In this document: positions 1 to 64,000 of the stretch, one piece after another
Layout: every line of letters begins with the position of its first letter
How positions within the stretch are numbered: position 1 is the stretch's first letter
Source of the DNA: Candidatus Latescibacterota bacterium
GTDB taxonomy: Bacteria > Latescibacterota > UBA2968 > UBA8231
Direction of reading: 5' to 3'
Assembly: GCA_965248265.1 (NCBI GenBank)
Contig: CBDFJF010000002.1
Span: 2,752,001 to 2,816,000 of the forward strand
Length of the DNA: 64,000 bases
Made by a program: the position numbers and the translations under genes
The notes under the pieces: generated by a model
What the model was told of the DNA's origin: nothing
Databases searched by the model: none
What the model saw: the letters and a program-made list of their open reading frames with translations, nothing else

Positions 1-314
1 GGCAGGGGCAGTTGTTGACAAGGCCTTTTGTCCTGGAAGGCCGGGAGCTTTTCGTCAACGCTGCCTGCGAACCGGGCGGAGATATTTCGATCGCAATGCT
101 CGACGGAGACGGCAAGGTCCTGCCGGGCTTTGGGCATACCGAGTGCGTATCTATCGATGGTGACGGGATCAAACAGCGCGTGGTGTGGCAAGAGCAGGCG
201 ACACTGAGTCCATTCTGCCACCAGGTCGTACGCCTGGAGTTTCGCATCAACCAGGCCAGGCTCTACTCATTCTGGTGCCAGGACTCCTCTGGCACTGCGC
301 AATCCAGCGGGTAG
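1..314 (+). CDS. C-terminal part of a glycoside-hydrolase-like beta-propeller protein (runs off window start)
   Basis: LTRPFVLEGRELFVNA...VRLEFRINQARLYSFW matches the C-termini of paralogs at 21732-23273 and 31518-33068. Confidence 0.6.
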   Translation, partial: QGQLLTRPFVLEGRELFVNAACEPGGDISIAMLDGDGKVLPGFGHTECVSIDGDGIKQRVVWQEQATLSPFCHQVVRLEFRINQARLYSFWCQDSSGTAQSSG

Positions 315-330
315 CTCGTCCTGTGGGAGA

Positions 331-1515
331 TCATATTACCCTGATGGTCCTGGCCTCGATCTGCTCCCAATCGATCTCTCGCCCCAACCCCGGTGTTTGG
401 GGAACATACATGTACCCGTCGCGTACTTCGGACGTCTCTTTGATCAATTCCGAGGCAGCCAGACTCAGCGGACGCCGTGGCATGTTGTCCCCTCGCTGGA
501 ACGCCTCTCTGGCGTGATGCTCGTACCAGTCGTCATTGCGAATGGCGGCGAGCACCTGAGCATGTCCACCGTGCGTGTTCTTCCCGAACATTTCCGCCAG
601 GTTGGCCAGCTTCATCTGACCCGTGATTCCCATCGCCTGGTTGCGGACGATGTCGACGACATTGTTCTGCAGGTACGGCGTGGCGAGGTAGGGGAGACCT
701 TCAACCGATTCCAATGCCAGCACCGGCAGGTCGATGGCATCAGACAGGCGCTTGAGCCCGATCATGTCGAATTCCTGTAGCGGTTCTTCGATCCAGAGAT
801 AGTCGAGCTCCCACAGTCTGCGCCCCACTTTGATTGCATCATCCACGGTGTACTGTTGGACCGGATCGTGCATCAGGACCATTTCATCGCCCACCAGGTC
901 CCTCAGGTCCGTCGCCAGCGCAAGGTTCGCCTCGACTCCCAGCATCGAGTGATCCTTGAATCCCTTGTAGCCCAGATCCATTGCGCGTTGGGCCACCTCG
1001 AGCGCTTCCTGGTGACTACAACTGGCCTCTGTCAGGTACGCCGGCACGCGATCCCTGAAGCCGCCAAGCAGTTTGTGGACAGGCAGTTTGGCCTTGAGAC
1101 CGGCCAGGTCCCACAGGAGCTCATCGATTGTTGCCAACGGTGCCACCGATGACATGTGGTAGTAGCGCCGAGCCATCCACATCTTGTGCCACATGTACTC
1201 CCGATCGAGCGCGTTCGCGCCCACGAACTCGGGCTCCCACTGCAGCTTGAAGGTCTGCGCCTCCCACTCGACCTGCTCTCGACTGAAGCCGGAGCCGAAA
1301 ACCGCGCACGTCTCGATGTTCTCATTCGTCCGAATCCGGAACACACGGGTATAGGAAGGTCGGGCGCTAAGCTTGATTCCTTCACCCTCGAACGGCTTGT
1401 GGCCGAAGCGAACCGTGGGCGTACCGGGATACTCGATCATTGTCCGGTACGGCTGCCACTGCGGCACGACAAGATCACCCTCGAGGATGAGAAAGTCTAT
1501 GGCTTCAATTTTCAT
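331..1515 (-). CDS. Mandelate racemase/muconate lactonizing enzyme family (enolase superfamily)
   Basis: LWDLAG..AKLPVHKLLGG, metal ligands MHDP / WIEEP / ALES, C-terminal PQTPGLG. Confidence 0.9.
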   Translation of the reverse strand: MKIEAIDFLILEGDLVVPQWQPYRTMIEYPGTPTVRFGHKPFEGEGIKLSARPSYTRVFRIRTNENIETCAVFGSGFSREQVEWEAQTFKLQWEPEFVGANALDREYMWHKMWMARRYYHMSSVAPLATIDELLWDLAGLKAKLPVHKLLGGFRDRVPAYLTEASCSHQEALEVAQRAMDLGYKGFKDHSMLGVEANLALATDLRDLVGDEMVLMHDPVQQYTVDDAIKVGRRLWELDYLWIEEPLQEFDMIGLKRLSDAIDLPVLALESVEGLPYLATPYLQNNVVDIVRNQAMGITGQMKLANLAEMFGKNTHGGHAQVLAAIRNDDWYEHHAREAFQRGDNMPRRPLSLAASELIKETSEVRDGYMYVPQTPGLGREIDWEQIEARTIRVI

Positions 1516-1662
1516 TTCCCCAACTTACTCCGGCTTCGCCCCTGATGCGAACGGCGTCCACATCGTAGGCGCATTGATCGCAATTGACTACAATTGCCTG
1601 TGAGCTGACAATCCCATGAAAATCCCTACGAAACACGCACCGCTGACTGCCAATTGATTGAA

Positions 1663-3438
1663 ATGTCCGACTCCGAACACACGCAGCCCAGCCACATCGG
1701 GGTGGTGGGCCTCACCGCCGAGCAGAGGCAGAAGTATGCTCGCGACGGGTGGGTTGTCGTGCCCTCACTCTTCACGGCCGACGAGTGCGACGGGCTCATC
1801 CGACACATGGACGCCGTGCACGCGGGTGAGATCACCGTCGAGGGATTTGTCCCGCCGGCGGAAGGCGCCGACCATCTCATCGACGCAGACCAGTGCCACA
1901 TCCACGATCCCGAATGCCGCGCTTTCATGCTACACCCGAAGCTCCGCGGACCGCTCAGGGACGCTCTGGGCGGGAACGAGCCCGAGGGCATCAAGAGCCA
2001 CTACTGGTGGAAGGGCAGCCAGTGGTCGCAGAAATGGCATTGTGACGGAACCCCGCTGCCGGGCTGCATCGGTGTGTGGATTCCGCTCGTGGACGTGGAC
2101 GAGGAGATTGGCACTCTCGGGCTGCAGACAGGCGGCCACCTCCGCCGCAAGCTTCACCACGACGACCTCCGGCACGGAAAGTGGGCGGGCATTCGTACCC
2201 ACGGTGGCGACCCGGAGCTGGGCAAAAGGCTGCGGAAGGAAATCTTCGAGGAGAACGAGACGGCAGGGGCGGAAGAAGTGCACATAGTCGTTGAGAGGGG
2301 AGCCGCCGTGATCTTCGACGGCCATTTGTGGCACCGGGGGTTGATGGGGCGCGATCCGACCGTTTTTCGCCAGGTCTACGCGTGCCACTATGTCTCCAGC
2401 AGCTTCGCGGAGTGGCCACACGTGTTGTGGGAGCGCGTCGATTTCGATGGAACCACACGCTGGTCCACCGGCGACGAGCCGACGCCGGCTGCTCGGCACA
2501 ACGCGCGACTGTCGCGGCACCCGGCCATGGAGTTCAGCAGCTCGAGCAAGCACCCATCGCTCTTGCCGACGCGCAAGGATGCTCCTCTCCAGATCCTCGG
2601 CAAGAATCAGGCGGACGATATGGATTTTCAGGGGTTCACTGTGGTCGAGGATGCCTTCAGCGCTGCGGAGATCGGGCCGCTTCGGGATGAAATCGATCGG
2701 CTCGAGCACGAGAGTGTGCTGCGCCTCGAAGCCCAGGGGCAGCCGCCGCCGTCGCGTCCCATTGCGAGCGCTGATCAGATCACCTTTACGAGTGGCCTGG
2801 CCCAGCAGTCGGCGCTTGTGCGCTCATTCTGCGCCAGCCCGTTCTTCCAGAAGGTTTGCCACGACGTGCTCAACTGCGACGATGTGCGACTGTACCACGA
2901 GCAGGCGGTGTACAAGAAGCCCTGCCCCGGCCGGGTCTTCCCCTACCATCAGGACAATGGCTATACCTACATCGAACCCCTGCAATACCTGACGTGCTGG
3001 GTTGCGCTCAACGATGCAACCGAGGAAAATGGCTGCCCGTGGTTTGTGCCGGGGCTCTTCCGGCGAGGGCCACTGCTGCACGAGTTTGATGAGAGCAACG
3101 GTGGCTGGACGATCAGCGGCCTTCGGTCCGACGATGCCGTCTGTGTTCCGGTCGTGGCGGGCTCGGTGGCGATCTTCTGGAGCCTGACGCCGCACATGAC
3201 AGGGGCCAACAACACCGATAGCGTTCGCAAAACCTACATCTGTCAGTATGCTCCTGATGGGTACGATAACAGAATTTGGGACAAAGATGAGAACGGTGGG
3301 CACGGCGGGCCCATGAAGGTGGACTCCGCCGAGAAGGCTGCTGCGAACGAGGCCAGGAACTTCCTGGTGTTGAAGGGGGCGAAGGGCGTGCCACCACCGT
3401 ATCCAGATCCAGCTCCTCATCCTCCGTCTCGCGCGTAG
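1663..3438 (+). CDS. Tandem two-domain phytanoyl-CoA dioxygenase (PhyH) family 2OG-Fe(II) oxygenase
   Basis: Two HxD...H triads (WHCDG...WHRG; YHQDN...PHMT); ATG at 1663 in the ORF frame. Confidence 0.8.
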   Translation: MSDSEHTQPSHIGVVGLTAEQRQKYARDGWVVVPSLFTADECDGLIRHMDAVHAGEITVEGFVPPAEGADHLIDADQCHIHDPECRAFMLHPKLRGPLRDALGGNEPEGIKSHYWWKGSQWSQKWHCDGTPLPGCIGVWIPLVDVDEEIGTLGLQTGGHLRRKLHHDDLRHGKWAGIRTHGGDPELGKRLRKEIFEENETAGAEEVHIVVERGAAVIFDGHLWHRGLMGRDPTVFRQVYACHYVSSSFAEWPHVLWERVDFDGTTRWSTGDEPTPAARHNARLSRHPAMEFSSSSKHPSLLPTRKDAPLQILGKNQADDMDFQGFTVVEDAFSAAEIGPLRDEIDRLEHESVLRLEAQGQPPPSRPIASADQITFTSGLAQQSALVRSFCASPFFQKVCHDVLNCDDVRLYHEQAVYKKPCPGRVFPYHQDNGYTYIEPLQYLTCWVALNDATEENGCPWFVPGLFRRGPLLHEFDESNGGWTISGLRSDDAVCVPVVAGSVAIFWSLTPHMTGANNTDSVRKTYICQYAPDGYDNRIWDKDENGGHGGPMKVDSAEKAAANEARNFLVLKGAKGVPPPYPDPAPHPPSRA

Positions 3439-3699
3439 GGCACAGTTGAAGCGGGCGATGGTTTCTGTGGCAACTGCCTATGCGTCGCGGATCGTGACAC
3501 CAGTCGCCAAGTCATCGTTCCCAGTCGTCGGCCGGAGATTGTCGTCTGCTACTGCCAGCCGTGGTATGCGATTCGCCAGAAGGTGCAGATCTCCGCGCGG
3601 CCTTTGACATGCGCATTCAGGACGAACAGAATCGCCAAGAGTGGGTCGAATTGGACAGGGTCAGGTTCATTTGTGAACTCGTAGCCGGGGGCTAACGGC

Positions 3700-5259
3700 A
3701 TGGCCAGGGTTAGCGACGTAAACACCACCGACATCGTCGACGCCATTCGCCTCGGCTGTCGTTCCATGCAACGGATGTTCAACGCCGACGACGGTGACAT
3801 ACCGTACTTCCGCGTCATCGTGCGTCCGGACGCCTATCTGGATATGAGTCTGGAGGACCACGTCCCCGGGCGCCATCTCAACGCGCTGCTCAACGCCGAG
3901 GACGACGCCGGCATAGAGATCGACGAGGAGGCCGTGGAGAAACACGCTCGCGCCGCCTTCTTCTCCTTCAGCGGTCCCCTCCCCCTCTGCCTTGGCCGCC
4001 GCGACTACCAGGGCGAGCCGGTGAAGTTCAGCGGCCACAACATCCGCGAGGGATTCCACGCCCTCTATCCACTGGTGCAGTACCGCCACTCGGAAGAGGC
4101 GCGCAAAGTAGCGGAAGCTTGCATCAATACCATCTTCAAATATTTCGACCCGGACCTTGGTTGCGACGTCAACCGGCTGGAGTCCGAATGCGGCATCGAG
4201 AGCGCCCGCGGGGGCACCTTCGTCACCCGCGTCGGCCGCGCCATCGGGCCGTTGGTGAAATATTTCCGGGCCTCTGGATACGGTCCAGCCCTCGACCTGG
4301 CGATCGTGCTCAAGGAGATCGCCATCGACAGGTTCTACAAGGCGGACGGGGCCTACGACGCCGAATCCTTCGGCACCCACGCCCACTCCGTCACCTGCAC
4401 CCTCTCGTCGCTGGCGCAACTGGCCGACCTCACCGGCGACTCGGTGCTGATGAATCACGTGAAAGCCTTTTTCGACAACGGCCTGTGGCAGATGCGTGAC
4501 CAGACCGGCTGGTCGGTAGAGAGCTCGCGACCCAGGCCTGAACGCTCGGACGAAGGGGAGATGAACAACACCGGCGACATCCTCGAGACCGCCCTCATTC
4601 TGGGCCGCTGGGGCCACACCGACTACTACCACGATGCCGAGCGCATCCTCCGCTGTCACCTGCTGCCGTCGCAACTGCGCGACGTCTCCTTCATAGAGGA
4701 ACCCGACAATCCCGACGGCCTGGATCGCCTCACCAATGTCGCCGACCGGGTGCGCGGCCTCTACGGTTTTCCCGCCCCCTACGGCCACGAGCCCATCGGC
4801 AACAACCGCATCCGCTTCAACACCGACGTGGTCGGCGGCTCGGTCGGCTCTCTATGCGAGGCCTGGCGCGAAGTTACCCGGACCGAAGCCACCGGCCACC
4901 GGGTCAACCTGCTCTTCGACCACGACACCGAAAACATCGAAATCCAGTCGCCCTACACTCATTCACACCTGCGCATACGGGTCAAGAAACCAGCGCCATT
5001 GTTCGTTCGCATTCCACCCTGGGTCGAGCGAAATCAGTTGAAGGTGAGCACTATCGCCGGCGACCTCACTTTCACAAACGACTACCTGTTCATCGCCCAT
5101 CCCCCCGTGAATCGCCCCATCGACATCGAGTTTCCACTCCGGGAAGAGGAGATCACCCTGGTCCATCAAGAGCGCGAGATCCGCACTCGACTACGCGGCG
5201 ACACCGTAGCGGCGATGGAGAATTTCGGTGCCGACTTAACCTTCTTCGACCCACTGTAG
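3700..5259 (+). CDS. GH127/beta-L-arabinofuranosidase-like (alpha/alpha)6 protein
   Basis: 519-aa ORF; E.NNTGD, DAERILRCHL, RVNLLFD, LFVRIPPW resemble the GH127-like layout. Confidence 0.55.
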   Translation: MARVSDVNTTDIVDAIRLGCRSMQRMFNADDGDIPYFRVIVRPDAYLDMSLEDHVPGRHLNALLNAEDDAGIEIDEEAVEKHARAAFFSFSGPLPLCLGRRDYQGEPVKFSGHNIREGFHALYPLVQYRHSEEARKVAEACINTIFKYFDPDLGCDVNRLESECGIESARGGTFVTRVGRAIGPLVKYFRASGYGPALDLAIVLKEIAIDRFYKADGAYDAESFGTHAHSVTCTLSSLAQLADLTGDSVLMNHVKAFFDNGLWQMRDQTGWSVESSRPRPERSDEGEMNNTGDILETALILGRWGHTDYYHDAERILRCHLLPSQLRDVSFIEEPDNPDGLDRLTNVADRVRGLYGFPAPYGHEPIGNNRIRFNTDVVGGSVGSLCEAWREVTRTEATGHRVNLLFDHDTENIEIQSPYTHSHLRIRVKKPAPLFVRIPPWVERNQLKVSTIAGDLTFTNDYLFIAHPPVNRPIDIEFPLREEEITLVHQEREIRTRLRGDTVAAMENFGADLTFFDPL

Positions 5260-5318
5260 ACGACAGCACGGTTGTCTTGAAGCTGAAGTTGGCAGTTGGG
5301 TCTCATCCCAGTGGTCGG

Positions 5319-5427
5319 CGCATAGTGAGAGTGGTGTGTGCGGGGTGATGGTGTCGATGTTGATGAAACTGCCGAGATCAAAGTTGCCCGGGTGTCAGAT
5401 CCGTTCAGGGCATGGCATGCCGCGCAT
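5319..5427 (-). mobile_element. Internally deleted mini-derivative of the IS91-family element (oriIS tip plus terIS)
   Basis: Starts cgcatagtgag as at 48220. Ends cgggtgtcaga...gggcatggcatgccg..cgcat as at 49900-49938. Confidence 0.5.
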
Positions 5428-5599
5428 GATCTATAGCTTCAATTTTCGCTGGCCCGCCGCTATTCGAGAGTCACGCTGCTTGCGGCGGTTGCCTCGAGGT
5501 GTTCCCGTCGGAGCCCCGGGCCGTTCACTCCTCGCGAGACGCGCATAGCATCACATCTAAGCGGGACCAAGAGTCGCCCTGGCAGGTCATTGAGGACTG

Positions 5600-5628
5600 T
5601 TGACTTATTAAATTTAATTAGGTATTAT
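5600..5628 (+). promoter_or_regulatory. Sigma70 promoter of the TA operon with a palindromic operator; likely leaderless mRNA
   Basis: TTGACT-17 nt-TATTAT; palindrome ATTAAATTTAAT in the spacer; ATG at 5637 is only 8 nt downstream. Confidence 0.7.
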
Positions 5629-5636
5629 TATTAATA

Positions 5637-5909
5637 ATGTGGCGTATTCTTGAACATCATGGAATCGGCCGGTCCTCCCGAAAGCTCCCACCGCAGGTGC
5701 TCAAAAAATACGAGCTGTGGAAGGACATCGTGTTCCGCCACAGCCCCGGCAAGCTCCGCGAGTTTCCCGGGTTTCACGATGAGGCACTGAAGGGCGACCG
5801 AACCGGTCAGCGGTCTTCCCGGTTAAGCCTGCAATATCGAGTGATATATGCCGTTGAGCGTGCGGTCGTGACAGTCTATGTACTGGAGATCATTCCTCAT
5901 GATTACTGA
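5637..5909 (+). CDS. higB: Type II TA toxin, RelE/HigB-like mRNA interferase
   Basis: 90 aa; HDEALKGDRTGQRSSRLSLQYRVIY; lies upstream of an HTH gene. Confidence 0.75.
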   Translation: MWRILEHHGIGRSSRKLPPQVLKKYELWKDIVFRHSPGKLREFPGFHDEALKGDRTGQRSSRLSLQYRVIYAVERAVVTVYVLEIIPHDY

Positions 5910-5923
5910 TCTGGAGGTTAGTC

Positions 5924-6193
5924 ATGGCTAAGGACACATTCACCCCGGCGAAGAAGCGTGCGACACTCACCACAGGCGAGGTGATTCGTATGTTGCGTGA
6001 GTTGAAGGGGTGGACTCAGGAAGAACTGGCGCGCAGGTCGGGTGTGAACGCCAAGAACATCAGTCTGCTCGAGAACGATCGGGTAGACATCGGCAAGCGT
6101 CGGACCGAGCAACTTGCCAGGGCGTTCAAGGTGCACCCCGCGATCATCATGTTTCCTGAATACGAAGCGGAGCTGATAAGCAAGGCCGCTTAG
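5924..6193 (+). CDS. higA: XRE-family HTH antitoxin (HigA-like)
   Basis: IRMLRELKGWTQEELARRSGV...ISLLEN; GGAGG RBS; toxin-first gene order. Confidence 0.75.
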   Translation: MAKDTFTPAKKRATLTTGEVIRMLRELKGWTQEELARRSGVNAKNISLLENDRVDIGKRRTEQLARAFKVHPAIIMFPEYEAELISKAA

Positions 6194-6232
6194 AACATCC
6201 CTGTGACCACAGTTGCCTGCGAGCCAACACCA

Positions 6233-7402
6233 ATGAAAATCGAATCGATCGACTTCCAAATCCTGGAAAGCGACCCCGTTGAACCGGAGTGGCGTCCACT
6301 GCGGACGATGCGGGAGTATCCGGGGTCAACGAAGGTGCGGTTCGGGCATCGGCTGTACAGCGGGGACGGGATTCGCCTGGAGCCCAGGCCGGCCTACTCG
6401 TGTATGCTGCGGATCCGCACCGATACGAATCTCGAGACCATCGGATCCTTCTCCCACGGCTGGGGAAAAGAGGATCTTGAGTGGGGGGCGCGCACCTTCA
6501 AGGTCCAGTGGGAGCCGGAACTGGTCGGGCAGGATGCACTCAATCGCGAGTACGTGTGGCACAAAATGTGGATTGCCCGTCGGTACTTTCATATGACATC
6601 GACAGGTCCTCTCGCTTTGATCGACACGCTTTTGTGGGATCTGGCGGGGCTCCACGCCAACTTGCCTGTCCACAAGCTACTCGGTGGATTTCGTGATCGG
6701 GTCCCGGCCTATCTCACCGAGACGGGCATTCCTTACGAAGACACGCTGAAGTCGGCCCAACGGGCAGTGGACGAGGGGTACAAGGGGTTCAAAGACCACT
6801 CGATGTTGGGCGTCGAAACCAATCTCGCCCTCGCCAAGGATATTCGCGATCTGGTCGGCGACGAGATGGCTTTAATGCACGATCCTGTCCAGCAATACAG
6901 CGTTGAAGATGCCATCAAGGTATCACGGGGGTTGGAAGAGCTGGGTTACATATGGATCGAAGAGCCCCTGCAGGAGTTCGACATCAACGGGCTCAAGCGT
7001 CTTGCGGACGCGGTCGAGCTACCGGTGATGGCACTCGAATCGATACAGGGCAATCCCTACCTGGCCACGCCCTATCTCGTGGCTGGGGCGATCGATATCG
7101 TGCGCAATACCGGGCTCGGGATCACCGGAAAGATGAAGCTTTCAAATCTTGCAGAGATGTTCGGGCTGAATGTCCACGGTGGAGGGGCGCAGGTTGTGGC
7201 TGCGACTCGAAACGACGACTGGTGGGAAGTGGGGGCGTGGAAACCGCACGTCGCTGACCGGTCAATTTCGGCGGCATTTGCCGGCCTGATTCGGGACACC
7301 ACACAGGTCAGGGACGGCTATATGTACGTGCCACAGACGCCCGGGTTGGGACGAGAGATAGACTGGGAGCAGATTGAGGCCAGGACCATCATGACGATAT
7401 GA
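6233..7402 (+). CDS. Mandelate racemase/muconate lactonizing enzyme family, paralog of 331-1515
   Basis: Same motifs; starts MKIESIDF vs MKIEAIDF. Confidence 0.9.
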   Translation: MKIESIDFQILESDPVEPEWRPLRTMREYPGSTKVRFGHRLYSGDGIRLEPRPAYSCMLRIRTDTNLETIGSFSHGWGKEDLEWGARTFKVQWEPELVGQDALNREYVWHKMWIARRYFHMTSTGPLALIDTLLWDLAGLHANLPVHKLLGGFRDRVPAYLTETGIPYEDTLKSAQRAVDEGYKGFKDHSMLGVETNLALAKDIRDLVGDEMALMHDPVQQYSVEDAIKVSRGLEELGYIWIEEPLQEFDINGLKRLADAVELPVMALESIQGNPYLATPYLVAGAIDIVRNTGLGITGKMKLSNLAEMFGLNVHGGGAQVVAATRNDDWWEVGAWKPHVADRSISAAFAGLIRDTTQVRDGYMYVPQTPGLGREIDWEQIEARTIMTI

Positions 7403-7405
7403 AAT

Positions 7406-7498
7406 CTACAGTTCCTCAACCCCCACGAACCTGCCCGTGCCACGACTGCTGACAGCTGCCTCTACCAACGCAAGAGTGTGAATCGCATCAGCATAGTG
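7406..7498 (-). pseudogene. 3' stub of a Gfo/Idh/MocA gene, cut by oriIS
   Basis: Near-identical to 50241-50333. Confidence 0.85.
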
Positions 7499-7735
7499 AG
7501 GATAAACAGCCTAAAGAGATCGGTAGTCAGTCAAGCGGTTTTGGGCTTTTCGATTGCGTTGAGGGCCGTGCTTTTGCGTTGATCGTGGTGCGGTGAACGA
7601 TGGGGCAGCGGATAGGGTGCCCGGACCAGCGCTTGCGGGCGCAGCGGCAGCTGTCAGCGAGAGATGGGGACGCAGCGCTGTCTGGGGTGGGGCTCAGGCG
7701 GCAAAGTCGAACTCGTGTTGGGGATCGGGCCGTGC
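7491..7735 (-). mobile_element. IS91-family oriIS end (variant A) plus last codons of transposase
   Basis: Near-identical to 48221-48460 and 16301-16542; encodes ARPDPQHEFDFAA* on the minus strand. Confidence 0.85.
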
Positions 7736-7762
7736 GCGTGACGGCACCGCCCGAGCAGTGCT

Positions 7763-10700
7763 TTACCTCAAGAACAACAGCTTGCGTGTCTCCGTCTGCC
7801 CACCGGCCAGCAAGCGATACATGTACACGCCGCTGGCTAGATCGCGGCCGTGGGCATCGCGGCCGTCCCAGTGGACGGTGTAGGTGCCGGCTTGGTGGGG
7901 GCCCTCGACCAGGGCGGCTACTTTCTGGCCGGCCAGGTTGTAGAGGGCCAGGTCGACAGGGCCGCTGGTGGGCAGGCCAAAACGGATCACGGTGTCGCTG
8001 TTGAAGGGATTGGGATAATTCTGCGAGAGGGTATAGGTGGTGGGTAGGTCGGAGATACTCTCCGCCACCTCGACCACCGCTGTGGACGGTTTCGAGAGAT
8101 GCACCAGCCGGTATACAAAATCAACCATGACGGGAATAAATTGGGAAGCAAGTGATATGGGATAATGGCCGGCTCCTGGTAGAGGATATAGTTCATAGTG
8201 GACTTTTGCTGCCGCTATTTTATCTATCAAATCCAGGCTTGTCCGGTAGGGAACTATAGAATCCTCTGTACCGTGGATCAAAAGCGTTGGGGGGGTCCCC
8301 GGTTCGATGGGACCAGGATAAATAGGCGCATCAAAACCACCAGGATCACTGCGATCATACATCCCACCCCACAAGTCAATACAGGCTGCGGCTCCCACTG
8401 AAGCTGCATTCCCGTAGCACAAGTTGACGGCTATGGCACCCCCGGCCGAATCACCGGCAATGGTCATTTTGTTCGGGTCTACTCCATATTCGTCCTGGTT
8501 GGTTTCGAGCCAGTTCAGGGCGGTGAGTGCATCGGCCACGGCGGTATCAATTATGGCCGGATTGGCGCTGGGATTAGCCAATCTGTAGTTGATCGAAACG
8601 GCGACATAACCGCGTTGGGCGAACGCGGTGGCCATTTCCTGATATAGATCCGACTGTTTATCTCCACGACTGAATCCCCCTCCGTGGATCAACATGAGTG
8701 CAGGTCGGTTTACTTCCGTATCGCCCTCAGGTTCATATACGTCGAGCCGGAGTTGTTCCAGCTGACGGCTGGAACCTATGGCCTCGCCGAAAGGAAGATC
8801 TAGGGTGAGGTGCACCTCCGAGAACACGGGATCCACATACCTCAGGAGGCTGGTCCGGATATCGGCCCTGACGCGGACCTCTCTGCGCTCCCCCTGGGGG
8901 GTCGTGAGCACCAGGGTCGCCTCTTGCGGTCCGGCCGGCGCTTGTTGCCGATCGATGCGCACCTCGATGTATGCGGGGACGTTTGTGGTTTGCCCCTCAC
9001 GAGGGCTCACCGAAATCCAATCTTCGGAAGGCGGCTCAAGGGACCAGGAGAGGATACCGCTCCCGGCGTTGCGGAGGCTCAGAGACAGGCTGCTGATGGC
9101 CACGCCAAAATCCAGGTAGTCCTGGTCGACCGCCAGCACGGGATCGCCCACACCGGAGTCTACCAAGCGATTCAACAAGATTGAGACCGTGTTGGCGTCC
9201 TGATTCGTCACAGCCAGGTCAATGTCACCATCCCCATCGAAGTCAGCTCCGACAACCTCATATGGACCACGCCCCACAGCGTATTCCAGCTTCACACCGA
9301 AGGTCCCATCGCCGTTGTTGAGCAGCACGGACACTCTGCGGTTGACATGATCCGGCGCAACGAGGTCGTTGTCCCCATCATTGTCGAGATCCGCACTGAA
9401 AATGCCCCATCGTTCGGGGCCGTCATAGTCGACTCTAGGTGCAAAGCTGCCATCGCCATTGTTTAGCCATACCGATACAGCAGCAGAGCCAAAATGGCGC
9501 GCGGCTATGTCATGGTCTTCATCGCCATCGAAGTCCGCACTGAAAACATTCACTGGCCTATCCAACGCGTCGTACTCGACCTTGGGCGCAAAGGTCCCAT
9601 CACCATCGTTTAGGAGCACCGATACACCACCGCTGTGATTCGCCACAACCAAGTCGTTGTCCGTATCTCCATCGAGATCCGCACTAAAGACATCCAACGG
9701 AGCTTTCCCAGCGACGTAGTCGATGGGCGGTCCAAAGGTTCCATCGCCGTTGTTCAACAAGACAGAGACATTAGAGCCCGTTACCCTGGCGACGACGAGG
9801 TCGTGAATTCCATTCCCGTCGAAATCGGCACTGAATAGAGACACCGGAGCCTCGCCAGTTGCATAGTCGACTTTATCCGCAAAGGTCCCGTCGCCATTGT
9901 TCAGGAATACGGAGACGTTAGCATCGCTACCATTGGCGACTGCCAGGTCGTGATCGCCATCTGAGTCGAAATCCGCGCCGAAGACTGGATGAGAGCCTCT
10001 CCCAAGGGCATAGTCGACTTTGTCCGCAAAGGTCCCATCGCCACGGTTCATCAACACGGAGACCGTATTACTACCTGTGCTGGCGACGGCCAGGTCATGA
10101 TCACCATCGCCATCGAAATCCGCGGTTGAGAGTTCGAGGGGTACCCGTCCAACAGGATAGTCTGTCGGGAGTGCGAAAAGGGCCGGAACGAACGTAAAAC
10201 CTTTCTCGAGTTTACCCGTTTCTTGACTTCGATTGGTGATGGTGACATCCACGCTACCTAGAGCGTGCGGAGGGGTGGTAGCCTGGATTAAGAAAGGCGA
10301 CAGGCGACTTCTACGGGCGGCCTCAATACCCCCGAACGCAACCGTGGTACCCAGGTAGAAATTGCTCCCGCGTATTTCCACCTGCATGTCGCCCCGTTCC
10401 ACGCCGTGCGGGGGCGTAATCGAGGTCACGATGGGAGCGTCGTCCGGAGCGTGCACCAGGCGCAGATCGTCCAGGTAAAACGTGCCACTGACATTTCCGA
10501 GGAAGGAGATCCGTTCAAATCGATCGCCAAGGTCAAATTCGGATAGATCCATCTCGACCACCTGCCACTCCGTCCAGTTCAAGTCGATCAGCCCTTCCTG
10601 GAGAAGGTCAATGCTTCTTCCCGGTTGGACGGCGACCGCTAGGCGAGGCGAATCGGGAGGGACGACACTTTCCGGATGGAAGGCGAAACGCAGGGTCGTA

Positions 10701-10984
10701 AAGCCCAGAAGATCTCGACTATCAGAGGTCCGGAGCTGTAAGGTCCAACCCGAACTTCTTGCCTTCTCTACGCGCAATACGGCGGCGGTTTCACCTTCAA
10801 AGACGGGTCCTTCGGGAGAGATATCAACCAGTTCAATGCCCCCTAATGCTGTGGTGGTCCAGTCAGCGGCGATCTCGTCGCCCAGGATCACCAGATCCTC
10901 CTGGGTATGGGCCGGCGCATTCCAAGCGACGGCCAGTGCCAGCGCAGTATGCGGGATGATCATTTTCATGGTCGTTCGCCTCAC
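7763..10984 (-). CDS. Secreted multidomain protein: CBM-like, IPT/TIG, FG-GAP/VCBS repeats, BACON-like, HSL-type esterase, FlgD-Ig/CTD
   Basis: Signal peptide; repeated ADFDGDGDxDL; HGGG, GDSAGG, HGTED, GAGH; LSQNYPNPFN...SGVY. Confidence 0.85.
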   Translation of the reverse strand: MRRTTMKMIIPHTALALAVAWNAPAHTQEDLVILGDEIAADWTTTALGGIELVDISPEGPVFEGETAAVLRVEKARSSGWTLQLRTSDSRDLLGFTTLRFAFHPESVVPPDSPRLAVAVQPGRSIDLLQEGLIDLNWTEWQVVEMDLSEFDLGDRFERISFLGNVSGTFYLDDLRLVHAPDDAPIVTSITPPHGVERGDMQVEIRGSNFYLGTTVAFGGIEAARRSRLSPFLIQATTPPHALGSVDVTITNRSQETGKLEKGFTFVPALFALPTDYPVGRVPLELSTADFDGDGDHDLAVASTGSNTVSVLMNRGDGTFADKVDYALGRGSHPVFGADFDSDGDHDLAVANGSDANVSVFLNNGDGTFADKVDYATGEAPVSLFSADFDGNGIHDLVVARVTGSNVSVLLNNGDGTFGPPIDYVAGKAPLDVFSADLDGDTDNDLVVANHSGGVSVLLNDGDGTFAPKVEYDALDRPVNVFSADFDGDEDHDIAARHFGSAAVSVWLNNGDGSFAPRVDYDGPERWGIFSADLDNDGDNDLVAPDHVNRRVSVLLNNGDGTFGVKLEYAVGRGPYEVVGADFDGDGDIDLAVTNQDANTVSILLNRLVDSGVGDPVLAVDQDYLDFGVAISSLSLSLRNAGSGILSWSLEPPSEDWISVSPREGQTTNVPAYIEVRIDRQQAPAGPQEATLVLTTPQGERREVRVRADIRTSLLRYVDPVFSEVHLTLDLPFGEAIGSSRQLEQLRLDVYEPEGDTEVNRPALMLIHGGGFSRGDKQSDLYQEMATAFAQRGYVAVSINYRLANPSANPAIIDTAVADALTALNWLETNQDEYGVDPNKMTIAGDSAGGAIAVNLCYGNAASVGAAACIDLWGGMYDRSDPGGFDAPIYPGPIEPGTPPTLLIHGTEDSIVPYRTSLDLIDKIAAAKVHYELYPLPGAGHYPISLASQFIPVMVDFVYRLVHLSKPSTAVVEVAESISDLPTTYTLSQNYPNPFNSDTVIRFGLPTSGPVDLALYNLAGQKVAALVEGPHQAGTYTVHWDGRDAHGRDLASGVYMYRLLAGGQTETRKLLFLR

Positions 10985-11231
10985 CTCCAGTACAGCGGAA
11001 GATGGCTTCAGAATGTGGCTCGGTGCGCCAATGGAAGACCTACTCTAGGACCAGGATCAAGAGATCACCGTGAAGAATCGGGGATGTCAGCCTCGGTTGC
11101 CGTCTGACAATGGCTCCGTTTCGCCAGCGTTTCTCGCACGATGGGCTACCATGAACGCGACAGCAGCGATGGAAAACGAGATGAGACTGCCGCCGATTTC
11201 CGCGGACCCCCAAGGCTCTCGCAAGAACAAG

Positions 11232-11256
11232 CGACTAGTGAGGATAAACAGCATTA
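11232..11256 (-). mobile_element. oriIS tip (variant A) interrupted by an IS110 left end
   Basis: tagtgaggataaacagcatta identical to 48224-48244, then diverges. Confidence 0.75.
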
Positions 11257-12579
11257 CATACTCTTAGGCGCAAACAAAGAGGGCTTCTCTTTCAGATATT
11301 CGGAGGTGTCCCATAAGACCCTCAAAGACGTGAGCACCACGTCTGCATCTGAAAAGGAGAAGCCCGTAAGAAATCTACTAAGATGACTTCGGCTGTCCAA
11401 CTCGATCAGGTCCTCGATATCTGTGTCGATGTCAGCAAGAGCAAACTCAATGTCTACTTCGAGATGGGCGATCAGACCGTCGATGACGAGTGGCCCAATA
11501 CGACCCGGCAGATCGAGAAGAAGCTGCGAGCCTGTGGGCGCTTGGCGAGAGAGCACGGCTTCAAATCACTGCGAGTCATCTGCGAGCCTTCAGGCGGATA
11601 CCAGGACAAGCTGTTGCGCACAGCACGACGACTCGGTCACCTGACGGCCTACGTCAACGGCGAGGCGGTTGCCAAATTTCGTGTCGTCGAGACCAATGAC
11701 GGCGGCAAGACGGATCTCAAAGACCCGCACATCATCAATACGCTGGCGCGGCTCAATAAAGTCCTCCGGCATCGAGATCTACCTGAAGAGTATGAGCTGC
11801 TGCGCAAATGCGGCGTCCTCTATGAGAGGGCAGACCGAGCTCTCATGGCGGTGCGCTGCCGACTGCACCGCGTGCTGATGGAGCTGTATTGCGACTTCTC
11901 CTTCACCAAGAGCTTTCTCTACAGCACCTCGGGGCGCGCCTTGATCAGCAGGGGAGCCTTCGGACGAGGCCAGGCACAGGCCTTGAAGGCCTCCGCTAAA
12001 GCCTCCTTCGCGCTCACTCATCGCAGTCGGCACTTGTCCCTGGAGATTCGCTTCGTCATGGAGCGCGTCAACCTCCTCATCGAGCAGATCGTGCAACTCG
12101 ACGAACACCTGCAAGATCTCATGACCGAACAGCAGAGCCTTCTGCGGTCCGTCCCAGGTCTCGGGCCGTGTGGGCACCGACCATCCTGGCCGAGATCCTG
12201 CCTGTGTTTCATCCCGAGGATCAGCATGGCGCTCGCAAGTTCGTCGCCACCGCTGGCCTCGACGTCAAGCAGTTCGACAGTGGCGATGTGGAGGGTCGCG
12301 GCAGAATGTCCAAGCGCGGCAGCCGCTACCTGCGCACCGCCGTCATGCAGGCCTCAGAGATCGCCGTCTTCAAGAGTCACGACCCGCTCTTCACCCAGGT
12401 CTATCAGCGACACATTGATCGCGGCAAGCACCACCTCGTCGCTCTCACCCACGTCGCCAACAAGATGCTCCACGTCGTCTTCAGTGTCCTCAAGAACAAC
12501 CGTCCCTACACACCTATCCTCAACTGAACGGAGACCAGATATTTGCCCACGACTGGTGTTGACATGTTACCGCTTGTCT
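11257..12579 (+). mobile_element. Chimeric, frameshifted IS110-family element
   Basis: N-terminal DEDD domain (CVDVSK, CEPSG, KTDLKD) of one IS110 is fused near 11945 to a 3' half homologous to 34795-35370. Frameshift near 12168. Long imperfect inverted repeat 11281-11365 in the leader. Right end TTGACA-13 nt-CT ends at 12579. Confidence 0.85.
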
Positions 12580-12998
12580 ATACGTCCGGGCAGGACAGTA
12601 ACAGAGCGAGGTTGGTGATCGTGCGAGACAACAAGATGAGGTAGCGTGTGCGAGCAGGCATTGTCGTCTTCCTTTCGACCTGATTGATGCGATTCCGCCG
12701 TCGCCTGGCGCGCACTCAATGCAATGGTGCTCTTTCGCGCGCCAAGCGCTCTGCCGAAAAGCATGCAACCAGCAGAAACTAAACAGAAAACTATGGAACG
12801 AATAGTGGGGTTGGCTCTTAGACGCGCAGCAAAGGCTACGGCGGAGACTTGCCCGACGATCTGCCTCCGAAGCCGCATGTGGGTCCGGATCCGATGATCG
12901 TACGGCCTGTGCGAGTGAATCCGCCTTGACACAGTGCCCATAATGGTCCTTCATAGTGTAGTCGGTGCGAATGTTTCCCGAACGAGGGTTTTCCGACC

Positions 12999-15344
12999 AT
13001 GAGATATTCTCTGCGGAAACCGGTTGCGGATGCGGGTGCAGGGCGCAACCGCCGGATCGCTATTTGCCGCATCGGCTGTTGTTTCATGCTGTCATTGGCC
13101 TGCCCTGGAGTGGCCGATGTCGGGGGGCATGGCGCGGAGGCGCATGCTGCAGAGGGGCGTGATGAGGCCGAAGTCGCAGAAGAGTCCGCAGGAACAACCT
13201 GGTTCGAGACGCACCGCTACGATCCGCTGAACATGACCCTGGTCGACAGCCTTCATCTCGAAGGCGTGACCGATCTGTATGTCGCCGGCAACCACGCCTA
13301 TGTCGGCGATGACGAGCGGGGCGTTCTGCACATCGTGGATATCTCCCAGCCACAAGACATGCGTCTGGACACGTCGTTGACCCTGTTCGACATACCTTCC
13401 GTGGATGTGAAGGTGAGCGGAAATCTGGCCGTCGTCGGGGCGCAGAGAGACTTCGCCGGTGAGGCGATCTTCATCGACATTTCCGATCCATCCAATCCCG
13501 AGGTCCTCTCGAGGTTCGAGGCGTCGGACCGCGGCGGGGTACACAACCTCTTCCTCTACAAGGATCGCGCCTATCTGGCCAGCTCTATAGAGGAGGGTCT
13601 GACGATCGTGGACATTTCGGACCCCACTCGACCGTTTCAGTCGGGCTTCTGGATGAACGAGTCCGAGGAGGTCGGCAGTTACGTCCACGATGTGTTCATC
13701 CGCGACGACATGGCTTTCCTCAGCGTCGATAACCACCGGGCGTACAGCGGCGGTCTGGTCATTCTCGACCTGGCCGATCCCGACCATCCTGTCACTCTGT
13801 GCTCGATGCCCATTGCCGCGGGGCTGCACAGCGCCTGGATGGAGGAGGGATTCGTCTACTGCAACCAGGAATACGGCGACTGGCGACGGAGGCTGCACGT
13901 CATTGACGCGACGGATCCGCGCCACCCCGTCGAGGTCAGTACCTTCGGCCCTCATCCGCCCCCTTTCGTGGAAATAATGGGCCCCCACAATCCCCATGCC
14001 CGGGACGGCCTGCTCTACTGGGCCTACTACGACGCGGGGGTACGCGTTTTCGACCTGGCCACCCCGGATCAGCCGGTGGAGATCGCCTATTTCCCCTCGT
14101 CCGGCGCCTGGGGTGCCCAGCCCCACACGGACGGCCTCGTCTATGTGGCGGACCACGCACACAATGTGCATGGTATCGCCCAGCATGCCCTGCTGGCCCT
14201 TCGTTTCGATGAGCCGGCCCACGGCATCAGGCAGATATCGCTGAGTGCGGACTCTTCGATTGCGGGCCGCTCGGACTGGATAGCGGTAAGGGCGACCACG
14301 ACGCCGTCGCCGCGCGGCATCAGCGGCCAAATCGCTCGGGTTTCCGCCCGCTTCTTCAATGAGGAGGAGACGGAAGAGTGGATGTTGGCGGACGACGGCG
14401 AGACCGGAGATGCGGCACGTGGAGGGCGGTCATTCAGGGGGCAAATTCCGGTGCCGCCGGCCTTGCCTAGTGGCAAGCATCGGATAAGGGTTCAGTTGGA
14501 AGATGATCAGGCTCGAGTGTATCCCCACGATGTCCCTTTCTATCTTTTCCCCGAGGATCTGGTATTGTACGGAGATGGGTTGGCAGGCGAGTGGCGAGAA
14601 ATAGAGCGGATGGGGGGCGGCGAATTTGATCTCCGAGAGAGCGAGATCGTCTACCGGGGCGAGTCGGCGCTGGCATTCAGGGACATCTCCAACTTCTTTC
14701 GCGTGCTCTATGAGCCCATCGAACCCGTCGACGCTTTCGGATTCGCGTCCCTGCACCTTGCCCTTCACCTGGGCGACGTGGGGGCCAACTTCAGGGGTCT
14801 TACCGTAGACATAAATGAGGAGTTGGTGCCCCTGGTGAATGCTGGCAAGGGATACAACGGCGTGGATTTGGACTCCAGACAGTGGCAGTTGATTGACATC
14901 CCGCTCGATTTCCTGGAGCTGGATGAGATCACCCGGATCGGTTTCGTAGGGAGGTTGTCGGGCACCCTTTACTTAGACGATATACGTGTGGTTGCTGGCA
15001 CCCCGTCCTCGCTAGCCGATGTAGTGGCCACCGCGGTGCGGCAAGAGCACACAACCAGTCTTCCGCGATCCTTCAACCTGCACCAGAACTATCCCAATCC
15101 GTTCAACAGCGGTACGGAGATCCGTTTCTCTTTGCCCGAGGGCGAGAACGTCGAGCTGACCCTCTACAATCTGGCCGGGCAGAGGGTGGCCGAGCTCGCT
15201 TCAGGTCGCCGTGACGCTGGGACCTACACGGTTTACTGGGATGGCCGCGGCGATGACGGCGGGGTATTGGCCAGTGGTGTGTACCTGTATCGGTTGGAGG
15301 CTGGCGCCCGCGCAGACACGCGCAGGCTTCTACTTCTCAGATAA
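12999..15344 (+). CDS. LVIVD-repeat protein with CBM-like and FlgD-Ig/CTD domains
   Basis: Repeated L.IVDIS.P..P motifs with His-rich blades; LHQNYPNPFN C-terminal domain; start uncertain. Confidence 0.8.
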   Translation: MRYSLRKPVADAGAGRNRRIAICRIGCCFMLSLACPGVADVGGHGAEAHAAEGRDEAEVAEESAGTTWFETHRYDPLNMTLVDSLHLEGVTDLYVAGNHAYVGDDERGVLHIVDISQPQDMRLDTSLTLFDIPSVDVKVSGNLAVVGAQRDFAGEAIFIDISDPSNPEVLSRFEASDRGGVHNLFLYKDRAYLASSIEEGLTIVDISDPTRPFQSGFWMNESEEVGSYVHDVFIRDDMAFLSVDNHRAYSGGLVILDLADPDHPVTLCSMPIAAGLHSAWMEEGFVYCNQEYGDWRRRLHVIDATDPRHPVEVSTFGPHPPPFVEIMGPHNPHARDGLLYWAYYDAGVRVFDLATPDQPVEIAYFPSSGAWGAQPHTDGLVYVADHAHNVHGIAQHALLALRFDEPAHGIRQISLSADSSIAGRSDWIAVRATTTPSPRGISGQIARVSARFFNEEETEEWMLADDGETGDAARGGRSFRGQIPVPPALPSGKHRIRVQLEDDQARVYPHDVPFYLFPEDLVLYGDGLAGEWREIERMGGGEFDLRESEIVYRGESALAFRDISNFFRVLYEPIEPVDAFGFASLHLALHLGDVGANFRGLTVDINEELVPLVNAGKGYNGVDLDSRQWQLIDIPLDFLELDEITRIGFVGRLSGTLYLDDIRVVAGTPSSLADVVATAVRQEHTTSLPRSFNLHQNYPNPFNSGTEIRFSLPEGENVELTLYNLAGQRVAELASGRRDAGTYTVYWDGRGDDGGVLASGVYLYRLEAGARADTRRLLLLR

Positions 15345-16300
15345 CTCACCTGCCGCCAATCGAGTCTTGGTGCTATGCCAGTCCTGAGCTCCGTGGCACC
15401 GGCACACTGGTAGATGTCGGGTTGTTCGCGGAAGCTCTCATCTACTATGACCAGCTTCTTGTAAACCCCACGACACAGCCGCAATTTGCGGCTCTCCTTG
15501 AATGGGCGCAGAACCAGTCTTCGCTCGACAAGCTGCTTGGTTTGGCCAAGGACGGTGTAATCAAGATTTACGACTACTCATTTGCCACCTCCGCAGTGCA
15601 ACAAGGTGCCAGCTATGCGATCATGAATATTCAGGATGAAGTCCAGGCTCAACCCAATACGTTTGACCGTCGATTCTTGTATCATGACTCGGTTGAGGCG
15701 CTCTTCCCAAAGGCACGGCACCGCAGAAAAATCTATGAGGCGTTTCATGGAATTCGATAGAGGCTAAGGCCAATGATTTTGGTGAAGCCGTGGAAAACGC
15801 GGGCCGTGACTACTATGACGAACGTCGGTGTGCCCTGATCGTCCAGGCTCTGGTCGATGTGGTGTATCGCGACAAGCAACTGGGGGCACCACCTCTCGTC
15901 GAGGCAACTTTGTCGCGCACCGAAGGCAGCACCCAACACAGCATAACTTGGAACGTGAATTTCAAATGGCTATCCGAGAAACTCGGGGCCAATCTGAATT
16001 TTCACTCTTCTACGCCCCTGACTGCTGGAGCGGTGGCCAATCGCCTTATTTGGTCCGCTGCGCAATTGGACTGTGACCTCTACTTACCATCTCCGATGAG
16101 TAGCCTTGTCGGCGACAAGCTCTACGAAACGTCATTAAGGGCTGACAAGACTGACACGGTTATTCAATCCCTCCAGGAGGCAGTTGAGTTTCCTGATATT
16201 CGGACGCTCGTGAATACCGGACAACTCTCCCTTGATGAAGTTCTGGAGATTAGAACGAAGTCTAAGAGGTTCCGTGCCTGGTTACAGCAGGAGTCGGAGG
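15345..16300 (+). pseudogene. Hypothetical gene, 5'-truncated, frameshifted near 15755 and 3'-truncated by oriIS
   Basis: Consecutive ORFs 15422-15760 and 15790-16332, lower GC; the second reads into oriIS at 16301. Confidence 0.55.
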
Positions 16301-16542
16301 CGCATAGTGAGGATAAACAGCATTATCGGTAGTCAGTCAAGGTGTTTTGGGCTTTTTCGATTGCGTTGAGGGCCGTGCTTTTGCGTTGATCGTGGTGCGG
16401 TGAACGATGGGGCAGCGGATAGGGTGCCCGGATCAGCGCTTGCGGGCGCAGCGGCAGCTGTCAGCGAGAGATGGGGACGCAGCGCTGTCTGGGGTGGGGC
16501 TCAGGCGGCAAAGTCGAACTCGTGTTGGGGATCGGGCCGTGC
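16301..16542 (-). mobile_element. IS91-family oriIS end (variant A)
   Basis: Near-identical to 48220-48460. Confidence 0.88.
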
Positions 16543-16633
16543 TTGATGAGAAGGCTATACATGTGATCTTGTATGTGGACGAACGAACCGCGGAAAACTG
16601 GAAAATTCCGGACTAACACTCAGGAGATCCCCC

Positions 16634-17551
16634 TTGCAGGCCCAAAACACAGACCTTCCGCCCGGCGGTAATAGCAGTGCCCCCACGGCCGCTTCCGTCG
16701 GAGTGACGCCGACCCGCGATCCGGCCGTGGCCGGCGAGCAGATGCGCCGGCACGGTTTCTGCATCATAGAAGGCGTCCTTCCGCCCTCTGCCATACCGGC
16801 CCTGAGGGAGAGCGCCGAACGCACCGCGATGGCGCACGACGACTGGCACCTCGACGGTTCCAAGGCGACATGGCACGTGGGGAGCGTGCTCACCTACGAC
16901 CAGACGATGGCCGCCTGGATCGGCGAGAGCCGCGTGCTCGACGTCGTCGAAGAGGCCTTCGCCACGGCCGAGATCCAGATCAGCTATACCACGCTGCAGG
17001 TCAACAAGCCGCACTGCCAGCAGCAGATCTGGCACGCGGATGGACACCTGGCGCAAACGGAACAGTACCCGCCGCCGCACGAGGCGCTGCGCCGTCCCGC
17101 GCACATCAACGCGCTCTACATGCTGAGCGACTTCACGGTTGCCAACGGCGGGACCTGGATGGTGCCCGGCTCGCACGCGCGGCCGGCTTCTGAAGATCCG
17201 TGCCGAGCGTGGTCGACCGAAGCCCAGTACTCGCCTTACCCGGAGGCCGTCCACGCGACCGCGGCCGCCGGCTGCGTGTGCGTGCTCGACTGCCGATTGT
17301 GGCACTGCATGCCGCCGAACCTGACGGACGCGGCGCGGGTCATGGTCAACGTGCGCTATGCACCGAGCCGGGTGCCCATCGAGCTACTGGTGAATCGGGG
17401 TGCCGGCCAGCCCCCGTGGCCGCCCATGCCGCAGGCAGTGTACGAGGCGCTTCCCTCCAGGTTGAAGCCGCTGTACGCGCACGCCCCGCTTCCTCCTCCG
17501 CCACCTTATACGCACGAGTTGGGCCTGTTCCTGAACGACAAACGGGTCTAG
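16634..17551 (+). CDS. Phytanoyl-CoA dioxygenase (PhyH) family protein
   Basis: WHADG, DFTVANGGTWMVPGSH, LWH, R; TTG start after AGGAG. Confidence 0.85.
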   Translation: MQAQNTDLPPGGNSSAPTAASVGVTPTRDPAVAGEQMRRHGFCIIEGVLPPSAIPALRESAERTAMAHDDWHLDGSKATWHVGSVLTYDQTMAAWIGESRVLDVVEEAFATAEIQISYTTLQVNKPHCQQQIWHADGHLAQTEQYPPPHEALRRPAHINALYMLSDFTVANGGTWMVPGSHARPASEDPCRAWSTEAQYSPYPEAVHATAAAGCVCVLDCRLWHCMPPNLTDAARVMVNVRYAPSRVPIELLVNRGAGQPPWPPMPQAVYEALPSRLKPLYAHAPLPPPPPYTHELGLFLNDKRV

Positions 17552-17634
17552 CGCGGCGTCCTGGAAGCAGGATCGTTAACGATCAAAGCCAGAGCCTTAG
17601 TCTGGAACACTTCATGGGAGATCCGAATGACCCT

Positions 17635-17679
17635 CGCAGGGCCAGACCTACCCGAAGTGGTCCGCACCTATTATACGAG
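17635..17679 (-). mobile_element. Orphan IS110 left-end remnant
   Basis: cagacctacccgaagtggtc.gcac.tattatacgag matches 36244-36280. Confidence 0.8.
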
Positions 17680-17838
17680 GACAAATAAGTGGCGTTATGG
17701 TGAGTTTAGATCCGTGTGGGCAGTGGTGTCGAGCGAATCAATGAATCTTTTTGAACGGCGGAATGCGGGGTTGAGGCCATCGACGGGCATTCCGAAGGAG
17801 AAGAATCCAGGGCTGAGCGGTGGTTTTTCCCGTTTTTC
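17678..17838 (-). mobile_element. IS91-family oriIS end (variant B)
   Basis: aggacaaataagtggcgttatggtgagtttagatc shared with 28168 and 47203; the 47.2-kb copy is contiguous with a transposase C-terminus. Confidence 0.8.
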
Positions 17839-18109
17839 GGAAGTGCGGCTCCTCATTTCGGGCCTCAGCGTTGTGGCCGCAGCAGAGACGATCGAAACCA
17901 GAATCAACAACCTGTTGCTCGGACCATCGCGTGGGGAGCCGGCAGCCAACAGGGAGAGCAACTCTGACGAGGAGTGGCTGGCGTTCGATGTGCCCCCGAG
18001 GTTTCTCGCCGTCGGCGACAATCTCGTCGGTATCCGACTGAGCACGCCGGTAGACGGAACCGTTAAGGTCGAGAGGCTGGAGCTTCCCGTTTTCTACGGC
18101 GGAGACTGA
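17839..18109 (+). pseudogene. C-terminal fragment of an unknown (possibly glycoside hydrolase) gene
   Basis: Protein-like 3' half of ORF 17627-18109; its 5' half is IS sequence. Confidence 0.4.
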
Positions 18110-18119
18110 GCTGATGCGG

Positions 18120-19100
18120 TCACTGCCATTTGAGCAGAACACCAATCAGAGCGGGGTCCCACTGTGTCAACATCGCAAACGCGTCGGCGGCGTCTTCAGC
18201 GGCAAATCGATGGCTGATCAGGTGATCCACCTCGAGCCGTCCGTAGCGCAGGAGCTGCAGCACGGCGGAGGCATCGTCAGCCATCGTCCACACACCCGGG
18301 CGCGTGCTCGGGGGCCGGGCACCGTGGTGGGCCCCGTGCACGATGACGCCTTTGGCGTGCACGGTGCTGTAGAAGTTCACCTCTGACACCCCACGCGTGC
18401 TGGCCAACAGAACGACGCGGCCATGTGGACGCACCAGCTCAAAAGCCGTGTTTGCTGGTTCGGGATGACCGGTGGCTTCGATGACGACCGCGGGACCGCC
18501 GTCGAGATCCGCCGACAGTGTCTGCAGCGCGCTATCTGTACTGACGTCGACGATGAGATCTGCACCGTTGCGGCGACTCACTTCGAGTCGTGAGGCGTCG
18601 GTGTCGATGCCGATCACCGGCAGTCCGCCTTGCAGCCGAGCCAGCTGCAGCGCCAGCAGCCCTACGAGGCCCTGCCCGATCACCGCCACTGACTCCCCGA
18701 GCTCGATCGCCGGTCTGCGCACGCCCTGCAGGGCGATGGCACCCATGTGAAAGAAGACGGCATGCTCAATGTCGAGGCCCTCGGGAACACGGGAAACGGT
18801 GTCAGCCGACACGACCGCGTGCCTTGCATGCGGAGCCGCGGCGACGATGCGATCGCCGACGGCGAACTGGTCGACATCCGGTCCCAGAGCAGCGACACGG
18901 CCGGCGAAGCTGTAGCCCGTCTGTTGCGGAAACTTCGAGGCCGTATTCGGCAAACCCAGAAGCCAGGCGCGCTCGATACCCGGGCTGATGAGCGTACATT
19001 CCGCCTCGAGCAGTAGATGCCCATGAGTCAGCTCAGGCAGGTCGAGGTTCTGAAGCTCGACGCGCCCGGGCTCAGTACAGATGACGGCTGTCGTTTCCAT
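18120..19100 (-). CDS. Zinc-binding/MDR alcohol dehydrogenase family
   Basis: TLISPG.E, GYSFAG.V, GQGLVG, IEATG; start at METTAV. Confidence 0.88.
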   Translation of the reverse strand: METTAVICTEPGRVELQNLDLPELTHGHLLLEAECTLISPGIERAWLLGLPNTASKFPQQTGYSFAGRVAALGPDVDQFAVGDRIVAAAPHARHAVVSADTVSRVPEGLDIEHAVFFHMGAIALQGVRRPAIELGESVAVIGQGLVGLLALQLARLQGGLPVIGIDTDASRLEVSRRNGADLIVDVSTDSALQTLSADLDGGPAVVIEATGHPEPANTAFELVRPHGRVVLLASTRGVSEVNFYSTVHAKGVIVHGAHHGARPPSTRPGVWTMADDASAVLQLLRYGRLEVDHLISHRFAAEDAADAFAMLTQWDPALIGVLLKWQ

Positions 19101-19190
19101 GATTGCCCCTTTGCTGTTCGCGCAGCTCCTGATCGCGAATGGCGTATTTATTATATTGAACGACCCAGCGTCAAGGAGGCGGATTCGAAG

Positions 19191-21239
19191 GTGGCCAAAC
19201 GAATCAGCGTTGCAGTCAGAGAACGAGGTACAGAACGAGGGATCGCCGGCGTCGCTGTGACGACGGGTGAAGGCGTCGAAACCACAGATACGAACGGTCG
19301 ATGCGCGATCGACGTCGACGCGCTCGCCCGCTGGGTATGGATCTCGTGCCCCCAGGGAAAACGCGCGATAGACAGCTTCTACCGCCCGCTGCCAGCCGGT
19401 GAGGCGGTCTTCGAGCTGGCCGATGAGCCCGCCTCGACTGGCGACGAAGCACGTCTCGTACAGTTTACTGACACCCACGTAGTCGGCGTCGGCGACAGGG
19501 TCGCCGCGGCCGACCTGGCCGCTGCCCTCCGAGCGCTCGTAGCAGAATCAGATCCAGACCTGATCATCGCCAGCGGTGACCTCACCAATCTCGGCACAGA
19601 AGCGGAGCTGGCCGAGCTGCAGAGCGGTCTCAAGGCTGTCGACAGGCCGTTGTTCCTGATGTTCGGGGGACACGACGGTAATTCGGAGCGCCACCTCGAA
19701 GGCAGCGAGCCGCCCTTCACACTCAACTGGGAGGCCTGCTTCGGGCCGACGTACTACAGCTTCGACTGGGGAGGACGCCACATCGCTGTGTGGCCCAATG
19801 AGGAACATTTTTTCTCGGATGCCGAGCGCGAGCGCAAGAGGCGGTGGCTGGACGCCGATCTCGCGTTACATGCGGACAATGGCAACACGATCCTCGTCAT
19901 TCACACACCGCCGTCGACAGCTGAGTTTATCAATCAGATGCGCGAACTGGGTGTCTCTCTGATCCTGCATGGCCACTGGCATTCATCGAAAGCCTTCGCA
20001 TATAACGGCGTGACTGTGGCAGCGACCGCCCCACTGTGTTTCGGCGGCATCGACACAACAGCCAGAGGGTATCGCGTCATCGAGTGGAAGGGGTCGACAA
20101 CACCGCCGACGCGATTGGTTGCGCTCGGGGCGGAACATCTGCAACCGGCAACTCCGGAGCGTATTGGCCCGTTTCAGCTGGCCTGGGCGAAGGACGTTGC
20201 CACCGACTCTGGCAAGTCCTTCACCCCGGCTCACCGGGCGGCGCCGGCGGTACGTGGAGATTGTCTTCTTATCGGTGGAGGCTGCGACGACGCCGGCGCT
20301 GTGCAGTGCCGCTCAGCTTCTACGGGCGAACTGATATGGACAGCAGATCTGGAGTCGTCACCCCGCAACAGCGTGACGGTAGTCGATAAACGTGCGCTGG
20401 CTCTGGCGATGACCGGGGCGTTGTACAGTCTGAGAGTTGATGACGGCAGCGTCGAATGGCGCACAGATCTCGAGGGATGGCCTGGTCGCTGGCTGTACAC
20501 CGCTCCCGTCCACGCCGACGGGATCGTCTACGCCGGTGGCAAGGCAGGTTTCGGGGCCTATCGAACAGATTCGGGTGAACCCACATGGTACACCGAGCTC
20601 GAACAGAACGACGCGTGGTCATGTTACGCGAATCCTCTTATCGCCGAGGATGTCATCGTGCTGTTTGTGTCGAGGAGAGGTCTGCTCGCTCTGTCGCGCA
20701 TCGACGGCAGCATCGCCTGGGAAACCGAGCTCGATGTCGAATACTATTACGCAGCTCCCGTGCGCGTTGGGGAAGACCTTGTCACAGGCGGCAATCGACA
20801 GAGCCTGGCGCGCTTGCGCGTAAACAACGGCGAGATCATTTGGCACGAAGAGAGCCTGGCCGGCAATTACGCCTCCGGACTGGCCGCGGACGACCAGCGC
20901 ATCTATGTGTCGACCCCTGCGGGCGCGATTCAAGCCCTCGAGGCGGAGACCGGCCGGGAGCTGTGGCGAATGAATACGGGAAGCGATCTGCTCGACATGA
21001 CACCGTACGAGCGGGGCGTCTGCTCGCTGCTGGCCTCACCCGTGCGCATGGGGCCCTGGCTGATCGCCGGCGCCAACGACGGTGTGCTCAGGCTGCTCGA
21101 TCCCTCCAGCGGCGAAGTGCACGCGCAGGTTGGACTGGGAACGCCAATCACAGCGCCTGTGCAACCCATTGGCGAGACGGCCTTCCTGATGACGACGTGG
21201 GACGGAAGACTGCTTCGCTACGACAGCGCGGAAGTCTGA
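19191..21239 (+). CDS. Calcineurin-like metallophosphoesterase fused to a PQQ/BamB-type beta-propeller
   Basis: DTH, GDL, GGHD, HGHWH motifs; repeated G...W docking motifs; AAGGAGG then GTG start. Confidence 0.85.
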   Translation: MAKRISVAVRERGTERGIAGVAVTTGEGVETTDTNGRCAIDVDALARWVWISCPQGKRAIDSFYRPLPAGEAVFELADEPASTGDEARLVQFTDTHVVGVGDRVAAADLAAALRALVAESDPDLIIASGDLTNLGTEAELAELQSGLKAVDRPLFLMFGGHDGNSERHLEGSEPPFTLNWEACFGPTYYSFDWGGRHIAVWPNEEHFFSDAERERKRRWLDADLALHADNGNTILVIHTPPSTAEFINQMRELGVSLILHGHWHSSKAFAYNGVTVAATAPLCFGGIDTTARGYRVIEWKGSTTPPTRLVALGAEHLQPATPERIGPFQLAWAKDVATDSGKSFTPAHRAAPAVRGDCLLIGGGCDDAGAVQCRSASTGELIWTADLESSPRNSVTVVDKRALALAMTGALYSLRVDDGSVEWRTDLEGWPGRWLYTAPVHADGIVYAGGKAGFGAYRTDSGEPTWYTELEQNDAWSCYANPLIAEDVIVLFVSRRGLLALSRIDGSIAWETELDVEYYYAAPVRVGEDLVTGGNRQSLARLRVNNGEIIWHEESLAGNYASGLAADDQRIYVSTPAGAIQALEAETGRELWRMNTGSDLLDMTPYERGVCSLLASPVRMGPWLIAGANDGVLRLLDPSSGEVHAQVGLGTPITAPVQPIGETAFLMTTWDGRLLRYDSAEV

Positions 21240-21263
21240 GGAGCTCCACATTCGAAGGCCACG

Positions 21264-21716
21264 ATGATCGACGCGAATAGAGACGAGTTTCTCGAGCAAG
21301 GATATGTGATCCTCCGCGGGGTGATCCCGCCGGATCACCTCGAAGAGCAGAGAAGTCGCTGGGAGATGCTCGTCGATCGGCAGCGGGAGATCTGGACTCG
21401 CGAACGCGGACCGGACGACCCGCCGGGCGGCCAGTGGGAGATCGGTGCGCAGCCGCGACTGAGCCTGACTCGGAAGGGACTGATAGACGCTGAGACAGCC
21501 AACGCTGCCGAGCTCTGGATGCATGAGAACCTGCAGGGTGTGAGCAGCCACCTGCTGCAAGAGGAGGATGTTCCGGTCACGGCGATGGCGCTGATGTGCA
21601 ATCCCGTCAGCGATCGCGGTCCTGCCGCGTGGCATCGAGACTTCTACCCGCCGCTGAATGCTCCGCTGATGGCGTACGTCGACGACATTCTCGAGAGCGG
21701 ACCGCAACTTAGCTAG
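21264..21716 (+). pseudogene. 3'-truncated PhyH family gene
   Basis: FLEQGYVILRGVI and WHRD are present, but the ORF ends before the distal His. Confidence 0.65.
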
Positions 21717-21731
21717 CCGGAGGTCTTTGCT

Positions 21732-23273
21732 ATGATGTCAGATATCTTGGATATCGGTGATCGCAGGCAGGTCTTTATCGATGGCCGTTTTCTTCAGGTC
21801 TGTCGAGGTATCGAGCTGGTGGTTCATCCCCCTAGGAAGACTGGGGAGCTCACTATTAAGCCAGAACATCCTTGGGAGGCTCGGATCGATGGTTCCTGTT
21901 CGGTTTTGAAAGTGGGAGATTTGTATCACTTATGGTATAAAGCCGTAAGTAAGGGGGGCATAGCTTACGCCAGTTCTAAAGATGGCATTCGCTGGGAAAA
22001 GCCAATGCTAGGATTAGCAGAGGTCTTCGAATCAAAGCGGAACAACATTGTGCTTGGCTATGGTGCCGGCGGAGTTAAGGGCGGTGTTCAAACAGCGATT
22101 GTGTTTCTGGATCCGAATGGCACCGAAGGGCAACAATTCCGTATGGTGGCCTTTGTGGGTGAGCTCGGACGTGGTCTCCATGTGTTTTCTTCTGGAGATG
22201 GTATTCAATGGAAATTGATGCACCAGTGTGTAGTGTCTGACCGTAACAAGAGGCATCTAGATACTCTGAACGTGATCTTATGGGATGATCGCATCAATGA
22301 GTATGTTTCTTATGTGCGGCGAAATCTATGTCGCGATAGAGTGCGTAGCCGGACAGTAGCCAGAGGGCAATCCGCCAAGCTCTCCAGTTTTCCTGACGTG
22401 GAAGATTCTCCGGTGGTACTTGGTTTCGACCATCTCGATCCCCGAAATTATGATCCCGGTAAGAACGCATCTATACCAGTCATCGATTTCTATACTAATG
22501 CCACAATCAAGTATCCATGGGCGGAAGACGCTTACTACATGTTCCCCTCCGCGTACTATCACTATCGCTCTGAATTCTTGGCTGAATTCAAGGGTGAAGT
22601 ACCCCCTCCTCACCCAACTCTTGCTTACTCCACCTTCAATGCAGGCACGGTTGATGTACGCTTCGCTGCCAGCCGCGACGGAATCCACTGGAACAGGTAT
22701 GACCGTCGGGCCTTTGTGCCCTTAGGGATGAAGGGAGATTTTGATTCCAAGAGCAATTACATGATTCACGGATTGGTTCCTGCTCTTAACGAACGGGAAA
22801 TGTACATGTACTATGGAGGAAGCGACCGCCCGCACGGTTGGGGGGCACACGGTCGTCTTGAACGTAACAATCAGCTCCTTACTCAAGCAGGTCTGGCTCC
22901 CACAGAGGACATCTCCGCGATCAGCCGCTTGGTCTTCCGTCGTGACGGGTTCATATCAGCCCGAGCTGCCTATACTGGAGGAGAGTTCACGACTCCAGTA
23001 CTGAGATTCAATGGAAACGAGCTAATGTTGAACGTGGACACGTCAGCGGTAGGAGAACTTCGGGTGGAGATCCTGGATGAGCTGGGAGCTATCACTCTCT
23101 CTGGATCAGCTGGCTACAGACTCGAAGATTGCGACCGCATTCACACAACCAACGAAATCAACAGAGTTGTAACCTGGCAAGGAAAATCAGACATCAGTGA
23201 ATTGGCTGGAAAACCTATTCGACTGCGTTTCGTTATGCGTGATGTCGACCTTTACGCATTCCAATTCAGCTAG
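21732..23273 (+). CDS. Glycoside-hydrolase-like beta-propeller protein
   Basis: Repeated S.DGI.W Asp-box-like motifs; RRDGFIS...LYAFQF C-terminus. Confidence 0.7.
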   Translation: MMSDILDIGDRRQVFIDGRFLQVCRGIELVVHPPRKTGELTIKPEHPWEARIDGSCSVLKVGDLYHLWYKAVSKGGIAYASSKDGIRWEKPMLGLAEVFESKRNNIVLGYGAGGVKGGVQTAIVFLDPNGTEGQQFRMVAFVGELGRGLHVFSSGDGIQWKLMHQCVVSDRNKRHLDTLNVILWDDRINEYVSYVRRNLCRDRVRSRTVARGQSAKLSSFPDVEDSPVVLGFDHLDPRNYDPGKNASIPVIDFYTNATIKYPWAEDAYYMFPSAYYHYRSEFLAEFKGEVPPPHPTLAYSTFNAGTVDVRFAASRDGIHWNRYDRRAFVPLGMKGDFDSKSNYMIHGLVPALNEREMYMYYGGSDRPHGWGAHGRLERNNQLLTQAGLAPTEDISAISRLVFRRDGFISARAAYTGGEFTTPVLRFNGNELMLNVDTSAVGELRVEILDELGAITLSGSAGYRLEDCDRIHTTNEINRVVTWQGKSDISELAGKPIRLRFVMRDVDLYAFQFS

Positions 23274-23526
23274 CTGGCAGTTCGTTCGATCGATCCTGCT
23301 GACCTAGAAACGATTCAAATCAACCTGTTCAATCTAGCCGCTCGCTCATAGCCGCTCTCTCGCCTTTTCACCAGAGCTAGCCAACTTTGGCTGGAAAACC
23401 ATGTTCTGTCAATGCTATTGACCTGACGGTCTCCTACTAATTCCCCATCCTCGATCTCCAGGAAAACGTGAAGAGCGCTTCTGTCAAGCGTGAGGGCGAG
23501 GCCTGCCGGGCATCCCGCTTTTGGGT

Positions 23527-23844
23527 ACGCTTAGTGGTTATAAGGTAGGTTATCGTTAGTCGATCCGGTGTTGTTTTTTCGCTTTTTTCGTGTTGATGGC
23601 GGTCGCTTTGGGTTGACGGTCTTCGAGTGAGCACTTGAGGCTGCGAATAGGGCCGGAGGGGAGTGGCTGTGAACGAAGATGGGATTCACAGCGATGGATC
23701 GGGACACAGCGGTGCCGTTGCTGCGACGGCGAATCGATCTCAGGCGGCGAAATCCAGCTCAGCTTGGGGATTGGGGCGTGCCGGGGCGATCGGCGGTGCC
23801 CGTGATGGCAGGCCGACGCCCTCCAGATAACGAACAATAGAACG
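23527..23844 (-). mobile_element. IS91-family oriIS end (variant C) plus transposase C-terminal remnant
   Basis: Direct repeat of 25392-25710; encodes RYLEGVGLPSRAPPIAPARPNPQAELDFAA*. Confidence 0.85.
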
Positions 23845-23970
23845 CTTGGCAAGTTATGAGGATACTAATGATGCTGAACGGCTATGTGTTGATCCGCCAT
23901 GCGTCAGGGTGTCGGAGAACGAGCAAAGGATAAAACGGTAGGTTTTGTGGGCGTGATTTCGCCTTCAATA

Positions 23971-24857
23971 TTATTGTTCCCCTTGCTGCACTGCTCGCCA
24001 TGCTGGCAATGGCAAAACTCGGTTACTCTCGCGGCCGAAGCCAGTTATCTCCAGTCTGTCACCGGGGACTCTGACAATTGCATAAGCATTGGCAGTCGGC
24101 GTTTCGACCATTCCTTTGAAGGTAACATGGTGTATACCTTTCTGGAAACCGTAACCCCCGGCATGAGCGTGGCCCGCAAACCACGCCACGACGCAGCCGG
24201 AATTTTCGATGACTTCCAGCACGGGCTCAGTGACTGTCGAGTACATTGAACCAGGGCTAGATGGTAGTATTGGGTAATGGCAAAAACAGATTACCTTCTC
24301 GCCTTTTTTTATTGCCTGATCTAGAGTCGAACGAAGCCAGGCCAATTGCTCGTCCCCAATGATCCCAGATCCTGCATCCATGCCATCGAGCACGACGAAA
24401 CGCCAACCCTTCCTGGAGGGGATAGTGAAGTCGTAATAGAATCTCTCCAAGCCGAGTTCTTCGCGCAGAGTCTCCTTGCCCACCGAGACGCAATGATTGC
24501 CGATTACATGGTAGCGAGGCGCTTCAGCCTGATTGTAAATCTTTAAAACTGCTTGCAGGTACTCTCTGGGGCGGCTTTCGACGATGTCTCCGGTTGTATC
24601 ACAAAATCCAGATCCCTATTATTCAGATCCGCAATGCATTTGGTGAGTTTTCCAAGGGAAGCTCGGAAGTAACGTGATGACATGGTGTCATAGTCGCCAT
24701 ACTGGATATCCGCCAACACACCAAAAGTCAGCGGCCTGTCCTCTTTTTCCTGAGTCTGTGAGGACTTACCACACCCTGATAAACACAGGTATGCCACCGA
24801 AAGAGCGATGACTGTAATTCTGTCGACGCCTTTGGATCTCATTCTGTGCTCCTTCAA
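23971..24857 (-). pseudogene. Metallophosphoesterase lipoprotein (ADP-ribose/CDP-alcohol diphosphatase-like), disrupted
   Basis: LSGC lipobox and ADIQY in ORF 24543-24857; CHYP and AGHAH in ORF 23971-24483; frame broken between them. Confidence 0.7.
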
Positions 24858-25735
24858 AACCTAGTGGGATAGAGCACAATTTCCCACATACGCACCCGCC
24901 TATGGCAATCTGCCTTAAATGTGGATCTGCTTTTTATAACCGACATTTCCCAGCTGGGATTTCCCATACTGCATATCCTTGCTTAGCTACGCCGCTAAGC
25001 CTCATTTCCGATAGAATACCAGATCTGTGAATATCCACGGTTTTTCGCCGTTACTGGAAGACCTTTCAGTCAAAAGGTAATCGGAGAAATACGAATTTAC
25101 CAGCGTATAATTACTCCTGAGACGTACCTCAACCACCAAAGCGGCAAGAAAACCATTTTTTCCAGTAATGCTCAGCGTCATCGAGCCCCTGGAGTCTGTG
25201 GGCGGTTTGACTGATAGGAGATTGCTGTCTGGACGATAGCGCAGAGTCTGGAGAAAACAAGGTGTGAGAGACCACTGGCTCCCCCGAGCTTACCCTCTCA
25301 ATCATTGCGGGTAACGATCCAGCCTGGGTGTTGGTCAGTGCTGGCGAGGCCGTCGGTATTGGCGAGGAAGTCGAAGGCTTTGGTGTCGCGAACGCTTAGT
25401 GGTTATAAAGTAGGTTATCGTTAGTCGATCCGGTGTTGTTTTTTCGCTTTTTTCGTGGTTGATGGCGGTCGCTTTGGGTTGACGGTCTTCGAGTGAGCAC
25501 TTGAGGCTGCGAATAGGGCCGGAGGGGAGTGGTTGTGAACGAAGATGGGATTCCCAGCGATGGATCGGGACACAGCGGTGCCGTTGCTGCGACGGCGAAT
25601 CGCTCTCAGGTGGCGAAATCCAGCTCAGCTTGGGGATTGGGGCGTGCCGGGGCGATCGGCGGTGCCCGTGATGACAGGCCGACGCCCTCCAGATAACGAA
25701 CAATAGAACGGGGCTCGGTAAGGGCCGCGACGACG

Positions 25736-25784
25736 GAGACCGGTCTGATGACCGGTCTCTTGGAGTTTGCCTACGGCAAACTCC
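25736..25784. repeat. Double perfect hairpin (REP-like) insertion
   Basis: gagaccggtc-tgat-gaccggtctc and ggagtttgcc-tac-ggcaaactcc. Confidence 0.75.
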
Positions 25785-25836
25785 CCTTCATTGCGGCCGC
25801 CGCAGGCCAGGCATACGGTAACGTCCACGCGAAACA

Positions 25837-27166
25837 TGCAGCAACCGGGTGCAGCAACCGGGCTGATAGGTAACAGTCTAAACCGGGTTGATGGGTGACA
25901 CTATTGTTTTGATTGAATTCACTCCCGTACGATCATGTCCCTCTCGTCGACGGTGGCTAGGAGGACGGTGTTGAAGTAGATGGCCCAGACGCCGTCGTCG
26001 ATCTCCTCGAGACCGATGTCGAGATGCTTGAGAGACTGAGCGATGAAGATGAGCTTGTGGCCGAGGCGTATGGTCCCGGCTCGGGTGACGTGCTTGATGA
26101 CGAAGTGACCGGGGTACTCAATGGTCGGCATGCGGCCGGGATAGGGCCGGGGTGATGGGTGGTACCGGGAGCCAGGAGTCTTGCCGTTGAGGGCGTCATG
26201 GGGACGCTCGTCGTTGTAGAGCTGTCGGAAGCGCTGGAAGGATCGCTGCTGGGCGGCCTTGTTGGCGGCGGGTGGCCGACAGGTAGCGGCCTTCAAGGTG
26301 CGATGCATGCGTTCGTGGGCGCCATTTTCCTGCGGCGATGCCGGGCGGATCCGCTGGTGCACGATGCCGAGCCTCATCCACCAAACGTTGAGTCGGCATA
26401 GCCCATGCAATCCTCTGGAAGCAAAGGGAACGCCGTTGTCGGTGCGAATGGCCTGAGGCAGGCCGAATTCGCGGAAGGCTCTCTCGAAGACCGGACGCGC
26501 ATGCAAGGTCTTGATGTCGGGCAGGGCGCGGCAGGTCAGGAGATAGCGAGTGTGCTGATCGCTGATGGTGAGAGGGAAACACCAAACTCCGTTCTTGGTA
26601 GGAAATTGGCCTTTGAAGTCGGCCGTCCACAGATCGTTGGGGTTGTCGGTGGTCGGCGGCACGGCTCCGGGGTGCTGACGTGGGCGTCGTCGTCGTCGCT
26701 TCTTCACCAGGCCTTCGCGCACCAGCAGATCGCCTGCCGTACTGACCGCCGGCCAGGAGCAGATGTGCGGATGTCGAGGCGCCAGCCAGTCCAACAGTTT
26801 GTTCGGTCCCCAATCGGGGTGCCGTGTGCGCGCTCCGAGAATGAGCTCGGCAATCTCTGGCGCCATGCGATGCGGACAGGTGTGGGGCGCGTGACTGCGG
26901 TCCTGTAACCCGGGCACCCCCTCTTCGGCGTGCCGCTGAAGCCACTTGTATCCGGTTTTGCGGCTGATCCCGTATCGCTCGCACAGCTCCGCTCTCGAGT
27001 AGTGCCCGCGCTGATCGTCGGCGATAAATCGCTTACGTTGTTCCATGGGTGCTGTCTCCATCCAGGGCATCGACCAACCTCCCAATTGGGGTTGGTCAAA
27101 AAGTAGAAGGAGTGTCACCCATCAACCCGGTCAGATGTGTTACCAATCTACCCGGTTTGTACCACA
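25837..27166 (-). mobile_element. IS481-family insertion sequence
   Basis: Perfect 20-bp subterminal IR (25883-25902 / 27111-27130); TGT end at 27166; 13-bp tandem duplication at the other end. Confidence 0.88.
25919..27070 (-). CDS. IS481-family DDE transposase
   Basis: MPW start, HTH (GISRKTGYKW), WTADFKG, IRTDNG, NGAHERMHRTLK. Confidence 0.93.
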   Translation of the reverse strand: MPWMETAPMEQRKRFIADDQRGHYSRAELCERYGISRKTGYKWLQRHAEEGVPGLQDRSHAPHTCPHRMAPEIAELILGARTRHPDWGPNKLLDWLAPRHPHICSWPAVSTAGDLLVREGLVKKRRRRRPRQHPGAVPPTTDNPNDLWTADFKGQFPTKNGVWCFPLTISDQHTRYLLTCRALPDIKTLHARPVFERAFREFGLPQAIRTDNGVPFASRGLHGLCRLNVWWMRLGIVHQRIRPASPQENGAHERMHRTLKAATCRPPAANKAAQQRSFQRFRQLYNDERPHDALNGKTPGSRYHPSPRPYPGRMPTIEYPGHFVIKHVTRAGTIRLGHKLIFIAQSLKHLDIGLEEIDDGVWAIYFNTVLLATVDERDMIVRE

Positions 27167-27312
27167 CGCGTGCTAACAAGGCGGCCCAGGCCCGGCGATG
27201 ACGGCGGGCGGGTGCTGATTCAGCAGCTTCGCCGGGGACTGTCTCTGGGTCCTGGGACACTTCTTCCAGCCACGAGCCTGTGCAGGGTCAGCAGGGGCTC
27301 CCAGCCGTGGAC

Positions 27313-28062
27313 CTACCTGGCCATCATCAGCTCGCGCGTCGTCACGCCGTCGTCGGTCAGGCGCACGAGCAGGAAGCCGGTGGGCACGTCGTCGAAGTTC
27401 CAGGCCGCCGAGCGCAGGACCCAGGCTGGTGAGGTGCCGATCGTGAAGCATCGTGTCGGCAGGTGCTGGTGACCGAAGAACAGGGCCGCGGGACGGGTGC
27501 GCGTGACCAGGTCGATGAAATAACGGGCGTCGTGTGGTCCCATCGACATGTCGTCCTCGATCGCCTCGGGATGCGGCGGGATGTGGGCGAAGACCACCTT
27601 GTGCGGCTCGGGCCGTGCCAGCTCGGTCTCGAGCCAGGCGCACTGTCCCCGAGGCTGAATGTCCTGACTGACCAGGTGGCCCACGTGATCGCCGCCGGCC
27701 CCGCCATCGCAGACGACGATGAACCGTACCCCGGCGTGCACGAAGGAGTAGTAGTCGGAGGGCTCGCCGTCGACACGGAAGTCGTGGGGGAAGATGGAGT
27801 GCAGCTGCTCCTTGCGCTCGCGTCCGTGCTCGTGGTTGCCGGCCACGGCGTGCACCGGCACGCCGGCGGCGGCCAGTTCCGCCGGGTCGAGCGCCCAGAG
27901 GTGGATGTCCCCGAGCAGGAAGAGGAACTCCGGCTGCTCGGCCGCTGGCAGCTCGCGGATCAGCTCCAGGCAGCGACCGAGGCGCTCGGCGCCGAGGATG
28001 CCGGTCTCGGGACGCTGCTGCGAGCAGTGCAGGTCGGCGATGACGGCGAAGGGAAAATCCAT
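27313..28062 (-). CDS. Metallophosphoesterase (Icc/CpdA-like)
   Basis: ADLH, LGD, GNHE, HIP, GHQH. Confidence 0.85.
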   Translation of the reverse strand: MDFPFAVIADLHCSQQRPETGILGAERLGRCLELIRELPAAEQPEFLFLLGDIHLWALDPAELAAAGVPVHAVAGNHEHGRERKEQLHSIFPHDFRVDGEPSDYYSFVHAGVRFIVVCDGGAGGDHVGHLVSQDIQPRGQCAWLETELARPEPHKVVFAHIPPHPEAIEDDMSMGPHDARYFIDLVTRTRPAALFFGHQHLPTRCFTIGTSPAWVLRSAAWNFDDVPTGFLLVRLTDDGVTTRELMMAR

Positions 28063-28162
28063 GGCGGTCTCCGGCGTCAGCTCAGGTCGGCAAGGACGCG
28101 CGCGAAGAGGTGCGGTTGGATCTCAGGGCGCCGGTCTCTTCGTGCAGCTTCCTGGCCGCGGG

Positions 28163-28335
28163 AGTATAGGACAAATAAGTGGCGTTATGGTGAGTTTAGA
28201 TCCGTGGGGGCCGTGGTGTCGAGCGAATCATGAATCTTTTTTTGAACGGCGGAAGGGGGGGTGGCCATCGACGGGCATTGCGAAGGAGAGGAATCCAGAG
28301 CTGAGCCTGTTTTGCACGGTTTTCAAACCGTTCGA
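28163..28335 (-). mobile_element. IS91-family oriIS end (variant B)
   Basis: Minus strand ends TTATTTGTCCTATAC, resembling ISCR oriIS (TTCCTATAC); homologous to 17678 and 47198. Confidence 0.82.
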
Positions 28336-28564
28336 GTGCCTTGATGAAGCAGTGGAGCTGTATCGGCACTGGTTGCCGTCGGCGGCAGCGGCGGAATAGA
28401 GCTCAGTAGCAAGGAGAACACGGATGAATGACGGGCAGGGCACCCGTTCGACCTTACGGGGCACGCGGTGCCGCTCGCCGATGACCGACGACTCCGCTCT
28501 CTGACGCGTAGCTTCGGCCCGTCAAACATGCTCAGTCGCTTTCAAGTGTCGGGCTGCATTTGCC

Positions 28565-31204
28565 TCAGCGCTCAGCCAGCTTCGTCAACGCCGCCAACAC
28601 CTGAATCCGCGCCTTGTCCGCCAGCGTCCGGTCCAGGTCGATCAGCCAGTGGAAGCCGCCCAATGGCTTGTCGTCGTCAAGCTCATCCGAGTGGCCGCCC
28701 GCTTCACAGACACTGGCTGGCAGGGTCTCCAGCAGCCGACGAGCTTCGTCCAATTCCGGACCTGTGATCCCCCGGGCGGAGGCGTCCTTGATCGCCCGGT
28801 CCAGCATCACGAAGTACTCATAATCCTGGATCCCTTCCCGGGCGGCCTCGAGGTGTTTGCCGGCCGTTATCGAATCCCTGTCGATGAACAGGGGCGCGAA
28901 CGTGCTCTTGAAGGCCAGGTACTCGTTCCACGATGAGGCACCGCCCGTGTCGCCGAACGACCACATGTGGATGGCTTCCGCCCCGTAGTGCCAGCTCGTC
29001 CACGCCATCAGCCGGCCCGCGTACGGATCCTTGGTCCGACCCATCCACGCCTTGTAGAACTCGAGGGCGATCCCCTGATCGCGCTTGTTCAAGAAGTAGT
29101 TGCGATACTCCTCGCCCTGTCTCAAAAAGGAACCGTAGTTGGGGCTCAGTACATGGCAGGCGTCGATCATGTCCTGATTCGCCTCGAGCATATCCATGTG
29201 GGTCACATCCTCCCAAACGCGGACTCCCGTGTCCGCTGCGCGGATCGGCTTCGCCCACAGGAGGATGCGCTCGTCGAGATACGGCTCGTCAGGCTCATCC
29301 ACGAGCAGCAGCGCGAACTGCTCCGGTGATATCCCTTTCGACTTCATGTGCCGCGCCCAGAAGCTTACCCACGCTTTTACTGCAGTATTGAATTCGGGCG
29401 TCCCCATGGGCAACGACTCGAAATCGGTGCCGACTTTCGCGAACACCATGTACTGGGCAGCATCCGGCCATAGTTCGATCCAGGCGTCGAAGTAGCCGGT
29501 GGCGGGTGGCGCCGTCATCGCTCCCGTCGCATCGTGCGTGCCGCGCGGCAGCACCAGCTTGAGGCCCCACGGTGAGTCGACGCGGTGTTCGCGCAGGTGC
29601 TCGACAAGCGCTGAGCGGTTCTGCTCTGTTATGAGGGGAAAGTGACCGATCCGGTCCGTGTAATCCCATCCGCCGAAGTGCAGCGTCTGCTTCTGAGGGA
29701 AGTCCAGGGGATACAGGTGCATGCGTAACGGAAACCGCTTGGCGCTGGGTGTCGATTCTACGACGATCTCGCCCTCGTATGTGCCGGGCTCGACGTCGAC
29801 CGGATTGAAGGTCAGCCACACTTGTCGCGTCATGCCGGAGGGCACGGTCACCGTATACAGGTCGTTCTCGGTGACGGCCTCGGGTAGCGCGGCCGCGACC
29901 GGCACGCCGCCGCGCGTGTCCGTCCAGATCACCTCGTGAACGGTCACGTATTCCGGATTGTCACCCCCGGGCAGACCGCTCAGCTTGAACGCCACCTGCA
30001 CAGGCTCATCGCTGCTGTTGCTGACATTGAACGAGCCCGCGCGGTGTTCCTTGCGCATCAGGTGCACGTCGACCGCTAGTTCAGCCTCCGAGTCCGGGGT
30101 GCCGATGAGCGGAAGTGCGTCCCACAGATCAGAGCGCCAGAACGTGAGCGGCTCAAGACTTCTCGCGCGCCAGAGCCAGGCCTGGGTTCGCAGCACCCGT
30201 TCGTGCCACGAATTCAGCGGCAGCACGGCCTCGAAGTCCTCCCCGAACGTCGCGCTGGCCTGTCCCAGGTTCTCTTCGACGGCCGCCAGCTCTCCCAGGA
30301 CGTCGTCTCGTATCGAAACCGGGATACCTTCCGCTGCGGCCGCATTCCGCAAGGCCTCGATGTCCTGCGTGAGGCGCGTGCGAATCCCTTTCTGGTTGGC
30401 GAGCCCACGTGCGAAGGTGCTGACGTCGCCGACGGACGGTCCTGGCAGCGGCTCATACACCCACTCCGGCTCTCCCGCGTAGACCTCGATCTCGTCTACG
30501 AAGGTGTACGGCTCGTTCCACACCACCAGGCTAACGTAGCGCCCGTGTGTCCGCAGCCGGTCGGTCCAGTAGCGGTACGTCGCATACTGCTCGGCTCGAG
30601 TTTTGTAGGCATCCTCGATGACCCGCTCACGAACCTCGGGAGTCATTTTCTCCGGAAAGCGCTCCCGGTACTGGTTGTAGTGGTGGTGCACTTCGGCCTG
30701 ACTGAACACCATCTCGTCGACGGCCCACATGGCGTCGGGTGCCTTCACTGGTGCGAACGGTCCGTGCTGTTCCTCACTCAGCTGAACCAGGTCGCCGATT
30801 TCGTGAAACTGCTCGTCTTCACCGGCCACGAGGACGCGGATCGTCAGCGGCCATTTCACATTGGCAAACCCGCCAGCGGTGTGGTAGGATACCCCCCGTA
30901 TCGGCTTCACCTCGCCCAGGTCAATCGTCACCATGGAGGGCGTCTTTTCCGCGTAGCCGACCGTCGACTTCTGCACCCAAAAATAACCCTCCGTGTAGAC
31001 CCCGTCCGTCAGCTGCTCGTAATCACCCGGGTCCGAGCAATGCCCGTAATTCGGTCGAGGCTCGATCGTGTAGCTGGCCCCGAGGGCGATGTTTGCGCTC
31101 GGACGCTCCGTCGGGACCGTTCGGTGTGCCGTTGGTGAAAGGGCCGCTTCCTGCGCCCACGTCTGTACTGCCATCAATAACGCTATCGCTGTCGACCACT
31201 TCAT
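28565..31204 (-). CDS. Secreted protein with discoidin-like N-terminus and GH123/DUF4091-like domain
   Basis: Signal peptide, NIALG..Y, LTDG, FVDEIEVY, VDEP, LEAAREGIQDYEY. Confidence 0.65.
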   Translation of the reverse strand: MKWSTAIALLMAVQTWAQEAALSPTAHRTVPTERPSANIALGASYTIEPRPNYGHCSDPGDYEQLTDGVYTEGYFWVQKSTVGYAEKTPSMVTIDLGEVKPIRGVSYHTAGGFANVKWPLTIRVLVAGEDEQFHEIGDLVQLSEEQHGPFAPVKAPDAMWAVDEMVFSQAEVHHHYNQYRERFPEKMTPEVRERVIEDAYKTRAEQYATYRYWTDRLRTHGRYVSLVVWNEPYTFVDEIEVYAGEPEWVYEPLPGPSVGDVSTFARGLANQKGIRTRLTQDIEALRNAAAAEGIPVSIRDDVLGELAAVEENLGQASATFGEDFEAVLPLNSWHERVLRTQAWLWRARSLEPLTFWRSDLWDALPLIGTPDSEAELAVDVHLMRKEHRAGSFNVSNSSDEPVQVAFKLSGLPGGDNPEYVTVHEVIWTDTRGGVPVAAALPEAVTENDLYTVTVPSGMTRQVWLTFNPVDVEPGTYEGEIVVESTPSAKRFPLRMHLYPLDFPQKQTLHFGGWDYTDRIGHFPLITEQNRSALVEHLREHRVDSPWGLKLVLPRGTHDATGAMTAPPATGYFDAWIELWPDAAQYMVFAKVGTDFESLPMGTPEFNTAVKAWVSFWARHMKSKGISPEQFALLLVDEPDEPYLDERILLWAKPIRAADTGVRVWEDVTHMDMLEANQDMIDACHVLSPNYGSFLRQGEEYRNYFLNKRDQGIALEFYKAWMGRTKDPYAGRLMAWTSWHYGAEAIHMWSFGDTGGASSWNEYLAFKSTFAPLFIDRDSITAGKHLEAAREGIQDYEYFVMLDRAIKDASARGITGPELDEARRLLETLPASVCEAGGHSDELDDDKPLGGFHWLIDLDRTLADKARIQVLAALTKLAER

Positions 31205-31517
31205 CGCCTATACCTCATATCTATTGGATTCCTCCTACTATAGGGCATCTGTGCTAGATGCGACACTCAAGGTCGTGCCTAGGCGAGCGTTGAGCGGCGC
31301 ACCTACCGCTTGAGTTGGTGCGTCTTGCTGGGCCGGGTATTTCATCTCGACGTGACGGTCTGCCCCGACCGCGGTTCGATCACCACTGCGTATTACTCGC
31401 TATGCCGAAGATAGCCATTGACACGGCCTGCCGACCGCCTACAATGCACATCGAACGGCGCGCCGTCTCGCTCGGTAACGGCGGCCAGATGGGAAATCCC
31501 GGGAGAAGGAGAAGAGG

Positions 31518-33068
31518 ATGACAGACGCAACTCAGGTATGGTCTGTCGGGACACGCAAACAGCTTCTGTTTGACCGTCGCTTCGTCGAGTCGTCCGCGGG
31601 CCTGCAGTTCACGGTCAATCCCCCCCTTCAGCGTACACCAGTCAATCTGCCGTCCCTCCGCGGTCTGCACCCGTGCGGCGGTTTGACGGTACTCGACGTC
31701 GACGGACGTTTGTGGCTGTACTACCTCACGATGCCGAACGAGGCGCGTGAGTCTGATCAGCTAAATTGCATGTGCTGCCTGGCGTACTCGGGCGACGGCA
31801 TCGACTGGGAACTGGCGCAGGTGGACCGGTTCGAGGTGGCGGGATTGGCTCAGAACAACGTGGTCATGCCCGGTGCGGTCGGCACGCCGTTCCTCGATCC
31901 CCGGGAGACATGCGGCTGCCGATTCTGGTTCGCGGGATCGCTGGGCGAGCGCACCGAGCCGCCCATCTGGGACGAAGCCCGGGAAACGTACTACGGCTAT
32001 TTCGACGACGGCCGGAAAGTCCACGTCCACGGCGCGGTGTACCTGCTCCATTCGGAGGATGGCATATCGTGGCGCCGACTGCGCAGCGGCGTCGTGGTTC
32101 CCTTCCGCTGCGACACGCAGAACCAGGTCCTCTACGATGCCGGCGCCGGCGCCTACGTTGCATATCTGCGCGGCGCGGCGGCCGCGGGTACGTGGGGCCC
32201 GGGCTGGGGGAGAAGGCGGACGGTCGCCCGCCTGACTTCGCCCGAGCTCACGCAGTTGCCGTTCGACTTCCATGAGGACACGACGCTTCCCAGGAGCCCG
32301 GTCGGGCTTTACGACCGGCTGCCGCCGCAGTGCGCGCCGGTGGTCATGGCGGGTGACGAGCGTGATCCGCCGGCCACGGACGTCTACACGCCCTGCGTCA
32401 ACCCGTACGTATGGGCGGACGACGCCATCTTTGCCTTCCCATCCATGTTCCGCCAATACGGCGAGCAGGACAGCCATGGGCGGGACCATCGAGGGCAGAA
32501 CCCGAAAGACGGCCCAGTGGAGGTGCAGCTCGCCGTGAGCCGCGACGGCGTCACATTCGAACGGTTCCGCACGCCCTACGTTGGTCTTGGTCTGATAGAC
32601 GAGCCGCACCTCGGAGGATCAGTCTACATGGGGGTGGGCCTGATCCGGCGAGGCAACTTCGTCTACCAGTACTACACCGAGGCAGCGACCACCCACGGAA
32701 CCCCTGACACGGACGTGCGCATCTGGCAGGCCAAACAGCGTCTGGACGGTTTCGTCTCGGTAGATGCAGGGCCGGAGGACGGTTGGTTTGTGACGCCGCC
32801 GATCGAGTTCGCTGGGAGCCGTCTGCAGCTGAACATCGACTGCGGCGCGTTGGGCGAAGCGTGGGTCGAACTCCAGGACGAAACCGGGAAGCCGTTACCC
32901 GGGTACACCTTCGAGGACGCCGTGTCCGTCGACCGGAACGGTGTCGCCCAGGAGGTCTGGTGGCGGGGAGGCCCGGACGTCGGCTCGCTGAGGGGCCGGC
33001 CTGTCAGGTTGCGCGTCACGATGCGTTCGTTGAAGCTCTACGCCTTCCAGTTCGTGGAGGCCGGCTGA
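31518..33068 (+). CDS. Glycoside-hydrolase-like beta-propeller protein (paralog of 21732)
   Basis: S.DGI.W repeats; RLDGFVS...LYAFQF. Confidence 0.7.
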   Translation: MTDATQVWSVGTRKQLLFDRRFVESSAGLQFTVNPPLQRTPVNLPSLRGLHPCGGLTVLDVDGRLWLYYLTMPNEARESDQLNCMCCLAYSGDGIDWELAQVDRFEVAGLAQNNVVMPGAVGTPFLDPRETCGCRFWFAGSLGERTEPPIWDEARETYYGYFDDGRKVHVHGAVYLLHSEDGISWRRLRSGVVVPFRCDTQNQVLYDAGAGAYVAYLRGAAAAGTWGPGWGRRRTVARLTSPELTQLPFDFHEDTTLPRSPVGLYDRLPPQCAPVVMAGDERDPPATDVYTPCVNPYVWADDAIFAFPSMFRQYGEQDSHGRDHRGQNPKDGPVEVQLAVSRDGVTFERFRTPYVGLGLIDEPHLGGSVYMGVGLIRRGNFVYQYYTEAATTHGTPDTDVRIWQAKQRLDGFVSVDAGPEDGWFVTPPIEFAGSRLQLNIDCGALGEAWVELQDETGKPLPGYTFEDAVSVDRNGVAQEVWWRGGPDVGSLRGRPVRLRVTMRSLKLYAFQFVEAG

Positions 33069-33285
33069 AGGGGGCGCGCCGAGCGGCGATTCTTGAAAAG
33101 GCACGGCGGTCCGGTTGTCCGGTCGCTCATATGGCAGATTCCCGACGCACCGTCCGAGTGGAACTACACCATTCGACCGTCCCATGCGAACTGATAAAAT
33201 TCCACTAATTTCTGCGCAGCCCCCGTCCGTCTGCTTCAGTCACCGCTTCTGACCTCCGAAGTCCCGCCATCGCTAATCGGCGCGG

Positions 33286-34614
33286 TCACGGCCGGGGCCG
33301 CCGTTGCCACCGCGGGTAACTGATCGACTCTGTGGCGGGGTGACCTGTAAACTTCACTTTGAACGGTATCTCATATAGATGTACGGCATAAGGCTCGAAG
33401 GAGTCCTCAAACACCCCGTTCTCGACGGCCACCAGTCGATGCTCAGAACGCACCGAAGCACCATCTGGTGCCAATCCGCCATCAGGAACAGGAACCTTGA
33501 ACCGAGCTTTGATCGGCGAATCGAGGCCGTTGACCGCGATCAGGAAGTAGCCGCTGTCAGTTTGCCGCAGTGACAGGTGCAGTGCTGTATATCCAAGTTC
33601 TCCTGATCCGTCCCAGGTGGGCCTTCGACTGTCCTTGGACCCTTCGATGATTTCCCACACGAGCCCGGGCGCCTCCGGTGCCAAGAGGTAAGGCGCAAGA
33701 AGGCGCAATTCCGCCGTCAGGTCCGCCCACTGCGACCAGTACGCCGGATCTGACTGGTTGATCCACCAGTCGCGCCCCTCCTCACGATAGTGGAAGGCAA
33801 AGTAAGTAACGCCGCTGATGCCGCGCGTCACAGCCATATAGGTCATGCAACGAACCTCGACTATCGTCGGGGCACGATCGGGGATGTTACTTTTATGTAA
33901 AAAATCGAGGCCCTGCACGGGCGCCATCTGAATCCACATCCAACCCAGCTTGCCCGCCGCGCCCTTCATCACACTGTCGGAGTATTGGGCAACATGGTTC
34001 AAGGTAAATACAGGGACCGGGTAAACGTCACCCGAGTGGATGTCGGCGACATCGCGATAGTCCTGATAGTCCTTGAGATATCCGTAGCCCAGGTTGATGT
34101 ATACCGGGTGCAGCGGATCAAGCCGCTTGATCAGGTCATATGCCGGCTTGAACCTTTCGGGTGGCACCCTGTAGGGCAGGTCGACGTTAGGCACACCCTC
34201 GGGGCCAGAGACGCGGATATTGGGCTCATCCTCCAACTCCCACACCAGCAGTCCGGGGGCATCGCGACAGGCCATAACTATCTGCTCAAGCACTTCCAGG
34301 TCTTCCCACACACCATTGCCCACTGAAGCCATCGCGTACATGCCGTTGGCATAAGCCTCATCAATGTCGGAACGCCATGACTCCAGGTTTAGGCGGGGCG
34401 GGTGTTGCCCGTGGGTAATGGCGAGATTGAAGCCCTTCTCGCCAGCATCCGGCAGAGAATAATGCCCGTGCCCGACCCAGCCTATGCCCACCGGGAAAAA
34501 CGGTTTCCCGTTTACATAGAGGCCTTCTGTGCGAATCTCCACACGCTTTACCGGCGGGGGCGGACCCGCCTGCGTCGGCAATGCGTTCAGGAAGACGATC
34601 CCCACGAGCATCAA
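33286..34614 (-). CDS. Putative glycoside hydrolase (TIM-barrel), hypothetical
   Basis: LYVNGKPFFPVG, WELEDEP, DVYPVP; possible frameshift in the signal peptide (RBS and ATG at 34685 in another frame). Confidence 0.55.
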   Translation of the reverse strand: MMLVGIVFLNALPTQAGPPPPVKRVEIRTEGLYVNGKPFFPVGIGWVGHGHYSLPDAGEKGFNLAITHGQHPPRLNLESWRSDIDEAYANGMYAMASVGNGVWEDLEVLEQIVMACRDAPGLLVWELEDEPNIRVSGPEGVPNVDLPYRVPPERFKPAYDLIKRLDPLHPVYINLGYGYLKDYQDYRDVADIHSGDVYPVPVFTLNHVAQYSDSVMKGAAGKLGWMWIQMAPVQGLDFLHKSNIPDRAPTIVEVRCMTYMAVTRGISGVTYFAFHYREEGRDWWINQSDPAYWSQWADLTAELRLLAPYLLAPEAPGLVWEIIEGSKDSRRPTWDGSGELGYTALHLSLRQTDSGYFLIAVNGLDSPIKARFKVPVPDGGLAPDGASVRSEHRLVAVENGVFEDSFEPYAVHLYEIPFKVKFTGHPATESISYPRWQRRPRP

Positions 34615-34794
34615 ACAGCTTGCGCCATAGCTCCGAGACCACTTAGGGATGAGCCAGTGTTGGTGTGTTGAGGTGATTTTGCCATAGCCAGTATCTCCTT
34701 AAGTATCTGTCTAGCGGGGATTTCCCATATAACACGATGGTTAGACAAGCGGTAACATGTCAACGCCAATCGTGGGCAAATATCGAGTCTCCGT

Positions 34795-35985
34795 TCAGTT
34801 GAGGATAGGTGTGTAAGGTCTGTTGTTTTTAAGGACGCTGAAGACGACGTGGAGCATCTTGTTGGCGACATGGGTGAGTGCGACGAGGTGGTGCTTGCCG
34901 CGATCGATCTGCCGTTGATAGACCTGAGTGAAGAGCGGGTCATGGCTCTTGAAGACGGCGATCTCACAAGCCTGCATGACGGCGGTGCGCAGATAGCGGC
35001 TGCCACGTTTGGACATCCTGCCACGGCCGACTTGGTCGCCGCTGTCGAACTGCTTGACGTCGAGGCCAGCGGTGGCGACGAACTTGCGAGCACCGTGCTG
35101 ATCCTCGGGATGAAACACCGGCAAGATCTCGGCGAGGATCGTTGGCGCCCAGACGGGTCCAAGACCGGGAATGGATTGCAGGAGGGTCTGTTGCTCGCTC
35201 ACGAGATCCCGCAATTGTTCGTCGAGTTGCGCGATCTGATCGATGAGCAGGTTGACGCGCTCCATGACAAAGCGGATCTCCAGGGCCAGATGCTGCTGGC
35301 GATGCGTGAGCGCGAAGGAGTCCTTGGCAGCCGCCTTCAGGGCCTGGGCCTGATCCCGTCCGAAGGCCCCACGGCTGGCATCCTTCAACAGCCGCGTCAG
35401 GCGCCGAATGTCGACGCGGGCCAGCTCATCCGCAGTGGGAAATTGAGCCAGGACGGCGCGACTGGCAGCGCCGAACAGATCGGCGAAGTGCTGTCGGTAT
35501 TCGGGGAAGGCCAGGTCGAGGAGACTGACCAGATGGGTCTTCTCGGCCTTGACCGTGTGGGCGCACTGGAAGCGCAACCGGGTGAGGTCCCGTAGCTGAC
35601 GTACCTGGCGATCGGGAATAGCGCAGACCTTCAGGTGCGTTTCTCGCAGCAGGTGGGCGATCAACAGTGCATCGGCACTGTCGGTCTTGGTGCCACGGAT
35701 GGTGATATTACGCCGCGCTGCAACGACCAGGGGGTTGAGGACCTCGACCGAGTAGCCAGCCAGGATCAACACTTCGTACAGGACCATCCAGTAGTGCCCA
35801 GTGGCCTCCATGCCGACGCGGATGTCGGCGGCGAGTTGTTCGGTCTCGGCGAGACGTCGACACAACTGCTCAACCCCTTCGCGGGAGTGCTGCACGGCAA
35901 GATTTCGGAAGACGGCCTGGCCGTCCTGATCCAACAGTGTGGCGCGGTGACTGCGTTTCGCCACATCGATACCGAGAGTCCACAT
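34795..35985 (-). CDS. IS110-family recombinase/transposase
   Basis: GIDVAK, MEATG, KTDSAD (DEDD); GLD...DSG serine motif; AAGGAG RBS before MWTLG. Confidence 0.95.
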   Translation of the reverse strand: MWTLGIDVAKRSHRATLLDQDGQAVFRNLAVQHSREGVEQLCRRLAETEQLAADIRVGMEATGHYWMVLYEVLILAGYSVEVLNPLVVAARRNITIRGTKTDSADALLIAHLLRETHLKVCAIPDRQVRQLRDLTRLRFQCAHTVKAEKTHLVSLLDLAFPEYRQHFADLFGAASRAVLAQFPTADELARVDIRRLTRLLKDASRGAFGRDQAQALKAAAKDSFALTHRQQHLALEIRFVMERVNLLIDQIAQLDEQLRDLVSEQQTLLQSIPGLGPVWAPTILAEILPVFHPEDQHGARKFVATAGLDVKQFDSGDQVGRGRMSKRGSRYLRTAVMQACEIAVFKSHDPLFTQVYQRQIDRGKHHLVALTHVANKMLHVVFSVLKNNRPYTPILN

Positions 35986-35999
35986 TGGACGAGCTCCTT

Positions 36000-36265
36000 G
36001 GTCAAGAGACCGAAGCTGCCCACGATCGGGTAACACCAGCTGGCACATCCTCGTAGCCAGATCAGGGAACATGGGTCCCATCAAGCGGTAAGTGCATGTG
36101 CTGGCGCGTATGGCGTTCTATCCGAGAGGACCGAGCCTCGAGGCACGAATAGCCAACCCCAGCAGCTTCACTGATCTAGGATTGCCTCACTGCATCAGAA
36201 AAGCAAGCACTGAGTGCACGCAGCTGGTCGGTGCCCCGCAGGTCAGACCTACCCGAAGTGGTCTG
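36000..36265 (-). ncRNA. Predicted IS110 bridge RNA (boundaries approximate)
   Basis: Left-end noncoding region. Loop with TTACCGCTTG and TACGAG matches the donor junction; upstream loop carries TATTCGT and GGATAG. Confidence 0.7.
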
Positions 36266-36278
36266 CACTTATTATACG

Positions 36279-36378
36279 AGGATAAATAAGGGCCCGTTAT
36301 CGGTAGTCAAACCCCTCGAAGGCGTCGGCCTGCCGTCACGGGCACCGCCGATCGCCCCCGCACGCGCCAATCCCCAGC
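36279..36378 (-). mobile_element. oriIS tip (variant E) followed by an inverted 60-bp transposase scrap
   Basis: aggataaataagggcccgttatcggtagtcaa resembles variant A and 41876; 36320-36378 is an approximate reverse complement of 23762-23820. Confidence 0.7.
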
Positions 36379-36576
36379 ATGGTTAGGCACGATAGGCAGT
36401 AATTATGGCTAGTTTGGATGCCTCAGGGTCTTGATGTCGCGTGGACCTGGCGCTTTTGTGAGCGGCGCATTTCGATTTTGCGCGCCAGCAACTGACACCA
36501 GGACAGACGATGCGGACAGGGCCCGTGGGACGATTCGAGCATGAGAGACCGCGGCTTCAACTCGGTCACGGTAGGC

Positions 36577-37662
36577 TCATCCCAAACTCAGCTCGCGATC
36601 GGCTAGGGGCAGGTCGATGCGGACATGTCCCCGGCGGTGGGATTCGCGCATGGCGATAGCGATTTCCAGCGCCTCGCGGCCGAACTCGCCGGGGCAGATG
36701 AGCTCCTCGCCAGCCTCGATGGAGCGGCAGACCCCTTCGATGGCGTCGACCATCGAGCTGCGAGGATGCCAGGGATTGGGAAACTGGTGTTGAACGGCTA
36801 CGCCACTGTCGGGATCCGTCTTCCACAGCTCGAACTGCGCGTGGGCGTTGCGGGAGACGATGCGGCCGTGCTCCCCGATGAACTCCAGCATCCACTGGCG
36901 GCCGCCGTCGATCTCGGACCGCGAGTTGAGCCAGGCCTGCACGCCATTGTCGTAGACGACGTGCCCCGAACCACACAGGTCGGAGTCAGCGGCCGCGGCC
37001 TCGTCGCTGTCCATGTGTCCGAAAACCCAGCGCGCCGGCGCGCCGGCGAAGAGACGCATGAGAGCGAGGCTGTGACTGCCGATGTTGGACAGGCTGGCGG
37101 AGCAGTGACAGACGATGGAGCGCAGCTCGCCGATGGCGCCGTCGGCGATGGCCTGCCTGGCATTCGTGTACCAGCTGTACCAGTTGAGGTGGCAGGCCAT
37201 GGCCAGGATGGTGTTCGTCTCGCGGCAGGCTTCTATCATGGCGTCAGCCTCGGCGAGGGTCCGGCACATCGGCTTGGTGGCGAAGATGGCGCGGACGCCG
37301 GCCTGTGCGAGGCCGATGACGACTTCGGCCCGTTCGTCCGGTCGCGTAGTGACGGCGACGAGATCTGGCTTCTCTATTTGAACCAAATCCCGGAAATCCA
37401 GATAGAGCGCCTCGACGTGCCAGCGGCGGCGGAAGTCGTCGAGCTTGGCCTGATCGATGTCGGCGCCAGCGACGAGCTCGGCACCACGAGCCTCGATGAT
37501 GGCCGGTGCGTGAGCCCAGGGCCACGGGTAGTGAGCCATGCCGACGTGCTCGTCGTCGATGATGCTGCCCATGCGGCCGCAGCCGACGACGGCGGCGCGG
37601 TAGGAGTGCTGTGGCCGCGACTGCTCCACGACCTTGAAGGCTTCGGCGCGAAATCGACTCAT
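36577..37662 (-). CDS. Gfo/Idh/MocA family oxidoreductase
   Basis: VVGCGRMG, TKPM, GSH. Confidence 0.9.
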   Translation of the reverse strand: MSRFRAEAFKVVEQSRPQHSYRAAVVGCGRMGSIIDDEHVGMAHYPWPWAHAPAIIEARGAELVAGADIDQAKLDDFRRRWHVEALYLDFRDLVQIEKPDLVAVTTRPDERAEVVIGLAQAGVRAIFATKPMCRTLAEADAMIEACRETNTILAMACHLNWYSWYTNARQAIADGAIGELRSIVCHCSASLSNIGSHSLALMRLFAGAPARWVFGHMDSDEAAAADSDLCGSGHVVYDNGVQAWLNSRSEIDGGRQWMLEFIGEHGRIVSRNAHAQFELWKTDPDSGVAVQHQFPNPWHPRSSMVDAIEGVCRSIEAGEELICPGEFGREALEIAIAMRESHRRGHVRIDLPLADRELSLG

Positions 37663-37682
37663 GGTGCGAGAATTTAGGACGA

Positions 37683-37835
37683 CGTATAGGACCGATAAGG
37701 GGCAATATCATTAGTCTATGACGGCAGAGGTGGAGTGTCGAGAGGGATTGTGAGCCAGGCGTAGAGCAGCGGATTGGTGCGGCGAGCGATGGGCGAGTGG
37801 ATTGGGCCTCCGAGTGCACCGACGGGTGCTTTGAA
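37683..37835 (-). mobile_element. IS91-family oriIS end (variant D)
   Basis: Near-identical to 44052-44175; minus strand ends TTATCGGTCCTATACGT. Confidence 0.82.
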
Positions 37836-37997
37836 TGGACCGTGGAAGTGCCGCCCGGCAGCACCGCGACCGCCACGTTACCGTACACCGGCGACGTTCG
37901 CACGTTGGAGCCGGGAAGACATGAGATCCAGGACGAAGAGGGAGGGAAGGGGTGATCTGCGCCCGATCACCGATCACCGATTACCGCTTTTCCGGGA

Positions 37998-39368
37998 TCA
38001 ACGGCTCCCTCGCAGGCGCAGCAATTTGCCGCCGCCGGGAAGCAGACTGACCGCCGCCCTTGCTCCGTTCGAGGCCCGGTGCCATACCCCGGTTCCGGCG
38101 TCAAACACCTCCATCGGTCCCGGACCGTTTACCGTCGTGTCGCGGGCCGCTTTGTAATCCAGGTTGACGACCAGCGCATGCGTCGGGACATGGTACGCAC
38201 CGAAGTAGCCGACCAGGATATCGTCGGTGTCGTCCACGTTAAAGGCCGCATCGGCAGGCAACGGCATTGTGCCCGGTGGAAGCTTGCCGAGATGATACAC
38301 CCCCAGAGACTTCAGTGGCTGCAGTACCCGGGCGATAGCGATGAATTCGGGATGGATCATCCGCAATTCTTTGCCCAGCGGCGTGAGCGGTGCGGCGGCG
38401 TCTTTGACAGCGCGTGCGGGGCTGAAGGTGTCGTCGTCGAATTCGGAGATGCCGCCCTTGAATTCGGAGTACGCCCAATAAACAAATTGCGACAGGCCCT
38501 GGCCGCCGTAAGCCAGCGTGGTGTATGCCAGGTAACGTCCTTCGTCGGGGGTCGGGACGCGGGAATGCTCTGACACGGAAACCGCCTGCACGACGTTCAG
38601 AAACGGTATGCCGTGTTTTACGGCGGCCTCACGGATGAGTTCCAGATTCAGAAAGTAGTCATCTTTGTCGTGGGTCTTCATGAACGGATAGTGGTCCCAG
38701 CTGAGCAGGTCCGGTTTGACCACATCGATGAACTGTCGTAAATGCTCGCGGTAGGCGGTTACCCTGTCGCCGGAGGTGCCGAGCGCGCCGGCGCTGGCAT
38801 AGGTCGGGAACAGGTTGACCATGGCCAGGTGCTTCGGATCGTGCTTGCGCAGGTATGCCACCATCTCGGCGATTTTAGGGAACTCGGAGGCGGTGGGCTC
38901 ATCGAATACGTACCAGGCGTACATGGCGGGATGATCCCTGGCCTTTTCGATGAGGGCGTCGAGCAGCGGTCTGCGTGCCGGATCGTCCAAGGCGCCGGCT
39001 TTGGAGAGCGGTAACCAGGGCTTGACCTGCTGGCCGGCCAGCATGGTGACGCGCAGCCCGTGGGCGTGGGCAACGTCGAGGTCTTCCATACTGCTGCCCC
39101 ACACCAGGGTGAAGCCGCCGTCGGCAAGCTTCTTTGCCATCCCGTGCGTCAACGGTCCCCAGCGGTCGTAACCGCCGCCGGGGCCGTGGTAGTACGCAGT
39201 GATGGGGGTGCCGACCACCCACTCGCTGCCCGCCGGGCGCCCCGGCGCGGGCATTCCGGTGACCGGCCCGGTGGTCATCGTCCGGCAGCCGGAGACGACG
39301 AGCATTACCAGGGCAGCGGCCGCGTATGAAATGATGGCGGGTCTGGATGGTGATGGTGATTGTCGCAT
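37998..39368 (-). CDS. Putative glycoside-hydrolase-like lipoprotein, paralog of 45088-46500
   Basis: VSGC lipobox; YYHGPG, FDEP, VNLFPTYAS, WDHY, LAYTTLAYGGQG. Confidence 0.65.
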   Translation of the reverse strand: MRQSPSPSRPAIISYAAAALVMLVVSGCRTMTTGPVTGMPAPGRPAGSEWVVGTPITAYYHGPGGGYDRWGPLTHGMAKKLADGGFTLVWGSSMEDLDVAHAHGLRVTMLAGQQVKPWLPLSKAGALDDPARRPLLDALIEKARDHPAMYAWYVFDEPTASEFPKIAEMVAYLRKHDPKHLAMVNLFPTYASAGALGTSGDRVTAYREHLRQFIDVVKPDLLSWDHYPFMKTHDKDDYFLNLELIREAAVKHGIPFLNVVQAVSVSEHSRVPTPDEGRYLAYTTLAYGGQGLSQFVYWAYSEFKGGISEFDDDTFSPARAVKDAAAPLTPLGKELRMIHPEFIAIARVLQPLKSLGVYHLGKLPPGTMPLPADAAFNVDDTDDILVGYFGAYHVPTHALVVNLDYKAARDTTVNGPGPMEVFDAGTGVWHRASNGARAAVSLLPGGGKLLRLRGSR

Positions 39369-39597
39369 TTTATTAATTCTCCCGATTACGTTGGTTGGTT
39401 TCTCCCCGCGTATAGAAAGCTGCTCACTATCCCTGGGTGCACGACACAAAAATCGAGGCAAGTATGAATAGCTTGGTTTTCTGTTCGGTTTCGTGTCGTA
39501 GCCATCAACCTGGCGCCCCCACGACCTTGGTCGTGGGACGCAATGGTCAGTCAGCTATATACAAAAGCCGTAATCCCACCCCCACCGTCCCTTGCCA

Positions 39598-41409
39598 CTA
39601 CTTTGATACCGCCAGCTTGACCGACTTCCAGATGCCGCCGGCGAAGAGTCCGTTGCCGACACGAACGGCAATCGTATTGACCGCGCCCGGCTCAAGCTTG
39701 CCGGTGACATCGATCGGGAAGCGTTTGTCCCAGGCGAGATCCGGGTGTTCGTGGTGACCGCCCGCCGCCACGCCATTGATCCACACGGTGGCCGTCTCGT
39801 CGACGGCACCGAAGTAGAGATAGAGCTTGGCGCCTTCGGGAACCTGGACAGCGGGCACGTCCCAGGTGAGCCGATACCAGGCGTCTTTGCCATGATACCG
39901 CACGCCCTGTTCATCCCAGAATCTGCCGATGACGATGTCGCGCCAGCCGTCCGGGTGCGGGTCGGCATTAAACCAACCGCCCTTGATGCCTTCGCCGTCG
40001 ACGCCGGTGCGGAATTTCCATGCCTTGGGTAAGTCGACGAGTTCGAACTTGTCCATGAGATCGCCAAACGTCTCTTCGTCGCTGTAACCGGATTGTGCAG
40101 ATGCAGCAGCGGCGCCGCTACCCGCCGCGTCCTTGACTTTGCGGCCGAGGTAGGCGGCATCGTCGATGCGCCGCGGGTTCCGGACTCGTCGCAGGGCGTC
40201 ATTGTACGCACTCGGCAGTCTTTCGTTCTGCCACCATGACATTTTCTCGCTGGTCCACCATTTCGGTTGCTCGCTGTAGACCCAGACATACCGGTCGGCG
40301 ATATGGAGCCCGCAGAAAACCGAATACTCGAACTCCTCCGGGAGGAAATAGTTCTGCTCGATATCATCGGCGTTCCATGGTTGTACGCCGGATGTATTAT
40401 CCATCCAGAGGCCGAAGGCAAGGCGTCCGTGCTTGCTGTACTGCCGCGGATTGCCGACCGCCGGTGTGTAACTCTCCACCCGCCGCCGTGCATTGGCGTA
40501 CTCGGCGTGCGTCCGGAAGCCGTAGGCTTCTTCGAAACCGTCGACGATGACGGTGCCGCCGCTGGCGGCGTCGTACATGCCGTCAAGCAGGTCCTTCAAT
40601 AAGCCGTAGGAGAACTGGCTCAGGTCATAAGCCCCGGCACCGCGCAGACCGCTCAAACCGTAACCGTAGGTCATCATCAGCGTGATGTCGGGATGGAACT
40701 TCTGAAAGGCGCGCATCAACTCCTGCCCGCGCTGGCGGACCTTCTCCTGGTATTCGTCGAGGCTTTTCGTGTCGGCGTGGGTTTGTTCGCCATACCGAAA
40801 GATGTTGCCCTTGTATTGCTCGACGTCGAACATGATACCTTTGCAGCCGCCGTCCTTGGAAACGCGCCCGGCCACCGTCGCGTTCTGAACCACGACAGCG
40901 AACGCTTCGTCGTCGAACCAGTCGACCGTGCCGGGGCAGACGTTGAAGCGCATGAAGTTGTCGGTCATGTTCTTGAAGGTTGCGTGGGCGGCCTTGAGGT
41001 CCTCGACGTGCTGTGTGAAGGCATCGTACTCGAACCGGTCCGGTCCCCAGACATTCCAGTCGAAGCGGAGGACCCTGCCATCAACAGTGGCGGCGTCGGT
41101 GTGAAAAATGACGCCGTCGAACCCGAACTGATCCATGGTTGCCGCATGGGCCCGCATGAACGCCGGATCCGGTTCGTCCCAGCCCCACTCGATCACTTTC
41201 TTATCCGGGCCGATGCGGACCAGATCGTCCGATCGCGCCATCGAGGCGACTGCGATGGCAATGGCCAAACCGGTAAATACCATATAGCAGCACCGGTTCC
41301 CGAATTTCCGGTCTCGTCGGACGGGGCGGACAGGTCCGCCGGATCGGCTCGATCTTTCCCGAAACCTGCAACCCGACACGCTATGATCCCGCGTCTTCAT
41401 GGTTTTCAA
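39598..41409 (-). CDS. Hypothetical secreted protein with C-terminal GH2-type sugar-binding domain
   Basis: AWYR, FGAVDETATVWING, GGIWKSVKL. Confidence 0.65.
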   Translation of the reverse strand: MKTMKTRDHSVSGCRFRERSSRSGGPVRPVRRDRKFGNRCCYMVFTGLAIAIAVASMARSDDLVRIGPDKKVIEWGWDEPDPAFMRAHAATMDQFGFDGVIFHTDAATVDGRVLRFDWNVWGPDRFEYDAFTQHVEDLKAAHATFKNMTDNFMRFNVCPGTVDWFDDEAFAVVVQNATVAGRVSKDGGCKGIMFDVEQYKGNIFRYGEQTHADTKSLDEYQEKVRQRGQELMRAFQKFHPDITLMMTYGYGLSGLRGAGAYDLSQFSYGLLKDLLDGMYDAASGGTVIVDGFEEAYGFRTHAEYANARRRVESYTPAVGNPRQYSKHGRLAFGLWMDNTSGVQPWNADDIEQNYFLPEEFEYSVFCGLHIADRYVWVYSEQPKWWTSEKMSWWQNERLPSAYNDALRRVRNPRRIDDAAYLGRKVKDAAGSGAAAASAQSGYSDEETFGDLMDKFELVDLPKAWKFRTGVDGEGIKGGWFNADPHPDGWRDIVIGRFWDEQGVRYHGKDAWYRLTWDVPAVQVPEGAKLYLYFGAVDETATVWINGVAAGGHHEHPDLAWDKRFPIDVTGKLEPGAVNTIAVRVGNGLFAGGIWKSVKLAVSK

Positions 41410-41875
41410 TCTCCTTTCGCCGCTACCAGTTTTACCGATTTCCAGATGCCGCCGTAATTGGTGCGGTCGCGTACGCGCACTGTGAGGATATTGCTCTCGC
41501 CGATCTTCACTGCATCCCCGAGCGGGATCTCGAAGCGCTTATCCCAGCCAATGTCACCGATGACATGCTCGCCGATCTGCCGGCCGTTCAGGTAGACCCA
41601 GGCAGATTCATCGACGGCGCCGAACGAAAGCGAAAGGTCCCGCCCCTTTGTTGCCGCCGGCATTTCGAACTCGACGCGATACCAGGCAATGCCGTCGTAC
41701 TGATGACCCTGCGGCTCTCACCACTCGCCGATCTTGATCGGCTGCCACTGCGTCTTATCGACAAAGACGCCGCCCCAGTCCTGCTGCCGCCCTTGATCGT
41801 TGAAGTCAGGCCGGAAGATCCAGACTTTCGGCAGATCGGCAATAAAATCGTGCGTCGCCCATAGCTCCGCGAAGA
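41406..41875 (-). pseudogene. C-terminal GH2-type sugar-binding domain fragment, cut by oriIS
   Basis: LPKVWIFRPD...GEW*EPQG..YDGIAWYR..FGAVDESAWVYLNG; internal TGA. Confidence 0.7.
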
Positions 41876-42236
41876 AGGATAAGAACGATAAGGGCCCATT
41901 ATCGGTGGTCAATATCTATTCGGGGGCTGTGTCGAATGAAAATCTGAACTTTTTGATGGATGGGGGATGGTTACATTGGCTTATGGGGGCTTGTTTTGGC
42001 GTGGATTCAGGCCCCGACTTGGTTTCGATGGCTGTTACAGACCCGCAAGGTCGATTCAGGCGCATCGATCCCATCGGATCAGACGGCGTAATCGAACTCA
42101 GACTGCTGGGAAAGCCTTGCCGGTGCGATGGGTGGAGGGCGAGCCGGCAGACCGACATCCTCGAGGTAAGACCGAATCGAAGCGGGATCCGTCAGGGCGG
42201 CAACGATCCTCATTTGCCCACCGCAGTCGCACTCAG
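41876..42236 (-). mobile_element. IS91-family oriIS end (variant E) plus transposase C-terminal remnant
   Basis: CGGQMRIVAALTDPASIRSYLEDVGLPARPPPIAPARLSQQSEFDYAV*. Confidence 0.8.
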
Positions 42237-42414
42237 AAGAGGAGGATCGTCACCATGGCTACCACGTACCCCTCAACCTCCGATCCTGGACTCACGATAA
42301 TAGCCGTTATAACATCTATCCATATGGGAGTAGATCGCACATGACCTGTATCAGCTGCACAAGCCAAACGGCGCCATCCCCATCGACGACACCATGCGGG
42401 CGATGCACCATGCC

Positions 42415-42546
42415 GTTACGCATCATCGACGCCGACCAGGTCTCCTTCGCACTGAAAACACCCTGGTCAGATGGCACCACCCACCTCCTGCTCTCGCCCT
42501 TCGAACTGCTCGAAAAACTGGCCGCCCTCTTGCCGCCACCACGCCC
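42415..42546 (+). mobile_element. Inverted internal IS91 transposase scrap
   Basis: LRIIDADQVSFALKTPWSDGTTHLLLSPFELLEKLAALLPPPR, homologous to part of the 48380-49879 protein. Confidence 0.8.
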
Positions 42547-42674
42547 TTCCTACATGGAGAGCTGGCCGGGCTGCGAGCCCTCCCAGGAGCTGCGGGCACG
42601 GGTGGCGGATGACGAGGCGAGAGCGCGCCTGCTGCGTGAACCGTACTATCATTGACCAAACAGAGGCTGTTTCC

Positions 42675-43826
42675 ATGACCGACACCACCGCAGACGAACC
42701 TGCAGAGAAACCGTACCGCGCACCCGCTTTTGCCGATGCGCTGCCCGAGCTCGACGCGCCTGGAGCCACGCCCGAGAGGCTGGCTTTTCTCGAGGAGCAC
42801 GGCTTTCTCATTCTCACTGATTTCGTTGGCAGTCCGTGGATCGAGAGACTCCGCGAGGCCGGCCGCCGCGTCACCGAAGCCTGCGCGCCCCAGCACGGCT
42901 ACAGCAAGCTCGATTCCTCCAAGGGATACGTGCACCGCGCCAGGGATGACGAGCCGTCGGCCATCCGGGGCCTCGTTCATCCCGCCTTTGGCGAGCCGGT
43001 TTTTTCCGAGTTCCACGGCTCGGACGAGTTCCTCGGCTTCGTCGATTCCTGGTGCGGGCTGCAGCCCGAGGACACGGCCATGGGCGGCATGCTGCTGTGG
43101 TGCAACCCGCGCAAGAGCGAGATGGGACCCAGCTGGCACCGGGACACGACCTGGTGGGGTACGGGAAAACCCTACTTCTCTCAGAGCACCGAGAAAGAAG
43201 GTCCCGAGGCTTACTCCGAAGAAGCAGAGAGAAAACGCTGGGAGGAAATCCGCGCTGAAAACTCCAGGACCGTCTACGAGCGCAGCGGAGTGAGCCTGTT
43301 CCTCGCCCTCGTCGACGACGAGTGCCACGAGGTCATCCCGGGCAGCCACAACCGCTGGCGCACGCCGTTCGAGCACGACGTGCTCCTGCCCCAGGCCATG
43401 AAGGACCAGGGCGTGCCGCACACGCCGAGCTGGAACAAGAAGGACCCGCTGCCAAACCAGGTGGCCATCGGCCTCAAACCTGGGGAAGCCCTCATCCGCA
43501 TAGGCTCGAACATCCACACGGGGCACACGGTCCCCGAGCGCGAGCGCAACACCCTGAGCATCGGTTGGGGCAAGTGGCAGGGGCCGCCCGAAGAGCCGGC
43601 GGTGGCGGATGCGCGCATGGCGTGGCAGCTCGGCCCGGCCGTGCGGGACGCCCTGCCCTACGAGTGGATGAAAACGGCCTGGGACCGCTGGGCGGCGGGG
43701 CAGAAGCTGGGAGACACCCTCGAAGACCGGTATGCGGCCTTCGACATCCGCCAGATCAAAGCCGGCAACGTCGTGGGATGGCGAGGCGAGCTGGAGCGTC
43801 AGGCAGCGGCAGCCGGAGAAGCCTGA
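42675..43826 (+). CDS. PhyH-like dioxygenase
   Basis: FLEEHGFL, WHRD, VIPGSH, IHTG. Confidence 0.75.
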   Translation: MTDTTADEPAEKPYRAPAFADALPELDAPGATPERLAFLEEHGFLILTDFVGSPWIERLREAGRRVTEACAPQHGYSKLDSSKGYVHRARDDEPSAIRGLVHPAFGEPVFSEFHGSDEFLGFVDSWCGLQPEDTAMGGMLLWCNPRKSEMGPSWHRDTTWWGTGKPYFSQSTEKEGPEAYSEEAERKRWEEIRAENSRTVYERSGVSLFLALVDDECHEVIPGSHNRWRTPFEHDVLLPQAMKDQGVPHTPSWNKKDPLPNQVAIGLKPGEALIRIGSNIHTGHTVPERERNTLSIGWGKWQGPPEEPAVADARMAWQLGPAVRDALPYEWMKTAWDRWAAGQKLGDTLEDRYAAFDIRQIKAGNVVGWRGELERQAAAAGEA

Positions 43827-44040
43827 CAGCCCTTTCAGACCATCAGCGATCCTGCAGGTGGGTGATGGGACCGGTGTCCCCGAAACCGTGGGCCATGGCG
43901 CGCTCTAGCATGGCCCGTCGGCGGGGACCCGCTGTGTGGGTGAGGTTGTCGCTGTAGAACCGGCCCCAGGCTTTCGTGTCGCCTTCCAAGAACCCGATCA
44001 CCCAGTCGTAGTACTCGGAGCTCTGCTCTCTCGTCGTGTA

Positions 44041-44482
44041 CGTATAGGACACGTATAGGACCGATAAGGGGCAATATCATTTGTCTATGACAGCAGAGGT
44101 GGAGTGTCGAGAGGGATTGTGAGCCAGGCGCAGCGGAGCGGATTGGTGCAGCGAGCGATGGGAGTGGATTGGCGCCTGTCGAACGGATCACGGATGCTGG
44201 TGTGCCCTTTTCGGGCCTCAACAGTGCACTGGTGGGCGCACCGGTCCGTTCGGATCAGGCCAGTCGTGTTCGATCAGGCTGCCAAATCGAACTCGGGTTG
44301 CGGGTCACGTCGTGGTGGCGCGATGGGTGGCGGCCGCGCCGGCAGGCCGACGCCTTCCAGGTAGGACCGGATCGAGGCGGGCTCGGTCAGGGCGGCTACG
44401 ATTTTCATGTGCCCGCCGCAGTCGGGGCATTCGCTGATATCGATCTGGAACACGCGCGCTAGCAGTTGACACCAGGACAGGG
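44041..44482 (-). mobile_element. IS91-family oriIS end (variant D, duplicated tip) plus transposase C-terminal remnant
   Basis: LLARVFQIDISECPDCGGHMKIVAALTEP...PQPEFDLAA*; cgtataggac twice at 44041 and 44052. Confidence 0.85.
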
Positions 44483-44839
44483 AGTGGTCATTTACGACCT
44501 GCAAGGCGGGCAATATTTACGCCGATGGCCACCTCGAGATAGCTGATCAGGATCGACTATACGAAGGGGGGTTTAGAGGATCGTACGTCGGATACGACGG
44601 TCCGGAAAGTTATGTGTGGGTACCGTTTTTTGGGCCTTAGTTAACAGGCGCCGAGTCTCACAAGATCGCGATCGCTATCGCCCGCGCTTAGGACCGGTAA
44701 CCTGCGGCAACGAATTCAGCTCCTCATAGTCAGTCAGTGCTATGGGAGGCTTTTTTGTGGCAAGATGCGGCTCTTTCCCCCGCACTAACCGCCAGCATTG
44801 TCCGAAACAATTGCGACAATCATGGCAGACGGATTCGCG

Positions 44840-44905
44840 GAGATATTGATAGTCCAAAGTCACCTGGTCAAGGAGCCCTACCCCCCCTACAGTGTGGAAT
44901 TTTGG
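44840..44905. repeat. About 60-bp direct repeat, copy 1 (possible orphan IS110 right end)
   Basis: tatt.atag.ccaaagtcacc.ggtcaagg.gccctaccccc shared with 46893-46965. Confidence 0.6.
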
Positions 44906-45087
44906 TGGACTTTCAGACTGTTACAAGCGCGGATATTGACGAACAAGCGTGGACAGGAGGGAAGATAGGGAAATGGCGAAAAGCCTGGCCAAATAAGGCT
45001 TCATCGTAAGTGTTCGGTGTCAGGAGTCAAGTGCTCAGTCCAATCGGTCCAATCCGAGCGATGCGAACCGAGCAACTGAACTCCGGA

Positions 45088-46500
45088 CTATTCCTGCAAC
45101 CCCGCCAGGCGCATAAGTTTTCCCCCGCCGCGCAACAGGCTTACCTGCGCCCGCGACCCACCCGACGCTGCACTCCAAGTTCGCGACGTCGCGTTGAATA
45201 CCTCCAGCAGCTCCGGGCCGATTACCGTTGTGGTTATCGCCCGCGTGTAGTCCAGGTTTACCGCCAGTACATGGGTCGGGTTGTCGTTGGCACCGAAATA
45301 TCCCAAAAGGATGCCCCTCTCCCGTTTTGCGGACACCGGGGGATCCACAGTAAATTCAGCGTCGGCCGGTAGCCCGACCGCGCCAGAGGGGACGGCGCCC
45401 AGATGATACGCAGCCAGGGACGTCAGCGGTTGCACCTCCAGACCAACGGCAACAAACTCGGGGTGGATTTCTTGTAGGGCCTGGCCCAGCGGGGTCAGGG
45501 TGCCATTGACATTGACGACACCGCCCTCGAACAGCGGATCGGAAACAGGTATGTAAACGAACTGAAAGAGGCCTTGGCCGCCGTAGGCTAATGTGGTGTA
45601 GGCCAGGAATCTGCCCTCGGCACCGTTGGGTATGCGGTGGGTTGGAGCCACAGAGCAAGCCTGTACCACGTTGACGAAGGGGATCCCGCCGTATAATGCT
45701 GCCTCGCGCGCGAGCGCCAAATTCATAAAGTACGTATTGCCCGCATGCAGGTTTGCGCCTACTTCATCGATAGCCCCCTCCGTGTAGAGGTTGTAATGAT
45801 CGTAACTGATCAGGTCCGGCTTGACGACGTCGACGAACTGGCGGAGATACTCCCGGTAGGCGGTCTCCGTATCGTTTGGATGACCCGGCCCGGAGACGCC
45901 AAGCGCCATAGCACTGGCATACGTAGGGAACAGATTTATGAGGACCATGTGGTTGGGATCACGCTCACGGATGTGGGCCACCAACCTACCCAGAGCCGGG
46001 TTCTCGCCGCCCCAGATTTCGTCGGCTAGGTAATAGGCGTACATCGCCGGATGGTTCTTCACCCGCTCGATCATCGCATCGAGTCCCGCCCTCCGTGCCG
46101 GGTCATCCAAATAGCCGGGGATCGCCCCTTGGTCGCCGAGTTCTTGGGGAAAGAAAAGCGCACGGTGCCCCTGAGCGTGAGCAGCGTCGAGATCATCCTC
46201 ACCCTGGCACCAGACCAGGTTGAAGCCCTCATCATTTAGTCTTGCAGCGACCCCGGGCGTCATTAATCCGAATTGCCCTCCCGCCCCAGGGCCTTGGTAA
46301 TAGCCAAGGATGGGGTCACCGATCTCCCAATTGCTGCCCATGGGTCGCCCACGCGCGGCACCTGAGGCGGACATGTCCGATGTTGCGCATGCTACCGCTC
46401 CCAGCAGTATGAGGCCCAAGACCCTGTACAACCAAATTATGCCAGGGTGCCGAAGCTTAGATACTAATTCTTTATTGCTTATTGGCTTAATTTCACTCAT
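45088..46500 (-). CDS. Putative glycoside-hydrolase-like lipoprotein, paralog of 37998-39368
   Basis: AVAC; YYQGPG, LADE, INLFPTYAS, YDHY, LAYTTLAYGGQG. Confidence 0.65.
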   Translation of the reverse strand: MSEIKPISNKELVSKLRHPGIIWLYRVLGLILLGAVACATSDMSASGAARGRPMGSNWEIGDPILGYYQGPGAGGQFGLMTPGVAARLNDEGFNLVWCQGEDDLDAAHAQGHRALFFPQELGDQGAIPGYLDDPARRAGLDAMIERVKNHPAMYAYYLADEIWGGENPALGRLVAHIRERDPNHMVLINLFPTYASAMALGVSGPGHPNDTETAYREYLRQFVDVVKPDLISYDHYNLYTEGAIDEVGANLHAGNTYFMNLALAREAALYGGIPFVNVVQACSVAPTHRIPNGAEGRFLAYTTLAYGGQGLFQFVYIPVSDPLFEGGVVNVNGTLTPLGQALQEIHPEFVAVGLEVQPLTSLAAYHLGAVPSGAVGLPADAEFTVDPPVSAKRERGILLGYFGANDNPTHVLAVNLDYTRAITTTVIGPELLEVFNATSRTWSAASGGSRAQVSLLRGGGKLMRLAGLQE

Positions 46501-46892
46501 TCTTCTGATTTTCTTTCTTTGTTCTGCCTTGGCTCGGGGTTCAAGTGGAATACGGAATGGGACGCTTTCCTTTGAGGTGATACGACCCCCTGCAGTTGCT
46601 TGTCAAGTTATTTATTCTTTGGCCCGGCGAGCCCAGGGCTGCCAGCTTGGGCTTATGAGCAAACTCATTTGACGGGGACTTGTAGGCGCCGCCAAATGCC
46701 TTGACAAACTCGGCAAATTCACCCTCCGATATTTTTCAAATTCGATGCGAAGTTCCCGGTAGGTCATGACGAGCAATCCCCGCGACAAAATAAGCGTCGT
46801 TAACGCATCAAGACCGACAGCGGACTATGCTAGATTGGCATAACCATGCTATACCTGTGGACAATGACGACAGTCGTGGCGCCGGATGCGCA

Positions 46893-46965
46893 GAGGTATT
46901 AATAGACCAAAGTCACCCGGTCAAGGTGCCCTACCCCCTACCCCATCCAGCAGTGGGGAACTTTT
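46893..46965. repeat. About 60-bp direct repeat, copy 2
   Basis: See 44840-44905. Confidence 0.6.
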
Positions 46966-47197
46966 GAAAGAAACAAATGGGGCGTCAGGTGATGACCGTT
47001 GCCGTCCGTCAGGTAATAAATTGACGCACGCTACGAAGTAGGGGGTGGAAACCGGTGTGCACCTTTCCCAATCGGGGACCATGAACCTGCTCTCGCGTGC
47101 ATTGCTGACGTTGGCTGGCCTTTCCGGCGCCCTCGCTCCCGCGCAGCCCCAAAGTCCTGGCGACTTGGAACGGGAGGTCGCGGCTCTTCTCGCCGAG

Positions 47198-47538
47198 AGT
47201 ATAGGACGAATTAGTGGCGTTATGGTGAGTTTAGATCTGCACGAGGCCTGGTGTCGAGTGGATCTTGGGATCTTTCTGAACGGCGGAATGCGGGGTTGAG
47301 GCTTTAGACGGGCGTGCCGAAGAGGAGGAATCCACGGCTGAGATAGGTTTCTTACCGTTTTTGCCACCCGGATGATCAGTTGGGGCGCAACAAACCAAGC
47401 GCGCTGTGATCAGGCCGCGTATTCGAACTCAGACTGCTGATCGTGCCTTGCCGGAGCAATTGGCGGAGGCCTTGCTGGCAGGCCGACCCCCTCGAGGTAT
47501 GACCGAATCGAGGCGGGGTCGGTCAGCGCAGCAACAAT
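47198..47538 (-). mobile_element. IS91-family oriIS end (variant B) plus transposase C-terminal remnant
   Basis: IVAALTDPASIRSYLEGVGLPARPPPIAPARHDQQSEFEYAA*; truncates a signal-peptide ORF starting at 47081. Confidence 0.85.
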
Positions 47539-48155
47539 GTACCGGTGCGGCAATGGGTGCTGAGTCTGCCGTATGAGATCCGCTATCGCCTGGCCTGGGA
47601 CGGCGAGTTGGTCGGCGCCCTGCTGGGCGTTTTTCTGCGCGTCGTCTACGGCTGGTATCGACGTCAGGCACGAAAGCAGGGATACGAACACAGTCGCTGC
47701 GGCTCGGTGACGTTCGTGCAGTGATTCGGGTCATCTTTGAATCTCAATCCTCACGTCCATGTCCTCATGATCGACGGCGTCTACGGCAATGGCGAGGCGG
47801 GTCCGGAGTTCGTGGCCGCACCGACCCTTAGCGATGATGATGTGCAACAGATCGTCGAGACCACGGCGCGACGCGTTGTGCGCCTGCTGCAACGCCGTGG
47901 CCTGCTGGAAGAGGGCCATGTCGATCCGCTGTGGGAGCAGGAGCCCCTGCTGGCGATGATCACGGCGGCTTCGATCCAGGGCCAGGTGGCTACCGGCGAG
48001 CGCGCCGGTCAACCTGTGCGCCGACGCTTGCTCGATCCTCAAGAGGGCATCCGCACCGGCCCGCTGTGCTTCGCTTCGCGTGGATTCTCTTTGCATGCGG
48101 CCACCCGCGTGCCGGCCACCGACCGCACTCGCCTGGAAAGACTGTGCCGCTACGT
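47539..48155 (+). pseudogene. Inverted internal fragment of IS91 transposase with a stop codon
   Basis: VPVRQWVLSLPYEIRY...VQ*FGSSLNLNPHVH...RLERLCRYV. Confidence 0.88.
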
Positions 48156-48219
48156 TGGAGTCTCTCTTCTTGGCCAACAACCCTTTGCTGAGGGGAGCGC
48201 TGCCGTTGGATTTGGCGGG

Positions 48220-49939
48220 CGCATAGTGAGGATAAACAGCATTATCGGTAGTCAGTCAAGGTGTTTTGGGCTTTTTCGATTGCGTTGAGGGCCGTGCTTT
48301 TGCGTTGATCGTGGTGCGGTGAACGATGGGGCAGCGGATAGGGTGCCCGGATCAGCGCTTGCGGGCGCAGCGGCAGCTGTCAGCGAGAGATGGGGACGCA
48401 GCGCTGTCTGGGGTGGGGCTCAGGCGGCAAAGTCGAACTCGTGTTGGGATCGGGCCGTGCCGGAGCGATGGGCGGCGCGCGCGACGGCAGGCCGACACCC
48501 TCCAGGTAGCGCTGGATCGAGCCGGGCTCGGTGAGGGCGGCGACAATCCTCATGTGGCCGCCGCAAGCGGGGCACACGGTAACGTCTATTCGAAAAACTC
48601 TCCGGAGGAGGTCAGCCCAGGCCAGGCGGTGCCGGCGTTGGGCGGGGGTGGGCTCCGCAGTATGCGTACAGGGGTTCGCTTCGGGGGCCCCTTCCTTCGG
48701 GCTCGGTACGATCCGTGCCCGGTCGGCGGCGTTGGGTGCCAGGACGCCGTGATAGCGCACCAGGTTGAGGCGCCGCGGCGGTACCAGGGCGGCCAGTTTC
48801 TCAATCAATTCTTGCGGCGAGAGTTCAATTCGATAAGTGCCGTCGGACCAGACCGTTTTCAGGTCAAAGGCCACTCTCTCGGCATCCAGGATCTGCAGTC
48901 GGCCCGCTGCCAGCGGCGGTCGATTGACGTAGCGGCACAGCCTTTCCAGGCGGGTGCGATCGGCGGCCTGCACGCGGGTGGCCGCATGCAGGGAGAAACC
49001 GCGCGCGGCGAAGCACAACGGACCGGTGCGGATGCCCTGTTGGGGATCGAGCAGACGCCGGCGCACGGGCTGGCCGGCGCGCTCGCCGGTGGCTACCTGG
49101 CCCTGGATCGAAGCCGCCGTGATCGTGGCCAGCAGCGGCTCCTGCTCCATGAGCAGATCGGTATTGCTCTCTTCCAACAGGCCGCGCCGTTGCAGCAGGA
49201 GCACCACCCGTTGGGCCGTGGTCTCGACGATCTGTTGCACGTCGTCGTCGCTCAGTGGTGGCGCCGGCACGAATTCCGGACCGTCCTCGCCGTCGACGTA
49301 GACACTGTCGATCATGAGGACATGGTTGTGGGGATTGAGGTTTAAAGCAGAACCGAATCGCTGCACGAAGGTGACTGAGCCGCAGCGACTGTCTTCATAA
49401 CCCTGCTCCCGTGCCTGACGACGATACCAGCCGTAGACGACACGCAGGAAGACGGCCAGCACCGCCCCGACCAGCTCTTTGTCCCATGCCAGGCGATAGC
49501 GGATCTCGTACGGCAGGCTGAGCACCCACTGCCGCACCGGTACCTGAGGCAGGACCTCGTCGGTGAGTCGGGCGGCGGTGTCCGCCATCCGTCGTCCCAT
49601 ACAACTCGGGCAGAAGGAACGTCGTTGGCACGAGAACGCGACGACGCGATCCTTGCAGCAGTCCTTGCACCGCACCCGCAGAAACCCGTGAGCGAGAATT
49701 CCGCACCGGAGATAGGCGTGCAGCTCGTCCTCGACGTGGATCGGCAGCTGCCGATCCGAGGTGCGGGTGCGCTCGATGAAGGTCTCCATGTGCTCGGCCA
49801 GCACCTGGTAGAGGGGGTCTGTCTCGGGTGTGCGGGCAGGCTCGCCAGCGACGCAGACACATCTTCCCCGGTGTAACAACTGCTACTCGCAAAATGGCTC
49901 GGGTGTCAGAATTCTTCGGGCATGGCATGCCGCCGCATA
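48220..49939 (-). mobile_element. Near-complete IS91/ISCR-family rolling-circle element
   Basis: oriIS hairpin GATAA-N6-TTATC at left; palindromic ggcatggcatgcc terIS candidate at right; CGCATA at both boundaries; no terminal IRs. Confidence 0.85.
48380..49879 (-). CDS. IS91-family HUH transposase
   Basis: Zn-binding CG...C..C...SC..R.FCPSC, NPHNH (HUH), LCRYVNRP, RYHG, C-terminal CPACGG; start uncertain. Confidence 0.93.
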   Translation of the reverse strand: MLHRGRCVCVAGEPARTPETDPLYQVLAEHMETFIERTRTSDRQLPIHVEDELHAYLRCGILAHGFLRVRCKDCCKDRVVAFSCQRRSFCPSCMGRRMADTAARLTDEVLPQVPVRQWVLSLPYEIRYRLAWDKELVGAVLAVFLRVVYGWYRRQAREQGYEDSRCGSVTFVQRFGSALNLNPHNHVLMIDSVYVDGEDGPEFVPAPPLSDDDVQQIVETTAQRVVLLLQRRGLLEESNTDLLMEQEPLLATITAASIQGQVATGERAGQPVRRRLLDPQQGIRTGPLCFAARGFSLHAATRVQAADRTRLERLCRYVNRPPLAAGRLQILDAERVAFDLKTVWSDGTYRIELSPQELIEKLAALVPPRRLNLVRYHGVLAPNAADRARIVPSPKEGAPEANPCTHTAEPTPAQRRHRLAWADLLRRVFRIDVTVCPACGGHMRIVAALTEPGSIQRYLEGVGLPSRAPPIAPARPDPNTSSTLPPEPHPRQRCVPISR

Positions 49940-50039
49940 AGCGAAACTGCGCTTGCCTACGGCGAATCAACCGATGGCGGATGCACGTGGGGTAAGCCGA
50001 TCGTGATCGGCGTTTGGGGAAGATGGCAGGATGAGGGGT

Positions 50040-50237
50040 ACAGTTGAAGATGCCATCAAGGTATCTCGGGGGTTGGAGGAGCTGGATTACCTATGGATCG
50101 AGGAGCCTTTGCAGGAGTTCGACATTCGAGATACCATGGAGATCAGGGACGGTTATATGTACGTGCCACAGACGCCCGGGTTGGGACGAGAGATAGACTG
50201 GGAGCAGATTGAGGCCAGGACCATTATGAGGATATGA
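50040..50237 (+). pseudogene. Internally deleted 3' fragment of the mandelate racemase paralog
   Basis: Matches 6902-6984 joined to about 7289-7402. Confidence 0.85.
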
Positions 50238-50240
50238 AAT

Positions 50241-51245
50241 CTACAGTTCCTCAACCCCCACGAACCTGCCTGTGCCACGACTGCTGACAGCTGCCTCTAC
50301 CAACGCAAGAGTGTGAATCGCATCAGCATAGTGGGAGCGAACCAAGGATCGTTCGCCGGTCTCGATGGCGCGCAACCAGGCGCCGGCCTTATCCAAGCCC
50401 AGGCTGTTCTCTTTGGGTACTGACTCGTCCAACTCCTGTCCATTGAGGTAGCCGATAATGCGGTCCTGGGTCATGTTCGCGTGCAGCCGCAGGTGAGGTC
50501 CGATAACATCGAGATCGAAGCTGAATTCTTCGGTGCCGCAGTGATTGGTGTGTGTGCCGAAGACGCCGTTGTCGAGCGCGTAGGTCATCTGGATGGCGTT
50601 CTCGGCGTCGAATTCGGTGCGATCCAGCGCCATGTTCTTGACCGCCAGCGCATGGGCTTGAACCGGTTTGGGATTGCGCAGGACGAAACGGACACAGTCG
50701 AGCAGGTGGATGGCCTGCTCGGCAATGGGACCACCGCTGATCTGCTGCTGTAGAAACCACGGCGCCATCCCGAAGCTCAGGTAGTAACCGACTGTACAGA
50801 CGGTGTTGACCAGATGGACGGTCTCGTTTGCCAGCAGATCTTTCAGCCTTTCGTAGAGCGGGACATATCGCAATTGAAAACCAACAGCAGCGATTACGCC
50901 GGCTTTTTCGATTTGCTCCAGACAGGCCCGTCCGTCAGCCATGTTCAGCGCAGGCGGCTTTTCGATCATCAGGTGGACACCCCGTTCACAAGCCATACGT
51001 ACCGGCTCAAGACGGACGGGAGGAGGCGCAGTGATTATCAATCCATCGATCTCGTGCGCGAACAATGTGTCGAGTTCATCCGTGGCGATCTGCGCACCGA
51101 CTTGTGTCGCCAGTTGCTGTGCGGCTTCCAGGCGGCTGCTGTGAACGGCGACGACCTGCGCCCCATGGGCAGCAACGGCTCCGCCAAGTTTGCGCCCCAT
51201 GTTGCCAGCGCCAACGATTCCGATCTTTAAAGCATTCTGGTTCAT
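50241..51245 (-). CDS. Gfo/Idh/MocA family oxidoreductase
   Basis: IVGAGNMG, IEKP, GFQLRY, EQAIH..D. Confidence 0.9.
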   Translation of the reverse strand: MNQNALKIGIVGAGNMGRKLGGAVAAHGAQVVAVHSSRLEAAQQLATQVGAQIATDELDTLFAHEIDGLIITAPPPVRLEPVRMACERGVHLMIEKPPALNMADGRACLEQIEKAGVIAAVGFQLRYVPLYERLKDLLANETVHLVNTVCTVGYYLSFGMAPWFLQQQISGGPIAEQAIHLLDCVRFVLRNPKPVQAHALAVKNMALDRTEFDAENAIQMTYALDNGVFGTHTNHCGTEEFSFDLDVIGPHLRLHANMTQDRIIGYLNGQELDESVPKENSLGLDKAGAWLRAIETGERSLVRSHYADAIHTLALVEAAVSSRGTGRFVGVEEL

Positions 51246-51258
51246 TGACAGCCCTCCT

Positions 51259-52212
51259 TTAGCCTGATGGGCAGCCTGCAAGTTTCGCAATGAGCCAATC
51301 ATAAGCGGACTTTCTCGCTTCAATCGGGAAGCTGTGACCTCCATCAAATTCGTACTTGGCTAAATCGTTGCCCTTGCCGTAGAGATCATAGAGTTCTTGG
51401 GCTTCTGAGTGAGCTGTTCGCTTGATCGTCACCATTTCCTCGGAGCCACCGATGTGATCCTGGATCCCAAACACTTCGAAGAATGGCCGCGGAGCCAGCA
51501 CCTTGAGGAGTTCCGCGTATCGAACACCATAGGGCGCATCGTCTCCGTTTAACGCCACCATGCCGCCACCGCTGATGACAGCCGCAGCAATCCGTTCATC
51601 GTGAGGCATGGTCCGCAGGACGGTGTCCGCGCCAAGGGAATGGCCAATGACTCCGATGCGCTGAGGGTCGACGCCGTCATACTGGCTGAGCACATCCATC
51701 GCCCTTATAGCATCATAAGCTGGTTTCCACCTGATTGAACCCCAGGTCCCGCCAGGGGCTGTGCAGCAGGCATCCGGGCTGTTTTCGAGGATTGAGGCGG
51801 TCTGCCAGCGCTCACGCAATTGTGGATCGAATCGCTCTCCAACTTTGTTGGCGTCCGGAGCAAGAACCACGAACCCCTCGCGTACCAGTTCGAAACCGTA
51901 AGCCTGGTCCGGCCAATGAGGGCACCTTCCGACGACCTGGTCCTTTCCGAGGTCACACTCCCAGGCACATTGGTGAAGTGCAAGAACTGCCGGCAGCTTT
52001 CCTTCTGGTCTTGACCTTGGCACAAGCAAGTATGCCGGCACGCGCTCGCCCTGCTCCGCATCATAGAACAGTTTGATCTCGGTGTGAGTGCGATATTCCT
52101 TTTGCGCGACCTCTTCAATATTCAGATGGCCTCGATCAGGGAATGGCCCACACCATTTTTGGATCTTTCCTAGAAGCTCCGCTCGCATTCGTGCATGTTC
52201 TTCCGTTTTCAT
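51259..52212 (-). CDS. Alpha/beta hydrolase (dienelactone hydrolase-like)
   Basis: VPAYLLVP, GHSLG, QD, GGH. Confidence 0.85.
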   Translation of the reverse strand: MKTEEHARMRAELLGKIQKWCGPFPDRGHLNIEEVAQKEYRTHTEIKLFYDAEQGERVPAYLLVPRSRPEGKLPAVLALHQCAWECDLGKDQVVGRCPHWPDQAYGFELVREGFVVLAPDANKVGERFDPQLRERWQTASILENSPDACCTAPGGTWGSIRWKPAYDAIRAMDVLSQYDGVDPQRIGVIGHSLGADTVLRTMPHDERIAAAVISGGGMVALNGDDAPYGVRYAELLKVLAPRPFFEVFGIQDHIGGSEEMVTIKRTAHSEAQELYDLYGKGNDLAKYEFDGGHSFPIEARKSAYDWLIAKLAGCPSG

Positions 52213-52235
52213 TGTGTCACCGTCACGTCAGACGT

Positions 52236-52859
52236 TTACTGGACGCTCGCAGGCCAGGCGGGCCAATATTGCACCAGCCGTCCGTCCACGAACTGGAAGG
52301 TGCCGCGAAAGGATCGCTGGTGGGTTCCTATATGCCAATGGCACTGCTCGACCTCAAGCATTCTGGGCGTGAGCACAACTTCGAGGGGTTTGACGGCTTC
52401 GGTTGGCACGGCACGTAGAAACTCAACCGTGGTCTGCACGTCTGGCTCCAAGTCTGCTGCCGCAGACTTCGTGTCTTCCGAGCTGGAGATAAATCTGGCA
52501 CCGAGTTTGACGACCCTGTCTCCGGTGCGCAAGCCCGCTGCTTCGGCAGGACCATCCGGCAGGACGAGCAAAAGAGTGCCTGCCTGCTCAGGATCCCACC
52601 ACACACCCAATTTGGGCTGGTCTGCCGTGACGGATTCGCAATCTGATGGGGGCCCACCCAGGATCCACGAAACGTCCGATTGTGTTCGCCAAACACCTTT
52701 GACCATGTCTGTCGACACCCATGCGCCGAACATAGCGTCGAACTGCTGATAGCGGTTTGCGGTACAGCCGGAGTGGGCGAGACAGAGTAATGCCGCAATG
52801 AGTCTCATCTGAGGGCCGTGCTTGTCCCAGATGCGGTCGACGGATATCAGCTCGGGCAT
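52236..52859 (-). CDS. PDZ-domain protein, possibly a lipoprotein
   Basis: V.PDGPAEAAGLRTGDRVV; true start may be MRLIAALL. Confidence 0.6.
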   Translation of the reverse strand: MPELISVDRIWDKHGPQMRLIAALLCLAHSGCTANRYQQFDAMFGAWVSTDMVKGVWRTQSDVSWILGGPPSDCESVTADQPKLGVWWDPEQAGTLLLVLPDGPAEAAGLRTGDRVVKLGARFISSSEDTKSAAADLEPDVQTTVEFLRAVPTEAVKPLEVVLTPRMLEVEQCHWHIGTHQRSFRGTFQFVDGRLVQYWPAWPASVQ

Positions 52860-53084
52860 GGCTCGGCCTCTCCAGATAGTTGCTCAACAAGCTTTCACGG
52901 CGACATCTAAAGGCCTAATCTCAGGCTTTCGCAGCCGTGGATGCCAGAGATAAATGGTAGCGATGTGCATGTGTGAAGGACAGGGACCACCTCGTAACAG
53001 CGTCCGGTGGTCCATCCAAGTACTGCCCGATGTGGACCCATCGACGCTGTTCGCATACCGGGTGTGATACCCTACTGAAAGGAG

Positions 53085-53556
53085 TGCACGATGCCCATTC
53101 CCAAGCCTGGTTCTGGATGTAGCGTTCGATGGGGAAGATGCTGAGGGCGTGTTTGCCCTGTGCGAGCGTTTACCCGAATTGCGCCTGATGCTCGAGCACA
53201 CCGCCGGCGTCCCCGTAGACGGCAACGCGCCCGATGGCCAATGGGTCGAACATATGCATCAAGCCGCAACTTATTCGCAGGTCTGGATGAAGGTTTCGGC
53301 TATGATGGAGCACAGCACCGTACAGCCAGCGCCTGCGGATGTCGCGTTCTACACACCGACGCTGGATGCACTCTGGGAGATCTTCGGGAAAGAGCGCATG
53401 GCGTACGCCAGCAACTGGCCGGTCTGCGAGCGCTCAGGAACCTATGCGCAGTGTATGGCTATCGTTCGGTCCTATTTTGCCGATAAGAGCGAGGACGCAC
53501 GAGAAAAATTCTTCTGGAAAAACTCGCAGAAGATCTATCGGTGGAGGGAACGATAA
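53085..53556 (+). pseudogene. Amidohydrolase-2 family, 5'-truncated
   Basis: LEH, VWMKVS, YASNWP, FFWKN; N-terminal half absent. Confidence 0.65.
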
Positions 53557-53560
53557 GCCC

Positions 53561-54406
53561 ATGATCAACTTCTTCAGATCCGCCTTCACCTGGAAGGACC
53601 ATCCCTGGCGACCGGATCCAACCTACAAATGGAAGGGCGGTTTCGTGGGCGAAGCCGGGGAAGTCTACCATGTCCGCTTCAATCTGCAGTCGCGCTGCCA
53701 GGTGGTGGAAGACGCGACCGGTAGCTCCGCCGAGTTCTTTCTTGGCTCGCCGTGCCGGAGCGAATATACCATTGCCAGGCGAAACCTGTTCCAGGTTCCC
53801 AGCAACGAATACCGGATGGTATTCAGTCGAAAATCCAGCGTGCTAATCGCGAGAAGGCCAAGCAATGAGTCAGAGCGATCGATCACATCGCTGGCCGAAG
53901 ATTTACAGGATTACACGATTGACATCCGCACCTATGACGAATCAGAAGATCTTACGACCGATCAAGCCATCGTCGACGCAGCCCTCAACAACGATGTTAT
54001 GAGCGCGTTTTCGACCTATCGAGATCGAGGATTCACCGTGACCGTCGAGTATCCGGTCAACCTGATCAACGTCAACGCCGAGACACCGCAGTTCCAGGTC
54101 TGTACGGGCCCTGTCTTGCTGCCTGATCTGGTTACGTGGAACGGTGAGGAAGTGGAGCGGGTCTTTGTCGCCGATGCGGCCATCTCCGCAATGGACTGGG
54201 TCGAATTCATCCTGCGCCGCGAAGTCGAGGCCGCACCTGAAGAGCGTGCATGGCTGGATCAGCCGCGCGGTCGCGATCGCCTGGAACTGGTTGATCCCAA
54301 CAACATCCCACCGGGTTATCCCCCGGCTCGCCCCAAGCCGCTCGTATTCAACGAGACCTGGGAGATGGAAGCCACCAACGTGATAAGGCGGGCATTGAAT
54401 GCCTGA
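53561..54406 (+). CDS. Hypothetical protein
   Basis: ATG just after the upstream stop; overlaps the next start; operon-like. Confidence 0.65.
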   Translation: MINFFRSAFTWKDHPWRPDPTYKWKGGFVGEAGEVYHVRFNLQSRCQVVEDATGSSAEFFLGSPCRSEYTIARRNLFQVPSNEYRMVFSRKSSVLIARRPSNESERSITSLAEDLQDYTIDIRTYDESEDLTTDQAIVDAALNNDVMSAFSTYRDRGFTVTVEYPVNLINVNAETPQFQVCTGPVLLPDLVTWNGEEVERVFVADAAISAMDWVEFILRREVEAAPEERAWLDQPRGRDRLELVDPNNIPPGYPPARPKPLVFNETWEMEATNVIRRALNA

Positions 54407-55511
54407 ACCGACAACCGTGTTCAGAGTAGGTCTGGTCGGCTGCGGCGGTATGGGTAGATCGCACCTGCGGTCGATTCGCGACGATTTGCCCGAATTCGAG
54501 ATCGCCTCGGTGTGCGACTTCTATCCGGCGGCCATCGAAGAAACACGGAAACAGTTCGAGGTCAGCGCGACCTACGACGATTTCGAGAACATGTATGACG
54601 CTGAGGATCTGGATCTCGTCGTCGTGGCGACGCAGACCCGCGGGCATTGCGCACCGACCGTGGCGGCGCTGGCGCGTGGCATCACGGTTCTGTGCGAGAA
54701 GCCGATTGCCATCGATCTGGTCGAGGCGGACGAGATGGTCGAAGCGGCCGCGAAATCGAGCAGTTGCCTGGCGATCAATCAGCAGAACCACGTCAGCCAG
54801 GCGATCCGCAAGGCGCAAGAGCTTGTGCGGCAGGGCACGATCGGCGAGCCTGTCCTGATCCGTGGCCTCAACAAGGGCGGCCGCAAAAGCGGCAACGAGT
54901 TCACGGAGATGGGCACCCATGTGACGGACCAGATGCTGTGTCTCGGCGGGACCGTCGAGTGGTGCTCGGGAACCCTCTATTGCGGGGAACGCCTGGCCGG
55001 AGTCGACGACATCATGGAGGCTACGACGATGTCACCGAAGGACCGGGACTCCGGATTGGTGATGGGCGAGCGCGCCGTCGGCCACTACGGGTTCGGTGGT
55101 GGCGTGTTGGGGGAAATACAGTTTCTGGGGTATGAAACGGGGTACAACCCCAACTACGGGGTGGATGTCCTCGGGACGGAGGGACAGCTGGGTGTGCGCT
55201 CAGCCAATGAGGCAGGCTTGTGGCATCTGCCGCGTCCGATGTCGGGCAGTCCGGGTGATTTCGGTGACTGGCAGAGGGTGGAAATCGGGGATGTGTCACC
55301 TGGCGTCCGTATCTCCACCATGTACCGCGAGCTCATGCAGGCGCACGCTGAGGGCGTCGACCCCTCGGCCAGCGGTGACAATGGCCGCACGGCGTTCGAG
55401 ATGATCCTGGGCCTGTACGAGTCGCACCGTGCAGGCGGTCAACGTATATCCCTGCCGCTCAGCCAACGGCATCATCCACTGGAACGCTGGCGCGCGGAGG
55501 ATGGGAGTTAA
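54399..55511 (+). CDS. Gfo/Idh/MocA family oxidoreductase
   Basis: LVGCGGMG, LCEKP, MGTH..D. Confidence 0.9.
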   Translation: MPEPTTVFRVGLVGCGGMGRSHLRSIRDDLPEFEIASVCDFYPAAIEETRKQFEVSATYDDFENMYDAEDLDLVVVATQTRGHCAPTVAALARGITVLCEKPIAIDLVEADEMVEAAAKSSSCLAINQQNHVSQAIRKAQELVRQGTIGEPVLIRGLNKGGRKSGNEFTEMGTHVTDQMLCLGGTVEWCSGTLYCGERLAGVDDIMEATTMSPKDRDSGLVMGERAVGHYGFGGGVLGEIQFLGYETGYNPNYGVDVLGTEGQLGVRSANEAGLWHLPRPMSGSPGDFGDWQRVEIGDVSPGVRISTMYRELMQAHAEGVDPSASGDNGRTAFEMILGLYESHRAGGQRISLPLSQRHHPLERWRAEDGS

Positions 55512-55527
55512 TCACGGTTATCTCGGG

Positions 55528-56286
55528 CTACTCGACCATCGCCTCCCGGATGCTCTCGAGCTCGGCGTCGTTCAGGCCGATCGCCCGTACGTAGCCTTCA
55601 ATGCCACCGTGTCGCTCCTGCAGATCCTGGAGCAGGTTGAGCATTATCCCGGGTGGGCAGATCTGTTTCTCGAATTCCTGCCAGGTTATGTCGTCGGCTG
55701 AGATGTCAGGATTGTCGTCAAGGTGGCGTGCCAGCAGGAATCGACCGCTGAGGGTGTAGTCCTCGACGATGGTCTCTTCGGGGACTCCCGCGATTCCGAG
55801 TAACAACGCGGCGATCATACCCGTTCTGTCGGTGCCGGCCGAGCAGTGAAAGAGCGCCGGCAGCGAATCAGGGAGAGCCAGCAGTGACAGCGTTTCGCGC
55901 AGCTGTGACCGCCTGTTGTCGAGGATGATCGGGTACGCCAGACGCTTCATCTCAGCCATCTCCGCTGACTTCGGCCTGTCCCTGAGTTCTCGCAGTTGCA
56001 CATCTCCGGTCATGTTCTGATGGTAGTAGGTTACCTGGTCGGAGGCGAAGAAGGGATTGCTCAGCGTCTGCAGCTCCTCGCTCTTGCGCAAGTCGATGAC
56101 CGTGCGAAGGCCATAGTCCAGAAACGGCTGCAGTGAGCTCGCAGAGGTCAATCGGTGCAGGGAATCGGAGCGCAGCAGCCGGCCCCAGCGGGTAAATCTT
56201 CCGTCTTCAGTCGCATAGCCGCCCAGATCCCTGGTGTTGTAGGTCCCCGGAATTGGCAACCGGCGTTTCGGATGCACGTCAGTCAT
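55528..56286 (-). CDS. Protein tyrosine/serine phosphatase (IphP/PtpB-like)
   Basis: NTRDLGG, IDLR, HCSAGTDRTG, DY.LS. Confidence 0.9.
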   Translation of the reverse strand: MTDVHPKRRLPIPGTYNTRDLGGYATEDGRFTRWGRLLRSDSLHRLTSASSLQPFLDYGLRTVIDLRKSEELQTLSNPFFASDQVTYYHQNMTGDVQLRELRDRPKSAEMAEMKRLAYPIILDNRRSQLRETLSLLALPDSLPALFHCSAGTDRTGMIAALLLGIAGVPEETIVEDYTLSGRFLLARHLDDNPDISADDITWQEFEKQICPPGIMLNLLQDLQERHGGIEGYVRAIGLNDAELESIREAMVE

Positions 56287-56311
56287 TAGGCAACCTTCCC
56301 GATGTAAGTTT

Positions 56312-57385
56312 TCAGTCCCGCCAGAGTACGACACCCATGTGATAGCGTTGGTGCATGGGAATGCGTTGACAATAATAAGCGGTGAGAATGGTGCCGTCCG
56401 CCAACTGCACGCAGGACGGGTAGCCCCCATCCGTACCCTTGCTGCTGGTGTTTGACTCGTGGGCAGGCGTGTTGAACAGTACGCGCGGAGCATCCCAGGT
56501 GATGCCCTCATCGCGACTGATGCTGGCGTAGACACCGAGCATGCCCCGCAAGCGCACTCCGTAGGTGAGCAAGATCGACTCGTCCTGAAGCTGCAGAAGA
56601 TGGGCCGGCATATGTCGGTCAGGCGTTACCGGACCGCGACAGATCCATGATTGCCCGCCATCGACTGAGACAAAGATTTCGGTTTTGGCGGTTCTCGCCG
56701 TCCGGCATGCAGCCAGCAGCTTGCCGTCGCTTAGGACCAGCAGGTTGGTTTCGTTGTAGCGCTCGCCAATAAGCCGGGCATCGCCCCAGGTTCGCCCGTC
56801 GTCGTCGCTGAAGTAGATCCAGGCACTGTCGCCGTTCTCGTCCGCATCGTCGGGTGACGAATAGCATGAAACGGCCAGGCGATTTCCCGGCAACGTCACG
56901 ATATTTCCGAAGAGAAAGAGTTTGCTGGTTTCAGGGGCAAACACCTTGCTTTCGTGGGTCCAGGTGGTGCCGCCATCTTCAGACCTGGAGACAATAGGTG
57001 CTAGAAAGGGTTGGTAGGGTACTGGCTTCGAGGGTCGTACTCCCTTTGGGGAGATGTTACTCCTGCCGCTGCACACGACGACCAATGCACCGTCGTGTGT
57101 CAAACCCGCCGCCAAATTACCGCGAGCGGTGCCCTTTGCGTTGGGGACCGGCACGCTCAAGAATGACCAGCTTCTGCCTCCGTCCTGGCTGCGCCAGCAT
57201 TCCGCCTCGCCTTCCCACAGCAGGTGACAGGGCTCGCCGAAGACGGCGGCGACGATGCCGCCATCGGGCATAAGGGTGAGATTCGGCCAGGCGCACTTGT
57301 TGTCGATGGCTACGTATCGTTCGAGAATGTCCACGGTTTTCCTCTCGCTGTCGTGTATGGTGAGGATTAAGGCCTTATTCGGCAC
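56312..57385 (-). CDS. Sialidase-family (BNR/Asp-box) protein
   Basis: Five S.D.G.TW/SW boxes; AWP, GYP motifs. Confidence 0.85.
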   Translation of the reverse strand: MPNKALILTIHDSERKTVDILERYVAIDNKCAWPNLTLMPDGGIVAAVFGEPCHLLWEGEAECWRSQDGGRSWSFLSVPVPNAKGTARGNLAAGLTHDGALVVVCSGRSNISPKGVRPSKPVPYQPFLAPIVSRSEDGGTTWTHESKVFAPETSKLFLFGNIVTLPGNRLAVSCYSSPDDADENGDSAWIYFSDDDGRTWGDARLIGERYNETNLLVLSDGKLLAACRTARTAKTEIFVSVDGGQSWICRGPVTPDRHMPAHLLQLQDESILLTYGVRLRGMLGVYASISRDEGITWDAPRVLFNTPAHESNTSSKGTDGGYPSCVQLADGTILTAYYCQRIPMHQRYHMGVVLWRD

Positions 57386-57568
57386 TGGGTCAAGCGAACA
57401 GGCACCGGTCCTTACCGGTCAGACGGGTTCGCTGGTTGTGACAGGTTGCAAACTGGACGAACATTTCGAGAATACACGACGGTATTCGCGGGGGATGCTA
57501 ACGAGGAGGGTGCATCTCGCCGAGACTGAGTTGAAGGAATAAGGCAATCGCCGAGAGGCAGACTATCG

Positions 57569-58732
57569 ATGGGAAGGCGCTCGAGCGAAGTGTTGGATCT
57601 TCAGTGGTTTCGCACCCATCTGCTGGAGGGCATTCTGCCGTATTGGCTGCGGCATGCGGTCACGCAGACAGGGTATCTGCACCCTCACCTTGACCAGAGG
57701 TGGCAACCCACCGGGAAGAGATATGCCAGCCTGGTCTCCCAAACGAGGCTGATCTACAACTTCTGTGTGGGCTATGAGTTGACCCGGGACCCGGCCTACC
57801 GACAGGCCCTGGAGGCTGGCACGCACTTCCTGGTCGAGCATTTCTGGGACCCCAGGCACGGTGGCTGGTTCAGCGCCTGCAACCCCGATGGCAGTATCCT
57901 GCGAGAGCAAAAGGATTGCTACGGGCATGCCTTCGCGATCTTCGCGCTGGCCCACGTGGCCGGCATCACGGATGAGACGGCATGGCGGGAAGCGGCGACC
58001 AGGACTTGGGAACTCCTCCAGACACACTTTCAGGATGACTATGGCGGATTTGCACTAAGTATGACGCGGGATTTCCAAGCGAACAGTCAAACCAAGTCGC
58101 AGAATCCCGTCATGCACCTGTTCGAGGCACTCCTGGCGCTGGGAGACCTGGAGGGTATGGAAAGCATCCATCAGGACGCCCTTCGCGTGAGCGATTTCGT
58201 GGTGAAACAGCTGTGCCGGCCATCCGATCGTCGGCTTCCTGAAATCTATACTCTTGCCTGGGAGGAGTTGCCCGAAGAGGAAGACGGGAGGTTGGATCTG
58301 GGTCACGCTTTCGAATGGGCGTACCTGCTCTCGTCGGCCGTCGAGCGAGGATTTCCCGAGGCTTATCTGACGCAGGCGGATGCCTTCCTGGACTACGGGC
58401 TACAACTGGCCTACGATCCAGCAGATGGCGGCATCCGGTCGCCCGCTTCCCCGGACGGGCAGAGGGTCTGCTCGACCAAGGGGTGGTGGGAGCAGTGTGA
58501 AGCTATTCGAGCGTTGATGCACTTCGCCATCCTTCGAGGAAGGCGAGAGTTCCTGGAACCGCTGCAGCATGTCGTGGATTTCGCCAAGCACACCTATGTG
58601 GATCCCAACCATGGGGGTTGGTACAGCAGCCCCAGTTCGCGGTACAAAGGCAGCGAATGGAAGGTGGATTACCATGTGGTAGGCATGTGCCGGGAAGCCA
58701 TTCGTCTGCTGAAACAGGCAGCCGATGACTAG
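57569..58732 (+). CDS. AGE-family epimerase (N-acylglucosamine/cellobiose 2-epimerase-like)
   Basis: QTR, QNPVMHLFEA, GHAFEW, WWEQCE, DYH. Confidence 0.9.
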   Translation: MGRRSSEVLDLQWFRTHLLEGILPYWLRHAVTQTGYLHPHLDQRWQPTGKRYASLVSQTRLIYNFCVGYELTRDPAYRQALEAGTHFLVEHFWDPRHGGWFSACNPDGSILREQKDCYGHAFAIFALAHVAGITDETAWREAATRTWELLQTHFQDDYGGFALSMTRDFQANSQTKSQNPVMHLFEALLALGDLEGMESIHQDALRVSDFVVKQLCRPSDRRLPEIYTLAWEELPEEEDGRLDLGHAFEWAYLLSSAVERGFPEAYLTQADAFLDYGLQLAYDPADGGIRSPASPDGQRVCSTKGWWEQCEAIRALMHFAILRGRREFLEPLQHVVDFAKHTYVDPNHGGWYSSPSSRYKGSEWKVDYHVVGMCREAIRLLKQAADD

Positions 58733-58819
58733 TGGACAAATAAGAACGGTGTGCGATGAAGCTGGATAACGACTCGTGGTGCGAGGCGCTCAGCGAGTTC
58801 CTGGACTGGGAAGATTGAG

Positions 58820-60979
58820 ATGGGGACTGAAGACAGGACGCACTATCAAGAGACAGCTTTCAACATGGGACGTGGTGCGGCCAACCTGACGTCACTGCCC
58901 CCGTATGATCTGCGCAATGTGGAGATGAGGGTGTTTCCCATGCGAGCCAACATGGACAGCCTCCAGCGCATGGTTGACAGGTACGTGAATCTCATGCCGC
59001 CAGAAATCGCCGAGTTTCGTCCGTCGCTGCCGTACGTGCTGCTCGAGTTGGTGCACTACGGAAGGATGGCGACGAACCGGAGTGATGTCGGATGGCTGAG
59101 CCAGAGCGAAGTCGTCTTCGAGATCCCACTCGACTGGTACGTCAAGGAAGTGGACGGTAGCTACACCCACAAGGGAACGGCCTCGGTATCGCCCTTCATA
59201 TTCGTCGACCAGCCCGCCTCGCAGGCGACGGGGCGTGAGGTTTTCGGCTGGCCAAAGGTCGAAGGCTGGCCAACGTCTGGACACACTCTCGGATCGCCCA
59301 GTGATCCCAGTCGTACCCTCGTGGAGATCGAAACCAAGCTATTCCCGCATGTGCACGAGGGCGTTCCCCAGAAGGAGCTCATCCTCCGTCTGGATCGACA
59401 GAAACCACCGAAGATCTCGACGGTACCGCCAACGATGGATCAACTGCCGTCGACGGCGCTCGGACGTGGGTTCGAGGCCTGGCCGCGGTTGATGCAGCTC
59501 ATGGTTGATTCAGTGGCACAGTTCTACAGCGACCCCGAGGCCACAGTGACTCGGTTCGCAGCCATGCTGCAAGGGCTGGCCCGGCTGCGGCCCCCATCTG
59601 CCAACCTCATCAACCTGAAGCAATTCCGCGACGCACAGTATTCAACATCGATCTGCTACCAGGCGATCGTCAACTCAGAGATAAGGTTCACGAAATTCCA
59701 TGCGGGCGGTATGCTGGGTGACGAGAGTTTGCTTGGCGGCGACCCGAGCGGAGGGTACACGGTCTTCCTGAAGGACCACGAGACCCTTCCGATCCTCAAG
59801 GATTTAGGTGTCGAAGGGAACGCCGTTCCATACCACGACTCCGCCGTTGCTGTCAGGCCGGATTTCCCGTTCTGGATGGATGCCGATATGTGCTACGGAT
59901 TCGGCCAGAACATCTGCTGGCGAACCCGCAATTTGAAAGGCTGGTTCCGTTGGTCGACCAAGGGGGACACCGAGACGGTAGAATTGGTGCCCGGCAAGAA
60001 GAGTCCCGCCGCACAGGGGCATGCTTATGATACGGCGCGCGGGCCGGCGATCATCTCGCTGCCTGGTCCCTGGAAGTTCCCGAAAGCAACGTTGCGGGTG
60101 TTGCCGTTGCCTGTGCGCGATCCAGAGGCGCTGACATCATTCTGTGCGTCGTACCTGCAGAACAACATGACGTACCTGTTTGGGGTGCCGAAGAACGCGA
60201 TGGTGTACCTGCTTGTCTGGAGTTACACCGGGGTCCTGACGGACAACGTCGACGTGGGGTTCTGGGCAAGTCGCCGTGTGCATTTTTCCATTCCTATCGA
60301 CATCGAGGGCCATTTCGATCCCCTTAAATATCCTACCGGTCTATTGTCTCCGTTCGCTTTTTCTGATTCCGACATCGGGACGACGACGGCCCGCGAACTC
60401 TACGGATGGCCCACCGAGTTGAGCCAGATTCATTCACCGCAAGACAACTGGATGGACGACTGCGGCCCCGACGTATCACGGCCCCAGATACTCCTTGAAC
60501 TCAATGCCTCCGCGTTGCAATCGGTGACCGACGACGATCAGATGAAAATCCGGCCCCTCATGAAGATCGTACAGAATCCGCCAAACTTCACGGAGCCCGG
60601 ACCGGCGCCCTCCATGAATAAGATCTGGACGCAACTACAGGGCTACCTGCAGTCCGAGTATTCACTCAAACAATTCAGGGATGCTGAATCGCCCGAAGAA
60701 GCCTGCTACCAGGCAGTGGTCAAGACGACACAGCAGGTGCTGGACACGACGGTACAGATCGAACCGATGGAAAGACTGCAAGTGAGGTTGAAGCGTTATG
60801 CCAGCCAGCCGATCGCTACCACGCTGGGGCTGGTCAAGCAAGGCGCAAAAACCGATGCGAATGGAGTTGACGTCCTGACGCCGGTGCATCCGTTCTGGGC
60901 TCAGTTAGACTTTCAAGTGGGCCCCGCCCAGAATCTATGGACGGCAGCTATCGGGCCGACGAGCGCCACTACGGGTTGA
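58820..60979 (+). CDS. Protein with two acetoacetate-decarboxylase-like domains
   Basis: Internal duplication: GREVFGWPK/ARELYGWP, LKQFRDA...CYQA twice. Confidence 0.6.
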   Translation: MGTEDRTHYQETAFNMGRGAANLTSLPPYDLRNVEMRVFPMRANMDSLQRMVDRYVNLMPPEIAEFRPSLPYVLLELVHYGRMATNRSDVGWLSQSEVVFEIPLDWYVKEVDGSYTHKGTASVSPFIFVDQPASQATGREVFGWPKVEGWPTSGHTLGSPSDPSRTLVEIETKLFPHVHEGVPQKELILRLDRQKPPKISTVPPTMDQLPSTALGRGFEAWPRLMQLMVDSVAQFYSDPEATVTRFAAMLQGLARLRPPSANLINLKQFRDAQYSTSICYQAIVNSEIRFTKFHAGGMLGDESLLGGDPSGGYTVFLKDHETLPILKDLGVEGNAVPYHDSAVAVRPDFPFWMDADMCYGFGQNICWRTRNLKGWFRWSTKGDTETVELVPGKKSPAAQGHAYDTARGPAIISLPGPWKFPKATLRVLPLPVRDPEALTSFCASYLQNNMTYLFGVPKNAMVYLLVWSYTGVLTDNVDVGFWASRRVHFSIPIDIEGHFDPLKYPTGLLSPFAFSDSDIGTTTARELYGWPTELSQIHSPQDNWMDDCGPDVSRPQILLELNASALQSVTDDDQMKIRPLMKIVQNPPNFTEPGPAPSMNKIWTQLQGYLQSEYSLKQFRDAESPEEACYQAVVKTTQQVLDTTVQIEPMERLQVRLKRYASQPIATTLGLVKQGAKTDANGVDVLTPVHPFWAQLDFQVGPAQNLWTAAIGPTSATTG

Positions 60980-60994
60980 TGGGTAATAGACACG

Positions 60995-61921
60995 TCAGGT
61001 TCTGCGCGCGAGCAGTGCGGCGGCGTTGAAGACGATCCGCGCCGCCGTCAGGGCAGCGTTTCCGTCCAGGTCCTTCTCGGGCGCGAATTCCACCAGGTTG
61101 AAGCCACAGAATTTCGCCTTGGCCGCCATACCGTGCAGGAGCTCGACGACATTCCAGTAGGTGAGCCCGCCAGGGGTCGGGGCCAATACGGCCGGCATGA
61201 TACTCGAATCGAGGGAGTCGCAATCGAAAGCCACGTATACCTGGCTGTCAGCACGGATCAGATCGACCACTTGCTCGATTCCGTAGCGGTGAATCTGCTG
61301 CGCAGTGACGATGCGGACTCCCCAGTCCAGGGCCTCCTGATAATCCGCTCTCCTGGCACTCCCAACCGAGCGCATGCCGACCTGGATGATGTGCTCGACC
61401 CAGGGCATCTCGGAGGCGCGGCGCATGTTGCTGCTCAGACCGCAGCGCTCGCCGTCCACTTCGTCGCGCCAGTCGATGTGGGCGTCGATCTGCAGAATGG
61501 TCACTGGTCCCCGGCCCTCGTAGGCCTGCAGGACCGGAATAGGTACGGAGTCGTCGCCGCCGAGTACGACCGGGGCGGCGCCTTTATCCAGAATTTGTTT
61601 CACGGCTCTGGTTATGGCGGCTCGGTTGCCGGCTAAGTCGCTGGCGCTCGTGGGCAGGTCTCCGGCATCCACGACAGGTCCGTATTCATCCTCTGAAAGC
61701 GAACCGTCGATTTCGAAGTCGTGATGGGTGAGTTGACCGCTGTAGACGGAGATCGCCTGGCGAATGGCTGCAGGCGATCCGGACGAATAGAGACCCGGAC
61801 CGGGGTAGGGGGTGGCTATTGGAACGCCCAGGATAGCGGATGCAGCTTCCAGTTGAGACAGGTCACGGCAGTAGGGAAGGCCGAGAAAAGTGGCCGGGTC
61901 ATGGGTGTGTACTTGTGACAT
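60995..61921 (-). CDS. Ureohydrolase (agmatinase/arginase family)
   Basis: GGDDS, DAHID, DCDSLD, PGG, VEF. Confidence 0.88.
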   Translation of the reverse strand: MSQVHTHDPATFLGLPYCRDLSQLEAASAILGVPIATPYPGPGLYSSGSPAAIRQAISVYSGQLTHHDFEIDGSLSEDEYGPVVDAGDLPTSASDLAGNRAAITRAVKQILDKGAAPVVLGGDDSVPIPVLQAYEGRGPVTILQIDAHIDWRDEVDGERCGLSSNMRRASEMPWVEHIIQVGMRSVGSARRADYQEALDWGVRIVTAQQIHRYGIEQVVDLIRADSQVYVAFDCDSLDSSIMPAVLAPTPGGLTYWNVVELLHGMAAKAKFCGFNLVEFAPEKDLDGNAALTAARIVFNAAALLARRT

Positions 61922-61997
61922 GTCGGTTGTCTCCTCGTTACACGGCGTGTAAAAGACCAATTGGCTGGCCCCAAAATCGATTCTGGTGACAGGTGAG

Positions 61998-62716
61998 ATG
62001 AAGCGACTGCTTGGATTGTCGCTCCCCATGATGTTGATTGCCGTTGCCCTTGTTGGGTGTAGCAGCGGGGCCAAGGTCTGGACGCAGAAATACGACGATA
62101 TGACGGTGAAGGAAGAGTATCAGTACTACCACCAGTCCGAGACAGACAGGCGAGTGAAAAATGGATGGTATAACTCATACCATCCCAATGGTGCGTATCA
62201 TGAGGTGGGCATCTACAAAGAGGACAAGCGGGATGACAGATGGACTGCATACTTCCCCAATGGGAAGATAATGAGCGAAGAGAACTACCGTGATGGAAGA
62301 GAGCTGTCACCCAATGGTGTGGACCGGTTCTACAATCTCGTTCGCAGCGGCTTCTATAATGAACAGCGTTTCTTCCGCGTTATACCCGGGTTTGTGGTCC
62401 AGTGGGGGATGCACGGTGATCCACATGTCGGGGCGAAGGCAACAAACAGGGTACGATCACCTACGCGCAGACGAACAGGCCCAACTCCCGCACGACCCAG
62501 TTGTTTATCAATCTGGGTGACAACAGCAGCAACCTCGACGGACAGGGCTTCGCCCCATTCGGGACTATTATCGCAGGCATGACGACGGTTGAAGCCATCA
62601 ACTCTGAGTATCAGGAGAAACCAAATCAGCAGTATATCGGGGAAGGCGGAAACACGTACCTGAGAAAGGCCTTCCCCGGCCTCGACTACATCAAGACGGC
62701 TTATATCGTGGAGTGA
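61998..62716 (+). pseudogene. Chimera: MORN-like repeat lipoprotein N-terminus joined to a deleted cyclophilin-type PPIase
   Basis: LVGC, YHPNG/YFPNG repeats, then PNGVDRFYNLV, FFRVIPGFVVQWG; frameshift; TQLFINL, FAPFG. Confidence 0.7.
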
Positions 62717-62733
62717 GTCGTGCCGTTACGGGC

Positions 62734-64000
62734 CTATCGCCCGTGTTCTTCGACTGCTGCCTCGACCTGCCTGCTGATCTCGTTCCTGTCATATTCGGCC
62801 TGCGCTCGTGCCACATCCTCGGCACTTGGCCGAACGTCGGGCCATCCTTCTTCGTTGGCGACCCGCCAGGCCAGGCGAGCTCCCAGGAAGGCCGCTTCCT
62901 GCATGTCGCGGGCCTGCAGCTTGTCCACCGTGTCAGCCGCGGTGTGGTAGTAGGCCGTGATGACGCTCTCCGTACCCGGATCTCGAATGAACCCGCAGGG
63001 CACTCCCTGGGCCATGAAAGGGTAGTGGTCGGCGAACAGATGATCAGGCTCCTCCAAATGGGATTCCGCGACACCGATGGGTACATCGTCCGTCAGGGAC
63101 GTTGACAGCGATTCGAAATAGTCGGACGTGTCCGGGCCGAACAATGCCATACCCTTGGGACCGGGACCGCCGGCTGCATCCAGGTTGAACATGAACCGTG
63201 TACGGGCGATATCCTCGGGGTGGGTGTCGACGTATGCGTGCGCCCCGATCAGCCCGAGCTCTTCGACCCCGAAGAGGATGAAGCGCACCCGGCGCTTGAG
63301 CTGGTCGGCACGCAGCCCAAACACCCGCGCGATCTCGAGTGTGGCGACCAGCCCCGACTTGGGATCCTGGGCCCCCTGTGAAATATCATGGCCGTCATAG
63401 TGATTGCCGATGACGACCATCTCGCCATCGGACTCGGTATCACCGCTAACGTCACCGATAATATTCCATGATGTTTTTCTCTCCTGAGTGTCCGTGCTTT
63501 CGATCTCGGCCTGGATCGAGCCATGCCGTTGAATCAGCCGCTGCAACAGCAGGCCGGTCTCTTTCGACACCATGATGGCTGGAATCTGGCCCCAGCGGTT
63601 GAAGCCCACGGCGCCGGTGAAGGGGCCAAGTCCCTCGGTGTGTCCGGTCCAGATGAATGCCGCCCCTTGTGCCAGCACGGTGCGGTTGTACTTCTCGGTA
63701 CGGTGAATCCAGCGATCGGCGTTCGGTGGATTGGTGCCGGCTACGAGGACAATGTTGCCTTCCAGCTCTGCCGCCCTGGTGTCAAAGTCCTCTGGAGCTC
63801 CATGGCCCAGATCGATGACACACCCACTCACCAGTCCGGGAGCCGCCATCGGCATCGACAAACACTCCAGATCCCGTCTCCTCGGTGCCGTCATCGTGAA
63901 CCGGGCGCTGCCCCTGTTCCAGCCGTTGTACTCAAACGCCTCGCCGTGGACGTTATCGAGACCGTAGTCGCGTAGTTTGCCTTCCAGAAAGCGAGCGGCT
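62734..64000 (-). CDS. M28 family peptidase with PA domain (runs off window end)
   Basis: GNHYD, GAQD, EELGL.G, NLD, ADHYPF, YHT.ADT. Confidence 0.88.
   Translation of the reverse strand, partial: AARFLEGKLRDYGLDNVHGEAFEYNGWNRGSARFTMTAPRRRDLECLSMPMAAPGLVSGCVIDLGHGAPEDFDTRAAELEGNIVLVAGTNPPNADRWIHRTEKYNRTVLAQGAAFIWTGHTEGLGPFTGAVGFNRWGQIPAIMVSKETGLLLQRLIQRHGSIQAEIESTDTQERKTSWNIIGDVSGDTESDGEMVVIGNHYDGHDISQGAQDPKSGLVATLEIARVFGLRADQLKRRVRFILFGVEELGLIGAHAYVDTHPEDIARTRFMFNLDAAGGPGPKGMALFGPDTSDYFESLSTSLTDDVPIGVAESHLEEPDHLFADHYPFMAQGVPCGFIRDPGTESVITAYYHTAADTVDKLQARDMQEAAFLGARLAWRVANEEGWPDVRPSAEDVARAQAEYDRNEISRQVEAAVEEHGR

Follow-up and report, generated by a model that had tools for sequence, protein, structure and literature searches.

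The window analysed here is a stretch of 64,000 nt from the genome of a Latescibacterota bacterium that is probably marine. Between an intact MR_MLE gene and an intact Gfo/Idh/MocA gene, it contains an array of short related termini, separated by segments of 1-6.4 kb that carry mostly ordinary metabolic genes. The features are as follows.

6203-7402, plus strand: intact MR_MLE (enolase-superfamily) gene (Pfam MR_MLE_N, MR_MLE_C), the left target gene; its 3' part lies within direct repeat X
6902-7498, plus: direct repeat X (repeat families D5, D13), comprising the MR_MLE 3' part, the spacer and the 3'-most ~95 nt of a Gfo gene
7491-7735, plus: oriIS tip 1 with 245-nt remnant, subfamily A
7736-11231: segment S1, 1073-aa FG-GAP/esterase secreted protein (7763-10984, minus; Pfam)
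11232-11256, plus: oriIS tip 2, first 25 nt left, interrupted by an IS110-family element
11257-12594, plus: IS110-family element (hybrid) within tip 2, transposase 11383-12618 (Pfam DEDD_Tnp_IS110, tblastn, ends)
12595-16300: segment S2, 781-aa LVIVD-repeat protein (Pfam) and an ORF reading into tip 3
16301-16542, plus: oriIS tip 3 with 242-nt remnant, matching the full copy at 48220 with 99.6% identity
16543-17639, plus: segment S3, single PhyH dioxygenase gene (16634-17551; Pfam)
17640-17677, minus: 38-nt IS110-end remnant (repeat family D17) touching tip 4
17678-17837, plus: oriIS tip 4 with ~160-nt remnant, subfamily D
17838-23526: segment S4, zinc ADH-like, metallophosphoesterase-PQQ propeller, 150-aa and 513-aa genes (Pfam)
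23527-23844, plus: oriIS tip 5 with 318-nt remnant, subfamily B
23845-25391, minus: segment S5, frameshifted phosphoesterase-like gene
25392-25837, plus: oriIS tip 6 with remnant of at least 342 nt, subfamily B
25850-27163, minus: IS481-family insertion sequence (NCBIfam transpos_IS481)
28163-28320, plus: oriIS tip 7 with ~157-nt remnant, subfamily D, intergenic
28321-34734: segment S7, 879-aa and 516-aa genes (multi-copy families without a Pfam match) plus a GH42-like gene
34735-36278, minus: IS110-family element within the TAG of tip 8 (Pfam; NCBIfam IS110 RNA-guided transposase)
36279-36374, plus: oriIS tip 8, then an inverted transposase C-terminal fragment (36294-36374)
36577-37662, minus: segment S8, Gfo/Idh/MocA gene
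37683-37809, plus: oriIS tip 9 with 127-nt remnant, subfamily C
41409-41873, minus: truncated gene, residues 497-651 of a 651-aa protein left, cut by tip 10
41876-42229, plus: oriIS tip 10 with 354-nt remnant
42286-42312, minus: reverse-facing partial tip, then an inverted transposase fragment (42416-42607)
43849-44037, minus: truncated gene, residues 270-332 of a 333-aa protein left, cut at tip 11
44052-44481, plus: oriIS tip 11 with ~430-nt remnant, subfamily C
47198-47538, plus: oriIS tip 12 with 341-nt remnant, subfamily D
47539-48225, plus: inverted internal transposase fragment (aa 112-336)
48220-50007, minus: near-complete ISCR/IS91-family element, oriIS 48220, tnpA 48380-49879, terIS end ~50007
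50043-50336, plus: direct repeat X', a partial copy of X, running unbroken into the native Gfo gene
50241-51347, minus: intact Gfo/Idh/MocA gene (Pfam), the right target gene

The 13 related termini, spanning positions 7491 to 48220, are all co-oriented on the plus strand and share, after alignment, the core TAG..GATAA-N6-TTATCGGTAGTC. A strict IUPAC pattern derived from these same termini matches ten times in the window, nine times on the plus strand and once on the minus strand (42290-42310), compared with 0.00 matches expected from 100 shuffles. The four remaining plus-strand termini are variants outside the strict pattern: 7491 carries a 5-nt insertion, 11232 is broken after 25 nt by the IS110 element, and 44052 and 47198 have one base changed in each. 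Searched with an nhmmer profile built from the tips, the window yields 12 hits on the plus strand and one on the minus strand (E<=10). The sequence-only reading had listed 13 left-facing termini in about five sequence variants; all are present, with the weak, partial tip at 42286-42312 as the sole reverse-facing copy besides, and the alignment bears out the variants. That reading had also named two ways in which the pattern could be trivial, an equal density throughout the genome and an orientation following the replichore. Genome-wide, nhmmer counts 84 tips (E<=1) in 7.32 Mb, or ~0.7 per 64 kb, against 12-13 in the window, and tips elsewhere on the same replichore are split into 28 plus and 25 minus. 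The co-orientation is a local feature, neither replichore-driven nor genome-wide.

The termini are the oriIS ends of an ISCR/IS91-family (Y2 HUH) element, as had been proposed. The near-complete transposase, a 499-aa frame at 48383-49879 (tblastn) with Zn_Tnp_IS91 and Y2_Tnp domains, has ISCR clade Ia as its best NCBIfam model (E 9e-117) and shares 42.7% identity with plasmid-borne ISCR-type transposases. In the sense direction of the transposase gene the tips finish with ..GTCCTATAC, and the ISCR oriIS used for comparison finishes with ..CTTCCTATACCC. The oriIS follows the tnpA stop codon at a distance of 160 nt; a report on a Sphingobium IS91 gives 167 bp for the corresponding distance (PMC5737581). 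An IS91-type target tetranucleotide (CTTG/GTTC) was not seen outside the tips. Relative to its sister copies the near-complete element has lost ~180 nt, among them the native start codon, and activity would therefore have to come from other copies. Transposase C-terminal pieces adjoin seven tips in the window (tblastn), in agreement with the several C-termini and one near-full transposase noted earlier.

The other 12 termini are remnants of ~25 to 430 nt, most of which keep just ~130-430 nt adjoining oriIS. As neighbouring tips differ in subfamily, their order is not explicable by recombination between remnants alone. The remnants at 7491 and 16301 stop at the identical nucleotide with different DNA beyond, as is also the case for a pair of 214-nt remnants from a second array. 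Of 70 transposase fragments genome-wide, 43 consist of the C-terminal part alone and 5 of the N-terminal part alone; 17 are internal pieces and 5 are full. For IS801 and IS91 the literature already describes miniature oriIS fragments, capture by read-through and oriIS fragments that can be mobilised in trans; for IS801, premature termination giving miniatures was shown experimentally, with right-end products of 229, 360 and 679 nt in 26% of the events that the report describes (PMC3189936). Most ends in the array are probably such premature-termination miniatures.

Comparison of the flanks indicates that the 42.8-kb (~43-kb) array is an island inserted between MR_MLE and Gfo. In two relatives, G042 and G015 (copy b), only 46-54 nt separate these genes, compared with 42.8 kb here. 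MR_MLE orthologues at 93-94% amino acid identity are present in G011, G015 and G042, and in G011 and G015 copy a the gene adjoins a different neighbour, so that the ancestral adjacency rests on two of four loci with such an orthologue. Since the array flanks are direct neighbours in G042 and one G015 locus, the array is probably accreted or imported DNA; synteny of the cargo in relatives lacking the IS ends, which would have spoken against the sequence-only reading, is not what these two loci show. A direct repeat of the target flanks the array on both sides (6902-7498 and 50043-50336). The last 8 nt of X coincide with the beginning of tip 1, 8/8 nt at this left junction being common to native target and tip, and the Gfo codons H-Y-A run across the junction. 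X' is 92-95% identical to X with a 304-nt internal gap; together with Gfo it forms continuous native sequence, with a partial MR_MLE copy still beside Gfo. Four of five full-length copies have flank repeats beyond terIS, in one case inverted. A read-through circle rescued by homologous recombination is the model proposed for ISCR1 in complex class 1 integrons, and the flank repeats here resemble the footprint of this circle-plus-recombination process.

The earlier view that tips cut genes holds at 7491 (last ~95 nt of Gfo), at 41876, where the gene is uninterrupted on a related metagenome contig, and at 44052. For 16301 and 47198 no homologue was found, a search for homologues of the ORF running into tip 3 (15790-16332) included. 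The second halves of the three truncated genes are nowhere in the window. Between tip 11 and the gene fragment 43849-44037 lies an 11-nt partial tip.

With a probability of about 50%, we interpret the locus as a composite island that an ISCR/IS91-family rolling-circle element assembled and relocated. Copying from oriIS would at times halt early and yield miniatures, for which IS801 is a precedent, while read-through beyond terIS would copy flanking DNA. The products would be rejoined at or next to a resident oriIS end, or at a mimic of its first 6-8 nt; this would keep the orientation and extend the array in head-to-tail fashion. If copying began at an upstream oriIS and read through, it could release the entire array in circular form, and a circle carrying a piece of the neighbouring genes could be rescued by homologous recombination with duplication of the flank, as in the ISCR1 model. 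Later insertions of IS110 (in tips) and IS481, together with inversions, would have blurred the pattern. In favour of joining at oriIS, 3 of 74 tips have a perfect copy of their own first 10 nt within 30 nt upstream, and only 1 of 592 control windows has at least an 8/10 match; the 8 nt shared at the left junction point the same way. The rarity of partial-tip tandems (3/74) counts against the composite island, as does the lack of a donor copy, which was found for none of 12 of the 13 units although the donor is expected to stay put in rolling-circle transposition. The different MR_MLE neighbours in G011 and G015 copy a, the lost start codon and the lack of a target tetranucleotide outside the tips also weigh against it.

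The cargo may instead be resident DNA, into which a nearby active element repeatedly dropped short terminated copies intergenically and in one orientation through local, strand-biased hopping, with no capture and with a few deletions and inversions as the source of the truncated genes; we consider this rather unlikely. The remnant/cargo (inner) junctions are intergenic in all eight assessable cases, which also fits plain insertion of miniatures, and the cargo/tip (outer) junctions in six of nine. Capture would need selection or termination at intergenic hairpins, because random termination in ~88% coding DNA cuts genes far more often. The identical remnant end points can also be read as discrete insertion products, GC is close to the genome mean in most segments, 12 of 24 queried window genes, several of which lie beyond the array, lack a paralogue at >=40% identity, and the cargo of 12 of 13 units has no same-boundary copy elsewhere. 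Bardaji 2011 states that most genomic IS801 fragments stem from reorganisations (PMC3189936). Resident cargo is, however, difficult to reconcile with the adjacency of MR_MLE and Gfo in two relatives and the partial MR_MLE beside Gfo, with the missing second halves and the flank repeats, with the lack of a genome-wide strand bias to drive co-orientation, and with the PhyH segment S3, which is 91% identical at the nucleotide level to G004:C817:934-1963 in another genus, where tip-like ends adjoin as well. MR_MLE is 93-94% identical (amino acids) across genera compared with 83-84% for the RpoB core, and identity above this core indicates a likely cross-genus exchange of some cargo. The S4 metallophosphoesterase-PQQ propeller gene is 82% identical (nt) to G016:C76, where an IS91 remnant adjoins.

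The sequence-only reading had taken each oriIS-plus-cargo segment as a non-autonomous unit mobilised in trans and stacked singly, giving an integron-like array without integrase or attC, which now appears improbable. Any ori801-containing fragment can be mobilised in trans, according to a report on IS801 (PMC6354349), and S5, with a GC of 0.50 (genome 0.596), lies between two B tips sharing 97.8% identity. The PhyH segment also lies beside tip-like ends in G018, and 10 of 49 cargo paralogues are within 3 kb of a tip (background 5.2%). Only the Gfo/Idh/MocA cargo of S8, however, recurs in register, at the same offset from a tip (C2:2208443-2209438), and its identity of 83% makes it much older than the 95-99.6% identical remnants. 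In the other 12 units in-register homology with other tips ends at the IS remnant, and a search for a donor copy of each found none. The PhyH unit in G004 is not the same unit because its tip variant and junction position differ, most cargo paralogues share the coding sequence only (77-82%), and neither border of a recent 1.78-kb duplicate (96.5%) carries a tip.

This locus is one of several, as further arrays are present in the same genome and in a related genus. Co-orientation recurs in the relative G018, where 29/29 and 13/13 transposase fragments of two regions are on one strand; against the composite island, two tips in region A face the opposite way. That repeats chained unrelated metagenome pieces is extremely improbable: although short-read contigs break at the tips (130-430-nt repeats) and the contig graph contains alternative tip-to-tip joints, the genome assembly comprises 2 contigs (3.2 and 4.1 Mb), junctions 41876 (37732-41958) and 47198 (45814-47282) are spanned by error-free contigs of run X21, every tip has unique flanking sequence, and the same architecture is found in independent complete genomes. 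A circular junction, which the composite island would lead one to expect, was not observed in the read data, which consist of short contigs only. The composite island suggests that a known element type may collect and relocate genes on a large scale.

Several features had not been noted earlier, namely the inverted transposase fragments (36294-36374, 42416-42607 and 47536-48225), the IS110 elements exactly in tips, the IS481 element at 25850-27163 and the flanking direct repeat. The fragment at 47539-48225 is 96% identical to a copy at C2:1156932-1157548, and the IS481 element has seven near-identical full-length copies (99.8-100%) and one partial copy elsewhere in the genome. A partial tip-like 8-mer lies immediately upstream of tip 9.

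The protein encoded at 48380-49879 (minus strand) is 499 amino acids long and contains the Pfam domains Zn_Tnp_IS91 (residues 28-122) and Y2_Tnp (residues 167-383). The best NCBIfam model was that of ISCR clade Ia (E 9e-117, 390 bits against a cut-off of 925 bits), and the transpos_IS91 model gave 106 bits, under its cut-off of 125 bits. As both scores lie under the cut-offs, the window transposase is a distant member of the family. The protein shares 42.7% identity with ISCR-type transposases of enterobacterial plasmids, and about 180 nt of its gene, the native start codon among them, are missing. From the transposase stop codon the element extends 160 nt downstream to its tip. Read in the transposase sense, the tips end in ..GGTCCTATACG or ..TTGTCCTATACT, and the ISCR oriIS of the plasmid record ends in ..GAACTTCCTATACCC. 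The terminus of the sequence subfamilies C and D, ..GTCCTATAC, matches ..TTCCTATACCC of plasmid NZ_MW295853.1; the termini of subfamilies A and B, ..CACTATGCG and ..CACTAAGCG, match this end more weakly. Given the domain and family matches, the location 160 nt after the stop codon and the likeness of the terminal motifs, we assign the tips as oriIS ends of a distant ISCR/IS91-family element. When four full-length copies were aligned, no terminal inverted repeats and two unlike ends were seen: one end, past tnpA on its downstream side, is conserved, and the other, upstream (terIS), is unrelated to it and common only within a subfamily. The same alignment places the terIS of the window element at ~50007; few terIS copies are present in the genome.

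All 13 termini listed in the sequence-only reading are present in the window, and its estimate of about five variants was borne out by alignment to a common core, TAG..GATAA-N6-TTATCGGTAGTC. A strict tip pattern matched the window 10 times (9 plus, 1 minus), with 0.00 matches expected from 100 shuffles. A profile search detected 12 tips on the plus and 1 on the minus strand; a 13th plus-strand tip, at 11232, keeps just its first 25 nt before an IS110 element interrupts it. In all tips a palindrome, GATAA-N6-TTATC or in one variant GATA..TATC, can be read in the sequence below the tip end. In an alignment of 74 tips, the sequence abutting oriIS beyond the conserved tip showed no consensus for a target tetranucleotide (CTTG, GTTC or GTCC). 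Subfamilies C, D and E carry GTCC or GTTC 7-8 nt inside the tip; both are already known as IS91-family target tetranucleotides (PMC13181058). The contiguity of the array was assessed with short contigs of public runs: junctions 41876 and 47198 are crossed by error-free contigs, from a run holding 91% of the sampled words. Tip-to-tip joints in the short contigs were discarded as repeat-induced paths with no bearing on circles, and stretches that no contig covered were not counted for or against contiguity. Near-identical pieces of the window occur in marine metagenome runs; the seawater runs hold small word shares and are taken to indicate presence in marine metagenomes, not a habitat.

Two simple accounts of the array, equal density of the ends throughout the genome and an orientation that merely follows the replichore, had been named beforehand as fatal to the accretion idea, and both were ruled out. 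In the source genome (7.32 Mb, two contigs), whose contig C2 carries the window at 2752001-2816000, the 84 tips found at E<=1 are strongly clustered. On the window's replichore, as defined by cumulative GC skew, the tips outside the region number 28 on the plus and 25 on the minus strand, and because this ratio is nearly even, co-orientation is a property of the arrays and not of the replichore. Contig C1 (1 plus and 8 minus at E<=1) gives a hint of bias, and the totals without arrays are about even. Y2 transposase matches were found in 18 of the 41 genomes searched, the source genome included. In a relative, G018, the 29 transposase fragments at 3.62-3.76 Mb all share a strand, and the 13 at 1.75-1.81 Mb all share the opposite one; by tips, ~10 in the former region face one way and 2 the other. 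Directly upstream of the window, at C2:2686000-2730000, lies a neighbouring array with IS110 copies and tip subfamilies in common with the window array, and with diverged copies of the window's GH42-like and 470-aa genes. The two arrays together comprise ~115 kb shaped by these elements.

The stretch left of the first tip (X, 6902-7498) is repeated just past the terIS of the last element (X', 50043-50336) with 92-95% identity and a 304-nt gap in the right copy. The flanking genes, MR_MLE (6203-7402, plus) and Gfo (50241-51347, minus), are 42.8 kb apart in the window. In the relative G042 and at one locus of G015, their orthologues (91% and 84-85% nucleotide identity, respectively) are convergent neighbours separated by 46-54 nt. 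In G011 and in copy a of G015, where the MR_MLE orthologue is 93-94% identical, MR_MLE lies beside another neighbour; hence the adjacency rests on two of four loci. X' continues unbroken into Gfo, and the eight letters it shares with the tip encode H-Y-A, H-V-A in the relatives. As X' is unbroken and the Gfo frame runs across the shared letters, X ends in a 3' fragment of Gfo that was cut by tip 7491. The spacers of the relatives were set aside as proof that the 8-nt junction motif is native, because the spacer is not conserved; the Gfo reading frame settled the origin. Genome-wide, four of five full-length copies have flank repeats past terIS, one of them inverted. These sequence relationships identify the array as an insertion with flank duplication.

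Flank repeats would be the expected footprint if a read-through circle had been rescued by homologous recombination: the circle would take along a piece of the neighbouring genes, and its rescue through this piece would duplicate the flank. The Toleman model reportedly combines a read-through circle and recombination in this way for ISCR1 and the duplicated 3'-CS. For IS801, cargo of >40 kb by read-through is described as possible (PMC6354349). A suspected terIS copy left of the flank repeat of a second array in the same genome (C2:1134-1158 kb) was based on a short resemblance and received no support from BLAST. Two further features lie near the left flank: a terIS-like stretch of 49 nt at 5379-5427, close to the start of the interval originally proposed, and a second MR_MLE paralogue (331-1515, minus; 67% amino acid identity), 4.7 kb upstream of the first and in opposite orientation.

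The transposase pieces beside the tips comprise the last 24-70 codons only. The remnants at 7491 and 16301 share an identical final nucleotide, followed by different DNA, and the second array contains seven identical tips in one direction and two 214-nt remnants with a common end point. Among 70 transposase fragments genome-wide, 43 are C-terminal only, 5 N-terminal only, 17 internal and 5 full. Right-end products of IS801 of 229, 360 and 679 nt accounted for 26% of events in the experiments of PMC3189936. By analogy with these early-termination products, whose pattern they share, we interpret the remnants as miniatures. The fixed remnant lengths, the 43:5 excess of C-terminal over N-terminal fragments and the flank repeats would all fit products of one-ended transposition. 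A ..GTG end shared by terIS, a 242-nt remnant end and X' was considered as an end consensus and failed in the second array.

Several observations speak for mobile cargo. MR_MLE shares 93-94% protein identity with three genomes of other genera, compared with 83-84% for the RpoB core of the same genomes. A contig of G004 has a 91% identical counterpart of the PhyH stretch 16572-17574, which is almost all of the DNA between two tips, and there too tip-like ends and an 879-aa-family gene come before it; a 95% copy of its last 93 nt lies beside a transposase remnant in G018. Between the 879-aa-family gene and the PhyH segment of the G004 contig (G004:C817), at 719-848, lies a palindromic, MITE-like unit of ~130 nt that consists of two inverted tip-like sequences with a distance of ~85 nt. 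The phosphoesterase-PQQ gene matches, at 82%, a contig of G016 with an IS91 remnant at its end. Tips cut three genes whose second halves are absent from the window; a related metagenome locus has one uninterrupted copy of the gene that is cut at 41876, with no conserved left neighbour. The four verified tip-cut genes (window 7491, 41876 and 44052, and C2:1150257) all lie on the minus strand with the 3' part kept, an agreement that could be due to chance (about 1 in 8) or hint at the mechanism. The genome has a mean GC of 0.596, and the segments span 0.50 to 0.69. Of the 49 paralogues that window genes have elsewhere, 10 lie <3 kb from a tip, against a background of 5.2%.

At the level of single units the picture differs from that proposed in the sequence-only reading, by which oriIS-plus-cargo units moved in trans and were stacked head-to-tail. 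For 12 of 13 units, homology in register with other tips stops at the IS remnant, and recurrence with the same oriIS boundary elsewhere was seen for the Gfo gene at 36608-37603 (83%) alone. Junctions free of genes (8 of 8 assessable remnant-cargo junctions, and 6 of 9 cargo-tip junctions between genes) would also fit plain insertion of miniatures. No Pfam or NCBIfam model matches the large genes at 28565-31204 (879 aa) and 31518-33068 (516 aa), which are members of multi-copy families (11 and 6 paralogues, respectively, at 40% identity or more). Cargo paralogues were rejected as donors, as homology in the 879-aa family (77-82%) is confined to coding sequence. One copy of the 516-aa gene, at C2:1895880-1897653, has 96.5% DNA identity; this duplicate of 31389-33157 was dismissed as a tip-bounded copy because its borders have no recognisable tips. 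A DNA search of the window segments other than 27491-36399 in relatives scored at most 6 candidates per genome, so shared segments may have been missed; among these candidates in 46 family genomes, 36400-47197 gave only matches of 66-81%. The observed array is confirmed, and its interpretation in the sequence-only reading is partly supported: the locus is best read as an ISCR/IS91 composite island that accretes genes as a whole array, and the support does not extend to cassettes mobilised in trans one at a time.

How the arrays grow was approached through their junctions. A perfect copy of the tip's own first 10 nt lies just upstream of 3 of 74 tips; 1 of 592 control windows reached at least 8 of 10. 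The left junction of the array has 8 nt common to target and tip, and at the junction of the second array a 6-nt tip-like motif is found 2 nt upstream. Since adjacent tips often differ in subfamily, recombination between remnants is not the sole route. The upstream tip copies and the two junction motifs suggest that cleavage and joining take place around oriIS ends, an unproven mechanism that we prefer and that would preserve orientation. In its full form, to which we give a probability of roughly one in four, oriIS would be both the start and a preferred landing or termination site, and products homing to oriIS ends would build strictly co-oriented arrays of 40-140 kb by cassette accretion free of an integrase; arrays or parts of them would be lifted by read-through, exchanged among Latescibacterota genera and rescued by recombination via a captured piece of the target. 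If joining at oriIS holds true, it would provide a simple gene-accretion mechanism for bacterial rolling-circle elements and an experimentally accessible bacterial counterpart of Helitron gene capture.

Most of what is known about ISCR/IS91 elements concerns single copies beside resistance or virulence genes; Latescibacterota, an environmental phylum, are known chiefly from metagenome assemblies. With ISCR1 of complex class 1 integrons the window element shares the ISCR-clade Y2 HUH transposase, an oriIS downstream of the gene that ends in ..TCCTATAC.., foreign genes adjoining oriIS, and a composite bracketed by partial duplication of a neighbour (3'-CS there, X/X' here). It differs in having 13 oriIS ends instead of one and a terIS, in its chromosomal location in an environmental phylum without an integron, and in a cargo of metabolic and secreted-protein genes instead of resistance genes. 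Eukaryotic Helitrons are HUH rolling-circle elements that capture genes by terminator bypass and form truncated or non-autonomous copies and tandem arrangements. The array resembles them in its HUH transposase with a probable rolling-circle logic, putative capture, many truncated copies and tandems, but its element has other ends, a bacterial host and, by Pfam, Zn and Y2 domains only; no helicase domain, as in the Helitron Rep-helicase fusion, was found in the 499-aa protein. Integron cassette arrays likewise have short co-oriented recombination sites separating one to a few genes, whereas the sites of the array, spaced 1-8 kb apart, are not attC but the origin ends of a transposon, accompanied by pieces of its transposase. 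A further close system is IS801 of Pseudomonas syringae, for which PMC3189936 and PMC6354349 describe right-end (ori) fragments of fixed lengths from early termination, trans-mobilisable ori fragments, and read-through that recruits upstream DNA; the isoform CRR1 (PMC6354349) lacks a start codon, like the window copy. Up to 8 ori801 are reported there on one 131-kb plasmid (PMC3189936, PMC6354349), compared with ~13 ends in 43 kb here, chromosomal and strictly co-oriented, and the end tetranucleotides of IS801, GAAC/CAAG, are not evident in the array. In the IS91-sdpA cluster of Sphingobium herbicidovorans MH, IS91-family elements are also interleaved with catabolic genes; PMC5737581 reports an 11-kb circular intermediate and proposes that genes were captured through one-ended transposition and that duplication took place between copies of IS91. 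That cluster lies on a plasmid, has few IS91 copies and differs from an array of truncated co-oriented ends.

An IS110-family (RNA-guided) element occupies one fixed position in the oriIS tip, within the conserved TAG, and in 4 of 4 detected copies its right end abuts the tip.

Copies and pieces of the IS110-family element at tips
Window 11257-12594
Window 17640-17677
Window 34735-36278
C2:2703917-2705451
C2:2724256-2725790

From this placement we classify it as a transposon targeting the origin end of another transposon. IS1111-attC and IS4321/IS5075 are IS110-family elements that likewise insert at a fixed site in the end of another mobile element; the target here differs in being an ISCR/IS91 oriIS end, for which we know of no earlier description. 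The fixed insertion offers a ready natural case of an RNA-guided IS aimed at a transposon. Miniatures, read-through capture, trans-mobilisable origin fragments and flank duplication are already in print. In the literature searched, which excluded subscription papers, arrays of this scale and strict co-orientation that recur across genera appear to be undescribed, as do the regularity of flank duplication and the origin-aimed IS110 element. The arrays bear on the question of how far ISCR/IS91 elements shape ordinary genomes: polysaccharide-related and redox genes lie within large arrays of strictly co-oriented origin ends, and the flank duplication, a repeatable footprint, suggests that blocks tens of kilobases long have moved. 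A further insertion, an IS481-family element at 25850-27163, lies just past the remnant of tip 25392; as the genome contains seven more full-length copies that are near-identical to it (99.8-100%), in addition to a partial one, it has been active recently.

Follow-up and report, generated by a model that had tools for sequence, protein, structure and literature searches.

Architecture of the IS110-Family Element

The window, i.e., the whole 64,000-nt stretch of DNA analysed here, carried an intact IS110-family element, referred to as copy A, together with fragments of related copies and sequences of an IS91/ISCR-like element. The main features of copy A are given below in window coordinates.

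34743–36280, minus strand: IS110-family copy A, 1,538 bp including both CT cores (BLAST against the genome and copy alignment)
34795–35985, minus strand: intact recombinase gene, 396 aa (Pfam, NCBIfam and structure match)
35986–36278, minus strand: non-coding left end with the predicted bridge RNA, 293 nt (RNA core at about 36030–36220)

The bounds of copy A were set at 34743–36280 because the CT core of the left end, in the minus-strand reading, was located at 36279–36280 and that of the right end at 34743–34744. A previous reading of the same DNA, made without database searches (the sequence-only reading), had placed the element at 34743–36310. The start was correct, whereas the proposed end included approximately 30 nt of flank beyond the true end at 36280. 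Both junctions of copy A were bridged with 0 differences by contigs of four public runs of one sample, possibly the source; the check covered these four runs, and 18 other runs held small shares. No empty site or circle junction was present among the locus contigs of those four runs, although contigs cannot show absence, and no RNA, circle or empty-site allele was seen.

The recombinase matched the Pfam families DEDD_Tnp_IS110 (N-terminal, RuvC-like; 2.6e-40) and Transposase_20 (C-terminal; 2.1e-17) and scored 231.9 bits against NCBIfam NF033542, 'IS110 family RNA-guided transposase' (cut-off 140). It also matched the IS621 transposase structure (PDB 8wt6 E) at 4.8e-18, and the transposases of ISCro4 and IS621 aligned with both of its domains. 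The ends were those of the IS110 subgroup: CT was present at both junctions of copy A and of two further genomic copies, B1 and B2, and there were no terminal inverted repeats. CT was found at all right ends, and the left junction of copy D was TT. Copy A showed no duplication longer than the core dinucleotide. The features of the IS1111 subgroup were absent from copy A, in which only 52 nt followed the stop codon and the left end measured 293 nt.

The IS91/ISCR-Like Element and Its Conserved End

The element in whose ends the IS110 copies were found was represented in the window by a full-length transposase gene and by several uninterrupted ends.

48380–49879, minus strand: full-length IS91/ISCR-like transposase gene, 499 aa (Pfam Y2_Tnp 6.5e-26, Zn_Tnp_IS91 2.3e-19)
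48225–48269, minus strand: uninterrupted oriIS-like end of this full-length copy (nhmmer E 3.1e-6), 158 bp past the last aligned transposase residue
28168–28214, minus strand: uninterrupted oriIS-like end (nhmmer E 2.4e-4), the reference site of the sequence-only reading
37688–37731, minus strand: uninterrupted oriIS-like end, 'variant D' of that reading (nhmmer E 1.3e-4)

The sequences quoted in the sequence-only reading were all recovered in place; the uninterrupted site at 28165–28179 exists, and so does 'variant D'. According to Pfam, the transposase was of the Y2 HUH type with a zinc-binding N-terminal domain. Its best NCBIfam match was ISCR_clade_Ia with 390.7 bits, which did not reach the cut-off of 925, and the score against the IS91 equivalog was 106.2 bits, below the cut-off of 125. 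Since these scores were below the cut-offs, the label 'IS91/ISCR-like' was used and no clade was named.

A total of 54 such ends were detected in the genome by nhmmer, 50 of which were uninterrupted, with CT at the aligned tip, while the other 4 continued into an IS110 left end. All except one were located on contig C2 (53/54), where they were clustered in islands. A conserved end lay 150–300 bp downstream of each of the six full-length transposase genes, and one of these six ends was interrupted by a second element, IS110-2. Moreover, a C-terminal transposase HSP was found upstream of 18 of the 54 ends, compared with about 0.1 expected by chance; CT lay 158–482 bp (median 241.5) past the last residue aligned. 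The other 36 ends had no detectable transposase fragment. Many copies retained only the conserved end and a 3' fragment of the gene. In excerpts of the published descriptions, oriIS lies downstream of the gene in both IS91 (167 bp) and ISCR1 (232-bp region); the conserved end was assigned to the putative oriIS side of the element, by position only.

The tip contained an invariant 4-bp inverted repeat with a spacing of 6–8 nt, and no covariation for or against a hairpin was found. A subterminal hairpin is neither supported nor rejected because its only pairs are invariant. The bases after CT-A varied within tip types around [A/T]-N-C-N-Y. Compared with the parts of the ISCR1 and IS91 literature covered, the element shared the Y2 HUH transposase with a zinc N-terminus and the conserved downstream end. 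It also had a candidate short preferred word beside that end, of the form [A/T]-N-C-N-Y rather than GTTC or CTTG, and its transposase scored under the NCBIfam cut-offs.

It might be argued that the repeat of ~50 nt is targeted and yet is no functional rolling-circle origin, i.e., that it is a termination end, a decayed repeat or an independent repeat accompanying the transposase 3' region. The nick site at the end is predicted rather than experimentally placed, two-thirds of the ends (36/54) were not preceded by a detectable transposase fragment, the transposase was under both NCBIfam cut-offs, and, in the portion of a 2018 paper covered, ISCR transposition itself was still undemonstrated. Against this, the end followed all six full-length genes at the distance described for IS91 and ISCR1, and the many copies consisting of the end plus a 3' gene fragment are expected if replication starts there. 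Furthermore, tips of one type differed from each other in the last 4–5 bases, as would a target word preferred next to oriIS, and the partial accounts consulted describe IS91-family elements as choosing specific short target sequences beside that end. A repeat without origin function was judged improbable, and the conserved end is treated below as the putative origin end.

Insertion Sites of the IS110 Copies

Copy A and the related fragments in the window were flanked by parts of the conserved end.

36279–36315, minus strand: oriIS-side tip of an IS91/ISCR-like end, cut at CT by copy A (left flank; nhmmer)
34737–34742, minus strand: right-flank hexamer completing the tip of copy A (form A-[A/T]-N-C-N-Y, as after CT in uninterrupted ends)
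36315–36386, plus strand: C-terminal remnant of an IS91-like transposase, 24 codons, inverted relative to the tip (tblastn)
17631–17677, minus strand: left-end remnant F of an IS110 copy, ~47 nt (BLAST, 85.7%)
17678–17724, minus strand: oriIS-like tip interrupted by remnant F (nhmmer E 3.1e-4)
11951–12580, plus strand: copy C, a B-type IS110 reduced to its 3' 635 bp and ending in the CT core

The left-flank tip of copy A matched the profile of the genomic ends with E 3.2e-3 genome-wide and 2.5e-7 among the flanks, and the transposase remnant beside it was 74% identical to query residues 452–478 in tblastn. Copy C was 93.6–93.7% identical to B1 and B2 and was followed by a tip hexamer at 12581–12586. 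The flanks at 17678–17688 and 12580 had been read as belonging to one copy; they are those of two unrelated remnants, F on the minus strand and C on the plus strand. Internal deletions were found in D, G008, G026 and G015b, and C, E, F and G were remnants.

In the genome as a whole, the five readable left junctions all consisted of the tip of the conserved end, and the right flanks supplied the last six bases of the tip in 8 of 8 cases; one 50-bp BLAST fragment (C2:2282530–2282578) was left out of these counts. The eight right flanks all started with A-[A/T]-N-C, for which the chance is ~1/32 each. The 54 ends, at about 50 nt, make up ~0.04% of the 7.3 Mb and yet contain all 5 readable left junctions. 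When the flanks of B1 and B2 were joined, the sequence of uninterrupted ends was obtained. The sequence-only reading had proposed that this IS110 is aimed at the oriIS-side tip of IS91/ISCR elements and that its flanks should be collected; with 5/5 left and 8/8 right flanks fitting the tip and the joined flanks equal to uninterrupted ends, the proposal was borne out. The insertion point was 1–6 nt inside the inferred end boundary and hence beside the presumed nick site. The idea that the element splits the likely nick site was therefore narrowed to an insertion next to this presumed site. The suggestion in the same reading that the element may immobilise captured cargo or hitch-hike with it is a conjecture.

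The order of events could in principle be the reverse, with IS91/ISCR-like elements inserting beside pre-existing IS110 ends that serve as their target, and the choice of short specific targets next to the oriIS end, described for the IS91 family in the excerpts mentioned above, would suit such a course. However, 50 of the 54 ends were uninterrupted and ran past CT into the type of hexamer that was found beyond the IS110 right end. The two halves of the tip flanked IS110 on both sides, and the predicted IS110 guides (described below) spanned both sides as well. This order is extremely improbable, and insertion of IS110 into the IS91/ISCR-like tip is preferred.

Relatives in Other Genomes

Outside this genome, fitting junctions were present in four genomes of the same family and in one metagenome contig, and left flanks of the same kind were found in G011/G015, G008, G026 and L129. 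At B1, B2, G011/G015a and G026, the same strand carried fragments of the IS91 transposase 3' region 220–480 bp upstream. The end profile derived from the genome missed the left flanks of G015b, G015c and G026. The 76 genomes of the family contained no left-end-bearing copies beyond those already found. Among the best 80 matches in each scan, genome contigs gave 4 relatives with at least 51% identity and metagenomes gave 8 with at least 47% identity, the remaining distant IS110s being left out; the plasmid records held no relative above 38% identity. The oriIS-seeking elements formed one clade (support 95/99) among relatives with other targets.

Predicted Bridge RNA and Guide–Flank Agreement

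The consensus fold of the left end, obtained with RNAalifold from 15 relatives, showed a 5' stem and an outer stem, together with two internal loops that each bore a hairpin. It comprised 34 predicted pairs, with compensatory changes in 7. The left end folded singly gave an uninformative z of -1.36, with 31 nt of flank included in the folded sequence. An Rfam scan of 34700–36400 at E up to 10 returned no family and only a chance lncRNA match. Four guides were predicted within the left end.

36141–36154, minus strand: left target guide (predicted), on the 5' side of the target-binding loop (scan of relatives)
36118–36126, minus strand: right target guide (predicted), on the 3' side of the target-binding loop (scan of relatives)
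36082–36094, minus strand: left donor guide (predicted), repeating the final bases of the right end in the same sense
36050–36056, minus strand: right donor guide (predicted), the reverse complement of the core and the adjoining start of the left end

This layout agreed with the published IS621 bridge-RNA model, of which excerpts were used; there, the left guide repeats the left target in the same sense and the right guide is the complement of the right target, with the core included. The positions of the target guides were located via an unbiased scan across the relatives. Of 15 elements, 9 had their best match in the same sense to the own left flank at the position of the left target guide (uniquely in 3, tied in 6), and two of these matched at 9/9. 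At the position of the right target guide, all 12 elements had the stretch whose reverse complement best fitted their own right flank, and in 7 this stretch was unique. The left donor guide was conserved across all relatives aligned.

The guides were also compared with own and other flanks. For the nine oriIS-group elements, the own sum was 108/144, whereas the permutation mean was 90 (sd 4.25). The own-flank score was reached by 1 of 20,000 permutations for these nine elements and by 0 of 20,000 in the same test with 13 elements, counts that overstate independence because the tested elements are few and related. The left flanks of G008 and G026 had two differences, their guides differed at the same two positions, and both matched 9/9. 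As far as can be judged from the aligned sequences, the guide-like stretches of the left end covary with the flanks. B1 and B2 had one common guide set, yet they occupied different tip types.

With 5/9 and 5/7 matching positions, the guides of copy A fitted its own site poorly, and no better than they fitted the flanks of other elements. Better fits were obtained at two empty ends, C2:2427693 (7+7) and C2:2467280 (8+6). Homologous exchange between copies, by which flanks would be swapped, was considered as a cause of this mismatch. The left tip type of copy A carries a different hexamer elsewhere, as might follow from such an exchange; however, tips of one type differ in their final bases in any case, and the difference in the hexamer therefore decides nothing.

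The agreement between guides and flanks also bears on whether IS110 entered an IS91 end only once, in an ancestor, and was later copied by IS91 transposition, segmental duplication or descent. The flanks of G011 and G015a were identical, the ends on C2 were grouped in islands, and kin genomes are not independent, all of which would be in keeping with one ancestral event. In contrast, at least five interrupted tip types were distinguished, with differing upstream sequence and downstream DNA, the guides differed among copies in step with the flanks, and the IS110 copies themselves were 15–30% apart. A single ancestral insertion is very unlikely, and repeated guided insertion is the preferred reading.

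Proposed Mechanism and Comparison With Known Systems

[quoted passage not shown] If the lineage is active, the element would leave as a circle in which the joined right and left ends form a promoter of the form TTGACA-17-TATAAT. Such a promoter was predicted when the right and left ends were joined, and a natural chromosomal junction of right end, CT and left end was present in G010. Bridge RNA and recombinase would both be expressed from the junction promoter. The donor loop would then pair with the joined-end junction, and the target loop would pair with ~7 bases before CT in the IS91 tip, with CT and with ~5 bases after it. Strand exchange at CT by the recombinase would leave IS110 with the body of the IS91 end on one side and the final 1–6 bases of that end on the other. 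IS110 would thereby gain a target present in many copies and harmless to the host, and the insertion probably separates the IS91 origin from its cleavage site.

The known targets of the IS110 family include REP sequences, attC sites and Tn21 inverted repeats. Three systems are comparable. IS621 of E. coli likewise has two recombinase domains, a left-end RNA with target and donor loops and a CT core, whereas its protein is only distantly related to that of copy A and its natural target is a REP sequence instead of an IS91/ISCR-like tip. IS elements with DEDD recombinases that are specialised on transposon ends parasitise the end of another transposon, as copy A does. However, they carry subterminal inverted repeats and a guide RNA downstream of the gene, whereas in copy A the predicted RNA lies in the left end and repeats of this kind are absent, and their host is a DDE transposon with inverted repeats, in contrast to the rolling-circle HUH element that hosts copy A. 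The IS1111-attC group (ISKpn4, ISPst6 and relatives, in the attC of integron cassettes) is also a parasite of the recombination site of another mobile system, but it belongs to another subgroup, and attC is a recombination site and not a replication-origin end.

The sequence-only reading had regarded the target as undescribed, and literature searches gave no earlier description. The sources covered in part (PMC11208160, PMC11187229, PMC13181058, PMC6218425, PMC5737581, PMC13750824, 10.1101/2025.10.25.684509 and 10.64898/2026.08.14.744561) yielded no case in which an IS110 element targets the origin end of a rolling-circle (HUH) transposon, although the natural-target tables of PMC11208160 may list such cases. 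The copy A lineage appears to be one mobile element specialised on the replication-origin end of another.

An element that recognises and splits the IS91/ISCR tip would be a marker for the location of functional tips and may serve as a natural inactivator of IS91/ISCR origins. IS91/ISCR elements are important as vehicles for gene capture, and their own mobility is difficult to study. In addition, bridge RNAs that vary in step with their targets would provide natural variants for studying the evolution of bridge-RNA specificity, and the set includes a copy in a poorly matched site.

A Second Element in the Same Ends

11258–11946, plus strand: IS110-2, IS1111-like, the 5' 710 bp, fused to copy C (91% identity to C2:2690440–2691145)

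IS110-2 has subterminal inverted repeats and a guide RNA region downstream of the gene, which are features of the IS1111 subgroup. A more far-reaching reading is that the IS110 lineage of copy A is a specialised hyperparasite that disables IS91/ISCR origins through insertion 1–6 nt from the cleavage site, with guides tracking the diversifying tips, and that the same 45-nt end was reached convergently by an IS1111-type lineage. This reading is tentative and rather less likely than not to hold in full. If true, it would amount to a natural RNA-guided 'anti-transposon' arms race and would offer ready-made guides against ISCR-type origins. IS110-2 inserts in the same ends as the copy A lineage, ~20 nt further in, and its left flank is the outer part of the oriIS tip.

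Copy A and Its Junctions

A complete IS110-family insertion sequence (copy A) was delimited in the window. Its non-coding DNA amounted to 293 nt before the start codon (the left end) and only 52 nt past the stop codon.

34743-36280, minus strand: copy A, complete IS110-family insertion sequence, 1538 bp with the CT of both sides counted
34795-35985, minus strand: intact recombinase gene and sole gene of copy A, 396 aa, DEDD_Tnp_IS110 and Transposase_20 domains

The gene scored 231.9 bits with the NCBI model "IS110 family RNA-guided transposase" (cut-off 140), and the solved ISCro4 and IS621 transposases aligned with its product across both domains. The strings quoted in the sequence-only reading were all located as reported, whereas the end assigned there, 36310, took in approximately 30 nt of flank.

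A BLAST search of copy A against the 7.3-Mb source genome gave 12 HSPs at 10 places. B1 and B2 were full copies with approximately 85% identity to copy A, D had lost an internal segment, C, E, F and G were remnants, H was a more distant relative, and the remaining place was a 50-bp fragment. F and C were located in the window.

17631-17677, minus strand: F, short left-end remnant
11951-12580, plus strand: C, 635 bp from the 3' end of a B-type copy, joined to 710 bp from the 5' end of another IS110-family element

F and C had been taken for a single second copy, and this view had to be abandoned: they were separate remnants on opposite strands, and C was part of a fusion. The fusion was a chimera (11258-12580) with an IS1111-like 5' part, joined to the B-type 3' part near 11946-11951, and its two parent recombinases were only about 40% identical.

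Flanks were read in IS110 orientation. The five left junctions that could be read (A, B1, B2, D and F) all had the form ATAA-N6-8-TTAT-N4-7-CT, followed directly by the IS110 left end. On the right, eight junctions could be read (A, B1, B2, C, D, E, G and H), and CT was followed by A-[A/T]-N-C-N-Y in every one.

The Interrupted Target Is an IS91/ISCR-Like End

The left-flank sequence, termed the tip, was traced to the element represented by the following gene.

48380-49879: IS91/ISCR-like transposase ORF, Y2_Tnp and Zn_Tnp_IS91 domains

The best NCBIfam model for this ORF was ISCR clade Ia (390.7 bits), and the IS91 equivalog scored far lower (106.2 bits). Both scores fell below the curated cut-offs; hence, the element is named only IS91/ISCR-like. 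A tblastn search of the genome with the transposase returned 47 HSPs at E ≤1e-5 and 57 at E ≤1e-3, mostly short C-terminal fragments. The same tip, uninterrupted and in several sequence types, was found 150-300 bp past the stop codon after C-terminal matches. A profile built from 32 distinct tips identified 54 genomic ends. Of these, 53 lay on a single contig (C2), the one that contains the window (C2:2752001-2816000), and CT occupied the aligned tip position in 50. The IS110 left end followed four of the 54 (A, B1, B2 and F); the tip of D was too diverged to be recovered at that threshold. The end was present after all six full-length transposase genes, in one case interrupted by a second IS110-family element. 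Moreover, a same-strand C-terminal transposase HSP lay 158-482 bp upstream of 18 of the 54 ends, against a chance expectation of about 0.1.

According to the accessible parts of the literature on IS91 and ISCR1, both elements have oriIS downstream of the gene, at 167 bp in one example of IS91 and inside a 232-bp region for ISCR1, and a preferred tetranucleotide adjoins it. Because oriIS is downstream of the gene in these elements, the conserved end was assigned by position as the putative oriIS-side end. The last 4-5 bases varied within one tip type, and CT-A was constant. This variation suggests that the true IS91 boundary may lie 1-2 nt past CT and that the remaining bases would be the preferred target word of IS91.

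The flanks joined across B1, and likewise those joined across B2, were identical to uninterrupted ends elsewhere, indicating that IS110 entered an existing end and not the reverse.

The ends on C2 were grouped in islands. Nine ends, eight of them on the minus strand, occupied window positions 16306-48269 and were spaced by units of 1-10 kb. Besides short 3' fragments of transposase genes, the units contained genes for PhyH-type dioxygenases, GFO/IDH/MocA oxidoreductases, an ADH and glycosidase-like proteins. This region and the C2 islands resemble an accretion region of the ISCR kind. A transposase gene of the IS481 type (rve, HTH_32, LZ_Tnp_IS481; 25919-27118, minus strand) was situated between two ends. 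Two tips, near C2:1156234 and near 44.05 kb of the window (minus strand), had a perfect tandem duplication of the last 18 or 11 nt. G (C2:2318253-2318346) was a 94-bp right-end remnant, and a further B2-type tip, uninterrupted, followed 22 nt beyond its own tip hexamer.

Predicted Bridge RNA and Target Guides

An alignment of left ends from the source genome and relatives showed conserved blocks separated by short variable stretches. The RNAalifold consensus was computed from 15 of 17 elements, leaving out B2 (identical to B1 here) and G015c (truncated donor loop). It consisted of a 5' stem, an outer stem and two internal loops that each bore a hairpin, and compensatory changes were present in 7 of the 34 predicted pairs. 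This predicted fold has the layout described for the IS621 bridge RNA. In the IS621 model, as far as its accessible description goes, the left guide reads in the same sense as the left target and the right guide as the reverse complement of its target, and each pairing takes in the core (here CT).

36082-36094: donor-side stretch of copy A, repeating the last bases of the right end
36050-36056: donor-side stretch of copy A, reverse complement of the core and the first left-end bases
36141-36154: predicted left target guide place of copy A (flank scan)
36118-36126: predicted right target guide place of copy A (flank scan)

The target guides were located by an unbiased scan, in which the left end of each element was compared, position by position, with its own 9-nt left flank and with its 7-nt right flank in reverse complement. 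In 9 of 15 elements the best left-flank match occupied one and the same position, anchor +17/18 (three unique, six tied), and the best right-flank match was at anchor +40 to +45 in all 12, uniquely in seven.

The two guide places of each element were then scored against the flanks of every element. Nine elements of the oriIS group had both flanks; their own sum was 108/144 against a permutation mean of 90.0 (sd 4.25) and was reached by 1 of 20,000 permutations. With four more distant relatives added, it was 157/208 against 121.8 and was reached by none of 20,000. These counts are indicative and not probabilities, given the small number and relatedness of the elements and the identical guides of B1 and B2. 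The left guides of G008 and G026, copies from other genomes, matched their own left flanks at 9/9 positions, and guide and flank differed between the two at the same two positions. The more distant relatives kept the donor ends and had different targets, one of them a palindromic repeat, each matched by its own guides, showing that the guide places were read correctly. With all readable junctions of the source genome fitting tips and guides covarying with flanks across the elements, the proposal that this IS110 lineage is programmed for the putative oriIS end was supported.

The guides of copy A matched its own site at only 5/9 and 5/7, no better than the flanks of other elements. They fitted two empty tips better, C2:2427693 (7/9 and 7/7) and C2:2467280 (8/9 and 6/7). 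Off-target insertion, later guide drift or exchange between copies could each account for the poor fit. In the left flank of copy A, about 37 nt of tip were left, joined to an inverted 24-codon transposase remnant.

Relatives and Descent

Relatives were detected by DNA search in 10 of 61 genomes sampled around the source genome and, within its family, in 8 of 76, the source genome being included in both. Tips of the same kind occurred at the left flanks of G011/G015a, G008, G026 and the metagenome contig L129, and those of G011/G015a and G026 had same-strand IS91 transposase 3' fragments 220-270 bp upstream. Sixteen left flanks were tested with the genome-derived profile, which recognised seven (A, B1, B2, D, G011/G015a, G008 and L129); among these 16, the flanks of G026, G015b, G015c and the tandem G010 were not recognised, nor were any of five flanks from outside the clade.

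A maximum-likelihood tree was built from the C-terminal 202 residues (20 rows), excluding C, D and G015c, which had no HSP of at least 170 aa. A, B1, B2, L129/L131, G008 and G026 formed one clade (support 95/99), and this oriIS-seeking clade sat amid relatives with other targets. Past the tip hexamer, the right flank of L129/L130 resembled, by eye, the zinc-binding N-terminal region of another IS91-like transposase, and the interrupted tip would thus adjoin a further IS91 copy.

Proposed Cycle and Consequences

When the ends of copy A were joined, TTGACA and TATAAT were separated by 17 nt across the junction. In the G010 chromosome (L006, C2, near locus position 1376), two IS110 copies met at a right end-CT-left end junction, with the -35 box altered relative to that of copy A; it represents either a tandem or an integrated circle junction. 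A likely cycle is one in which IS110 would be excised as a circle, the circle junction would drive expression, the donor loop would pair with this junction and the target loop with the IS91 tip, and strands would be exchanged at CT.

IS91 ends offer dozens of targets without cost to the host. The insertion set 1.5 kb between the body of the IS91 end and its last bases. Since IS91 requires its terminal 82 bp and the adjacent tetranucleotide, according to the accessible literature, the insertion would by analogy be expected to disable the origin. Hitch-hiking of IS110 on IS91 seems less likely because the interrupted origin would have to stay active.

The mechanism is the one already known, and the target class appears to be new. 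As the sequence-only reading had presumed, no report of an IS110/IS1111 element targeting an IS91/ISCR end was found in the literature searched, supplementary target tables aside.

A Second Element on the Same Ends

C2:2689531-2691121: second IS110-family element, IS1111-like (locus L209), 1591 bp
Window 11258-11946: partial copy of the second element

The second element had subterminal inverted repeats, a 424-aa gene with both Pfam domains and a 216-nt non-coding region past the gene. Its insertion point was about 20 nt deeper within the putative oriIS end, here that of a full-length IS91/ISCR-like copy; the element was oppositely oriented and bordered by AT at each junction. Five further junctions of this element, three left and two right, were also in tip sequences, suggesting convergence of two DEDD lineages on one end. 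Its best own-flank matches were 7/9 each, with ties elsewhere, and were 34 nt from each other within the region past the gene.

What the first reader, a model, noticed from the sequence alone, without database searches (positions are those of the whole stretch)
36040..36165. Readable bridge-RNA guides: donor loop matches the IS110 junction, target loop approximates the oriIS consensus
Seen on the minus strand. A loop closed by GCACAT/ATGTGC holds TTACCGCTTG (36091-36082), identical to the right-end sequence TTACCGCTTG-t-CT. It also holds TACGAG (36055-36050), the reverse complement of CT-CGTA at the left end. The upstream loop, closed by TGGC/GCCA, holds TATTCGT (36151-36145) and GGATAG (36123-36118) in the same register, predicting target TATTCGT-n-CT-ATCC. 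Observed oriIS ends are TATTTGT-c-CT-ATAC, AATTCGT-c-CT-ATAC, TATTTAT-c-CT-AACC and TATCGGT-c-CT-ATAC, each 2-3 mismatches away. Known: IS621 bridge RNA has a target loop 5' of the donor loop and a CT core. Inference: the guide is a compromise across oriIS variants. The donor assignment is strong; the target assignment is moderate.
Basis: partly seen in the sequence, partly recalled or inferred. Interest (0 to 1): 0.8.

Follow-up and report, generated by a model that had tools for sequence, protein, structure and literature searches.

The report
IS110 bridge RNA aimed at IS91 ends
This is the guide ("bridge") RNA of an IS110-type jumping gene: one loop reads the element's own joined ends, the other reads the tail end of a second kind of jumping gene (IS91 family), so it is an ordinary member of a recently described class with an uncommon choice of target.

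Summary
All four motifs are at the stated coordinates. They lie in the left end of a 1.54-kb IS110-family element on the minus strand (34743-36280). It has an intact DEDD recombinase gene and CT at both junctions.

The two-loop architecture is conserved in an alignment of 16 distinct homologous left ends. Stems covary: 93.7% of cells paired, 14 pairs changed on both sides, 0 of 500 shuffles as good. RNAalifold leaves both target-guide strands unpaired.

The 3' target guide covaries with the right flank: 49 of 56 positions in 14 elements, against a permuted mean of 22.9. The sister copies B and C carry TATCCTC/GCTTAG. That predicted site occurs perfectly 12 times in the genome, all at IS91-type 3' ends.

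The target class is the end 150-330 nt downstream of Y2-transposase genes, the oriIS side.

- The conserved donor-loop closure is GCAC/GUGC, not GCACAT/ATGTGC.
- "2-3 mismatches" within this window is no better than chance.
- The window copy has no perfect site in its genome; the best is one mismatch, outside the window.
- The "compromise guide" idea is untested.

Verdict: a new member of a known kind. Transcription is not shown.

The parts
34743..36280 (-). Whole IS110-family element, including the CT core at each junction (left CT 36280-36279, right CT 34744-34743).
   Evidence: It is 1538 nt and the only 100% copy in the genome. Copies B and C elsewhere are about 85% identical to it and 1534/1538 identical to each other.
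34795..35985 (-). Recombinase gene, 396 aa, intact.
   Evidence: Pfam DEDD_Tnp_IS110 (E 2.2e-40) and Transposase_20 (E 1.8e-17).
36028..36212 (-). Bridge-RNA region: 5' stem-loop, target-binding loop, donor-binding loop. The RNA ends are not mapped.
   Evidence: conserved in 16 distinct homologs, with covarying helices.
36111..36155 (-). Target-binding loop. Closing stem TGGC (36155-36152) / GCCA (36114-36111). 5' strand TATTCGTGCCTC (36151-36140). Inner hairpin GAGG (36139-36136) / CCTC (36129-36126). 3' strand T-C-GGATAG-AAC (36125-36115).
   Evidence: The inner hairpin has 3 of 4 pairs with changes on both sides. Closing stem: one search counts one pair with changes on both sides (G-C/A-U, 2 sequences); a second (U-A/C-G) is my reading by eye, because MAFFT puts the A-type rows one column out of register.
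36145..36151 (-). Left target guide TATTCGT, same sense as the left target. A likely continuation is C-CT at 36143-36141, after a bulged G at 36144.
   Evidence: Copies B/C have TATCCTC(C)ACT here, and copy C's flank is TATCCTC-A-CT (7/7, and 10/10 if one base is bulged). L015 matches 9/10 and L111 matches 9/9.
36118..36123 (-). Right target guide GGATAG, the reverse complement of CT-ATCC.
   Evidence: 49/56 matches between the reverse complement of the guide and the right flank across 14 elements. Fragments E and G in the same genome are flanked by CT-ATCCG.
36043..36106 (-). Donor-binding loop. Outer stem CGCCAGC (36106-36100) / GCTGGTG (36040-36034). Closing stem GCAC (36095-36092) / GTGC (36046-36043). 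Inner hairpin GGGA (36079-36076) / TCCC (36068-36065).
Evidence: helices 5-7 covary.
36082..36091 (-). Left donor guide TTACCGCTTG, identical to the last 10 nt of the right end before t-CT (34755-34746).
   Evidence: L111 has G-to-A at position 10 in both the guide and the right end.
36050..36055 (-). Right donor guide TACGAG, the reverse complement of CT-CGTA at the left junction (36280-36275).
   Evidence: L015 has TGCGAA with left end CGCA, a matching change.
36281..36320 (-). Left flank: the terminal about 40 nt of an IS91-family 3' (oriIS-side) end, ...GACTACCGATAACGGGCCCTTATTTATC. LT7 TATTTAT is at 36288-36282.
   Evidence: (I8) shows 36314-36374 is like the 3' coding end of the Y2 transposase gene at 48446-48506.
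34739..34742 (-). Right target AACC. The guide predicts ATCC, so there is 1 mismatch.
34754..34759 (-). TTGACA in the right end. With TATAAT in the left end (36276-36271) it would form TTGACA-17 nt-TATAAT across a circle junction.
   Evidence: Read; spacing counted by hand (15 nt of right end plus core, then 2 nt of left end). One search finds no sigma-70-like site in the integrated copy.

Best explanation
The region 36212-36028 (minus strand) encodes the bridge RNA of an IS110-group insertion sequence.

Donor loop (the 3' loop). It pairs with the element's own circularised junction. [quoted passage not shown] Target loop (the 5' loop). It specifies the insertion site in the same way. TATTCGT (probably continuing into C-CT after a one-base bulge) reads the left half. 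GGATAG reads CT plus four bases of the right half. The encoded site is TATTCGT-n-CT-ATCC.

Target class. The natural target of this IS110 clade is the last 10 or so bases of the 3' (oriIS-side) end of IS91-family rolling-circle elements, plus the four bases that follow. Different IS110 copies carry guides matched to different IS91 end variants.

Shown here: motif positions, conserved two-loop structure with covarying stems, guide/flank covariation, and the IS91 identity of the flanks.

Inferred: that the RNA is made, that pairing follows the IS621 strand rules, and that the recombinase exchanges strands at the CT. Copy A sits in a site with 3 mismatches and has no perfect site in its genome. 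Whether it is still active is open.
For: Element and gene. Motifs and junctions are in place. The recombinase carries DEDD_Tnp_IS110 and Transposase_20.

Structure. In 16 distinct homologous left ends (alignment A2; recombinases down to 47% identical among the fetched loci), 33 pairs are 93.7% paired, 14 pairs have both-side changes, and 0/500 shuffles reach this. Slid controls give 43-58% paired. Target-guide strands are unpaired in the RNAalifold consensus.

Right guide against right flank. Matches are 49/56 in 14 elements: 7 perfect and 7 at 3 of 4. The permuted mean is 22.9 and 0 of 100,000 permutations reach 49. It holds inside kin groups too. In the TTxx group the third position is C/C, C/C, G/G, C/C, T/T. 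In the Axxx group ATCC, AAGC and ATAC guides sit beside ATCC, AAGC and ATAC flanks.

Left guide.
- Copy C: 7/7.
- L111: 9/9 with the core.
- L015: 9/10.
- Overall P = 0.016.

Independent prediction test. The site read off the B/C loop, TATCCTC-N-CT-AAGC, has 12 perfect matches in 7.3 Mb. About 0.2 are expected (my arithmetic, uniform composition). Eleven are flagged as IS91-type ends by a loose motif; the twelfth has a diverged end.

Target class.
- The IS91-type end lies downstream of the stop of 6 of the 7 Y2-transposase copies inspected. The seventh is cut off within it.
- The same arrangement holds beside the IS110 copies in L016/L020 and L107 from other genomes and a metagenome.

Architecture and strand rule agree with passages of PMC11208160.
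Against: - No expression evidence. Only one 151-nt contig of a metatranscriptome run, about 92% alike, overlaps 36093-36242. Contigs show neither strand nor transcription.
- No sigma-70-like promoter in the integrated copy.
- The single-sequence fold is not better than shuffles: z = +0.52 for 195 nt and -1.42 for 296 nt.
- No Rfam family matches.
- Copy A's own site has 3 mismatches to its guides: 2 of 7 left, 1 of 4 right.
- The genome holds 0 perfect sites, 5 one-mismatch sites (only 1 at an IS91 end) and 884 three-mismatch sites. The guide alone cannot explain why A sits at an IS91 end.
- The register of the left guide differs by one base among homologs and needs a bulge in A, B and C.
- The left-guide statistic is modest and uses a best-register score.
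- The elements compared are kin, so permutation P values overstate independence.
- Guide and flank strings for one search were copied by hand from earlier outputs.
Confidence: 0.88

Rival explanations
1. The architecture is a bridge RNA, but copy A is a decayed or orphaned copy. Its target loop has drifted away from any usable site, or its cognate IS91 subfamily is absent. On this view the approximate matches to the window's oriIS ends are relics, not a working 'compromise' specificity.
For: - A is a single copy, about 85% identical to B/C.
- It has 0 perfect genomic sites, whereas B/C have 12 perfect sites and are 99.7% identical to each other, which suggests recent movement.
- Within the window, matches with up to 3 mismatches are at chance level.
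- Contigs of runs X1, X2 and X22 mostly carry another base at 36122. That turns the right guide into the ATAC-reading form, which is one mismatch closer to two of the window's ends. The same form occurs in L022.
Against: - The recombinase ORF is intact.
- All stems of the RNA are intact in A.
- One IS91 end lies only 1 mismatch away (TATTCTT-c-CT-ATCCG).
- Fragments E and G sit beside CT-ATCCG, which is exactly what A's right guide reads.
Confidence: 0.35
2. The guide is a selected compromise. It is kept one or two mismatches from several IS91 end variants so that one RNA can use many of them.
For: - TATTCGT is one mismatch from four variants present in the genome: TATTTGT, AATTCGT, TATTCTT and TATCCGT.
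- Copies B and C, with identical RNAs, sit in two different end variants. TATAACC-a-CT-AAGC has a perfect right half and 3 left mismatches. TATCCTC-a-CT-ATGC has a perfect left half and 1 right mismatch.
- A preprint abstract reports insertion with only half of the RNA matched (abstract only).
Against: - B/C's guide matches 12 ends perfectly, so the family does not need compromise guides.
- Nearness to several members of one sequence family is expected of any member's cognate guide.
- No test of selection was possible.
Confidence: 0.15
3. Base pairing is not the main determinant. The recombinase or RNA recognises a structural or protein-bound feature of the IS91 oriIS, such as subterminal palindromes or a single-stranded state. 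The short guides only fine-tune the crossover point.
For: - Every junction of this IS110 family found in the genome lies at an IS91-type end or carries its ANNC right flank (5 left and 8 right junctions). Yet sites with equally many mismatches are hundreds of times more common elsewhere.
- A preprint abstract describes a target stem-loop as a second specificity layer for another IS110 (abstract only).
- IS91-family oriIS regions carry subterminal palindromes (passage).
Against: - Strong guide/flank covariation and 12 perfect matches for B/C show that pairing matters.
- More distant homologs (L026, L027, L109) sit in flanks in which no Y2 transposase was found with the Y2 query and that I did not recognise as IS91 ends.
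- No structure of the IS91 end was analysed here.
Confidence: 0.25

Closest known systems
IS621 bridge RNA (IS110 group; Durrant et al. 2024, PMC11208160, passages read)
   Same: - The RNA is encoded in the left end, upstream of a DEDD recombinase gene.
- The first internal loop reads the target and the second reads the donor.
- The 5' strand of each loop has the sense of the top strand, so it pairs with the bottom strand. The 3' strand is the reverse complement of the top strand.
- The core is CT, and the right guide is 4 bases plus the core.
   Different: - No Rfam model matched; I do not know whether Rfam 15 holds a bridge-RNA family.
- One unguided or variably guided base lies between the 7-nt left half and the core.
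- Copies A, B and C need a one-base bulge in the left target guide.
- The left donor guide matches 10 nt of the right end but not the t-CT that follows.
- The target is the end of another mobile element. That IS621 targets REP sequences is recalled; one search shows only the title of a cited reference on REP sequences as IS targets.
IS1111-group elements IS4321/IS5075 and IS1111-attC, which insert into the ends of other mobile elements (references 10 and 24 of PMC11208160, seen only as citations)
   Same: An IS110-family element whose specific site lies in the terminal repeat or recombination site of another mobile element.
   Different: - Those are IS1111-group elements, said to carry the RNA in the right end.
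- Their targets are Tn21-family inverted repeats or integron attC sites, not IS91-family ends.
ISPpu10, with sequence-plus-structure target recognition (bioRxiv 10.64898/2026.03.19.712850, abstract only)
   Same: An IS110 element whose insertions all fall in copies of one conserved repeat. This suggests specificity beyond the short guides.
   Different: The target there is an intergenic repeat with a GC-rich stem-loop. No such stem-loop was examined here.

Membership tests
IS110-group bridge RNA | Lies in the non-coding left end of an element that encodes a DEDD (RuvC-like) plus Tnp-domain recombinase. | tested here: met
   (both Pfam domains; 396 aa, intact). The left end, from its first base (36278) to the start codon (35985), is 293 nt.
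IS110-group bridge RNA | Two internal loops, each closed by stems and containing a small hairpin, with the target loop 5' of the donor loop. | tested here: met
   7 helices, 14 pairs with both-side changes, 0/500 shuffles as good. A single-sequence fold alone gives no support.
IS110-group bridge RNA | Donor loop: the 5' strand equals the right-end sequence, and the 3' strand is the reverse complement of core plus left-end start. | tested here: met
   Matching changes occur in L111 (guide and right end) and L015 (guide and left end). The left donor guide does not match the t-CT itself.
IS110-group bridge RNA | Target-loop guides covary with the flanking target halves. | tested here: met
   right 49/56, P < 1e-5; left P = 0.016; 12 perfect genomic sites for the B/C guide. 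For copy A itself the match is 5/7 left and 3/4 right.
IS110-group bridge RNA | The core dinucleotide is present at both junctions and in the guides. | tested here: met
   CT is at 36280-36279 and 34744-34743. AG ends both 3' guides.
IS110-group bridge RNA | Transcribed as a stable non-coding RNA that binds the recombinase. | not testable with these tools
   Only Logan contigs were available. One RNA-library contig overlaps 36093-36242, which does not show transcription.
IS110-group bridge RNA | Changing the guides retargets insertion. | not testable with these tools
   This is a bench experiment.
IS91-family 3' (oriIS-side) end, as the target | Lies a short distance downstream of a Y2 HUH transposase gene and ends the element. 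| tested here: met
   (Y2_Tnp plus Zn_Tnp_IS91 at 48380-49879); the end lies 150-330 nt after the stop in 6 of 7 copies inspected, and is truncated in one; oriIS is 167 bp downstream of the CDS in another IS91. However, only 4 of 32 regex-defined ends have a transposase hit within 900 nt, so most are solo ends.
IS91-family 3' (oriIS-side) end, as the target | Functions as the origin of rolling-circle transposition, with a specific tetranucleotide beside it. | tested here: inconclusive
   The four bases after CT are ANNC in all ends. In L107 a disrupted Y2 reading frame resumes within 4 nt of the core. Among some subfamilies similarity continues about 6 nt past the CT. The exact terminus and any origin function are not shown.

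The most novel reading that the evidence does not exclude
This IS110 clade is a dedicated RNA-guided parasite of IS91-family rolling-circle transposons.

- Its left guide reads the last bases of the IS91 oriIS.
- Its right guide reads the tetranucleotide that IS91 itself chose as its insertion site.
- It therefore lands exactly at the oriIS nick site.

Guide variants (ATCC, ATAC, AAGC and others) then track IS91 end and target subfamilies across genomes. Insertion would either disable the host IS91 or let the IS110 ride along with it.
Probability: 0.3. Interest if true: 0.65.

Novelty: new member of a known kind. Interest (0 to 1): 0.42.

Why it matters
It shows that bridge-RNA guides can be read from raw sequence and checked by covariation with only about 16 homologs. 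This gives a worked natural example with several guide variants and their sites in one genome.

The target choice adds to the known habit of IS110-family elements of living inside other mobile elements. I found no mention of this particular target in three full-text searches. It may bear on how rolling-circle IS91/ISCR-like elements are kept in check.

Two copies with the same RNA sit in two half-matching sites. These are natural data points for the question of mismatch tolerance in bridge recombinases.

Tried and rejected
- Rfam (gathering thresholds on the whole window; E-value mode on 35950-36300). Nothing relevant came back, only three chance-level hits with E above 1.
- Single-sequence folding. 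It is not better than shuffles, so it is not used as support.
- Sigma-70 and terminator scan of 34600-36500: none found.
- Reads. Only Logan contigs were available, many from related copies. No circle junction or empty site could be read. One 'opposite strands' joint, 34777/36276, in a single contig of X2 is uninterpretable. Parts without cover mean nothing.
- Regex for IS91 ends. It was too narrow: it missed the 12 perfect B/C sites later found. The '4 of 32 ends with a transposase nearby' and '4 of 23 transposase C-termini with an end' figures therefore understate the link.
- Defining the IS91 terminus from the inverted transposase fragment beside the window's IS91 copy. Homology to the transposase stops about 70 nt before the end, so it gave no boundary.
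- The ungapped register for A's left guide (ATTCGTG-C-CT). It gives 0 perfect and 1 one-mismatch site, not at an IS91 end. I rejected it in favour of the bulged register, which is the one that gives 7/7 for copy C.
- The idea that the B/C guide is a hybrid of two end subfamilies. I dropped it when perfect TATCCTC-a-CT-AAGC ends turned up.
- An integron attC reading of the repeated ends. I considered it from memory and dropped it because the ends follow Y2 transposase genes.
- Rows dropped before the counts.
  - Right-flank test: L015, L016/L020 and L113 (no right flank in hand) and L028 (flank cut after 2 nt).
  - Left-flank test: L014, L029, L110, L112 and L113 (no or too short left flank), L028, and L111. 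L111 has only a 7-nt flank, which matches perfectly, so dropping it worked against my reading.
- L022's left flank (3/7) was kept although that element is internally deleted.
- Supplements of the bridge-RNA papers were not opened. They may list natural target classes, which would bear on the novelty claim.
- The structure-prediction tools, complex prediction and the large protein searches were not used. The question did not need them.

Full report
**What is there**

On the minus strand the window holds a 1538-nt IS110-family element, 34743-36280. CT is present at both junctions (36280-36279 and 34744-34743). Its 396-aa gene (35985-34795) carries DEDD_Tnp_IS110 and Transposase_20.

The finding's interval lies in the 293-nt non-coding left end. 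The right end reads TTACCGCTTG-T-CT, and the left junction reads CT-CGTATAAT.

**Copies**

The window's genome (G000, 7.3 Mb, two contigs) holds these copies:
- this copy (A);
- two full copies, B and C, about 85% identical to A and 1534/1538 identical to each other;
- seven more fragmentary matches. Two are in the window: a right-end piece at 11946-12580 and a 52-nt left-end remnant at 17632-17684.

Aligning the left ends gave the first real test. The donor-loop strands are invariant, while the proposed target-loop strands differ:

| Copy | Left strand | Right strand |
|---|---|---|
| A | TATTCGT | CGGATAG |
| B, C | TATCCTC | GGCTTAG |

Copy C's left flank is TATCCTC-A-CT. Copy B's right flank is AAGC. 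Both are exactly what the B/C loop predicts.

**Homologs and structure**

Protein-guided scans gave closer relatives in other genomes and in metagenomes. Sixteen distinct left ends were aligned.
- RNAalifold leaves both strands of the upstream loop unpaired.
- A structure with seven helices is 93.7% paired, with 14 pairs changed on both sides. None of 500 shuffles reaches this, and slid controls give 43-58% paired.
- GCAC (36095-36092) / GUGC (36046-36043) is 100% paired, with three sequences changed on both sides.
- The closure of the target loop, TGGC/GCCA, is supported by one both-side change counted (G-C/A-U, 2 sequences). A second (U-A/C-G) I read by eye. MAFFT puts the five A-type rows one column out of register there, so the tool's 82.8% for that helix is an underestimate by alignment.
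- Single-sequence folds are no better than shuffles.

**Guides against flanks**

The four bases before the invariant AG of the 3' strand, reverse-complemented, were compared with the four bases right of the core in 14 elements.
- 49 of 56 positions agree: seven perfect and seven at 3 of 4.
- The permuted mean is 22.9, and none of 100,000 permutations reaches 49.
- Kin share guides and flanks, so the P value overstates independence. The agreement also holds inside each kin group.

The 5' strand is less clean. The register shifts by a base among homologs, and A, B and C need a one-base bulge.
- Copy C matches 7/7, or 10/10 with the bulge.
- L111 matches 9/9.
- L015 matches 9/10.
- Overall, the summed matches are 52 against 45.5, P = 0.016, in 11 elements.

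As a separate test, the site predicted from the B/C loop occurs perfectly 12 times in the genome, where about 0.2 is expected. All 12 are at the same kind of repeat end.

**The donor side**

The donor guides hardly vary, so covariation is thin. Two cases exist:
- L111 has the same G-to-A change in the guide and in its right end.
- L015 has matching changes in the 3' guide and in its left end.

**What the target is**

The flanks of A, B, C and the remnant share ...ACT..CGATAA......TTAT.....CT followed by ANNC.
- The window has one intact IS91-family transposase gene (48380-49879, Y2_Tnp plus Zn_Tnp_IS91).
- Its element ends ...TTTATCCTCACT 158 nt after the stop, at 48225.
- Of the seven transposase copies I inspected, six have such an end 150-330 nt downstream. 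The seventh is cut off within it.
- The same arrangement holds beside the IS110 copies in L016/L020 (two other genomes) and L107 (a metagenome).
- An IS91 paper puts oriIS 167 bp downstream of the CDS. A 2026 paper describes the tetranucleotide beside oriIS.

Most ends in this genome are solo, however.

In L107 a disrupted Y2 reading frame resumes within 4 nt of the IS110 core. The IS91 terminus therefore lies at or very near the CT. Whether the right guide reads IS91's last bases or its target tetranucleotide is not settled.

**Copy A in particular**

- Its encoded site, TATTCGT-n-CT-ATCC, has no perfect match in the genome.
- There are five one-mismatch sites, only one of them at an IS91 end (TATTCTT-c-CT-ATCCG, outside the window). 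There are 64 two-mismatch and 884 three-mismatch sites.
- Its own site has three mismatches.
- Within the window, matches with up to three mismatches are at chance level: 9 against 8.4 expected.
- Fragments E and G sit beside CT-ATCCG.
- L022, and most contigs of runs X1/X2/X22, carry the ATAC-reading variant of the right guide.

Drift, a missing cognate subfamily, tolerance of half-matched sites (abstract) and a second recognition layer (abstract) are all open. The 'compromise' idea is not needed and was not tested.

**Expression**

- No sigma-70-like site is found in the integrated copy.
- Across a circle junction, the right end's TTGACA and the left end's TATAAT would be 17 nt apart. I read this from the sequence and counted by hand.
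- No raw RNA reads were available.

**Comparison and novelty**

The features match the IS621 description. That paper predicted bridge RNAs in 85.7% of IS110-group elements catalogued by ISfinder. This is therefore a new member of a known kind.

I found no mention of IS110 elements aimed at IS91-family ends in three full-text searches. Supplements were closed, and subscription literature is not covered. Targeting the ends of other mobile elements is well known for the IS1111 group (citations seen).

**Verdict**

Interest is moderate.

Noticed in passing
window 34754-34759 and 36271-36276 (minus strand): The right end carries TTGACA and the left end carries TATAAT. In a circularised element they would be 17 nt apart, a consensus sigma-70 promoter pointing into the bridge RNA and recombinase gene. 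The integrated copy has no such site.
   Followed up: partly
window 17632-17684 and 11946-12580: A solo 52-nt left-end remnant of the IS110 abuts an IS91-type end (TATTTGT-c-CT). A separate fragment bearing a right end is flanked by CT-ATACG. Both are decayed copies of the same family.
   Followed up: partly
window 17678-17837, 28164-28306, 36281-36376, 37684-37793, 44053-44162, 47199-47362: Ordinary genes are each followed by an IS91-type 3' end: a zinc alcohol dehydrogenase at 18120-19478, an 879-aa ORF at 28565-31204, and a GFO/IDH/MocA oxidoreductase at 36577-37662. The region looks like an array of oriIS-bounded segments, reminiscent of ISCR-style gene capture.
   Followed up: no
window 47539-48155 versus 48927-49543: A 617-nt inverted repeat, 85% complementary, lies here. 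Next to the intact IS91 copy is an inverted fragment of another Y2 transposase gene. Its homology stops about 70 nt before the intact copy's end.
   Followed up: partly
G000 C2, just downstream of the Y2 transposase copy that ends at 1156514 (minus strand): The perfect B/C target is present twice, as an 18-nt tandem duplication (TTATCCTCACTAAGCGCC repeated) at an IS91 end. The origin is unknown; a footprint of IS110 activity is one possibility.
   Followed up: no
window 36122 (plus strand C, read as A): In contigs of runs X1, X2 and X22 most depth carries A here. That changes the right target guide to the form reading CT-ATAC. The same form is seen in locus L022 of a related genome, whose right flank is ATAC.
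   Followed up: partly
window 23527-23592 and 25392-25457 (plus strand): Two unoccupied B-type sites (TTATAACCA-CT-AAGCGT on the minus strand) sit in a 1866-nt direct repeat.
   Followed up: no
window 9201-10063: There are six copies each of two interleaved 53- and 56-nt repeats with a 144-147-nt period, inside the 1073-aa ORF 7763-10984. This is a repeat-domain protein.
   Followed up: no
window 25919-27118 (minus strand): An IS481-type transposase (rve, LZ_Tnp_IS481, HTH domains). It is one more mobile element in a region dense with them.
   Followed up: no
alignment A2 columns 11-16 and 39-45 (window about 36208-36203 and 36180-36175): A nearly invariant ACTTGC lies about 17 nt before CATAAT/TATACT-like hexamers in the more distant homologs. 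This could be an internal promoter inside the left end. It overlaps a helix that shows covariation, so the two readings compete.
   Followed up: no
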